A stretch of 64,000 nucleotides of DNA from Octopus vulgaris (taxonomy: Eukaryota): the NCBI GenBank assembly GCA_951406725.2, contig OX597814.1, positions 132,618,001-132,682,000 of the forward strand, written 5' to 3'. How positions within the stretch are numbered: position 1 is the first letter of the stretch; each line of letters begins with the position of its first letter. Positions 1 through 64,000 of the stretch are shown piece by piece. The notes beneath the pieces were generated by a model. The model saw nothing but the letters and a program-made list of their open reading frames with translations, ran no database searches and had not been told where the DNA came from. Position numbers and translations under genes: made by a program.

Positions 1-839
1 TGTGTACACATACACACACATATGTTTCACGCTCTCTCACTTTCAGCTATTTTGATGCCTGTGTAATAGGAAGTTACACCAGAGACTTGTTGACTTCTGA
101 TACACTCCACCATCACTCCTTTGGACCAGTAACTATCACCCTCTCTCCCCAGGTTTCTTGTAATTGGCATCCACCATTCTCTCTATCTATTGACCACTTC
201 TATGACTATCAGTCACTCACTTTCTTTCTGTTACCAGTGAACATGTAACTGCCATCATCTCTTCCATTATTCCCTGCCATTACTGTTTCTCTTAGATTAC
301 TTTTTTCAGTACTTTTCCCTTCTACCACTCATTCCCATTCCACACTATCTCCTGAAACTGCACCTACTCTATTCCTCCCATCTCACACTAACAACATCCT
401 CCCATTCACAGTTGTTCATCTTCTGCCATTGTTCTCTCTTCCATTCAATCTAAACAGTTTAAGCAGAAAAGAACTTTGTAGTCATACAAGATACAAGTTA
501 ATCTCACTGTCACTGGCACCATATTAAAATGCACCCAATAAACTCTATAAAGTGATAGGAGAATAAATGAATACATAGTAATACCAAGAGTACCCCTTAC
601 TCCTATTGAAGATAGGTCTCACTCTGTAGTTTTCATGCTGTGATAAGATTCACTCAGAAATTTTGCTAAGTGGTTGCTCTTATAAAGGATATCCAACCAT
701 AGAAACCTTGTCATATGTAAAAGTGTAGCAACACCAAATAAGAACTGACCCCTTGCCAAACTGATAAAATGGAAACAAAACAATGATGATGATGATGATG
801 ATGATGATCAACATATAATAATGATGATAATAATAATAA

Positions 840-1410
840 CTATTTCAAATATTTGCCACAAGGGCAGCTTGAGGGAGGTGGGGATAAGTCAATTACATCA
901 ACCCCAGTGTTCAACTGGTACTTACTTTATCAACCCTGAAAGGATGGAAGGCTAAGTCAACCTCAAATGATAATAATAATAATAAAAAATAACAATCTTT
1001 TCTGCTCTAGACACAAGGCCCAAAGTTTTGGGGAAAGGAGCCAGTCGATTAGGTCAACTCCAGTACACAACAGGTATTTAATTTATCAACCCTGAAAGGG
1101 AAGAAAGGCAAGGTTGACCTTGGCAGAATTTGAACTCAGAACGTAGCAACAGACAAACTACCGCTAAGCATTTTGTCAAATACTTAATAATAATAATAAT
1201 TGTAATAATAACAATAATAATAATGGTTTCACATTTTGGCCCAAGGCTAGCAATTTTAAAGGAAATGGTAAGTCAGTCACATTGACTCCAGTGTTCAACT
1301 GGTACTTATTTTATCGACCCCAAAAGGATGAAAGGCAAAGTTGAACTCAGCAGAATTTGAACTCAGAACATAATGACAGACAAAATTTTGCTAGGTATTT
1401 TGCCCAGTAT
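840..1410 (-). mobile_element. Three decayed copies of the same SINE family separated by (AAT)n
   Basis: Recognisable caactggtactta...gaaagg...aaggc body; most CpGs converted to TG/CA. Confidence 0.8.
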
Positions 1411-2499
1411 ATATATATATATATATATATAGTCCAACCCATGCTAGCATGGAAAGCGGACGTTAAATGATGATGATGATACATATATATATATATATAT
1501 ATGTATACAAACATTTATGCACATGCTTACAAACATACATACATATATATATTGTAATTGTTTTAAGATAAATTTTAATTGATCAACAATCACCATTGAC
1601 ATACTCAGGAAAATTATTTATTACCATGTATTCTTGGCTATTTCCAGTTGACATAATCAACTTGAAACAATGATTTTGAATGGTAAATAAAAATTCATTA
1701 AAACATTGATGAGGAATTTCGCTTTTATATTAAGAAACAAATCACAAAATGCAAGACAACAAATAAACAATAACTCTATAGTTAATTAATAGACATACAT
1801 ATATTATATAGATTATTATTCACAGATGTGTCCTTTATCAAAGATTCACTATTATACATGCAAATATAAGACAACAAATAAAATATAATGAAAATCTATG
1901 ACAATGATCTGTCATCAATTTGCATTATATGAAGTACTTGCATTATATAATCACAAGTAAATGATATGCAAAGTATATTATTTGGGATTTAAACATTAAT
2001 ATATAATATATATCTCTACATACTACTCCTGTTTAGCTCACCGACAGTGTCCTGAGCATACAGACACTCATACACATGCACACATAGTCACACATGGATG
2101 CAAACTTATACTCATATGTGTACACACATACACACATATGTGTCTGTGTTTGTGTCTGTGTGTGAATTGGCATTCATATTGTTTAAAAGTCATAAGATTT
2201 TTGTAGCCTATGGAGTTATGCAAATACTTGTGGAGTTCCATTCTTCATTCTGTTACCCTGAACATTCTTGTGGGAGTTATGGTGTTGCTATCATGTCATA
2301 TGTCTAGTGGATTTAAACAATACACACACACATTTGTATATTAATGGTTGATTTTATATCAAATTATAATAAAGACAATTTTTGCATTAAGCTGAAGGAC
2401 TACTCAATATTTCTTTAGAGTATATGTTTATTATTCTCTAACACAAACAGTATTGACAGTAACTCTGAAAGGTTAGCAGGCCCAAACTTCAAATCTATT

Positions 2500-2930
2500 G
2501 CACACACACACATGACTAAATGTAAGCACATATATGTATTTGCTGGCACAGTTAGTGTGGAGGCCCTCATTACCTCATCACAGCTGTGCTGGGTGGGACA
2601 TGTTTGCAAGACAGATGGTGGCAGGCTCCCAAAGGCAGTTTCTAAGCTAAACTGCATCAGGGCAGAAGGAGCTGTGCTGGCAAGAGGTTGTGATAGGGAT
2701 GTGCAGGAGAGACATATGAAGAACTCTGGCATCTGTCCAGACACCAGGGAGGAGAGAGAGCCTTGCAGTGCACTGAATGGCATTGATTGCTACAGCTTGT
2801 AATTCCAGCCATTGATGAGAAACAGCAGAGAGAATGCCAAAGAGCAGATGAAAAGCACCACTTCTTCATTTTATCAAGTAGCTTCATCTACAGCAGATAG
2901 CATCACTGCTGCAATCATCAGTAATCATCA
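2500..2930 (+). mobile_element. Degenerate RTE-clade LINE fragment (post-RT region)
   Basis: SVEALITSSQLCWVGHVCKTDGGRLPKAV matches the RTE motif QLRWAGHV.RM...RLPK. Confidence 0.7.
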
Positions 2931-3103
2931 AGTCTGCCAGAGATGATTATTGAGCAAGAACAGTCAATGTCTACATATCACAGACAATCAACAATATATA
3001 TTGAAACGTTAAAGACTTTTTCACTTGCCGAGTGTTATACTAATACATCTGTTTGTTGTCTACACCACCTGTCTTCGTCTTTTGTTGTTTTTTTGTGAAT
3101 TCT

Positions 3104-3154
<51 letters not shown>

Positions 3155-4144
3155 TGTGTGTATGTATCTGTGTATATATATACATGGCTAGATATATATA
3201 TATATATATATCATAATCATTATCATCATCATTTAACGTCCGCTTTCCATGCTAGCATGTGTAGGACGATTTGACTGAGGACTGGTGAACCAGATGGCTG
3301 CACCAGGCTCCAATCTTGATCAGGCAGAGTTTCTACAGCTGGATACCCTTCTTAACACAACCACTCCAAGAGTGTAGTGGATGCTTATGTATGTATGTAC
3401 GTATGTGTGTATCTGTAAAGGAGGATCAGAATGATTACACTTTGCTTTGATTACAATTGTTAGAAGATTAATTCAACAATTAGATACGCAAATCAGATTG
3501 AAGCATTTTTTCTTTACATATAGGCAGAATGATGATTTGGTATCTATGATTTAAGATATTTAATAAGGTTATCTTAAGCATAACACACCATTAAAACGTA
3601 TAGCTTTATCAATGTCTTAATATATGTTGTATCATATAGCTTATAATCCATGTCCTTAAGAGCAATATACTTGGATATGCATAAATATATGAGTGAGTGG
3701 ACAAAGAAACGAAAGAGACACTCATGTTTTTGTAGAAGTTACATGTGTTATTATTATTTAAAACAAGTTTGCCTTTGCAGCTGCTTTCATTTGGCTTAGC
3801 TTAGTTGAAGTTTATAGAGACAGATTTTCTATGGAAAATTATACTTCTTGAGCAAAACTCTTTATTTCACATTGCTCCAGTCTACTCAGCTGCCAAAAGT
3901 AAGTAGCACCTGTGTTCGAAAGGGCCAGCCTCGTCACACTCTGTGTGATGCTGAATCTCCCTGAGAACAATGTTAAGGGTACACGTATCTGTGGAGTGCT
4001 CAGTCACATGCACATTAATTTCATGAGGAGGCTGTTCCGTTCATTGGATGAACTGGAACATTGTCGTCATAGCCAACAGAGTGCCTCCCATATTTTGCTA
4101 GAAAATGTGAGTAGTGTCTATAGGCATATATAGATCATCATCAT

Positions 4145-4208
<64 letters not shown>

Positions 4209-5037
4209 TTGCTTGTTTCTGTGAGTGTGTATGTATGTGTTTGTGTGCTAGAAAGAATAACGGAAAACAAAATCACCAATAAGATTCCTTCCAACATCTG
4301 AATCAATAACTCTGACAACACATCACTGTTATGTAAGTTGAATGAATAATTTCTTCAGGATACAATTTCCATTAATTTAAAACACATATTAATGTTGTAT
4401 ACACATTGTATACACATAGATATTAATGTATGTATATGTATTATAAATGTTTTATATGCATATACATATATATATATATGATCCTTGATCTAATGACCAA
4501 GAAGTTCATTATAAAATAATCAAAAGTTTTAAGAGTATGTGTTATGAACTTATGGTTAATCATTTAAGAATTGACCTTACATTTTCACAATTTTATCATG
4601 TTCTTATAAACTTAACTTTAAAGGTATTGAAATTTGAAAACTATTGGTGAGTATATATAAAGTTCAAATTAAAAAGAATTGAAATTGTTTAATGAAAATA
4701 ATAATGAAAATATATTTAATTTGCATGCTAGTAACTATTTCTCAAAATGATTTGGGAGTGGGGGAGATTGTCTTTTATGTGGGATTATTTTGTGTGTGTG
4801 TGTAATATATAATATATATGTATATATAGATGTATGTATGTATATTATATGTATGTATATTTATATGTGTGTGTGTATATATATATGTATTTATGTATAT
4901 ATGTATGTATGTAGGTATGTACTCTTTTACACTTTTATGTATGTATGCATGCATTCATGCATGTATGTTTATACATATTTCCTCATTTTACATTCATTAT
5001 TCCATGCTTATACAGACAGAACATATGGACATCTATA

Positions 5038-5081
<44 letters not shown>

Positions 5082-7229
5082 TATGTAACAGAAATGTTTC
5101 ATACTGTTTTTTTTTTATTGTTTTGGTTTGAAAGCACTTATATTTACTGATTGTTCTTATTACAAATCAGTTAATAAAATATATTTTCATATTCATAGAA
5201 ATAAAGTTCAAATTCCAAAATCTTTTGTAATTACTCAAAACAGTATTAACAAATCCTACCATATGTCTCTCTCTCTGTCTATACGCTTTCCTCCGTCTGT
5301 CTCTCTCTCACATTCTCTCTCTCCCTCCCATATGCATTCTGTGTCTCTTTTTCAATATGTTCTCTCTTTATTGTATATAGTATAATTTGTGTGGCATCTC
5401 TGGCAAGTCTTTTTTTCTAGAGCCAAGTTAGACCCAAGCCTAGAGAGTGGAATCTGTAGAAGGAACAGTGAGATATATATATTTATACACGTGTGTGTGT
5501 GCATATATATATATACACACACACATGTGTGTATGTGTGTGTGTGTATGTGCATGCATGTGTGTGTATGTGCATGCATGTGTGTGTATGTATGTATGTAT
5601 GTAAGTAAGTATGTATGTATGTATGTATGCATGTATGTATGTATGCATGTTTTTGTGTATTATATATAGGTATGCATAGCAAGACATGAGCCTTGAAGGC
5701 AAAAGATTTTCAAAGACTAAAATGAATTGAAACTAAAATGCTCTGATGGATATGCAAAGTTCGGGTGCATGAATGTAGGAGTACAAATGATCTAAAAGAA
5801 AAAAGAATATCTGTTATAAGAAAAATCAGGTGTAGTGTGCAACTATACTAGTCCTGACAAGTAATACATATGCAGAATTACTATGTTTGAAAAAAGGGAA
5901 CTTCAGAAAACTTGGAACAAAGACTGATGACTGACCTGAAGATGCTACATCTCACAGAAGACATGACAAAGGACCATACAGATTGATGATATACATCAGA
6001 AGATCCATAGAAAAACAAACCCAAACACAAAGCTAGTTCTTAAGAAGCTATAATGCACATATAATTTACACACACACACACACACACATACACACACATA
6101 CACATGTATTTATAAAGAATTTACAGCATGGAAGATTCTGAGTAGCCATTCAAAAACTGACTTTTAACTTCACATAAACATTTATTATTTGGTGTCAACC
6201 TAGACTGTCTCCAGAATAGGGCCATCATCCCTCATTTCAGCCTGTGGCCTACCAATTCACTATTTTTCACCTCTGCTTTTCTGTCACAATAACGCCTCCA
6301 CTCCTTGAAGGTGGCTGAACTCATGCCACCTCTACTCAAGCATTCTTGACCTACTTGCTCTTATTCCCCTTATCATCCTTGTTATGTTCAGTTCTACAGT
6401 CCCTGCACTAATCACTACACCCAAGCTTTCTACCCTAGAACATTGGCTCCTTGGAACTTCTTCCCTATATATATCTTTTATACAGGTGTTGGCTTGCAAT
6501 AGTTAAGGGAAACATTAATGGCATCAACCCCCACCAATTTCTGAGAGTCTGCAAAAGCCATAGTCTTTTTCCTCTAGACTCAGCTTGCAAAATAAGTGTT
6601 TGAGAGCTGTTAAAATTATAAGCTTTTTTTTAATCTCCATATAATATTGAAACTATCTCTTAAAGCACCAATGCACAGTTGTTCTATAATATAGATCCAT
6701 TACAACAGAATATAGAATAATTCATTAATGAGTTTATCCAGAAAATAAATAGAATAAAGATATATATGTTAATAAAAATATAATATGAAATTTTTGACTA
6801 TCTTGATGCTTTGTCATTTTGAATATTGGTAAAGTTATAGTTTACTTTTGGCAACTAATTAGATAATTTGAAGAAAATCAATTTGATACTTGCAGATGCA
6901 AGGGAAAATAGATTAATCAATGGTTTGCTTAACAAACAGCTAAGGGTTCGAAAGTATTTGTCATGACTAGCAGTTGCTATAATTAAGTCACATAAGCAAT
7001 AATATAATGCTCACATGTGTTTCATTAGTTGAAAGCTCATTTAAAGTTTATGCTTATTCATTTGAGATATCACCTTCTTCCGGAGAAGCAGAATTGGGTG
7101 TTGAGCAAATAATCTAAGACAGAGTCTATGATATAGATATAATGCTTGCAGATATGAATGACAGAAAGAATTGTGTCAAGATCATGTGTTATAATATGGT
7201 ATTTGTTTGACAATATAATAATAATAATG

Positions 7230-7277
<48 letters not shown>

Positions 7278-10200
7278 GTATATTTATGAATCAATCTAAA
7301 CATGCATAGTAATGGAATAACCCAAAATAAGTGAAGCCAGTGTCAGGTAGCACTTGATTCCATATTTTCAAGAAATTTGGCACACAAACTAATAATCTTT
7401 CTAATTAGTTAGAACTAACTAATTATGTGTTTCTAGTCTATTCACTTCCAAATTTAATTTTCATAAAGCCATAACAAACTGATTTATCCGATATATGAAT
7501 GCGCTGAAATGTATTGATTGTGACTCCCATACTTCTATTATACAACTATTATTCTGTCTTTGTAAAAGGCATATAAGTCTGTTTTCCTCAGTTTCTCTGA
7601 TTGCAAACAAAAGATTTCTGTCCTGTTGCACAGTTAAATAATTAGTAGCAGGAGGAACATCTAGCTGTAGAGGTATTTAATTTAAAAAATACCGAAATCT
7701 CCAAAACTTATTAAAGAAACAGTTTTATCCATGATTACATGAAACAAATTGATGTAAAACAGTAAAAAAAAAATCTTCAATAGCTGCACAAAGAAGTACA
7801 AGATAATATAATTAAAATATAGCTGCACAGGTTTATTTCAATTCACAGTTAGCTTTAGCAAACACACTCACACAAATACATGTGCACACACACATATACA
7901 TGCATGCACTCACACATACACACATGCAAACACACACACACACACACACACACATACACACACATACACACACATACACTTCAGGATATAACTATCACAG
8001 ATCATGCTTAATTATCTCTTGTTTCTGCATCAGAATCCAGATTTCTTTTTAACTGAGGGCATAGCTGCACTGCTCTTGATGATAACACTCCCGTAGAGCC
8101 TTCTACATATATTTCTAGGATATCAGTCACAAATGATTGCTGTAATTTCTAATGCCTGACTACTGATTTGAACTAGCTACATTCTGGGGCCATAAACAAT
8201 ATTCTGAGGTGTAGTGCTTTATTATGACATTCATGGGTTTTACTGAGATTTACAACACAACCATTCTTGCTATGACTCCTGTCAGAAATTTTCTGGGAAT
8301 TGTGCTAAAACTAATTTCTTACTTTCAAAATGTCTTCTAGTCTTGCAAACAACAATTTCAAGTTCCCAAACACCTTGATGCTTGGTTGATTTTAAAATTA
8401 ATGGGAAACTTGGATTCAAATACAAAGTAGAAATAAATATCTTACCATTCTAGTCACATGACAAAATTTTCATTTCTGTTAAAACTTATAGACCATCTTC
8501 TGTGAAAGAAATATGGCCAATCACATATATAATTAAATACATGAAGATAACTTCAAGCTATACCATTAATTTACAACACAATTTAGTCATGTAGTTATAA
8601 TTTGGAATGCCATATACTAAACAAGATTAACAGCACAATAGAGAATAATATTACAGCAAGATCCTCACACCAGTTATGCACTCGTTCTGATGTACTGAGG
8701 TATGGAATAGCTGCTGCTAGAATGAAGGATAATGAAATAGATTTTGTATTAAATATATATTGTACTAACCACATTCCTCATAATATCAAAATTACATTAT
8801 TGTAAAGGTGTTTGATATAGAATGCAATATATTATATGGAACCCAAGATCAGTGAAGCTCAAAATATCTGTCACCCTGGAAATAAAAAACAAAGCCAAAT
8901 TGAAAAAGGTTGCTGAAAATAAAAAAAGTTTTACAGGAGAAAAAAAAAGACCTATAAAGGCTAAAATATGGGAACTGATTTGAAATTTTCTGTTTTACTC
9001 TGCACCATTGAAAATAACGTAGGAAGGAAAAATTTTGATAAACAAATTTAGAACCTCTCATAGTTGAATAAATAACCACCATATGATGGATCCTCAAGAC
9101 ATGGAAAATACTCTATCAGTCACCTAAATATGCAAAGATCTAATTGCAAATATGACAAAAACTATCGTAACACTGATGTTTTACTATGCAGTCACATGGA
9201 ATCTTTCTGTTCTGGATAGTTCTAACTTATTTAGTATACATTGTATTATAATTTGTAATGTTATTTGAACAGTACCTAATCATGAGAAATATATCTATTC
9301 ACTGCTGGAAAGACAGCCAGTAAAAGTCAAGTATTTTGATCAGTTACTTGACAATATTAGACATGTTAGAATACTGTACTTCCTTAATTTAAACACTATA
9401 ATTGTTTCCAACTGGAATTTTCCTATATAATAAAACAGCTGGTCTTAACATGGTCAAAATATTTTAGTAACATTAGATATAGATTTATGTAAGTTTAACA
9501 TGCAATAAATTTAAAAGCTGTTATATTCTTAATAATGTTTATCTGTTTATTTAGTGTGAATATTTTCAGCAAAAATAAATATATCAATAACCCATTCATT
9601 ATTATTCATGTAATTTTTCCTTTTAAACATCTGGAAAATTCTGGCAGATATTAAAAAATTAGGATGGATTTAGACTGGTAAATAAATTGATACAATGGAA
9701 ATGTTATGAAATGCAAGGTTTCTGATTACAAATTATGTACATGATTTATAATTGAATTAGAAAGAAATTAGGAAGAAAATAACGATTCAAGATTCAACTG
9801 AAGTAAATTATACAATAGCAAACAAATATTATAAACATAAACCAAGGTGATATTAAAATATCTGAAAACATTGATGTATATACATGCATATACAGATTCA
9901 TATACATGTATGCATATATATACATACATGTACATATTTATAAATGTATCTCTCTTTCTCTCTCTCTTCCTCTCTCATTCCCTTTGTAAAAATACATATA
10001 AACATGCATGCATATATATATATATATATGCATGTATGTATGTATATATGTATATACAAATATATATACATATATATATATGTGTGTGTGTGTATGCATG
10101 TATATATGTATATTTATGTATTTATGGATATATATATATATATATATATATATTTATTATTTGTAACCACACACACACTCATAAATATTCATATATGTGT

Positions 10201-12422
10201 GTGTGTGTATGTGTGTGTGTGTGTGTGTGTACATATATGCAAATACACATATATTATTCTTTCTTTTTTATTAACAGCTGTGTAATAGGTATTAACATCT
10301 CAGCCTAGATCTACTAGTTTCACCATAAACTGACTTTCCAGATAACATAAGATCCATTATTCCACCTTTTTAAGTAAAGGTTTTCGTAAAATTCTATGTA
10401 TGATAGTAGAATTTTGGATTGTCCCGTATATTACATGAAAAGGCATGCTATGGTGAAACTATTAATTATAATATAAACTTATAATAATCAATTATTAATA
10501 AAACTATATCATACTCTGTCGCTAAGCATTGAATTCTCTTTTACTTAATATTGATTTTTAATTTACTACACACACACATAAACACACACACACTCAGATA
10601 ATATATAAAAAATAATCAAAGGATATAACAATAAATATAGGATTATACAAAGAAAGATCATAAGCGATGGTAGGGAATAATAATTTTATGAAGAAGTCAT
10701 CACCAATGGAATAGCAAGAGGGAGAGAGAGGGAGAGAGAGGGAGAGAGAGGGGGGAGATACCCAAACTTTGTTTCATTTAATAATTTTAGTTTATGTATA
10801 AATGTCTCTGACATTATTTCTGCTTTATGTTAATATGACAATTTGGGTGAAACACCATAAATTTCAAGAATAAGGGATATAATTCCATAATAAATTTTCA
10901 TTAACTATTTTTATACAAAAATTAAGTGATATAGCTGACATAAAAGAAAATATTGAAAATTCTTCGTGTTCTGACCATTCCATGTATCTTCAATATTCTT
11001 AATATTTTCCCATTGCGAAAGAAATACTACCAAAACAAACAAAAAACAAAAAAAAAAAAGGATGAAAAAGAAGAAAAACAGGGAAAAAAATCTTGAAATT
11101 TTATATCACTTATAAAAATTTCATCACAAGAATATAATAGATTTAGCCATCAATATTCTTGTCAGGGTAACTAGCAATATATAAATATATACAAACACTG
11201 ATTTTTCCCTGCCACACACAGGCACACTGCTAGCTAACCTACATTTCTGAGTTCTATAGTCCTCCTTTAATAATACTAACATCAACATTAGGAATAGTAA
11301 CAATGCTTAATGTCTCAAGGACATTAGAAATATAAAGCAAACTGTCCCAACTGATATGAGACGAAAAATAAAAAGGAAAAAGTAAATAAAATTACCAACA
11401 ATTTGAGAATTAATCTACTCAAGAGAAATTTAGTGCCAAACAAGCTGCACCTGCCAAAAGCAACAACGAAAACAATAATTCAGATGATGATGATGATGAT
11501 AATGATAATGATCGTGTTATGATGAAGAGAAGGAAGAGTAAGAGGTACAAGAGGTTTAGAAGGAGAGTAATGATAACAAATAATGGTATTTAACATTGGC
11601 ACAAGGCAAAAAGATTTTTGTGTTTTTTTGTTTTTTGTTTTTCACTGTTTTTTTTTTATTATTATGGTTAATTAAACAGACCCAGTTTTTGAGTGGTTTG
11701 GTACTTAATTTCATCAACCCCAGAATGAAAGACAAAATTGCCTTTGGCAAGATCTTAACTGAATTCAAAACTTAAAGTGACGTAACTTAAATCCGCAAAG
11801 TATTTTTCTAGTATTCAGTAAACTCTACTAATTGATCTTTAAAATCAACCTCTTTTAGCAAGAAAGAGTGGATAGTCATTTTTGGCCTGTGGTTATAGTG
11901 AAAGAAACTGGGTGTTGGACATAGTGGAAGGTTTGAAAGACATAACTTTTACTCTCAGGCTCAGGCCAAGTCCGTATGAATTTCTTCAAGAACCAGTTGA
12001 GACTGACAGTGAAGATAGTAAAAAATATGCTGGCCTGCAGTAAATTATTTTGAAATGTGGATGAGCATGGCTAAAAGAGACTATCTATACCAATAAAGGC
12101 TAGCAGCAAGATCTGGGAGAAGGTACTCACTGTTGATGTGTCTGCTGGGAAACCAGAGGCTATCTTTTGGATGTTCCAAATCATTCAATATTGCCCTTCT
12201 TCCATTATGGGATGCCTTTCTTGTTATTCTATTCTTCTATACTATTATTGCTATTTATTGTTGCCTTTAAATTAATGTTTTTATTTATTTTTATTTTTTG
12301 CTAATCTCACTCTTTCACTAGAATCATAAACCCTACCAATTCCTTTTTGCAGTTTATTATGTATTGTCCCCAATAATTTTCCTAAACCAGATTTTGGATG
12401 GTGTATTCTAAATGTGGCAATA

Positions 12423-12945
12423 CCGTAAATCCTCGAGTATTGTCCACCCTTGAGTATAATACGCAGGGGATTTTTAGGGGGCTGTACCTCTGAAAAACTT
12501 AAACCTTGTGTATAATACGCACCCCTTCTCTAACTTGAGTCAAGGAAGTCTATATAACGTCCTTGGTTCGTAAAAATGTATACAATAACATCATTTATTA
12601 TTATTGTATATATAACATAATGCAAACGTGTAGCTTTTTTGCACATTTTGTTGGCAGAAAATAAAGAAATAACAGTAATAACAGTAATAACATCTAATAA
12701 ATGTTGCTTACTGCAAGTTATGGATGATTCTTTTATGACTTCATTGCTTTCTGGCTTAGCTTAATGTATTTTCACACCCGACATCACAAAATGCATCTGA
12801 ATAAACATTGCCAGACAGCAAATAGAGACTCGGACATTGCTTAGAAAATAATTTTCAGTTTTAACCTCGTATATAGTAAGCACTAGGGATTTTGACCTTT
12901 AAATTTTCGGGGTAAAAAATGCGGATTATACTCAAGGATTTACGG
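12423..12945. mobile_element. Tc1/mariner-pogo (Tigger-like) MITE
   Basis: TIR ccgtaaatcctcgagtat / atactcaaggatttacgg with TA duplications at 12421-22 and 12946-47; no ORF. Confidence 0.8.
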
Positions 12946-13172
12946 TACATGCTCTTGTATGTTTTTTTCTGTCAATTTCTCTTACTTCATGATATGTTCA
13001 GCAGAGTGAATTATAACTATAACAGCCAGAATATTGATGCCTATTGCCTTCTTATCATTATTTATTTATGTTTAGCTCTGTTGCATCTATTAACGTCACT
13101 TCTATATTTGTTCTTAAACTTTTCTTTTCTTTGTGTGTTATACAGTGTGTTGTTCATTCTCTAATTCATTGA

Positions 13173-13228
<56 letters not shown>

Positions 13229-13575
13229 CGTTGTTGTTGTTCGTTGTTGTTGTTACTTTGTTTTATACAATCTTTTCAAGTCTCAGCTACAGACCTCAAA
13301 TAACAGCAAGGTGGATGTTTTACTGTGGGTGTTATTTATGATTAGCAATGATATATTGTAGGGAAAGGTAGGACCAGATTCTTAGAACTAAGATTCTATT
13401 AAATTTGTAACATTTTGATTTTGGAAGAGTTTTAAGAGAATAGGCATTTCCAGGTTGACAGTATTTTCTTTATGATGTGGCAAGAACCCATGAGAAGAAA
13501 TTTTTGTAGTTCTAATACTTTTGGGTTTCCTGGTATTTGACCATAGTGTTTCAGAGTGCTATTTGGTATCATCCC

Positions 13576-13635
<60 letters not shown>

Positions 13636-13793
13636 TTCCTATACACACAGCAAATTGGACTGTTGGAAAAAAAACATTCCTAGCAACCTAGTAATACTGT
13701 CCTTAGTAATACTGTTTTCGGGAGCTGCACTAAACTAGGGTTTACGCCTATTTCCTCTATCCATCTGTTCTTCTTCTTCTTCTTCTTCTTCTT

Positions 13794-13890
<97 letters not shown>

Positions 13891-14584
13891 GCCTAGTAGT
13901 TCAAGTGTTGCACTTACAATTGCAAAACTGTGGATTCAATTCCTAGACCAGGGTGCTGTGTTGTGTTCTTGAGCAAAGTACTTCATCTCACATTGCTCTG
14001 CGATCACTTTGACACTTGACATGCACCGGTTCAGGCATCGTCAATTTGATGGAAGATTTGATGCAGATTGATCAACAAAAGCTGAATGCTCATACATTGT
14101 CTTTGATGGGAGAGTCCATCATTATCATTATTTTTGTTGTTATTGTTGTCATTATAAAAATCATTTTATAATTACAGTTTTATATTGGCATTATATAGTA
14201 CCTTATATTTTTACTGAACATTGAAAGCGAAATTCAAAATTTTGTGTGATGCATCATAGACATGCTAATACCAATACACCAAAGACCTTATTATTACAAA
14301 ACAAACAATAAGACCAGCATCAACTACAATAGTAATAGCTGTAGTAATAATAACAATAGCCGCATAAGTATTAGTGATATAACAATGATGATAATAATGA
14401 TTATGATGATGATAACTATTACAGCTAATAGAAGCATAAAGCCCTAACATTTTTAGGGGAGATAAATATGTATGTTACTAACATCCTAATTACATTATTT
14501 AAAAGGTAAGCAGTTTTGTCATAAAATTAGTAAGAGTTCATGATCAAATAAAGCTTGTAGTAGTAGTAATTTCTAACATGGGTG

Positions 14585-15999
14585 ATTATTTCCACTATAG
14601 ACACAAGGCCTGAAATTTTGGGGAGGGGATTAGTTGATTGCATCGACACCAGTACTCCACTGGTACTTAATTTGCTGATCCTGAAAGGATAAAATGCCAG
14701 CAGCATATTCACATATTTTAGTGCTGGGTTTTAGTTGAATTCATCAACCTTAGATTAGAACACTTACTTCTTTCATTGTCTATAGTAGGAGGACAGGATT
14801 TGGAGAAAAATTAAAAGGTGGACTTTCCTAGTTGTTTGAATTATGTCTGGCAATTGTTTGGTACTTATGTGATCTCCTTTGATGGATGAAGAGATAATTC
14901 AGCCGTGGCAGAAATTGAAGTCAGAGTGTGTAGGAATCAAACTAAATGTTATAAGGCATTTAACCAACCACTTTGACTGATCCTACCATTATCTTATATA
15001 ATCCTTTCTACTATAGGAACGAGGCCTAAAATTATTGAGGAGGGGACTAGTTAATTGCATTAATCACAGTGCTTAACTGGTAATTATTTTTATCAACCAT
15101 GAAAGGCAAAGTCGACCTTGGTGGAATTTGAACTCAGAACACGAAGATTGGCAAAATGCCACTAAGTATTTTGCTCAGCATAGTAATAATTCTGCCAGCT
15201 CACCACCTTATCATTTTATATAATAATAATAAACATTTCTATAGGTATCAGACCTCATATTTTGAGTGAGGTGTCTGGAGGTAATTATATCAACCCCAAT
15301 ATTTTATTTTATCAATGTTAGACAAATGAAAAACAAAGTTAACCTCAGGGGATTTGAACTCAGAACACAATTTTATTTATTTACTTATTTTATTTTTTAT
15401 AGAAGCACAAGAGCAGAAATAGAGAATGAATGAAAGAAAAATTGATTATAGTGATTCAGTATTTGACTGTTACTTATTATATCCAGGCCCTGAAGGATGA
15501 AAGACAAAATCAACTTCAGCAGTACTTGAACTCATTACATAGGAGATCATAACTAGATACCAATGTAATGATTCTGCCAATGATGTTAGAGAATGAGCTT
15601 CAGAAATGAAGAATTGGGTTCATTACCTAATGTATTGAATGATGCAGGCAGATTGATAAAAACTTGCAAATGATAGGCAAGAGTTTGCTAGTTTACAATT
15701 TGTTGTTGCTGCTGTTGTTGTTGTTGTTAAGTAGTTCCAGTTTGGCACTGACTGAGCAGAACAATTATTAAATTATTCCATCCATAACCAAACAGACTTT
15801 TCTTTTCAGACATCATAAATCTATTACGATGTTGTCCAATGTTTTGGTTTTTAAGATAGTAGAGTGTGATTTAAGAGAAATTGATCTCTTTTCTTTCAGT
15901 AGAACTAACGATTACATAGAGGCTCTATTTTTTGGCTTGTAATTTTGTCACCTATTAATAAATTGTAGACAATAAACCAGTTAACAAAGACTGGAAACT

Positions 16000-16040
<41 letters not shown>

Positions 16041-17270
16041 TAATAATAATAATTACCATGGCTTCCAATTTAAACACAGGGCCAACAATTTTGAGGGGAG
16101 GGAATTAGTAATTACCATCAGCCTTAGTACTTGACTAGTACTTTATTTTAGCAAACTCGGAAAAATGAAAGGCAAAGTTGATCTTGGAGAGATTTGAAGA
16201 ATCATCTACAACATAAGAAGAGGGCCTCAGACATCTGAGATGGGGAAGAGAATATTTGATTAGATGTTCTTCGTTAGATGATTGGTTAAATGGTTTAATT
16301 GAATCTCGGCAGTTTGAAAGGCAAAGCAGATTGTAATGCAGAAAGTGAAAGTGATGTAACTGAATATCACAAAAAATAACGATTACCACTTGATTGAGTT
16401 TTTACCATCCACTGCCTTTGTAATAGTAATAATATTAGTTTCTAAAAGAGGCACAAGGCCTCAAATTTGGAGAGGAATATAGATGGTTATATTGATCCCA
16501 CTACTTGATTGATGCTTTATATTATGGACCTCAGAAATATGAAAGGCAAATTTGACCTTGGTGGGATTTGAACTCAGAATGTAAAGGGCTATAACTAAAT
16601 ACTAGAAAACATTTCGCTTGCCACTTTTGCAATTCTGCAATCCATTTTCCTCATAATATTAATACTATTCATAACAATGATAAGCTGAAAGACAATGCAA
16701 TTATAACAATTTCTTAATAATAATAATGATAATGATGATAACAATAACCTCTCTTATCTTTCACTCGTCCTAAGATGCTGGGTGTGTCTCAGCAAGTGAT
16801 TGTAACAAACATGCAGATTAAAAGTAAATAATAATAATAGTTTCAAATTTTGCCACAAAGGCAGCAATTTTGGGGAGAGGAGGTGAGTTGATTACATCGA
16901 ACCCAGTGTTCGACTAGTATTTATTTTATCAACCTTGAAAGGATGAAAGGTAAAGTCAACCTCAGCAGAAATTGAACTCAAAACATAGTGGCAGGTGAAA
17001 TACCGCTAAGCATTTTGTCCGGCATGCTAATGATTCTGCCAATGATGATGATGATCCTTTCTACTAAAGGCACAAGGCCTGAAATTTGGTGTTAGGGGAC
17101 TAGTCAATTACATCAACCCCAGTGTTTCACTGGTACTTAATTTATCAAATCCGAAAGGATGAAAAGCAAAGTGGACCTTGGTGGTATTTGAATTCAGAAC
17201 ACAGCGACGGGTGAAATACCGCTAAGCATTTCGTCTGGAGTGCTAACAATTCTGCCAGTTTGCCACCTCA
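14585..17270 (-). mobile_element. Cluster of about 8 decayed copies of the same SINE family
   Basis: Copies near 14590, 15000, 15235, 15400, 16060, 16440, 16840, 17055 with gaaaggcaaag...atttgaactcagaa motifs. Confidence 0.75.
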
Positions 17271-17699
17271 GTAAGAATAATAACGATAACAACAACATTA
17301 CAATAAACAGAGATATAACATAGTACTGATAACAATAAACAATAAGGAAAAAAAGTAGTAATTTAGAATCATTCTCTCAGTGCAAAACGACTGAACATGT
17401 GTCTATACATTTATATATACATGTTGTGTATGTGTATTTCAGATATAGCTTCTGTTTCTTTACATGAGAGTCTGTATCCTAATATGTATACACATGTAAC
17501 ATTCTGAGTTGATTGCTTGTACAGTATATGAATTTGTATGCAGCTAACAGTCCCAAGACAATATAATAAGGTTCCATATAAAATATGAATATAGTTGCAC
17601 AAGTTGAGCAAACATATGAGAGAAAAATGTATAAGCTGGCCCTCAATATTTTCTATTGTACAATATAGAATGCAATGTTGGAAAGTCTGCTTGTTATGA

Positions 17700-21140
<3,441 letters not shown>

Positions 21141-21189
21141 TGTATGCACAGTCTGTACATACACGCGTTTGTTAAAGGTGCATTGCTGT

Positions 21190-21423
21190 TCAGCCTTTAA
21201 ATCCAAAGAAATATTTTTCAACAAATGTAGCTTGATGAGGCTTGATATTTCGTTCTTCCCGTAGTTCTTCGGCTGGAAAGAAAGCTGGCGTCTCAGGTTC
21301 CCATTTAACTAAGTTGAAGTAACGTGTAATGGCTATAAATGGAATCCATGCCACCGAGGAGAGGATCAGAAGTGCAGCTATGAATTGCGCCCACCATGGC
21401 CGGGGCTGCATCACAGTGTGACC
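21190..21423 (-). CDS. SLC6 transporter last coding exon (TM12 and C-terminus): GHTVMQPRPWWAQF...KYFFGFKG*
   Basis: 234 nt including TGA; acceptor cattgacag|GGT; P-x-W motif before TM12. Confidence 0.92.
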   Translation of the reverse strand, partial: GHTVMQPRPWWAQFIAALLILSSVAWIPFIAITRYFNLVKWEPETPAFFPAEELREERNIKPHQATFVEKYFFGFKG

Positions 21424-21555
21424 CTGTCAATGAAAATCGGACAAGAACATCTATAGATTAATATGTAAAATTGAAGACAGTCATTACACAATAAATTATT
21501 TATTCATCAGAATGATTAATGCATATTGGTAAATGATAATGTTGCCTTGTATATA

Positions 21556-22137
21556 ATCTTTTCTTCTCTGGGCACCAGGCCCGAAATTTTTGGAGAAGGG
21601 GCCAGTCGATTAGATCGACCCCAGTACACAACAGGTACTTAATTTATCGAACCCGAAAGGATGAAAGGCAAAGTTGACCTCGTCGGAATGGGAACTCAGA
21701 ACGTGAAGATTGACGAAATACCTATTTCTTTATTACCCACAAGGGGATAAACATAGAGGGGACAAATAAGGACAGACAAACAGATTAAGTCGATTATATC
21801 GACCCCAGTGCGTAACTGGTACTTATTTAATCGACCCCGAAAGGTTGAAAAGCAAAGTCAACCTCGGCGGAATTTGAACTCAGAACGTAGCGGCAGACGA
21901 AATACCTATTTCTTTACTACCCACAAGGGGCTAAACACACAGAGGACAAACAAGGACAGACAAACGGATTAAGTCGATTATATCGACCCCAGTGCGTAAC
22001 TGGTACTTATTAATCGACCCCGAAAGGATGGAAGGGAAAGTCGACCTCGGCGGTATTTGAACTCAAAGCGTAAAGGCAGACGAAATACCGCTAAGCATTT
22101 CGCCTGGCGTGCAGACGTTTCTGGCAGCTCGCCGCCC
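21556..22137 (-). mobile_element. tRNA-derived octopus SINE, head-to-tail trimer
   Basis: One head (A box TGCCAGAAACG, B box GAGTTCAAAT) plus three bodies with GCCTTTCATCCTTTCGGGGTCGAT...AAGTACCAG; single TSD tgttgccttgtatata at 21540-21555 and 22138-22153. Confidence 0.9.
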
Positions 22138-22641
22138 TGTTGCCTTGTATATAGTTATATATAATAAGTTAGTTTCCTTGCTTCCTAAATTTTGATTTTT
22201 TTAAATATATAACAATGTTTTCACGCTTTAGTGAATAATCATAGATGTAATATATAGGAGAATATTTCACCATGAAATAAGTAAGCAGCGTTGGTGTACG
22301 ACACGATCAATAAATAAATAAATAAATAAACAAATATATAAATAATTCATTCTACGGTTGGCAAAAGGTCTGAAATTCGTGTCGCTACACATTTGGTTCG
22401 GCCGGCTAACGATTCTGTGAGCTTGCCACCAAACAATAATGATAATACTCCTTTCTGCTTTAAGTACAAGGCCTGAAATTTGAGGGGAGGGGGATGGTCG
22501 GATGACCTTGGTGGAATTTGAACTCAGAACATAGCAGCAGACAAAATACCACTCAGTATTTTGCCCGGGCGTGCTAAAAATGCTGCCACCCTACCGCTTT
22601 AGCAGTCATAATGATGATGATGATGATGATGATAATAATAA

Positions 22642-23031
22642 TGCCGGATCATAGATAAAGCAATAGTGTTAAATGAGAAAGAAAGCAAACGATGCTGGAT
22701 CATAGATATAGCATGCCCAGCTGACAACAAGGTATGCGATAAGGAAGAAAGAAAAGTCGATAGATATGACAGGTTAGCTTGGGAGGTTACGCAGTTGTGA
22801 TCGATGAAAAAGGTGGTAGTAATACCAATAACTGTCGGAGCCCTGGGAACAGTGAGTAAAAATCTTGAGAAGTACATGGAACAAATAGGGGCTGCAATAA
22901 GGGTGGAGCACTTGCAGAAAACATCACTACTTGGAACCGCTCGAATACTCCGGATGGTACTCGAAAAATAAGGGGTGTTACCTTATTTCACTGATAGTAA
23001 ACACATCCAGCGTTAGAAGCTGTGCAAAGAC
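22642..23031 (+). mobile_element. 3' fragment of an R4/Dong-like RLE non-LTR retrotransposon
   Basis: Translates IVLNEKESKRCWIIDIACPADNKV...VIPITVGALGTV...LQKTSLLGTARILRMVLEK* (one internal stop), the restriction-like endonuclease C-terminus; flanked by (AAT)n. Confidence 0.8.
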
Positions 23032-23049
23032 AATAATAATAATAATGGG

Positions 23050-23337
23050 AAGCCCCCTTCGGTCATGAATGACCATGGGATTGCACCTAGAAGGCCAGCA
23101 GTCGCCCATGCATACCGGCCACCACTCTCTACACCACCAATGTTATCCAAGGGAAAGGCAAGGGCCGATACAGCTTGGCATCAGTGATGTCGCAACTCAT
23201 TTCTACAACTGAGTAAACTGGAGCAACGTGAAATAAAGTGTCTTGTTCAAGAACACAACACGCAGCCCGGTCCGGGAATCGAACACACAACCTAACGATC
23301 GTAAGCTCGACGCTCTAACCACTGGGCCATGCGCCTT
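23050..23337 (-). mobile_element. tRNA-derived CORE-type SINE, same family as 44427-44746
   Basis: Reverse-complement match; inserted in (AAT)n. Confidence 0.8.
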
Positions 23338-23374
23338 CACAATAATATCAATAATAATAATAATAATAATAATA

Positions 23375-24762
<1,388 letters not shown>

Positions 24763-24784
24763 TGATGATGATGATGATAATAAT

Positions 24785-24947
24785 AGGGGCTGCAATAAGG
24801 GTGGAGCTTTTGCAGAAAACAGTACTAATTGGAATCGCTCGAAGCACTTGGAAGGTGCTCGAAAAATAAGGGGTGTTACCTTAGTTCACTAGTAGTGAAC
24901 AGCTGACACCGTAGTACATCTCCAGCGTTAGAAGCTGTGCAAAGGCG

Positions 24948-25026
<79 letters not shown>

Positions 25027-25300
25027 CAATGATAATAATAATCCCAGTAATTGTAGAGGCACTGGGAGTGTTGTAATGAGGTTTGAGAGATTTGCTGGAA
25101 AAGTTGGGATTGACGTGAGGGTAGAACATGCTCAGAAAACTGTTCTTTTGGGGACAGCTAGGATCATGAGATTGGTACTTGGCTGTTAAATATCATGAAA
25201 AGATACCCTGTGAGACTTTTGGCAACACGTTGCTGTCTGCTCTTACAAAATTAATTCGAGCAAGTGAAATCGAGAGGTCTGAAAAGTGAAGTGGAAATAA
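24785..25300 (+). mobile_element. Two further 5'-truncated R4/Dong-like 3' ends (24785-24947 same family as 22642; 25040-25300 related family)
   Basis: GAAIRVELLQKTVLIGIARSTWKVLEK* and IPVIVEALG...QKTVLLGTARIMRLVLGC*; each begins inside (AAT)n. Confidence 0.7.
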
Positions 25301-25909
25301 TACTAAAATAATGGACAAACTCCCAAAACACTGCTGTAAATGCTATTCATCAAGACAGATTGAAGTAAAAGGAACAGGAAAACTATTTGAAGAAAACTGG
25401 AAAATAAAGAGACCAGTGTCTGCTCAAAGGTGTATGATACTGCAACAGTAAGTCGTAAAATGATGAAGATGCTTTTAGCATGATAGAGCTAGTGTTAGCA
25501 TGTAGAAGGTAGTCTGGTGAAATGGGAATTATTTCAGTTAAATGTAGATGCCTCTCTTTCATTAACATTCGATAAAAAAAATTTAACTAGTCCAGGGGCT
25601 AGTCCAGGGACGGTAAATTGGAATCTAAGCAGCTAAAGCTCGTCTTGTCAGTGAGTTATTAGTGGTGGCCGAAATCTCAAGCCACCCTTTTTAAGCTTTC
25701 AGCTTACTCTTTCTACTGCTAGCCCCTCCTCAGAGCAGCGGCCCTCCTCTATTTCCGGTCCCTCCATGGCAATAAGGTATGTTTCTGCATGTGCACATGT
25801 GAAGGCAGGTGTTACTGTATATGACAGGGAAGACAAAGTACCAATGGGTGGTGAGTGAACAAAGCATTGTAGAACGCGGGCGAGTGGTGAATGGATGATC
25901 CAATACGTG

Positions 25910-26140
25910 GGCGGCGAGCTGGCAGAATCGTTAGCATGCCGGGCGAAATGCTTAGTGGTATTTCGTCTGCCGCTATGTTCTGAGTTCAAATCCCGCCGAG
26001 GTCGACTTTGCCTTTCATCCTTTCGGGGTCGATTAAAAAAGTACCAGTTACGCACTGGGATCGATATAATCGACTTAATCCGTTTGTCTGTCCTTGTTCG
26101 TCCCCTCTGTGTGTAGCCCCTGGTGGGCAGTAAAGAAACA
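25910..26140 (+). mobile_element. tRNA-derived octopus SINE, full-length monomer
   Basis: GGCGGCGAGCTGGCAGAATCG...GAGTTCAAAT...GTAAAGAAACA; decayed ~21 bp TSD gaatggatgat...; central GCCTTTCATCC...GTCGAT...GTACCAG block resembles the Meta-SINE domain (from memory). Confidence 0.9.
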
Positions 26141-26207
26141 GAATGGATGATGCAGTATGTGAATATATAAGTAAAGAAGGTGGGTAGTGTAGAAAGTGCG
26201 TGTGTGG

Positions 26208-26294
<87 letters not shown>

Positions 26295-26585
26295 CTTGTG
26301 TGTTAGTGCTGTACATAATTGTATTTGTGGGAAAAGGATGAACTGCCGAATTTAGAGGGAAACAAGTGGGTTGTTAAGACCGGCTGAGAAAGTTGTATTT
26401 GCGTGAGAACAAAATATTAGTTGTAACTCTGTGGAACCTACCAGGACGTTTCTGCCTATCCAAAGGAAATTTAGCAAAGTACATCCGACTAAATTCTCTG
26501 TTTCAAATGACAAAAATCCAAGAAAGAATAAAAGAATAGATTCACAACAGAAGGTAGTATGTGTCTAAACAAAAAGTTATCTTAC

Positions 26586-26748
26586 CTTTGCTGCATCCCA
26601 TGCCATATAATAAGATCCATTCTCTAAAATTTCGAACAAACTAGCAACGAAAATGACTATCATAACTAGAGGTGCTAGATAACGCCACATAAACATCCAA
26701 AAGTAACTGGGACGTATTCCAACCATCATTTCTACGTCATCACTAAAC
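26586..26748 (-). CDS. SLC6 transporter exon (TM11): FSDDVEMMVGIRPSYFWMFMWRYLAP...YMAWDAAK
   Basis: 163 nt; acceptor ttttttcag|G, donor AAG|gtaaga; phase 2 to 0; translated by hand. Confidence 0.94.
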
Positions 26749-26964
26749 CTGAAAAAAAATTATTTTAATTATTTTCATAATTCATGGCAACCATTAACCA
26801 AATTTTACAAAGTTCATTTCATATACTTTTAAAAAATACATCCACATATACGTTCATATACCCAGACGCCCAGACACACAGACACACAGACACACACATA
26901 TATACACACATACATACCGTCAGTAGTTCATATATCCGAAAAAGAGGCACTCTAAAATATTAGA

Positions 26965-27337
26965 GCAGTGGTAAGTAGCTTGCTTACCAACCACATGGTT
27001 CCGGGTTCAGTCCCACTGCCTGGCACCTTGGGCAAGTGTCTTCTACTATAGCCTCAAGGCCGACCAAAGCCTTATGAGTGGATTTGGTAGACGGAAACTC
27101 AAAGAAACCCGTCGTATATATGTATGTATATGTTTATGTGCTTGTGTTTGTCCCCCTAGCATTGCTTGACAACCGATGCTGGTGTGTTTACGTCCCCGTA
27201 ACTTAGCGGTTCGGCAAATGAGACCGATAGAATAAGTACTGGGCTTACAAAAAATAAGTTCCGGGGTCGATTTGCTCGACTAAAGGTGGTGCTCCAGCAT
27301 GGCCACAGTCAAATGACTGAAACAAGTAAAAGAGTAA
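26965..27337 (+). mobile_element. Third SINE family with an internal microsatellite (other copies: 55438-55950 +, 35830-36170 -, 40585-41070 -, partial 50485-50556 +)
   Basis: gtggtaag...gggttcagtccc...cttgggcaagtgtcttctactatagcc...ccgtcgtata[microsat]...cagtcaaatgactgaaacaagtaaaaga. Confidence 0.8.
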
Positions 27338-27386
<49 letters not shown>

Positions 27387-27510
27387 GGATACATATATAG
27401 GGATACACATACATTTTTGGATATGTATATGAAATTTTGCATGAATGTATATATAATGGACATAAGATATTTTCAAAGATGTTCCTGGATTTTAAAGGAG
27501 TCATACTTAC

Positions 27511-27670
27511 TGTTTCAGTCCGTATATGTATGAAACTGCGATTACTTCAAGGAAGGCAATGACTAGAAGAGGGATATTTGCACAATACATGTCGAACAGG
27601 TCAAAAACATATGGACCAGTTGACGTTGCAAAGCAAAATGATATTAACATTGACACGAAACATACAACGC
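27511..27670 (-). CDS. SLC6 transporter exon (TM9-TM10): (G)VVCFVSMLISFCFATSTGPYVFDLFDMY...EVIAVSYIYGLK(Q)
   Basis: 160 nt; acceptor tttttcag|GC, donor CA|gtaagt; phase 1 to 2; translated by hand. Confidence 0.94.
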
Positions 27671-29395
27671 CTGAAAAAGAAAAGAAAATTTTAGATAAAG
27701 TAAAACATGAAAACGAATCAAAACACTACAAATAGGACAAAGTAGGTTGAGCACGGTATTAGTTTAATGCTCAAGACGGGTACTTAAATGAGGATATATT
27801 CCTCGACGTTATGTTTAAAAAGATAAGAAAATGCAAGGAAAGATATTGGGAGAGGAAAGAGCGAGTTAGAGAACAGCTGTATGAATGTGAAAGAAAGTAG
27901 ATTAATTTATCAAATGAGATTTGAAAATATATATATATATATGAAAGAAGAAAGCAGGGGCAACCAGAAGGCTTAAGAGACAGTGGGGAATGCTGTTCTA
28001 TGAGGAGGGATCTAGAAGGTATAAAGATGCAGATGCATAGGTGCTTTTGTGTGTGTGATACATTATAAATGAAAAGCTCCTAATTCGAGTATTCTGAGTT
28101 AAGCCTTTCCAATCTTTCATTTAATACTCAGAGCCTGCTTATTATTTTGTGAAATATTTGCTGTTTGAATATATTTCTGAAACATCATGCAAAAGTGATG
28201 AAGAAACACTTGCTTTAATGCTCTTGTTTTACAAAACCGATACTGCCTTGAATAAAAATTCTTAATTTTTCACTGAAACAAAGGTCACGCCGCATTTTTT
28301 AATTTAAAGCCGCTATTTCTGTATGATTGTGCCCTATCAAATAAATAATTTTGAGTCCATGAAGATTTCTCTCACACAAGCGCCACAAAAATTTCAACAA
28401 AGGCGTAATGCATCTCCTGTCAGAGCTGACAAATGAATTTTTGCGCTTATGAAATTTCCTGAAATTGCCATATTTTAGGATAATCTCTGCTGTTTGTTTT
28501 AACTATGGCACTGTATATTATCGTCATTGCCTGGCAGTTACCATCTGGTGGGTAGTTCTCTTAAATTCTGAGTTGCAAGATCTTTAATGGCCAGCTGCTT
28601 CCATTGCTTTCCCATTCAGCTTTGTAGTATTATAACTTCTGATATAACAATTAAAATTCGTAAAACTGAACTACTAACCTTAACACAGTTAATATTTAAT
28701 ATCTTACTATACTTATGCCTCGGCGGAAAATGGCGATTTATTAAACGAAGGAATTCCCTAAATCACCTCTTAATTCTAGGTTCATTACGGTTACATTAAA
28801 TGTCATAAAAATTTTATCTTTCCAATTTCTGTTTCAACATTTGTCGTTCCCAGTGTTTTTTTTAAGGCTTGGAACCTTATCGAATACCTCATCATTTCAA
28901 AGAATCTCGTTATGCTACCCAGCTGCTCTCATGAAAGCTTCTTCATTGGAAGATAATGAAGATATTCGATGTATTTAAAGCAGTAATGGTTTTCTGATTA
29001 ACATAACGTAATATTCCTAATGATTTGAACAAAAGCTGTTTAAAATTAATTTGGCTTAAATCAGTTTGATTTAATTATGTATCACAGTTATGTAGTTAAA
29101 CATTTGATGATGAGGTGTATCGTAATTAAATAACCTAGGAACACAAAGTGTGTAGTATATGGGAAATTTATGATTTTTCTGCTTTTATGCTAAGTATGTT
29201 ACTCTTAAAATCGTTTTGTTCGTTTATGTAAATACTTGTACGTCGGTCCTAATTAGATCTACTGCAATGTAATAACTTGTCGGGGTTTAATGACCATTTA
29301 TTAATTGCGTTCTTAATGATAAACTCTTTGATATTCATACATCATTTCTTTATATGTGTGTCTTTGTTTATGTGTGTTTGTATGTACATGCGTGG

Positions 29396-29433
<38 letters not shown>

Positions 29434-31319
29434 TAATTGTATTGTGGAACAGCCATTTTATCCATCTAATTATTACGTAAACCATTCAGCTCAATTTTCA
29501 TTTTATTACTTGATGTTTTAAGCATTTCGTTGCATCATACTTACACAATTCCACTTCAACAATTTTAAATTTTGTTGGTCCCATGCTCATATGGGTCTCA
29601 TGTCTAACTTTGCTGTTGAACTCAGGAATATAAGTCTGTTGAATCATCTTTATCAACGTTAACTACTCGAAATCGGTTGTCGTTAGTTTCTTCTGAGCCC
29701 CGTCTCTTGTTTGTGTAAAGGAGGTGAATGGACGTGCAAGATGAGTTTCAGTTGACTCAGTGTGAATTTAGGCAGGCCAGAAGGATAGAAGCTATTGTAG
29801 TAGCGACAAAATACATAAAGCTGACAGTGCGTTGGTGACTGAACCAATCAATTGCACAGTTTTCTTTTTTGATTTAAGATGTGATTTAAGATGTTAGAGT
29901 GTGTAACCGCAATATGATAAAAAACAAAAAAAAATCTTCATCCATTTCTGAGAGTATATAGTCTACCATAGATAGCTGTCTACATATATGAACGGAGGTA
30001 TCTAATCATTCACACTACAATCTTTTCTCCGAAACTGAAGCACTAGAAACCCCAGGAGCTAAGTTGTGAGAGTTAATAGAAACAATCCATTGAAACATAT
30101 TCAGTAAAGAGACACTAAAAATGTTTAAATGTCAGCCCAATCTTCCACCAGTTACATTCTTTGATAAAGAAATAGAATACGAACTGGATAGTGAAGTCCA
30201 AGGTCTCTGTGCTTGAGATACAATCAAGTTGGCTATGACTGTAATCCTTTTATCAACTATCTAAATTCCTGCCATCAGATGGCACGCTTACTCCCTGGGA
30301 AAAATTGTACATATGAGTCAGTAACTTCAATGAATCATCTGGTGTGATTCATTAATATACGAAAACAATTACACAGCAAATCTCATCTCATACGAATAAG
30401 TGCACGCACTGGCTCTATAAAAGATGCATTTTGGTACACACACACACGCATACACACACGCGCGCGTACACACACACACACTAATGTTTGTTTTTATGTT
30501 CAGTTATGACAAAAATAATTTTACATTAATCAGAGGGCTTACTCTATACTTTTGTTGAGTAAAAATGTATAATTCTTATACGAGAAAGGCGGTGCTCTAG
30601 TATGGCCACAGTCAAATGACTGAAACAAATAAAAGAAAAAAAAAAATAAATAAAAGAATGTTTTGGATAGAGACTTCGAATTTTCGGCCAACTAAGTCAC
30701 CTTCGGAATGAATACAGTTAGTCTTGCTTTATATAGTCTCTGATCAATTAAAAATCATCTTTAGGCGTCTGGGTTTGAGTGGAGTGGTAAGTTTTTGTGG
30801 TCGGTTGTTATGGAAAGGTGTTCTGGGAAAAAAACTTTTATTGATTAAATTGGGGGTGGGTGTTATGTTATTGTTCAGAATTTATCCATGCGTGTAGAAC
30901 TTTGTAAACAAACATGCACGTGTTTATCTCTTGTCAGGTAGGCACAAGATGTGATAGTAGTTTCGTTGCTTTTGAATTTAATCCATCCTTTTGATTAGAC
31001 TATATATATATATGCTAGCTGATGTACCTGGCAATTCCATGAATTTTGGAGAGTATATCAGCCGAAACGTTGTGTTAACAACAAACAAAATGAGGACAAA
31101 TATCGGTCAAATGTAAATAATATATGTATGTATGAATCTATATGTGTATGTATATATCGTTATATGCAAGAGAAGCAAGTTTTAACTTAAAATGTATTCT
31201 CTCTCACTCGTGTGTGTGTGTATTCATGTGTATACTTGTATGTACCTTCTATGTATGTATGTATGTATGTATGTATGTATGTATGTATGTATGTATGTAT
31301 GTATGTATGTATGTATCTA

Positions 31320-31467
<148 letters not shown>

Positions 31468-31507
31468 CCAGCATGGCCACAGCTCATGAGCTGAAACTAG
31501 AATCAAT

Positions 31508-31551
<44 letters not shown>

Positions 31552-32565
31552 GTATATACGTAGGTATACATGTATGCCTAGAATGCAATTAAAATCAATT
31601 TGAAAAATATATTTGAAAACAACAATTCTAAAATGACTGAAAATATCTCTCTTCTGATTCTGATCGCTTACGTTATTGGAATAAATCCTTTTAAAACTAT
31701 AAATACTTGTTCTCCGATTCAGAACAACTTATCAATGGGAAATGTGTTGGAAATCATTCTGTCTTAATCCACAAATACACTCTAGAGAAAGATCTATTTA
31801 CAGTTCTTTGTCATTGATGTCATGATCTCATTAATTATGATTGGAAAACACAGGTATAATAGATAGGAAATTTGTTGGGAATTATTTTCATTCAAAATCA
31901 AATGTATACAGGAAGAAAATGTTGAAATGATTTGTTGTAAACATTCTATGAATTGAAGTAAAAAAATGGGTAGTTGATATGAAATTTGGAACAAAATATC
32001 ATTATTTATGTGTAAATTTTAATTTTATTTTAATCAAGATATTATTATTTTAATATTTACTGGTATTCTCTGGACAGCACCTATTACCATTTTCAAGAGA
32101 ATTGACCACTGAAAATAACATTTGTACGAAAATACTCACCTTACGTGACTTCAACAAACCTAAACTTAGACGCTTCCTCAATTTACACACGCAAGGAAAT
32201 TAGAGCACTTTAGTACCTTGGTCTTAGAGACAGCAGTTATATTGCTTCAATGAAGGTTGAAGGCCTCAAAGATCTCTAGCGGTTATGTTTCTCACTTGGA
32301 TGGTGTTGATTGTTGTTTAATCCCAGATCAACCTTGATTAAACTGACTTGATAATTAAAGTTGTCATGAACGAGAGCAAGCCCTCTTTTTATTTCTAGGA
32401 ATACATTTTTGAGACAGTAAAGCGTAATTTCCTAGAGATTTGGCTGCTTTTGTTATACGTTTAAAAAAAAAAGTGTCAAAATTTGTTGAAAGTAAGAAAA
32501 CTGTGTGGAAGTGTTTGTTAGGTGGGTTTAAATAACGAATGAGAGATATGATAAAGATACGAGTT

Positions 32566-32766
32566 TACGAAGGGGTGCTGAAAAGTTCCTGGCTTTGGGT
32601 AAAAGAAAATCAGTTAAATATGATTTCATTCAACAGATTCCACTCTCAGATTCACAGCGGTCCCTCAGTTTGTCTAAATCCTGTAAAAAAAAATCGGAGG
32701 TTTGGACCACCAATCAGGCTTTTGGCGATGTTCTTAAAACCAAGAGCTTTTCAATAGCCCCTCATA
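32566..32766. mobile_element. Mariner-like MITE
   Basis: Imperfect TIRs tacgaaggggtgctgaaaagttcctgg / ccaagagcttttcaatagcccctcata. Confidence 0.6.
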
Positions 32767-33359
32767 TATGACATGTCAGTCTTAATACAAAAATATGTAA
32801 TGTATTAAAAATTATAATATATATCGGCAAACAGAAAGTGAGTGGCATATTTAGATACTTAGATTAAAGATTGACTGTCGTTCACGTGTCTTTTAGTAAG
32901 AGGAATTCAGCAGCATCTTTGAAATATTAGAAGGGTGATATTCCTTAACATAAATAGTTAATACAGCTATATTAGCTATTATTTCATAGCTGAGTACAGT
33001 GTTATATTATTGCTAAAACCGCACCCTGTAAGAATAATGGTAAACCACAACTTGCATACGGAAGAAACCACCCTACAAGAAAGCATAACTTGTTACAGAA
33101 TACAAAAATATATATTATCTGTATTTATATATGACTTAAATCCCCGGCACTGCACTGTATCCTTAAGCAAGACTACTTTACTTCACGTTCTCACAGTCCA
33201 CTCAGCGGGTAAAAATGAGTAGTATTCGTATTTCAAATATGTATATGTATATGCGTAAACATACATACTTTATGACAAAATATTCAACAAGAACAGAGCG
33301 CACAAGGCTGAACACTGATCTGCTGATTTGATTCTTCTCTCAAGAATATAATGACTTAC

Positions 33360-33561
33360 CACAAACAACTTCTTTTCTGATTGCAGGAAACAATAACATA
33401 TCATTTATAGATGTAATGGCACCTTCAAGAGTACCAAACATTGTGTCCAATCCAAGTGTGAGCAGCATGAGGAAGAAGAGAACGGCCCACAATGGGGCAA
33501 CAGGAAACTGATCGATTGCTTCTGTGAAGGCAATGAATGCTAGTCCGGTCCCGGAGGCTGA
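33360..33561 (-). CDS. SLC6 transporter exon (EL4b-TM8): [15 protein letters not shown]...[12 protein letters not shown]...EVVC(G)
   Basis: 202 nt; acceptor atttcag|TCA, donor G|gtaagt; phase 0 to 1. Confidence 0.95.
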
Positions 33562-33624
33562 CTGAAATATCAAGCATAAAGAAATAATTAGTTTAATATA
33601 TAAAGTTATTCCAAACATGAAAAC

Positions 33625-33815
33625 ACAAAGAGATAACACACAACAACGCGAGAACGTAGAACAAGTATAGTGTTATTGGACGCTCAGGAAAGGAAAGAAA
33701 GAAGGAGGATTAAATGTTTCGAGCGGAGCTCTTCGTCAGAAACATAGGAAAAAGAAAGATCCAAGGAAAGGAAGACAGAGGGAAAAAATCGCCAACGATA
33801 CACACGTGGTCACAA
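33625..33815 (-). mobile_element. Penelope-like element terminal-repeat fragment with hammerhead-like motif (second copy 19580-19702)
   Basis: Two homologous copies; minus strand reads CTGACGA-AGAGC-tcc-GCTC-GAAAC. Confidence 0.55.
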
Positions 33816-33825
33816 TATATGTTAA

Positions 33826-34056
33826 GGCGGCGAGCTGGCAGAAACGTTAGCACGCCGGGCGAAATGTGTAGCCGTATTTCGCCTGCCGCTACGTTTTGGG
33901 TTCAAATTCCGCCGAGGTCGACTTTGCCTTTCATCCTTTCGGGGTCGATAAATTAAGTACCAGTTACGCACTGGGGTCGATATAATCGACTTAATCCGTT
34001 TGTCTGTCCTTGTTTGTCCCCTCTGTGTTTAGCCCCTTGTGGGTAGTAAAGATATA
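33826..34056 (+). mobile_element. tRNA-derived octopus SINE, full-length monomer
   Basis: Near-identical to 25910-26140. Confidence 0.9.
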
Positions 34057-34421
34057 AATATATGCGTGTGTAATTATATGTTGTTCATGCTGATGTTGTT
34101 TAGCTAAATGACAAATTGTTTGAAGGAGACACGTGATCTAAGTTTAGAAAACTTAGTTCACGTGTCTCCTAATAATCATTTCGTCTGCTTTCTTTATTAG
34201 AAACTATTTATGATGGTCCCTATTACATATTAATGTAGGTGCATTACATACCTAATTAGAAATACTTATGCAGCTAGGAAAAGGTGAGTAGTTCAGCGAT
34301 TGATTTTATTTCAAATATCTAGGCATTTATGAGTAACAAACTAAAAAACGAAGGCTGCGCAACATTATTTATGGAAGGTTTAGCTACATGCTATTTATAA
34401 CAGATTGAGTGAATATACACT

Positions 34422-34836
34422 TATTTCTTTACTACCCACAAGGGGCTAAACTCAGAGAGGACAAACAAGGACAGACAAACGGATTAAGTCGTTTATATCG
34501 ACCCAAGTGCGTAACTGGTACTTAATTTATCGACCCCGAAAGGATGAAAGGCAAAGTCTACCTCGGCGGAATTTGAACTCAGAACGTAGCGGCAGACGAA
34601 ATACCTATTTCTTTACTACCCACAAAGGGCTAAACACAGAGAAGACAAACAAGGATAGACAGACAGATTAAGTCGATTATATCGACCCCAGTGCGTAACT
34701 GGTACTTATTTAATCGAACCCGAAAGGATGAAAGGCAAAGTCGACCTCGGCGGAATTTGAAGTCAGAACGTAGCAGCAGACGAGCTACCACCAAGCATTT
34801 CGTCCGGCGTGCTAACGCTTCTGCCAGCTCACCGAC
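34422..34836 (-). mobile_element. tRNA-derived octopus SINE, dimer
   Basis: Two bodies and one head; TSD ttgagtgaatata at 34405-34417 and 34839-34851. Confidence 0.9.
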
Positions 34837-35164
34837 TTTTGAGTGAATATATACAGGCTCACTCGATGAATTGAGTATTTGAATGTAAATATACAACCTT
34901 AAATACACATATTGATAGAAATGAATTCATAAGGTTTATAAAGGAGAATGAAACTTTCATATGTATTTAAAATATATCTCCCTTAATCTTGGTTGACTAA
35001 ATGAGCCGGAGTGTACCTCAAATTAGTCAACCTCAGCCTTCATGATTACATCTTTTCAACATTCAGGTGACGAGAGTAATGTAATCGCTTATATATAACA
35101 CATATATTTGTATAGCATTTTTGCCAAAATGGGAAGCTATTACTAGGAAATAGTAGTAGTAGTT

Positions 35165-35226
<62 letters not shown>

Positions 35227-36333
35227 TATCAGAATTGATTGGTGTACGCGCGCACACATACACACATATGTATGTGTTCAGCTCTTTTGGAGAAAACCCA
35301 GCATCTCTTATTTGCTTTTATGCAAATCTATAGTCTGGATATAACAGCTGTAGGTTTCTCATGAAATGTTCTTTCCCCCGATTTTTGACGTGACATTTAC
35401 ACCCAGCAGCAGGCACTTGATCTACATAACAGTGCATGACATTTGCTCCCTGTCTTATAGAAAAGTATTTATAGCACTTACACAAGACAACTGCTTTTTA
35501 CTGGAATGTTCCACTAGTATCTTTTATCTTTGAATATATAGATGCATTTTGCTTCTGGTGTACCTCTGGTATGACAGACCGGGGCAATCCTTCCTGCGTA
35601 TAGCACAGTAGATAGTTTTAGCGACAATGTCATGTCTCATGGAAATGTGGTATCATGCAGATATTCTGGAGCAGCTACTGACGATAAGAATGAAACTTTC
35701 CTCACCGCTATGGTACAATCGACATTTTCTAGCCTGCTATGTGAGTTGTGATGTATTTATTGCAAGTTTTAAATAGAATAAAATCTTTTGGTACAAGTCA
35801 TTCCATCAAATATTTCTTTTTGTTGTGTTAGTCAGTTCACTGCGGCCATGCCGGAGCACCGCCTAGAAAAATTTCAGTCGAAGGTATCGCCCCCAGTAAA
35901 TTTTGTTTTCATTTTTTAAGTCTGGTATTTATACTATTGGTCTCTTATGCCAAACCGCTAAGTTACAGACATACATATACATATCGATTTTATAAACTTA
36001 TATATACGACGAGCTTCTTTCAGTTTCCATCTTCCAGATCCCCTTATAAAGCTTTGGTCAGCCTGAGACTATAGTAGAAGACACTTGCCCAATGTGCCAC
36101 GCAGTGGGACTGAACCCGGAACCATGTGGCTGAGAAGTGAGCTTCTTACCACACAACTACTCCTGCGCCTGTAACAAGATAGGCAATACTAACCAATGAA
36201 TATTAGTAAAAAATTGTAATAATCGAAATGAAATAGTGATGTAATTAACAATAATTTTGATAATCATAATAATTATTTTGGGAATCATAATCATCGTTTG
36301 CTCATCGCTAAAAAAATGAAATAGGAAAGATAC

Positions 36334-36452
36334 CTCTGTCATTAGCTTTTCAAAATCACATTCCTTTTCTACTGTGGTGTTAGGATTCTTTGTGTGATTT
36401 GTGCTGCCAAATTTCTCAAGGCATTTCTCGTATGCCATTGTTGCTTTGAAAC
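36334..36452 (-). CDS. SLC6 transporter exon (EL4): (G)FKATMAYEKCLEKFGSTNHTKNPNTTVEKECDFEKLMTE
   Basis: 119 nt; acceptor tcttttag|GT, donor GAG|gtatct; phase 1 to 0; two Cys and two N-glycosylation sequons (NHT, NTT). Confidence 0.92.
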
Positions 36453-36921
36453 CTAAAAGACACGTATTGGAATACATCATTTTCTGCAGTTAAACAAAAT
36501 TTTATGTGCCAAAAGCAGTTTCCAAAGAATACTGTTCTACGACAAACAAACATTGAGGATGCTTAAATTTATCGATTTCATACAACTTTTATGATATCAA
36601 AGAAATTCAATTACGTCTTCGATTCCACATATCTGTATCTGTATGTATGTATGTATGTATGTATGTATGTATGTATGTATGTATGTATGTATGTATGTAT
36701 GTATGTATGTATGTATGCATGTGTGTCATTATTCAGTTAATTTCAAGATTTCTTGCTAATAGAGAAAGAACCAGTTTCTAACCTAGATCCAAGGTTTCTT
36801 CATTGCAATTTCAACATCAATAACAGGCCATTTTATGTATGTATGTATGTATGCATGTATGTATGTATGTATGTATGTATGTATGTATGTATGTATGTAT
36901 GTATGTATGTATGTATGTATG

Positions 36922-37474
36922 TCAGGTCACTTTCGAGTACTACTGGTAACATGTAACCCAGTACAACCTGTTGCATGGTCGGGTCATCGGCGACTAAACC
37001 GGCAAACCCACCAAGCTTGCTTGGTGAAGAGGGTGTTTATTGGACACCCTGCGGGATGAAAAACAAAACCTGTCAAAGATCGGAAGAACTCTTGAGAGTC
37101 AACGGCCATCCAATAAATGTCTTAAGGCTGTATCATGCGCGGGAACATAGAAATAATCGGACTGAATACCCGATCGCGCGGTTAAACCATTGGGAGTGAA
37201 GGACTCCTAGCCTTTGTTAGAGCATCCTTCTAGGAGAAGGTTACTCAGGTAACTGGGATAACTCCGACATAAAACCTGCGGCTCAGTGGTTACCGATGAT
37301 GTTGACTTGTTCTTCTTTTCGGATCATGGCTGCTGTTGCTTAGAGAGTGGGATTGACTCAGTGCACAGCCTTTCCTCACTTTAAAAAAAATTTTCTTGCA
37401 CAGGCATTACACGATAACAACATTGATTAAGCTTCGTGCAATGGCCATACTCGATAACGAGGGGGCAGCCACCA
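36922..37474 (+). mobile_element. Unclassified ~550 bp non-autonomous retroelement, possibly RTE-derived
   Basis: GC-richer block cleanly embedded in (TATG)n; ggagaagg...actccgacataaaacc resembles RTE 5' UTR motifs (from memory). Confidence 0.45.
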
Positions 37475-37648
37475 TGTATGTATGTATGTATGTATGTATG
37501 TATGTATGTATGTATGTATGTATGTATGTATGTATGTATGTATGTATGTATGTATGTGTGTATGTATGTATGTATGTATGTATGTATGTATGTATGTATG
37601 TATGTATGTATGTATGTATGTATGTTTGTATGTATGTATGTATGCATG

Positions 37649-37680
<32 letters not shown>

Positions 37681-37760
37681 TGTATGTATGTATGTATGTA
37701 TGTATGTACGTATGTATGCATGTATATATGTATGTATGTATGAACGTGTGTATGTATGTG
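37475..37760. repeat. (TATG)n microsatellite
   Basis: Direct inspection. Confidence 0.95.
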
Positions 37761-38559
37761 CCGATTTGTATATTTTATGTATGTATTCTCAAGCATATTG
37801 TTACATATCTAGACATGTTCATATATATTTAAATGATAAACTTCTCGAAAGTTTTACAGATTTTACAGTTACAGTGATGGATCTGTAGTCTTCGAATTAG
37901 CTTTCTCCTGTCTGGTTTTGAGAAGCCTAATTTCTCAAGATTGGTATTTAGGCAGTGTGTTACACATCCCAGGGTCTAATCTGGATAGAGTAACTACAGA
38001 TTTCTCAATTGTTCAACATATGTGTTCTCTTTTTCACTGATCTTCAGCCTTATGTTAACACCGCTGGGCAGCTAATTGCCACAACTATGCACACAGTTTC
38101 TCTTCTCTTACCCAAATCATTATATCATTTTATTGAGGTCTTCACTGGTACATCCCACCAGTATTCCTTTCTATTATGAGTGGCTATGGCGTCTACCATG
38201 TTGTGGGGTTTTATTTCTTTGTCCTTGGGATTATCCCTCCGAAGTATTTCATTATAGAGTGTCCTAGCAACAACGTCATGTCTCATCGGTAGATAATACC
38301 GTGATGACAACCACTTATAATGTGGGTGATATCTTCAGTGTGAACTCCATAAAGTCTGCATCGGTTGTCACATTTTACTGCTTTTCCTGCATTTCTAACC
38401 CTTTTGTGCATCAGGTACTTGGTTGATATTTTCTGATCCTGGATTGCAAATGCATACGCTTCAAAGTGGGAGGTAGTAATCAGGCTGTTCGTCCATGATA
38501 AACTGCTTTGATGATCGATGTTACTATCATCACAAAGCTTTCTACTAACATATGTATGT

Positions 38560-39010
38560 ATGCATGTTATTGTTCAGTTTTATCTAAATATTTCCTGCCA
38601 ACAGAGAGAGAGAGAGCCGGTTTCTAACCTAGATCCAATGCTCCTTCATTGGAATTTCAACATCAACAGCAGGTTATTTTTGTATGTATGTATGTATGTA
38701 TGTATGTATGTATGCATGTATGTATGTATTTATGTATGTATATGTGCAGATTTGTATGTTTTGTTTTATGTATTTATTGTCATGCATAAACTTGCTCATA
38801 TATATTTAAATAATAAACTTCTGGGAAGTTTTACAGATTTTTACAGTTCCAGTGATGGATTGAATCTGTAGTCTTCAAATTAGCTTTCTCCTTTCTGGTT
38901 TTGAGAAGCCTAATTTCTCAAGATTGGTACTGAGGCAATGTGTTACGTGTCCCAGGGCCCCAATAATTACAGGTATAAATATGAACTTGCAATTTGGATA
39001 GTGTATTCAG
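38560..39010 (-). mobile_element. Second 3' fragment of the same R4/Dong-like family (third copy at 54030-54400)
   Basis: IPVIIGALGHVTHCLSTNLEKLGFSK and shared 3' UTR gagccggtttctaacctagatcc. Confidence 0.75.
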
Positions 39011-40081
39011 ATTTATGTATGTATGTATGTATGTTTGTATGTGTGTGTATATAGGAACGGAGTAGGTAAGGTCTGGGCTACATATGTAACCTTTAATTTA
39101 ACCAAGATGTCCTTGGCCTGCAGAGTAGCCGGCGGTATACACCTCGCTTGTATATTCACCACTTCTGAGGTTCCGCCCGCTCTGGAGCATATGTAGCCCG
39201 GATCTTTTCTACTCCATTCCGTAACTCTTGTATTCCTATTCGCACACCCGGCAACCCTAGTCGCTTACCGTGGAATATAAAAAGAACTTTGTTTCAGCTA
39301 TTTCGTTCTTCGATACGTAAAAATCCACAATCCTCCGTCTCAATAAACCACTATTGTCTATGAAAGTTGTTTTTTTTTAATATTTATTATGGATTCCTTG
39401 AAGATAACTTTCTTCCTACATGTCGACCTCTGGATTTTATATATATGTATATATAATAATAAATATTAGGGAATAAATCCAAACTTACAGGGAAAAATCA
39501 GATTTAGGATTGAATCCAATTTTATAGTAAAATATTATATTATAATAAATTAGCGACAAAACCACTATTATGCAAATCAAACAATGAAAGACTTAAGCCA
39601 ATACATAAATTAATTTATATTATTTTATGTATATATATACATGTATTATATGTATATATATGTATTATATGTATATATATATATATATATAAATATTGTT
39701 AGAGATAGAAACATAGTGATATATAGGGAGTAGTCATATTTATAAATGTGGGGAAAGTAGACCTGACGATTAGGAGTGCTTAAACGTAATGAGTTTTGGA
39801 ATGAGATTTTGTATCTTAACAATACCATACGTACCCTCATGAAGCACGTGTAGTCCGTAATATGAACATTTCGGGATTATTAATATAAATAGTAAGTATA
39901 TTATTTAACATTTTAAGGCTTGGTTGAGTTAATATCGTTTGGAGTCGATGAAGGTGTGGGTATTTCTATCCCTAACAATATTTTGATACATATAAATTGA
40001 TTATTGAGAGTGATTCAATTTAATATTTTTAATTTGAATGTCTCAATCCTGTGGCACTGGAATTGATATTCCCTAATTATT

Positions 40082-40153
<72 letters not shown>

Positions 40154-40257
40154 CAGCAAAACAATTAAGATTCAAATGAATTCAAGTGAATATGGTACTT
40201 AACTTAGATGCGCCAGAATTCTTTATGGTATTAACCATAAAATTATGTGGGGTGATT

Positions 40258-40491
40258 ATAATCAAGAAAAAAGCAACAAGAATGGCTTGGTAGTTTAGTA
40301 CAATTGGAACTCACTCCTATAACTTCATACGGATATTTACACTCTCTAAGATGTTTGGAAAACCTATATGTGATTTAGCTGATGAATACTTGACATTATA
40401 TTTGCTGTAATATTTGCAGCTTGAAATAAAATGTTTATAGTATGAAACAATTGTACTAAACTACCAATCCATTCTTGTTGCTTTTTTCTTG

Positions 40492-40497
<6 letters not shown>
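40258..40497. repeat. Inverted-repeat element next to (TA)n
   Basis: ~50 bp arms ataatcaagaaaaaagcaacaagaatgg.ttggtagtttagtacaattg and its reverse complement. Confidence 0.75.
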
Positions 40498-40532
<35 letters not shown>

Positions 40533-40798
40533 CAAATACCCTCATACCTTCACAACCCTCCCCCCCCCGAAAACACACCACATATCTTTTACTTGTTTCA
40601 GTCATTAGACTGTGGTCGTAAGGGGGCACCGACTTGAAGGGTTTTAGTCAAATGAATCGAGCCCAATACGTGTTTTTAAACCTAGCACTTTTTCGATCGG
40701 TCATTTTAGCAGAACTACTAAGTTACAAGGACTTAAACTAGCACCGGTTGTGAAACTTTGATGGAAGAAAAACAAACACACACACACACACACACACA

Positions 40799-40886
<88 letters not shown>

Positions 40887-42444
40887 CACATATACATATA
40901 TATTTGTGTACACATACGACGAGTTTCTTTCAGTTTCTGCCTACCAAATATACTCCCAAAGCTTTGGTCGGCTGTAGTTGAAGACACATGCCCAAGGTGA
41001 CACGTAGCGTGACTGAACAAGGAACCACTTGGCTGGGAAGCAGTCTTCCTACCACATAGCCATGCCTGCTGTATACAGATGTGTGTGTATGTGTGTGTGT
41101 GTGTATGCGTATGTGTGTATGTGCGTGTGAGTGATTACGCATCCATGTGACTGCGTGTGCTCGTCTATGTTTTTATATATAAATTTTCTGTTATCTTTAA
41201 TTCAAGAGAGAAAGTCATACTTATGGCCATTTTAAATTCCTTTGGAAATTCATGGCTGTGAGGGAGGAAGGTATTCTCAACCCTACTTAAAAAACCCACA
41301 GTGGAATAAAATTGGGCGAGATATTCAGGTTAGCACGCAAGTAAGCCACAGCGGAATTTGAGGCAGAATGAAAGAACGGCAACAAATTCTGTAAAGCATC
41401 CGTTGTGGCGCTCTGAGAAATACGATAACCAATCGGCTTGAATTTGAACACTTCCATTATGTAAATTTGCAAACACACATGTAAACAGCCAAGGTATCTG
41501 TTTAAACGTTATTTACAAATGGCATTCTGTTTAAACAAAAACTCCATCGAAACTTCATTTTAGTAAATTATCTGAAACAATTCTAAAGAATTCTCATTCC
41601 TGCGTTACCAAACCGGGAAGAATATTTTGTTTGTACAAATATTGTCTTGTTGCTGTACGTTATTGCTGTGTAAATATCTTTCATTTCATGGATAAAATTT
41701 ATCTAAAATGTTTTCATTCATGAGATAAGGATTTTCCCCCATGAAAAACAAATGTGGTTATTTAGTTCCTGATAATTCCCATCCATACTTTATGTAATTT
41801 TGTAATCCTTTTTCATTATATATATATAAATACAGTACAATTCACTTTAAAGAGGCTTTACACTCAAAAGGCTATACTTTCCGATAAAGATCTTGGTAAT
41901 AAAATCGTTGTTAGTAGTATTTATGGCAGTAATGAAGATGAGAGTATTGATAATGGCGGTAGTTGTGGTGCTAAAATTGATGGTTTTGAAATGAGTACGC
42001 ATTGCAGATGTGAAAACATTAACTTATTCTAGATATCAAAATCTGAAGAACATCGCGTTGTCCACACCATTCGCTTCTCTGTTTCCATCAAGTAGTCCTG
42101 TGATCAATGACGTTCCAGTTGGGTGTTTCACTTTTTACTAGATGTACGACGTATCGGTCGCTCTCTGACAGGTTTATGGTCGAGCCTGGGTTAGTGGAGA
42201 CTGCAGTTCTTGGCCAGTCTCCCAGACCATATCTCTGTTTACCATTATCGGGGCGGAGATGGCTATCCGCAAGTGTGAGACCCGAGAGTCTCACACTTGG
42301 TGATGGTGGTAGTGGTGTAGGTGGTGGTTGTGGTGGTTTTGGTGGTATTGGGCTTGGTGAATGTAGTAGAAGGGATTGGGGCAATGATAGTTTTAACGAT
42401 GATAGCATTGACGGTAGCAAATGTGATAAGTATACTGAACTTAC

Positions 42445-42646
42445 CGAGAACTGAGAAAACCACTGTGGCAGTCAATAAGGAAGTGAAGAAGTCGCCGATA
42501 CTGACCATAAGAGCTTCACTAAGAAAGTTACTGCGGACTGGATTATATGAAGCCAAAGCTACCAAGCATCCGAATGCTAAGCCAAATGAATAGAATATTT
42601 GAGTTGCTGCATCTAACCAAACAGCAGGTTCGAATAACTTGTCCCA
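42445..42646 (-). CDS. SLC6 transporter exon (TM6-TM7): WDKLFEPAVWLDAATQIFYSFGLAFG...GDFFTSLLTATVVFSVL(G)
   Basis: 202 nt; acceptor ttttacag|TGG, donor G|gtaagt; phase 0 to 1. Confidence 0.95.
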
Positions 42647-42654
42647 CTGTAAAA

Positions 42655-42714
<60 letters not shown>

Positions 42715-44426
42715 GTAATAATGATTTGTTTTATTTGTCACCAGAACGATGGCTGAGTGGGCAATATAAAGACAGACATGAAGAGTGAGGCTTTGCATAT
42801 AATGAAATGATAAAGAAAAAAATGAGGATAATGATGATTTTGAGACATATTCTTACATAATTTTTCTATTGAAAAACATTTATATAAAATAACTGTTGTA
42901 AAATTTTTAAAGATTTGATTACTTTATGTGTGCCTTATTTGAAAATATGCAAATTAGAAAACTTTGAAAATGTAATGAAATTACACTTTTTGAGGCACGC
43001 TGAAGCTGAGCAAACATTTCCCAACGCTGCTGAATAGAAATTAGACGTTAAACTATGGTTTCAAGTTTCGACACAAGGCTAGCAACTTTTGTGAGAGAAC
43101 GTAAGTTGATTACATCGAGTCCAGTAATAGACTGGTACTTATCGACTTTGAAAGGGTGAAAACAAAGTCGACTTTAGCAAAATTTTAATTCAAAATGTAA
43201 CGAATCGGAATTTGGACATTATATAATGCGAAACTTAATTAAAATGTCGCGTAGAATAGTCTGATCTTAGCAACATCAAAAACCATCGTACGATTTGCCT
43301 GCATTTCTTCCACAAAAAAACTGTTTACGCCGATTCCTCACGCAAGTACAAATTAGAGTGGCACTGATGCGTCCATTTGCTATATAGGCACTGTCAGAAA
43401 GTGAAGCCTTCTGAAATTAAGCAAATGAGTTATGAGACTCGCAAACAAACACACTATTCAACAGCAAGCCCATTTCTATTTGACGAGAATCCATTGCGCA
43501 ATCTCTCTTTTCTGCTTAACCCGTTACCAAAAACATTAAGTACCGTTGCTTTTGCTTTATTTATGTACTGGTTTGATATTTTGCTTTACTGATTAGTCTG
43601 ATACATTAAAAACTACTGGAGCTATGACTTTTACATTATTATTGAAAGTTTATTGAGCAAAACACATTTTGTTTCATATTTAAAAGTATTATTAGTTATT
43701 TTCAACAATTTAACAATTTATTTCTCTATTAAATAAACTATTCAACTCTGTTTAATGAAATAGAAATACATTAAAACATATCAACACCATTTTTATTTCA
43801 TATTTTTACGACAGTAAGAGATAATGATATAAATATATTCTTTTTAAATTGCTTAAATATGTAAAAAAAACAACATATGTGCTTTGTTTTCATTCGTATG
43901 ATTTTTAGTTAATGTTGGATGAAATCGTTCAATCGCATAACGTAATGCGTGTGGGCACACTTCGAAAGAAGGTCGAACTTGTAAATAGCATATTCCTTGC
44001 AATTGATAATTATTTAAAATTCCTTGGATGACTTAACGGAATTAGTGTTTTGGTGTTAATATGTTACTTCTTAGTTTCATAATTTTTATCGGATTCTCAC
44101 ACAACTGCCAATGTGTTGAAGGAATGATTAGAAAAGTTTTAAACAAACCCAAAGAGATATGAATAAGTTTGAGGACAATATTGCTGCTGGTATTTAGACG
44201 TGCAGATTACATTTATACTTTATGATTTGTTTAATAAATATTGTTCCTTTTCGTTTACAGACATATTTATTTTTGTCTTAGAAATACCAACCACTTACTT
44301 TGAGTAATGTTTTAATGCACCAAAAAAGGCATTAAGATCGCCATCTTATTTAAAATGGTATTGCAGGAAATATAAGTTCAGTGGGTCTAATAAGTAGTAT
44401 TAAGATATCATTAGAAATTTCATGAA

Positions 44427-44746
44427 GGCGCATGGATCAGTGGTTAGAGTGTCGAGCTTATGATCGTGAGGTTGTGAGCTCGAATCCCGGACCGGGCTGT
44501 ATGTTGTGTTCTCGAGCAAGACACTTTATTTCACGTTGCTCTAATTCACTCAGCTGTAGAAATGAGTTGCGACGTCATAGGTGACAAGCTGTATCGGTCT
44601 TTGCCTTTCCCTTGGATAACATTTGTGGCGTGGAGACGGGAGGCCGGTATGCACGGGCAACTGCTGGTCTTCCATAAACAACCTTGGCCGAACTTGTGCC
44701 TGGGATAGTAGCTTTCTAGGTCTGTGTCGTGACCGAAGGGGGTCTC
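44427..44746 (+). mobile_element. tRNA-derived CORE-type SINE (octopus OR-like)
   Basis: tRNA head GGCGCATGGATCAGTGGTTAGAGTG...CTCGAATCCCG, CORE-like ctcgagcaagacactttatttcac; TSD agaaatttcat. Confidence 0.8.
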
Positions 44747-45298
44747 AGAAATTTCATATAAAAAAAATTGATTAGCAGTAAATTGGTTAAGTGAGACTTC
44801 GTAGCGTTAAAATATCTACGAGCTTTGTTCTACAATTATATTCAAGAAAGTATTTAGAGATATCAATATGAAATGTAAAATAAAATCATGGAAGCCATAG
44901 TGAAATAGTTTTCTCAGTGAATAGCCCTAAAATAATAGCATTCAGATATCTCGGTCTTTCTATTAATGTACTACTTTTTTAGTCAGCAGTTTGTTTTAAA
45001 TGCGAAGTTGTTATGAGAGCAACTTTCTGGGGTAATCAAACGGCACGCAATGTCGCTTAACCAAATTAGAGCCCATCATATTTCTTTCATTCTTTTTGTT
45101 TAATCATGGTGTATCAAGTGTCTAAAATGATTATATATTTGACATTGTTCACAACATAAAAAAAGATTCTTGAATAGAATAATTGATGATAGAATGATTG
45201 TGTTGTAAGCTAAGATTCCCAACTGCCTATAATAGTAATTACAGTTCAGTGTATATACTATACATAACTTCTTTGATACATACTTCCATAGAAATACA

Positions 45299-45707
45299 TA
45301 TTTCTTTACTACCCACAAGGGGCTAAACACAGGGGAGACAAACAAGGATAGACAGACGGATTAAGTCGATAATATCAACCGCAGTGCGTAACTGGTACTT
45401 AGTTTATCGACTCCGAAAGGATGAAAAGCAAAGTCGACCTCGGCGGAATTTGAACTCAGAACGTAACAGCAGGCGAAATACCTATTTCCTTACTACCCAC
45501 ATGGGGTTTCACAGAGAGGACAAACAAGGACAAAGAGATTAGGTCGATTACATCAACCCCAGTGCGTAACTGGTACTTAATTTGTCGACCTTGAAAGGAT
45601 GAAAGGCAAAGCCGACCTCGGTGGAATTTGAACTCAGAACGTAACGGCAGACGAAATACGGCTACGCATTTCGCCCGGCGTGCTAACGTTTCTGCCAGCT
45701 CGCTGCC
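45299..45707 (-). mobile_element. tRNA-derived octopus SINE, dimer
   Basis: Two bodies and one head; TSD tacttccatagaaata at 45281-45296 and 45709-45724. Confidence 0.9.
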
Positions 45708-46115
45708 TTACTTCCATAGAAATATACTTAAAACAAAAGATGTCGTGCGAACGTGTGATAGGAGGTCAACTAATTTTAATATAAATGTATGGCAGTAGCG
45801 TATTACGTATTATATTTATACGTCAATGTATATATCGTTATGAGCACATAAGCTCTTTGCGATTTTAAATACATCGTTAATTTAGCTCAGAACATTATCA
45901 GAACAAATGCATTTCGAACATGACTATCATCCTTTTCTACATATCTACAAATACATTGTTTAATTGTATTTAAATTTTTATTCAAATTAAGGTAAGTTGT
46001 GATTTGAAACAGATTTTGGTTATTTCAAGCAGTTAAGCGATCGCGTTGGTTCGTAGACATGTTATTCTAAATTTATGCAGGGTTATGTGTAAAAAATTAA
46101 CAATTAGAATTTTAC

Positions 46116-46226
46116 CTTTGGAATGAATAAGTATTTTACACCTTCCTCAAATCCATGTAGAGTTACTCCGCGAAAGAAAAAAATGACCAGGACAAAATAT
46201 GGGAAAGTTGCTGTAACATAGACAAC
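46116..46226 (-). CDS. SLC6 transporter exon (TM5): [37 protein letters not shown]
   Basis: 111 nt; acceptor ttccag|GTT, donor AAG|gtaaaa; absent from the ORF track, translated by hand. Confidence 0.95.
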
Positions 46227-47544
46227 CTGGAATTAAGCGAGAAAATAGAATCATTTAGTATCTTACGTGTAAAATTTCAACAAGTTGTTTCAACGAGTAC
46301 AAATAATTACGATGTCACCAATTGAAATAACTCTGTAGAATCACCTTATTAAACATACTTTATCACGCGCGCGCGTGCGACATAAGGTCACGTTTTATCG
46401 TGATAATTAAGACTTTCATCTTCCGTATCAAAATCAATTCCAATTTCTTTTCATAGCAACTACTAGTACACACAGACACACCCACACATGCAAGCTATTG
46501 CGTGTATCATGTGAGCTATTGCTAAAACGCCCCATTTAATATTCTAATAGTGTTCTCTCAAAGCGAGATATGCATTTGGTTATTGGAAACCAACCAGAGC
46601 AACGATCTTGGGTAAGTTGTGGATATCGTTACAACTTGCACATGATAGTAACAGGAAAATTGAAATTTCGTAAAATTTCAAACAAATTCCCAAACTTAGA
46701 TGCTAAACTTTCATATAATGGGGAATATTTCAATTGTAAATGTTCGGAATAAATCAATCATTGAAACTATTTGACAAATCATTTTTCTGCTGCATTAAAT
46801 AAAAAGAAAATTAATACGCAGTGCTAATTGCTTTTATCTTTAGCAAAGGTTACTTTCGTAATCATATAGATGGGCTTTCCTAATTGAATCAAATCCACAC
46901 AGAAAGAAATGAAAGAGCAAGTCAATCTTATATGGAACTTATCCTAATAATTCATTATAGTCAGTCCATTTTTATACAATTACGATGACCACACTCTCGT
47001 CTCTGAAATCTCTAACTGGAGAGGATTTGAGCTACTTCACAAAAATAAATGAATGAATAATATGTTTAAGAAATTCATATATACATTAGTACATATAAAA
47101 CATTCAGTATATAAAAGGATTTGGGAAAGGAAAATATTCACAAGTTATATTTTTAATAAAGCGATTTTCCTACAAACGAATTATATTGTCCAAGCTAGAA
47201 ATGTAAATGTTTTTTAATGCGGCAATTTAAAACAGAATTTCCATAGTAATAGACACCTTATGAAGACTAGAAAGAGAGCCAATTAGCGCTATTTCAAAAA
47301 AATACCAAAACATACAGCATGCAGAAAATACCATTAGAAAACAGGGCACACATTAGGACGTACCCAAAGTTCACAGAGCTTTACCCGATTTTGCTGACAT
47401 AACTAAGAATACTGAAATCGTGTTAGTGATAATGTGTTTGTTTGCCACATTAACAACGTAGGAAAAGATAATTCCAATAACAAAGTAGAGAATAAATTTG
47501 AATTTACGCAGAAGCGGTTATAAAAATTAGAAAACAAAAGTAGT

Positions 47545-48330
47545 AATCTTTCTAACTATAGGCACAAGGCCAGAAATTTTGTGGGGAGATAGCTAGTCGA
47601 TTACATCAACTCCAGTTTTTGAGTGGTACTTTATTTTATCAATTCAGAAATGATGAAAGACAAAGTCGACCTTGACGGAATTTGAACGCAGACAATAACG
47701 GAAGAGGTGCCGCTAAACATTTTATCCGTCGTGCTAACGATTCTGCCAGCTCATCGTCTTGAAAAACAAAAGCAATGAACCTTTCTACTAGAAGCACAAG
47801 GCCTGAAATTTTGGAGAAGGGGATAGTCGATTACATAGACCATAGTACACAACTGGTACTTATTTCTTCGACCCCGAAAAGATGAAAGGCAAAGACGAAC
47901 TCGGCGGAATTTGAACTCAGGACGTAACGGCAGACGAAGGGGCTAAACACAGAGAGGACAAACAAGGACAGAAAAACGGATTAAGTCGATTATATCGACC
48001 CCAGTGTGTAACTGGTACTTATTTAATCGACGCCGAAAGGATGAAAGGCAAAGAGGACCTCGGCGGAATTTTGAATTCCGAACGTAGCGGCAGGCGAAAT
48101 ACTATTTCTTTACTAACCACAAGGGGCTAAACACAGAGGGGACAAACAAGACAGACAAACGGATTAAGTCGATTACATCAACCCCAGTGCGTAACTGGTA
48201 CTTAATTTATCGACCCCGAAAGGATGAAAGACAAAGTCGACCTCCGCGGAATTTGAACTCAGAACGTAATGGCAGGCGAAATACCGCTAAGCATTTTGCC
48301 CGGCCTGCTAACGATTCTCAGAGCTCGACG
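47545..48330 (-). mobile_element. SINE cluster: older monomer (47545-47760) plus trimer (47780-48330)
   Basis: Same family; junctions at 47938 and 48101. Confidence 0.85.
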
Positions 48331-48565
48331 TCTTGGGAAACAAAATTAATAATAATACAACTTTTAACAATGTTACACAACATTATCAAATATAATTTAC
48401 TTTTCCAGTTGATACGATAATATCAATAGCATTAAATATAAGTGTTTCTTAATGATCATGAACTTTAAAATATGAATGACATTTATATTACAAATTAATA
48501 AACATTTTTCCTTTTAATTACTTATTTAGTCCACCTCAACCATCCACCAACACATTTCGTCTTAC

Positions 48566-48727
48566 CTTTCCAGAAGATTTGATGCCTTTGATCATACAAC
48601 AGAAAACCAATAACCAAGCGCATACTAATGCGGCCGATATCTTCCAGCTTATTATAGGTGCTGTATCGATCGACGGAGCACTGTTGAGAGCGACACGAAA
48701 CCAGAAGTAGGTTGTCGAACCACTTTT
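48566..48727 (-). CDS. SLC6 transporter exon (EL2-TM4): KSGSTTYFWFR...KGIKSSGK
   Basis: 162 nt (54 codons); acceptor ctcttgcaag|AAA, donor AAG|gtaaga. Confidence 0.92.
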
Positions 48728-48813
48728 CTTGCAAGAGAACATGAAAGAGAAAAATATAAAAATAAGTTTCTATTGATGCACGAAACAGACAACACAGAGA
48801 GAAAGAGTGACAG

Positions 48814-49275
48814 ATGTATGTATGTATGTATGTATGTATGTATGTATGTATGTATGTATGTATGTATGTATGTATGTATGTATGTATGTATGTATTCATG
48901 CATGCATGTATGTATGTATGTATGTATGTATGTATGTATGTATGTATGTATGTATGTATGTATGCATGCATGCATGTATGTATGTATGTATTCATGTATG
49001 TATGTATTCATGCATGTATGTATGTATGTATGCATGCATGCATGTATGTATGTATGTATGTATGTATGTATGTATGTATGTATGTATGTATGTATGTATG
49101 TATGTATGCATGTATGTATGTATGTATGTATGTATGTATGTATTATGTATGTATGTATGCATGCATGTATGTATGTATGTATGTATGTATGTATGTATGT
49201 ATGTATGTATGTATGTATGTATGTGTGTGTGTGTATGTATGTATGTACGTATGTGAGAGTTATGTATATGTATAC

Positions 49276-49318
<43 letters not shown>

Positions 49319-49320
49319 TA
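48814..49320. repeat. (TATG)n and (GA)n microsatellite
   Basis: Direct inspection. Confidence 0.95.
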
Positions 49321-49496
49321 GAAGAAAGTAGTTGAGAGAATTTTAAGAATCGAATACGAAGATTAAATTAAGACTGAAGAAAGACTAAAAGGGAAATAGA
49401 CCAATTTTGAAAGAAACTAGAGTATATGGACTTTATAAACTCAGGCATATGTATATATACATACACAAATATATATACATATATTACACACACACA

Positions 49497-49537
<41 letters not shown>

Positions 49538-49651
49538 ATGATAAATCTCAGAGCAAGTTATAAACAGTAGCGGTAACACATCGTGACGCATATTTGCCAT
49601 TTGAATAGCATCCACCCTTAGGGGTTAGCCATATTCAATGGCAAATATGCG

Positions 49652-49708
<57 letters not shown>

Positions 49709-50559
49709 ATGTATATATAAGCACATATATGTATGTATATGTATGGGTTATATAAGTATATATATGTATGTATATGTATGTGTATGTGTGTACTTAGATA
49801 CTGAGATACTGAGATAAGTTTCGGTTAGAATTGTATCAAGCCATGTCTAATAGCACCACCTGAAAAAGACATTTAATTGTTTCATATTACAGTCACTCTT
49901 CCGGCAGCATAGCTTATTCTTTTCTTCTCTAGATACAAGGGAGGAGGCCAGTCGATTAGATAGACCTCAGTATGCAACTGGTACTTAATTTATCGACCCC
50001 AAAAGGATGAAAGTCAACCTCGATGGAATTTGAATTTAGAACGTAAAGGCAGGCGAAATAACCCAGCCGATTCGAGTAAAGAGTGATTGTTTGCAGAGAT
50101 ATATCTTGGTGTAGGTGGATTATCTGGAATTTATTGGAGATATTTGTCCAGGACCCATTTGAATGTTATGAAATGTTTTTCTCTTATGCATCTTGGCATG
50201 ATGTTAAAGAGAAAAAGGCCAGTTGAAGTGAAATAGTTCCGTCTAGCAGTTGTGATGTGACGTTAAAATTATTTTTGTGGAGAACGGATGACACGAGGGC
50301 AAGGACAAGCCTTGGGTGAATTTTAATATTGATGCTAACATCCTTTGGACAGTACTGTTGGAATATTTTCCACATCATACAAATGATATTGTGCTCACAG
50401 CGAAAGCAGTATTAATATTATGGATATTACCCAACGGGCAATCATTATATCCATCTTAACGTGGTGTTTTGATACATTAACAGGCACAGACGTAGCTGTG
50501 TCGTCAGACGCTTGCTTCCCAACCACATGTCTCCGGGTTCAGGAAGCCCGTCGTATATA

Positions 50560-50714
<155 letters not shown>

Positions 50715-52356
50715 GAAAATAAGACAAGGTAGAAAATACTAAAATAATCTTATTGTGAAGAACATTTTAGTACCGGTTTCCATCTTTGCGACTTATGCAA
50801 CCTAGAGTCACGCATGAAAAGCAATTAAATTGTTTTCAAATGCAAGGGACATTTTCCTTTTTTTCTATTTGCCTCTGTCTCTCTCTTTTACTCATGTATG
50901 TTCTAGGTAGTGGGCAGCAGGTAGTAGTAGGCCTAATATTTGATATGAATTCTTGTTTTTGATTGTTTAAGCAGTAGTAGTAGTAGTAGTAGTTGAAAAG
51001 AAGGCGGTGAAGAAGAAGAAGAAGGAGAAGAATGCGGGAGTGATATGACAGTAGTAGGATGTTGGTGGAATGCTCTTAAATGGTCAAGTGACCTAAAAGT
51101 GACCCGTTGTGATTGTAATAGTAGTGACTGGAATTGTTCAGAATAAATTCATGGGTAGTGTCTGTTCTGAATATATCGTTTATAGTAGTTGCGATTTTAG
51201 TATTTGGATTTGCGATTTTAGTATTTTAGTATGTATTCGCTGAATGCTATTTTTCTGTATTTCCGAATTTTGATCTGGGATCACGCTTCTCTAGTCACAT
51301 TTCGTTTCTCAGTCGCTGCCTTCATCACCGCCTCATCCCTAAAGTTTTGTGCCTCCATTTCCACCCTACTCTCCACTCTGCTACAACCATCCTACCCATA
51401 CTCCGTACTACATCCTACCGCTTTATGCGCGCCACCATTCGTTCTAATATCTTCAAAATAAACACCATTGACCGTCTTTTCCCTCTTACTTTTTCCATCT
51501 TCACCTCTCAGTCGCCCTCCCATGCAAACACTACGTTACATAATTCATTTAAATAATCTCTTTCATCAATTTCTCGTTCACACCAAACAATGTAAACTCC
51601 ACTCACTCCTCCATTGCATCACACCCGATGCCACAACCCAACGCAACCCCTCCCCTCCCCCTATTCCTTCCTAATACACCCCATTCTTACCAAACCACTC
51701 GTCCTTCCATATATATATATCAGTGTCACATATAATGACACAGATGGGTTGCGTTTCACTACCGCTGTTTCAGGCGTGTGCTTTATTGATGAACAAAAGT
51801 ATTACATCATGCAAAAAAAAAAAAAAAAAACGTTTTCATCAGGTGAATACAGGTGAGAATTAACAATCAGAACCTGTCACAAAACAGAAGAGTGATTAGA
51901 TACAGTTACTCGCTCTCCTGCCGAAATCACGTCGGTTGTGACATATGTCACTATGTTCTGTTTTGTGAAAAGTTCTAATTATTAATTCTTGCCTTTATTC
52001 ACTGACGAAAGTAGTTTTTTGCAGTATAGAACACGTCTGAAACACCTGTAGTAAATCGTAAACCATTTGTGTATTTATTTATTGTTTACCTAACTCGAAA
52101 CCTTCCATACGTTTGGATCTGGGGTCTATAATCAACGAGGAATAAGTACAGTGAGTGTACCCCTGTGTGGCGTTGATGGCACGTTGTGCATTAAGTCCGT
52201 TACTTGTGAATGTATATATAACTGGAAGGACAATTCCGTATTGACTTTAGTAAGTATGTATATGTCAGTATATATTGTCGGTACACAGGTGCGCTATCCC
52301 CGAGTCTACCTTGCTTTTACTACACAAATACCTGATATTCTTTTGAATCCTGAAAG

Positions 52357-52470
<114 letters not shown>

Positions 52471-52925
52471 TTAACACACACAAATATGTACACGTACATA
52501 CACAAAGATACGTGTGTGTGTGTTTTTGTATATATATTCTAGCATACACACGTACATGCATACGTACATCCAGAGAGATAGACAGACATGCAAGCACACA
52601 CTCATACCTAGAGACAAAAATACTGGCACATATCACCTTATGATCATCAGATTCAGCAACAGCATTGTTAGTCAATGTTTTAAGTAACCCAATCGATATT
52701 CATTTATCTTATCAACTGTTTGATATTTGAAATATCCCTAAAGTAATAAGCGATATCCATCTATGTGTAATCACCTATAAAACTCTTTGTTTATAAAGAG
52801 CTTTGTTAATATCAATCAACTCATTAGAATAGAATTGAAAGTATCCGCAAAGCACTGCAACGTAACGACACGTTAAAACTGATGATGCGAAGTGATGGCA
52901 ATATACTTTAGTATTATAATATATA

Positions 52926-52988
<63 letters not shown>

Positions 52989-53051
52989 ACAGCTTGAGTT
53001 GCATAATAGTTGTTTTATCTCTAATTTATATTATATTATATTATTTTATAT

Positions 53052-53096
<45 letters not shown>

Positions 53097-53178
53097 ATAT
53101 ATATATATATATATATATACAACTGCTTGAGTTGCATAATAGTGGTTTTATCTCTAATTTATATATTATATTATATTA

Positions 53179-53285
<107 letters not shown>

Positions 53286-54633
53286 GAAACTTCACGTTTC
53301 CTTCCTTTAAGAATAATCACAAATTCAGTGGACCCTACATCAATCACAGAGAACATATTTAAGAGTATAGTTTTTAAAAATATATATACCTACTAGCCAT
53401 AATAACCAGTATTGAAGTGGAAAATCAAGTAAAGTACATGTAAAAATATGCATAAACTATTTATTAAAGGAGACAAAAACTAAAGCATTTTTTCAAACGA
53501 TCTTCCGATTTACGTCATTTTTGCTGTTATGCTGCACGACCTCGGATTAACTATTGACGTCATTTAAGGTATGCCTACATACATACGTACACACAAAACA
53601 CACACACATATATAGTTAAAAGAAGAAAAGAAAATGGAGATTAAGTAGTTAATTATTTATTTTAACAAAACAGCCATCTTTCGCTTCTTACAACTGCTTC
53701 CAGTATTTTTTGGGATGCAACCATTCCTTCACGAGGTTAATATATCCTCTATTTAAATTCTCTCTCTATATATATATGTATTAATCCCTCTACTATCATG
53801 TGTGTTAGGTCCCAAAAACCCCGTGTTAGGTGAAGATCCACGAAGTAGAAACAATACTTTACTGTATATTTTTTAAATTATTTTTATAATTTGTATATAT
53901 TTATTTTATTATAAAAGCAAAACAACACCACGGAGGAATCGACGTAAAGCTTAAATAATAAACCGCGATAGCTGAAGCGCGATACGGCGAGAGATTACTC
54001 TGCATATATATACAAATATATACATGTGTGTGTGCATGTGTGTGTAATTATTCAGTTTTATTTCAAGATTTCTTGCCAATAGTGAAAGAGCCGGTTTCTA
54101 ACCTACATCCATAAGAATTTCAACATCAACAGGCTATTTTTGCATGTCTGTATGTATGTATGCATGCAGATTCGTTTGCTTTGTTCAATGTATGTATTCT
54201 TATGTATATAGTTTCATATCTAGATATGCTCATATATATTTAAATGATAAACTTCTGGAAAGTTTTACAAATTTTTGCTATTTCAGTGATGGATTGGATC
54301 TTTAGTCTTCGAATTAGCTTTCTCCTTTCTGGTTTTAAGAAGTCTAATTTATCAAGATTGGTATTTAGGCAGTGTCTTACATATCACAGCGCCCCAATAA
54401 GCGTTAAACTATGACAACATTGCCGTCTTTCTTTCTAGCTTTCTGATCCTCAATATTCCACTGAGTTAAAGGTAGAAGAACCAGCAAGAGGTTTATGTCT
54501 GCTCACGACTACATATACACATAAATAACTAGCGAAAGCACGTTACATGCTAACATGTCCTACCTGTGGAAGACAGTAAAACTCTCTCTCTCTATTTCTC
54601 TCACTCTCCATTTCTCTCTCCCTCTCTATGTAA

Positions 54634-54678
<45 letters not shown>

Positions 54679-55636
54679 CATGTATGTATATGGGTAGGGA
54701 TTTTCACAAAAGAGCTCAAACCAAATTCTGTGTTATCAACACTGTCGGGTTCCAGACCAATGCCGATAATCTTCAGCGTAGAAAATCCTGGTTTCACAAT
54801 GGTCACACCGTTATGTGTGTTTGGCTAAGAGTAAATTATAATTCAAATGACAAGAAGACAAAGAAATTCTTTCACACATCTTTAATGATTCGCTACAATT
54901 GTTTCTGTATCAACTTTACTTGCATCACCAGTTTAAGTAAAAATTCTAAGTGAAAATTTCTTCAATGGTTGCGGTTTTAGACATTAGAGTGGCACTTCAT
55001 CAGACCTGCATCAAAGATGCGCTATTCTTCTACAGCAGGATATTTTCCAGGGCTGGATAAAGATGTGGAACTCCACTATTGCATAAGATTAATATGAGTT
55101 ATGCAGCAAAAAAGATAGAAATAGCAAGTTGTAATACTAATTACAACATTTGTTTCTGCACCGGACACAGCTTTATGTTGCCGAATTTATAGTCTTATAT
55201 CATTATATACGATTATTCTTTAGAATGACTATATAAACAGCGTGTGTTGGTGCTACCTCGGGTAGAGTGCAATTAAGCACTGTTGGATTTCTTTGAGTAC
55301 CTCGTATGTACCATGTCAATTTTTCTTCATCAGTCAGTTCATAAAATTCCGAGCTACAGCATTGTACCCGAGAAAGCATCCAAACACAACTTGGTGGATC
55401 ATATGTGTCTATTTATATAATTATTCTAAAGAATAATCTTGGTAAGAAGCATGCTTCCCAACCACATCGTTCCGGGTTCAGTCCCAGGGCATGGCACCTT
55501 GTCAAGTATCCTCTACTATAGCCTCGGGCAGACCAAAGCCTTGTGAGTGGATTTGGTAGACGGAAACTGAAAGAAGCCTGTCGTATACATACATATATAC
55601 ATACATATATACACATATGTATGTATATTAGGTATG

Positions 55637-55702
<66 letters not shown>

Positions 55703-56273
55703 TACACATACATACATATATATATATATATATATGTGTGCGTGTATATGTTTGTCCCCCGCCATTGCTTGACAACCGATGCTGGATTATTTATGGCCTC
55801 GTAAACTAGCGTTTCGGCAAAAGTCATCGATAGAATACGTACAAGGCATACAAAGAAAAAGTCCCGAGGTTGAATTGTTCGACTAAAACTATTTAAGGCG
55901 GTACTCCAACATGGTAGCCGTCGAATGACTGAAACAAGTAAAAGAATAAAATAATAATGGTATATGAACGTAAAATCTGCAACATGAAGCTGGTGCCCAG
56001 ATTAGAAACAAATGTAATTTACTATTAAAGCCTGCTATTTCCATCTTCGTGTTATGTAATTTGTATATATATTCATACAAACAGACAGACAGACACAGAG
56101 ACACACACGCACACAAGCATACACATACAGTCACACAAACACGCACATATATAAATGGAACCATCTCGTCTGGCTTACAAGAATAGCATATCCAACTATC
56201 GGATCAAATTAGTGTTTGTATATGTGTCATGCGTCTGCGTACGACTATGGGTGGTATATATCTATATCTATCA

Positions 56274-56369
<96 letters not shown>

Positions 56370-56377
56370 CTCTCTCC

Positions 56378-56600
56378 CCGAAAGAGATCAAATAAGAAAA
56401 GGATTCCATCGGAATCCTTTAAACGGAATCTGGACAAATTTCTTCAAGGAATACCAGATACGCCACATATACCTGGATACAACTCACTCCCTACTCGAGT
56501 GGAGCATGATACCACAAAACTTGACTTAAAAAGTATTTAGATAATCCTATTAGGTGGTGTTATTAAGTTAGACATGGCCTGGACCAAAACCATACATGCG
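56378..56600 (+). mobile_element. 3' end of a CR1/L2-group LINE
   Basis: SFKRNLDKFLQGIPDTPHIPGYNSL resembles the FK..LD.FL C-terminal motif. Confidence 0.55.
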
Positions 56601-57106
56601 TTTCGACAAATTACTGACAGGGTTACATAATTGCTTGTTGAATGATTATATAATATTGTTAATCAGTGTTTAAGAGGTGAATTAACACGATTATATAAAC
56701 CTGGTAGTAATTTTCCGTAATACGTGTATGTTTCATAACGCATAAAATGCCATAAGCATTTTCTATATTGTATTAGTACTGTGTTGTGTTTGTACGTATG
56801 TGTATGTGTGCGTGAGTGTGTGTATGTGTGTGTGTGTGTGTGTGTGGTGTATGTGTGTGTATTTGCGTGTGTGAGACAGAGACAAAAATTACAGGTATCT
56901 TACAGTGTAACCGATGACCAGAACGTTCCACGTATCTGATCTTTCTTTTTTATTGCTTCAGATTAATGCTTATCATACATTATAACACATTACTGTACAT
57001 CATAGTAGCTTTTCATCTCTTAATACGCATGTATATTTATGTTTACGAAAATGTGAAATATAACTGATGCAATAAATTTTAAATATATAATTATAGTATT
57101 ACTTAC

Positions 57107-57411
57107 TTCACATTCCTGGTTATATGTCGTAATATTACCCACTGTTTCAGATGGACAGGAAGACCAAGGTAGAGGGCTCTGAAAACTTTCCACTAGATAG
57201 TACATGCACCATGCCATGATTGTGTTGTAATAGAGAGCCACGTTGAAGGAAACAACGGCGGCAGCTATACCAAGACCACCTAAATAAGGTGATACTTGAT
57301 TCCAGCAACCGATAGCTCCTTTGCGTAATCTTTGACCTAGAGCTAATTCCAAATAGAATATAGGAATTCCTTCCACAAACAGCATTACTGCGTATGGTAT
57401 AAGAAATGCTC
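57107..57411 (-). CDS. SLC6 transporter exon (TM2, TM3, start of EL2): (G)AFLIPYAVMLFVEGIP...ITTYNQECE
   Basis: 305 nt; acceptor ttatttcag|GA, donor GAA|gtaagt; phase 1 to 0. Confidence 0.95.
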
Positions 57412-57868
57412 CTGAAATAAGAAGGAAAAATATAAATATTAGTATAAACAAGGCATCAGACATTTTTTAAAATCCCGAGAACATTTATAATATTCGTCCA
57501 TCACACACGCACTACACACAACCACACGCATGTATACACACACAAACAAATAAATATATAAACAGGAAGGATTTAATAAACATAAACTAAATATATAGAT
57601 TTTTCTGCTTTGGTTAGCCAACGGACACTTAACAATATTGAAGCAAGTTCAACACGACGAAAAGCAGCTTCCGGGAAAGTCACGTCACGAAACCCCTACA
57701 TATTCATAAATCAAGTTGGATATTTACCTTAGTTGCTCCCAGCGGTGTGGGTTCACAACGGAATTTATTATTCACAGTATTATAGTAAAACTGAATATAT
57801 ACCTTTTAAAGATGATTGCAAGACTGTTTACAAATTTAATCACGTAAAAGGTGATCGATGACCCACTG

Positions 57869-57973
<105 letters not shown>

Positions 57974-57986
57974 CTCTATCTCTCTT

Positions 57987-58064
<78 letters not shown>

Positions 58065-58066
<2 letters not shown>

Positions 58067-58213
58067 TCACAAAAGTGCTGGAGGGTATTGACTAGCACCG
58101 CTTGCGCTAAAATAAGAGTTAAATTAACTCGAAATCCACTATAGGACTATACTCACGAAAAAATATTTTAGCATAAGCGGTGCTAGTCAGTACCCTTCAT
58201 CACGTTTGTGACC
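58065..58213. repeat. Foldback element with ~50 bp inverted arms
   Basis: ggtcacaaaagtgctggagggtattgactagcaccgcttgcgctaaaata pairs with tattttagcataagcggtgctagtcagtacccttcatcacgtttgtgacc. Confidence 0.8.
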
Positions 58214-59045
58214 AATTTTGCCTTTATCAATTTTGCCACCCTTTAGGTTCTAATTGCTAATAAGCCACGTCACCCTTATCCTTAATTTGTCGTATATCGT
58301 CGGCGTGGTATATATATATATATCAAGCAAAATACATTGCTGATTTCGAAAATATAATAAAAGAGATATATATATATATATATATAGGGACAGGCAGGGT
58401 GGTGGGGTGTTACTGTTGCATTTAGCCCCAGGCGAACATCGACGTCACCAGAAAGGCTAGACACCGTCACGGTGTCCTTATCCTGCAAAGGGATATCCGA
58501 TGAAGCGGAAACCACACACGGACCATGGTTTCAAGGTGTATTGCCTATCGTCGGCGTGTGGTAGGCTTCCGCTTCCTCGACGAATATATCACATATAGAT
58601 TTTCAAGCAAAATACATATCGAAAGCAATATATAAAGAGATATAGACAGTAACTGCTCGATAACATAAGGGATAAAGCCATCTGAATATGGCTAGGACAG
58701 GGCATATGCATTTAGCCCCAGGCGAACATATATGACACCGTCATATCCTGCAGGGAGTATCGATGAAGCGGAAACCACACACGGACCATGGTTTAGGTGT
58801 ATATATATTCTCATGAGGATATATATTTTCAAGCAAAATACATTTGCTGATTTCGAAAATCTGTTCGAAAGCAATAATAATATATATACTGCTCGATATG
58901 GGATATATATATATATATATATAGACACCGTCACGTCCTATCCTGCAAAGGGAGGTATATAGGTTCAATACTAGTCGGGTGTAGGTTCCGCTTCCTCGAC
59001 GAATTCTCACTCTGCAGGGCGCAATGGCCCTATATCTTTTGGAAT

Positions 59046-59164
<119 letters not shown>

Positions 59165-59186
59165 ATAATTCTCTAAAAGAGATATA

Positions 59187-59400
59187 GAGGCGCAATGGCC
59201 CAGTGGTTAGGGCAGCGGACTTGCGGTCGGAGGATCGCGGTTTCGATTCCCAGACCGGGCGTTGTGTGTGTTTATTGAGCGAAAACACCTAAAAGCTCCA
59301 CGAAGCTCCGGCAGGGGATGGTGGTGATCCCTGCTGTACTCTTTCACCACTCTAAAGGCGGTGCTCCAGCATGGCCGCAGTCAAATGACTGAAACAAGTA
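59187..59400 (+). mobile_element. tRNA-derived SINE (different head, shared 3' tail)
   Basis: GAGGCGCAATGGCCCAGTGGTTAGGGCAG...TTCGATTCCC head; tail cagtcaaatgactgaaacaagta. Confidence 0.7.
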
Positions 59401-59401
59401 C

Positions 59402-59457
<56 letters not shown>

Positions 59458-59868
59458 GTATTGTGTATATATATATAACGTTTATTACCTCGCATTTTTG
59501 GATTATAAAGATTTTGCTTATGGACCTTCAATACGTAGAGCTAAATTTTCAACTCTGTCGTATATTTCTAATTTAATTTCAAAATATATTTCTTTTTTGA
59601 AAAATCCTTTCAAATTAAGATATACTCATGATAGATAAACTTTTACTTCGATAGATCATTAAGAATATCCTGCACCCTCAATAAACACTTAAGAAGGCAG
59701 GTGAAAAATTGATGCAGTGATGTTAACCCACATTAGCAACAGGTTTAGTAGTACAAGCAAATTGAAATGGTTAACTAAAGGAATATGTAGAAATAAATTA
59801 GATTGCTTGGCGTTCGATCCTCTCTTTAATTTTCGAGTGGCGTAAGTAGATTGATTTGTCTTCAATCG

Positions 59869-59976
59869 TAGTATTACTTACTTCACATTCCTGGTTAAAT
59901 GTCGTAATATTACCCACTGTTTCAGATGGACAGGAAGACCAAGGTAGAGGGCTCTGAAAACTTTCCACTAGATAGT
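59869..59976 (-). pseudogene. Partial duplicate of the 3' third of exon 57107-57411, including its donor site
   Basis: 108 nt matching 57094-57201 with one substitution (TAT>TTT, Y>F); same orientation, about 2.8 kb upstream in the intron. Confidence 0.9.
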
Positions 59977-60868
59977 GGACACACATACACACACATATAC
60001 ACACGCGCGCTCACACATACACACAAGCACACACACACACACAAATACGAACTCACACACATATACACATCCCTACGTACAGGGAGTAAGTAGACGTATC
60101 TCAGTGTGAGAGGGGATTGATAAAACTATAAACTATAAGAATATTTTATTCAGCAGAAGAATCTCAGTTTTTGAAGGCGAATATAGACAAATACCCACCA
60201 TTATAGAAAATATATTTTCAGAAAACTTGTCATATCTTCTACTATATCAAATACTCTGCTGAATATAAATACTTCATTTTTAAGTGTAATATTTTTGTTG
60301 AAACTATTTAGATTTGCATCAGCATTTCTTATAACTTGCTTGTCTTTTGTTGTGATATTATTGGATTTTTCTCACATATCTTTTATGAATTTCATTCTGT
60401 CAGTACCCAGTCTTGTCTTTAAATTATAAATCTACTGAATGAAAGGCCTTATGGCTAACCTACATAATTCATCGATGAAATAAAAAAGAAAATATGATAG
60501 GTGTGAGTATTGCTGCAAGTAAAGTGCTATGATAACTTCCAATAGAAAAATACAACTAACGGTGAACAAATTAATCGGTGTGGCCAATTCTTACAAAATA
60601 ACGAAAATCCGAAATAGGTGGGCACAGTATGATTGAATATATATCAATAATAGATATAAAGAATATAGGGAATTTCTATTATAGTTTTACGATCATTGTG
60701 CAACTAAATCAATGTTTTCCTCTTGAAATAATATTATTTTTGGTGAAACACAACTATTTTCATAACTATGGCTTGTATTCGATTGAATCGGCTCAAATAC
60801 ATTATCAATAGCTTCAGTATCAATGCTGGTGTTTCAAAAGTTAACGGTGATACTGACAAGATTTGGAC

Positions 60869-60984
60869 TAAATCGTTAAACAAACGCTACAAGCTCCAAA
60901 ATATCCCCCGCCCCCGATACAATACAGCTGTATTATATCGGGGGGAAAATAGTTTGGAGCTTGTAGTGTTTGTTTAACGATTTA
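60869..60984. repeat. 116 bp near-perfect palindrome
   Basis: taaatcgttaaacaaacgctacaagctccaaa...aatacagctgtatt...tttggagcttgtagtgtttgtttaacgattta. Confidence 0.9.
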
Positions 60985-63900
60985 TTTATTGATATATATC
61001 CAATCGAAATAAAGAGCTACGAGGAAGTAATGATAATGAATATAAAAATAAGGATCAGAATAAGTGTGAAAATATAATCAAGTCCGTATCGAGATGGACA
61101 ATTTTCTATGTAGCCATTCCACATAAAATTTTTTAAGATTCGACTGGTCGAAATTTAGGAGTTTTAAAGCACCATTAGTATCTTAATCTGTCTTGTCCTT
61201 CAAAAATCAAATCATTAAAGAATACGGATGAATCCGTTCAAAAAGTGAAGACAAATAAAGTGAAAAGCACAGTATAAGGTATAGTCGAGTAAAATTAAAA
61301 TGTATTTAGGAAGTATAAGGGAAAATAACATAAGAACAGTGTAGAAGCGTTGAATGAAATATGGAACGGGATCAAATTATAACCAAAAAGGTATTTAAAA
61401 AGTTTAGCGGAATATGTCGAAGTCTGGGTCACAAGGATTAAACACACACTCACTCACACACACACGCACACACATACACACACACACTCACACGCACACA
61501 TGTAAGCACGCATTCTCATACATACACTAATACACATAAAAGGAACAATTTTGGACATACTTATAGGCTTATGAAGTAAACTGAAAAACTGGCCTTGATA
61601 CATCAAGCGTACGTTTAACCTTTGACTGGTTTCTCCATGTTGGCAGGAAATACAGTGGATTAAGTTGAAAGATATGAAACAAATTGTTTCATTGTACTAC
61701 CAATAAGTATAATATGGAAGATACAGGGACAAATGATGCATTTCTTTCGAGAATATTTAGTTGTACTAGGATGGGAACTAGTAATGGAAAAAGTGCTCTT
61801 AAAAATGAAATCATGAAAGTTATAGTCTCTTAGTTGAAGGGAATTAGACAGCATCGAAACAGCAGTGATATCAGACTAAAGTAGTTTGAATGTATGGACT
61901 ATGTTATGGTTGAAAATAAAGTGCTGAACATGAATAATGAAGAGTACTCTCTGGAGATGGTTACATTTCTTTAGACTTGAAAAATATATAGGCAGAAAAT
62001 ATTGGCAGAATTTAAAGAGACGAAAGATTTAATACTTGGAGGAGACTATCTAAGATAGGTAGATTTATGATGAGCTTATATAAATATGATAAACGAGGTC
62101 TTCAGAAAATATGTGTTGTATGGATGGTCTTGTGTTGATATGGAAAGCATAAGGAGCTGAACAAGATGTCTTTGGAGTTTTTCATGTAAAAACTTAGTTT
62201 CTTTACTAATGTGATACAATTCTGTTGATAAAAGTGAACATCCTTTTATAGGGCTTCTCATTGCAAATACATACTGTTGCTCTAGAGAGATAATTTTATG
62301 GACTTTACTAAGAAAATATGTTTGAGGTGTTGTAGCAGAGTATACGAGAAGTGGAAATAGATGGGAGATTATTTACAGAATTATGATCGTGTATAATGTG
62401 CCTTATAATAATTTGTATTATTATGAAGCATTGATAGCACGCCGGGCGAAATCCTTGGCGGTATTTCGTCAGTCCAGAATCCAAATTCTGGTGAGGTCGA
62501 ATTTGCCTTTCATCCTTTCGGGATAGATAAAGTAAGTATCAGCCGAGTACTGGGGTCGATGTAATCGACTATCTCCTTTCCCCAAATTTCTGGCCTTGTG
62601 CCTATAGTAGAAAGGATTATTATGAAGAATTAAATGCTGGGCTTCTTGTGATTCTAGAGGGCATCATAAGTCTGATATAATGCAATTCTAGGACAGTCGA
62701 CTCCTACATAAGTGTCTCGTGGCAATTTCTCCTGATCTGTTGCTCACACGACAACTAAGAGAACATTAAGAAAAAAACTCAATTATGGAGAGCCAAATGA
62801 CTCTTATGAAGCATCAATAGTTAGCACGCCGGGCAAAATGCTTGGCGATATTTCGTCCGTCTTCACATTCGGAATTTAAATTCTGTTGAGGTTGACTTTG
62901 CCTTTCATGCTTTCGGGATAGGTAAAGTAAGTACCAGCCTCGTGGCTGTTGCTCACACGACAATTAAGAGAACATTAAGAAAAAACTCGAATAATGGAGA
63001 GTCAAATGACTATTAGTAGAACTGGAATTTTATTTTCATATTTTTTCTTTTATTCAGTAAGACGAATTGTCCAATAATATCATTCACATTCTTTATATCA
63101 GTAGATGTATACCTCTAAATTTGCAAGCTATGCGCCATATGCAAATATAACAGTAATTAATCAAAATAATGAATAATGAAATAATTGATAACGACAATAA
63201 TTAATAATTGTATAATGAATAATTATAATAATTAATTCTTACATTTCTTGACACATATGCAATCCAATTTATCTAATGATAAGATTATCCTCCTAAATCA
63301 ATTTAATTATACCACTGTTATTGCAAATGGTAGGCTATACAACTCAAGAAGTTCCAGGCACGGCGATTCTTGAAGTCCTGTAGGTTGTCTGCTAATCTAA
63401 AAGTTGAATGTAGGTAACATTTCCGTTTGATATTCCGGAAAATCTGTAAATCTGAGTATCTAACTTTAACTAATCGAATATGCAGAAATAATTGCAGTAA
63501 GTGGTGCTATCCACCTTATCCAACAAACAAAATAATTACAATTAATGTCAAGCTTTAAAAGCCAGTGACTTGGTTTGTCATGTCCTCATAATGTCAACAA
63601 ACATTTTATCGGTTCAATTAAAAGCAAGTAAGACCGTACCTGTTTCTACTACTATGTGTAAGACATGTTAAACTGATATTTCGTAAATATCTCAAAGTAT
63701 ACATTCCTTCGATTAAAAACAAGAACTCATATCATACAAAGATATAAATACAGTATGGATGTTATTAGATTCATTTTAGCCAGTGACATTTGAAAAATAT
63801 TTTCTATTTTCATTTCTGAATAGAAGTAGAGCGCTTTCTAGGACTTCTCGTCAATAATTCAATAATAAGATTTATGCGGCGTGCAGGGCAGCGTTCAAAT

Positions 63901-64000
63901 GAAGTTACAGGTATGTCGAATTTATAATGTTTTTACATCCAACGTGAAGCAATTTGCTTTATTTATCTAGTTAATATCTTTGCGAATAACATGAATGTTG

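Follow-up and report, generated by a model that had tools for sequence, protein, structure and literature searches.

Head-to-tail SINE arrays of Octopus vulgaris very probably arise through repeated insertion of a young subfamily at one base of the SINE head

How do copies of a SINE come to stand head to tail, with a single head followed by two or three bodies that are joined at the same base? The question is raised by four arrays in a 64,000-nucleotide stretch of the Octopus vulgaris genome (contig OX597814.1, positions 132,618,001 to 132,682,000; hereafter, the window), which had been noticed in a reading of the sequence alone and were recovered upon re-reading, all on the minus strand. Array 1 (21556-22137) is a trimer consisting of a young head, two young-tailed bodies and a last body with an older tail, denoted Toa. 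Its head with the hairpin occupies positions 22082-22137, with the target site intact at 22082-22090, and its two junctions, in which a young tail abuts SINE position 48 of the next unit (21899-21912) or of the older last unit (21715-21728), both read GAAATA-CC-TATTTC and are spaced by 184 bp. The array is bounded by exact 16-bp target site duplications (TSD; 3' copy, 21540-21555; 5' copy, 22138-22153), its units have no private mutations in common, and the Toa-tailed last body is likely the resident copy. Arrays 2 (34421-34838) and 3 (45297-45708) are dimers with two young tails each, joined by the same palindrome at 34598-34611 and 45475-45488, respectively, and flanked by 16-bp outer TSDs with one mismatch (34405-34420/34839-34854) or none (45281-45296/45709-45724). 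Array 4 (47775-48331), a trimer with an old tail on the last unit, has two variant junctions, GAAATA-C-TATTTC with one G missing (48096-48108) and a deletion-bearing one at about 47933-47944; its outer TSD is a degenerate candidate only (about 13/17, judged by eye). Thus, the junction base recurs across all four arrays, including the deletion variant, three arrays carry one outer TSD, and the 3'-most unit of either trimer has an older tail, as originally described. The window also contains young monomers on the plus strand, one of which (33826-34056) serves as the reference sequence (head, 1-47; body, 48-168; LINE-like tail to 231), whereas the other (25909-26141) has a 21-bp TSD with three mismatches.

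The fixed-base junction is not a chance occurrence, given that the junction 20-mer has 34,752 exact matches genome-wide and its reversed control has none; random 5' truncation, which the sequence-only reading had considered an inadequate explanation, indeed cannot account for the arrays. Genome-wide, GGTATTTCG directly continues 23,842 of the 73,523 exact young-tail 20-mers without a mismatch, that is, at least 32% of the young tails run into the junction. With a length of 231 nt, many copies and TSDs of about 11-22 bp, the element has the traits of a short interspersed repeat. A B-box-like motif, GTTCAAA, lies at SINE positions 75-81, and an A-box-like stretch can be made out by eye; with ARAGORN, no tRNA was predicted anywhere in the window, and Rfam yielded no tRNA match within window positions 21400-26300. 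The element probably belongs to the same family as, or is related to, the tRNA-derived SINEs of octopus (Ohshima and Okada 1994). Of 28 young SINEs in the window and in random tiles totalling 200 kb, 18 lie off the site, and a second SINE tail, Ty2, joins position 15, not 48 (1,224 exact matches).

The 3' end of the SINE had been taken to be GAAATA. However, 27 of the 59 terminal tails run on into AGGTA or longer, and in four loci (L008, L105, L108 and L021), GGTAT is present on the 3' TSD copy where the 5' copy differs; judging from these sequences, the template RNA likely ended in GGUAU. This end is identical, not complementary, to the site. The complementarity between GAAATA and TATTTC, which had been pointed out, looks incidental; related LINE-like tails ending in AATAAAGAAAT occupy unrelated sites. 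The proposed hairpin in the head stands, but is predicted to comprise 13 pairs closing a loop of 4 nt rather than 12 bp and a 6-nt loop. Positions 43 and 48 covary (TG in 60, GC in 30 and TA in 19 of 119 heads), which places the junction at the 3' edge of the loop in the predicted fold. The 43G/48C variant, found in 30 of the 119 young heads, retains the hairpin but changes the site, and could be an escape allele. Folding of the whole array as RNA is no better than that of shuffled sequences (z -0.36; monomer, z -1.20). Cruciform-directed nicking is not favoured, the hairpin being weak as DNA (-5.6 kcal/mol).

The same base is used by a LINE of about 5.2 kb which, by its sequence, appears to be Tx1-like. 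The last ~45 nt of this LINE are common with the SINE (40 of 48 columns), and the two tails, which are thus shared, contain the same small stem-loop. Domains recognised in the disrupted frames of several copies, namely, Exo_endo_phos (E=4e-5) and zf-RVT (E=1.5e-5), both scoring just under the Pfam cut-offs, and RVT_1 (E=2e-20), correspond to the APE endonuclease, C-terminal CCHC-type zinc motif and L1-like reverse transcriptase (RT) of the Tx1 clade; the best PDB matches are L1 ORF2, and a named homologue is a 'transposon TX1' protein (36% identity). The LINE 3' end joins SINE position 48, at base 47|48, in 28/28 copies having a 3' end, in a set of the best 30 of 40 scored loci from 870 candidates (2 of the 30 lack the 3' end, and one is the query locus; the query itself contained no SINE body). 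The SINEs downstream of the LINE copies belong to several subfamilies. The start of four full-length LINE copies directly follows GGTATTTCGTC(T/C)G, in which 13 nt of the site are repeated; they are inserted at a fixed site with a 13-nt duplication, as in target-specific Tx1 families. A search with the LINE-tail pattern produced 28 matches, including 15 SINEs, 6 other elements and 7 copies of this LINE, all at the site but also all among the earlier LINE loci and hence not independent. The LINE is nearly always found in the site, whereas most young SINEs lie outside it, and the LINE tail is closer to Ty2 than to the tail that joins position 48. Other LINEs may also carry the SINE.

The young, GGTAT-ending tail directly precedes the junction in 133 of 210 cases, compared with 0/30, 0/66, 1/29 and 0/33 for the other tails, in a sample enriched for junctions. 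The last units of arrays come from five subfamilies, no two of them being alike (smallest pairwise distance 0.12 among 30) in a star-like pattern, and carry the same young tail in only 20 of the 78 headed arrays. In dimers, the two units assort independently.

In the old-ended arrays, the resident copy was there first, as follows from the combination of an old last unit, an equally old outer TSD and a young first unit. The outer TSDs of seamless arrays ending in the old Toc tail mismatch at 55/389 positions (14.1%), compared with 36/257 (14.0%) for Toc monomers and a lower 75/963 (7.8%; p=5e-4) for pooled young TSDs; a TSD passed the score cut, which favours intact ones, in only 21 of the 55 Toc-ended arrays and in 14 of the 47 monomers. 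For Toa, the values are 10/172 (5.8%) in arrays and 14/212 (6.6%) in monomers, a comparison in which resident age and insertion age are not separable. The last units have diverged by 10.2% (Toc) and 6.2% (Toa), close to the corresponding monomers (10.6% and 5.7%), whereas first-unit divergence is 3.2%. The tail loop is intact in 35 of 70 array last units versus 32 of 50 monomers; the B-box, intact in 49/70 versus 31/50, does not separate the models. Inside the Toc set, TSD mismatch and last-unit divergence are uncorrelated (rho -0.13, p=0.59). In young-ended arrays, which account for 32 of the 78 headed arrays and include arrays 2 and 3, the first and last units do not differ in age (4.5 vs 4.6%; 5.1 vs 5.4%) and, therefore, insertion, template jump and a copied multimer are indistinguishable in this group.

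Across positions 6-17, 18-29, 30-38 and 56-70, the heads of Toc arrays diverge by 13.4, 8.8, 12.3 and 5.0%, compared with 16.0, 15.5, 26.9 and 14.8% in Toc monomers and 8.1, 5.0, 6.9 and 8.0% in young monomers, that is, from resident-like at the start to young-like by 56-70. The resident head was likely mostly overwritten through cDNA annealing, which would explain why the inner TSD is hidden. The old head and TSD are kept in about 10-20%: a minority of copies are plain nested insertions with a TSD, with an old head or junction upstream in 5/60 and 6/27, and 159 exact nested forms exist genome-wide. Among 28 inspected nested loci, the inserted copy rejoins position 48 in 21, and private variants are common to both TSD copies in 4; in several, the putative TSD copies diverge beyond the common 11-mer. 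A model in which the head is kept and about 15 nt are duplicated, hiding the TSD, is ruled out for most arrays; differences of the last unit recur in the first at only 5 of 102 sites at positions 56-66, although L028 and L066 may be exceptions that fit it. In experiments on R2, templates with upstream homology gave seamless 5' junctions with no duplication (PMC11331408).

We consider it very probable that the arrays represent one SINE family stacked at head position 47|48, a young subfamily having entered resident copies time and again by target-primed insertion, with the enzymes supplied by the tail-sharing Tx1-like LINE at that base. Under this scenario, the LINE endonuclease would nick the bottom strand at the site, and the GGUAU end of the RNA would pair with the primer. 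The 3' end of the incoming cDNA, being homologous to the resident head, would then anneal to it and replace most of it, leaving one head only and no inner TSD. The new head would restore the site, so that insertion could be repeated. Many arrays of three or more units, in which private mutations are shared in a polar fashion, would later have been lengthened by unequal exchange between neighbouring units. Site-specific insertion of a young subfamily into older SINEs, one of the options raised at the outset, is thus supported by the age test and by the LINE at the same base.

Among the alternatives, a one-step insertion in which the RT starts on one SINE RNA, stalls at the head hairpin and, by way of GGUAU, switches to a young RNA at its 3' end, such that both units enter together, fares best, and we still regard it as unlikely. 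It fits the young type of the first units, which begins in the head (48C in 11 of the 27 arrays ending in Toa versus 0 of 18 Toa monomers, p=0.0014), the 5-nt identity at the junction, the independent assortment of units and the young-ended arrays, but predicts a young outer TSD, whereas old-ended arrays carry old ones; last-unit tail loops as decayed as those of monomers and the real duplications at the site in full-length LINEs and nested SINEs also argue against it. Even less likely is an origin of the arrays from a single multimeric master gene or a small number of them, although the RNA end probably reads into the next unit and, in L022, the second unit is cut at about position 76 with the TSD directly after, so that some arrays may be re-copied whole. 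The star-like last units with five tail types and the unlinked alleles of first and last units already largely refute such descent for the old-ended arrays.

Circular RNA, released by cleavage in the loop and copied by rolling-circle reverse transcription in the manner of retrozymes or tricRNAs, was the other option originally put forward, and is now highly improbable. The junction fixed at the edge of the hairpin loop, the 184-bp period, the long arrays (ten successive junctions in one near C1:4.68 Mb) and the diagnostic alleles common to neighbouring young units in longer arrays are compatible with it. Nevertheless, units copied from one circle would have the same tail and the same alleles, whereas last units come from five subfamilies, allele concordance is not significant in dimers of two young units (n=27, p 0.09-1; low power), outer TSDs are as old as the last unit, and a LINE uses the same base. 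Sharing is polar in arrays with at least three units: between the penultimate and the last unit, it goes from 7/10 at the 5' end to 0/11 in the last tail bin, and between the second and the first unit, from 0/8 at the 5' end to 11/18 in the first tail bin, with one locus contributing 7 of these. No hammerhead, as would be expected in each repeat of a retrozyme, or other Rfam ribozyme family was detected at E<=5 in window positions 21400-26300, which hold array 1. Because the junction is present in more than 34,000 genomic copies, junction reads alone are uninformative on circularity, and circular RNA is not needed to explain the arrays. Purely DNA-level tandem duplication by unequal exchange, despite the polar sharing in arrays of at least three units, is just as improbable a source, given that the sharing of private mutations within dimers (10/364) is at the background seen across loci (50/2699), that dimer units differ in subfamily and that the first junction cannot arise in this way; it is a secondary process, lengthening the longer arrays.

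Stacking by repeated insertion tentatively suggests a self-feeding loop on the genome scale, which we put forward as a possibility: the SINE would have acquired its tail from a LINE whose target is the SINE head, its RNA would end in target sequence, and resident homology would complete integration and overwrite the old head, so that decayed copies, in the tens of thousands, would have gained a new promoter half and a new target. The stacking itself shows a passenger element that provides, at tens of thousands of loci, the place where both its carrier and further copies of its own kind can land, and a TSD-free, homology-driven 5' junction, known from engineered R2, would here be the natural default. 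It explains a large class of octopus tandem repeats, and the arrays are composites of different ages, such that subfamilies will be mixed when repeats are dated or consensus sequences are built. The APE endonuclease, whose target is short and defined, is also of use for specificity studies.

A literature search outside Repbase reports and subscription journals returned no octopus arrays of this kind and no SINE targeted by its own partner LINE, and the accessible part of PMC12988792 makes no mention of Tx1 or nesting. Several known systems are comparable. Squamate SINE-derived satellites also consist of tandem SINE parts, and long octopus arrays likewise grow at the DNA level, but the octopus unit boundary is one insertion-site base and the arrays are mostly dimers (PMC10702118). 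In 'anneal' 5' junctions of R2, the cDNA 3' end similarly pairs with upstream homologous target, seamlessly and with no duplication; R2, however, involves a restriction-like nuclease, rDNA and engineered templates, whereas in octopus the process would involve the passenger of an APE LINE at many thousands of dispersed loci (PMC11331408). Target-specific Tx1 families (Tx1/Tx1D; Keno/U2; Kibi and Koshi/microsatellites) are likewise APE-type LINEs that enter a multicopy sequence at a constant base and are flanked by a short TSD, but the octopus target is a tRNA-like SINE head, likely multiplied by the LINE itself (PMC4494074). The closest parallel is crocodilian SINEU, which shares its target preference, for a Mariner DNA transposon, with Tx1-Mar LINEs, with specificity spanning 13% to 90%, and whose tandem SINEU-3 copies were ascribed to sequential insertion (Kojima 2015, PMC4494074). 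In both cases, a SINE shares the preference of a Tx1 LINE for another repeat; however, tandem SINEU copies sandwich the TSD in a Mariner target, whereas the octopus target is the SINE's own head, the SINE and LINE tails are clearly homologous, and most of the resident head is overwritten, yielding one head and n bodies.

SINE arrays joined at position 48 of the 231-nt reference monomer, where a young tail runs into the edge of the head hairpin loop, are real and widespread. The four arrays of the sequence-only reading were all found as described, as were the six junctions inside them, the period of 184 bp and the outer TSDs of three of them. The genome-wide count that it proposed, performed on 2.80 Gb (227 contigs), gave 34,752 matches to the exact junction 20-mer and 0 to the control. 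Genome-wide, 23,842 of 73,523 exact young tails run on into GGTATTTCG, and this 32%, based on exact matches, is a lower bound. Tails were labelled Ty1 and Ty2 (young, LINE-like; not yeast Ty) or Toa, Tob and Toc (older). Our 912-kb sample comprised 60 junction-centred ten-kb tiles, due to which array proportions are enriched, 20 fixed-position tiles, 16 short loci and the window. Among its 414 body matches, the position-48 junction follows 133 of 210 Ty1 tails, 0/30 Ty2, 0/66 Toa, 1/29 Tob and 0/33 Toc. The final tails of 78 headed arrays are Toa (27), Ty1 (20), Ty2 (12), Tob (5), Toc (3) or unclassified (11). In the fixed tiles (200 kb) plus the window, 10 of 28 Ty1 tails lie at the site, which accounts for only 24 of the 431 GGTAT words there.

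In arrays of at least three units, the sharing of private mutations is polar: at its 5' end a unit shares them with the unit that follows, and further 3' with the one before it, a pattern that unequal exchange after insertion would produce. Approximately 12 of 28 such arrays, including the window trimer at 21556-22137, show no sharing and fit successive insertions. Satellite-like expansion is seen in an array with ten junctions and ~185-bp units (G000:C1:4676266-4677963) and in eight 64-bp copies of head plus site (C10:17996023-17996504); near 4800-5250 of locus L024, two arrays in opposite orientation are joined inside truncated bodies, an inversion-type product. Older SINE subfamilies also form head-to-tail clusters, joined at their (ATT)n/(ATC)n tails (window 860-1450, 16840-17300 and 47561-47752), and young SINEs occupy GGTAC/GGCAT of another dispersed tandem repeat (L094, L096, L099, L013).

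In old-ended arrays, a resident SINE copy, already present before insertion, preceded the young first unit. Matched pattern searches supplied, for Toc, 70 of 253 arrays ending in this tail and 50 of 215 monomers; for Toa, the corresponding numbers were 30 of 1,580 and 29 of 557, the last after one near-duplicate locus was removed. With a score of at least 9 required and low-complexity TSDs removed, which left a recovery of only ~40%, outer-TSD mismatch was 14.1% in seamless Toc-ended arrays (21/55 recovered) versus 14.0% in Toc monomers (14/47), 5.8% in Toa-ended arrays (10/21) versus 6.6% in Toa monomers (13/28), and 7.8% in the pooled young classes (p=5e-4). Last units likewise diverge like the matching monomers (10.2 versus 10.6% and 6.2 versus 5.7%), whereas first-unit divergence is 3.2%. 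A single-step template jump would give young outer TSDs, but Toc-ended arrays carry old ones. Three points count against the resident-first order: TSD recovery is low, TSD mismatch does not correlate with last-unit divergence in the Toc set, and the age asymmetry between units is absent from young-ended arrays.

The first unit of Toa-ended arrays is Ty1-type, with 48C in 11 of 27 versus 0 of 18 Toa monomers and TT at 61/63 in 2/27 versus 12/18; the last unit has the Toa type at position 61 and beyond. Because first- and last-unit alleles are unlinked in these arrays, private mutations common to both dimer units are at background level (10/364 versus 50/2699) and all array last units are distinct, one circular template and a few master genes are both excluded for these arrays, and the rolling-circle copying of circular RNA suggested by the sequence-only reading is not borne out.

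A resident head or junction still lies upstream in a minority of arrays: in 5 of the 60 Toc-ended ones with a head, and in 6 of the 27 Toa-ended ones. In the seamless majority, first-unit divergence is resident-like at positions 6-17, dropping to the young level by 56-70. The site followed by 2-20 nt and a full head has 159 exact occurrences genome-wide; upstream of the 28 inspected (30 loci minus 2 duplicates) lies a head in 15 and a junction in 13. Position 48 is rejoined in 21 of these nested loci, and the two site copies have private variants in common in 4/28, with several pairs differing.

Since 27 of 59 terminal Ty1 tails extend to AGGTA or further, many TSDs start with GGT, and at four loci (L008, L105, L108, L021) the 3' TSD copy holds element-derived letters with the 5' copy differing, the RNA template likely ends in GGUAU, a sequence that the site itself contains in identical form. 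At the junction, the previously noted palindrome (GAAATA against TATTTC) is truly present, but similar tails also occur at unrelated sites. In young heads, positions 43/48 (e.g. window 45660-45665) show compensatory covariation (TG/GC/TA, 60/30/19 of 119) that preserves the hairpin pair; the GC form changes the target site. A second fixed junction, from the Ty2 tail into head position 15 (1,224 exact 31-mers genome-wide; L116-L135), possibly represents a second LINE subfamily or a second site. Toa tails frequently continue into head positions 13-19.

Two loci carry non-SINE sequence with a SINE tail at the same site. A LINE search with a 476-nt part lacking the SINE body yielded 870 candidates, of which 40 were scored and 30 fetched; all 28 fetched copies that have a 3' end pass from a GAAAT|TGGTATT-like sequence into position 48. 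Automatic flagging identified 22 of them; the other 6, with deletions or short matches, were recognised by eye. The downstream SINEs have several tail types. Among 20 extended loci, four full-length copies (~5.2 kb) begin after a 13-nt site copy. Upstream of 5'-truncated copies mostly no head was seen, which may reflect later rearrangement or target deletion. The reading frames contain APE endonuclease, RT and a zf-RVT motif; of the proteins with a solved structure, L1 ORF2 is the one that the RT resembles most, named protein homologues include a TX1 protein and a top one from Argonauta, and the LINE and SINE tails match in 40 of 48 columns. The domains, named TX1 homologue and target specificity, rather than a tree, point to a Tx1-clade LINE as the carrier. 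The same tail is found on other LINE-like 3' ends (L399, L408, also L405, L415, L402, L423); in L399 and L408 the sequence downstream is a different one, common to both, which suggests another site-specific family. Related RT/zf-RVT elements (L024:231-1598, L059, L066, L072) have their ends within microsatellites of the type (TATC)n or (ATC)n, and at L381 the final 78 nt of the SINE are repeated five times in tandem directly upstream of a full-length LINE.

In the literature, with Repbase outside the search scope, neither these octopus arrays nor a SINE that serves as target for its own partner were found described; the present analysis contributes the TSD-age test, the replacement of the head and the rejection of the rolling circle. 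The closest published case is that of crocodilian SINEU and Tx1-Mar, a SINE and a LINE with a common target inside a Mariner transposon (PMC4494074).
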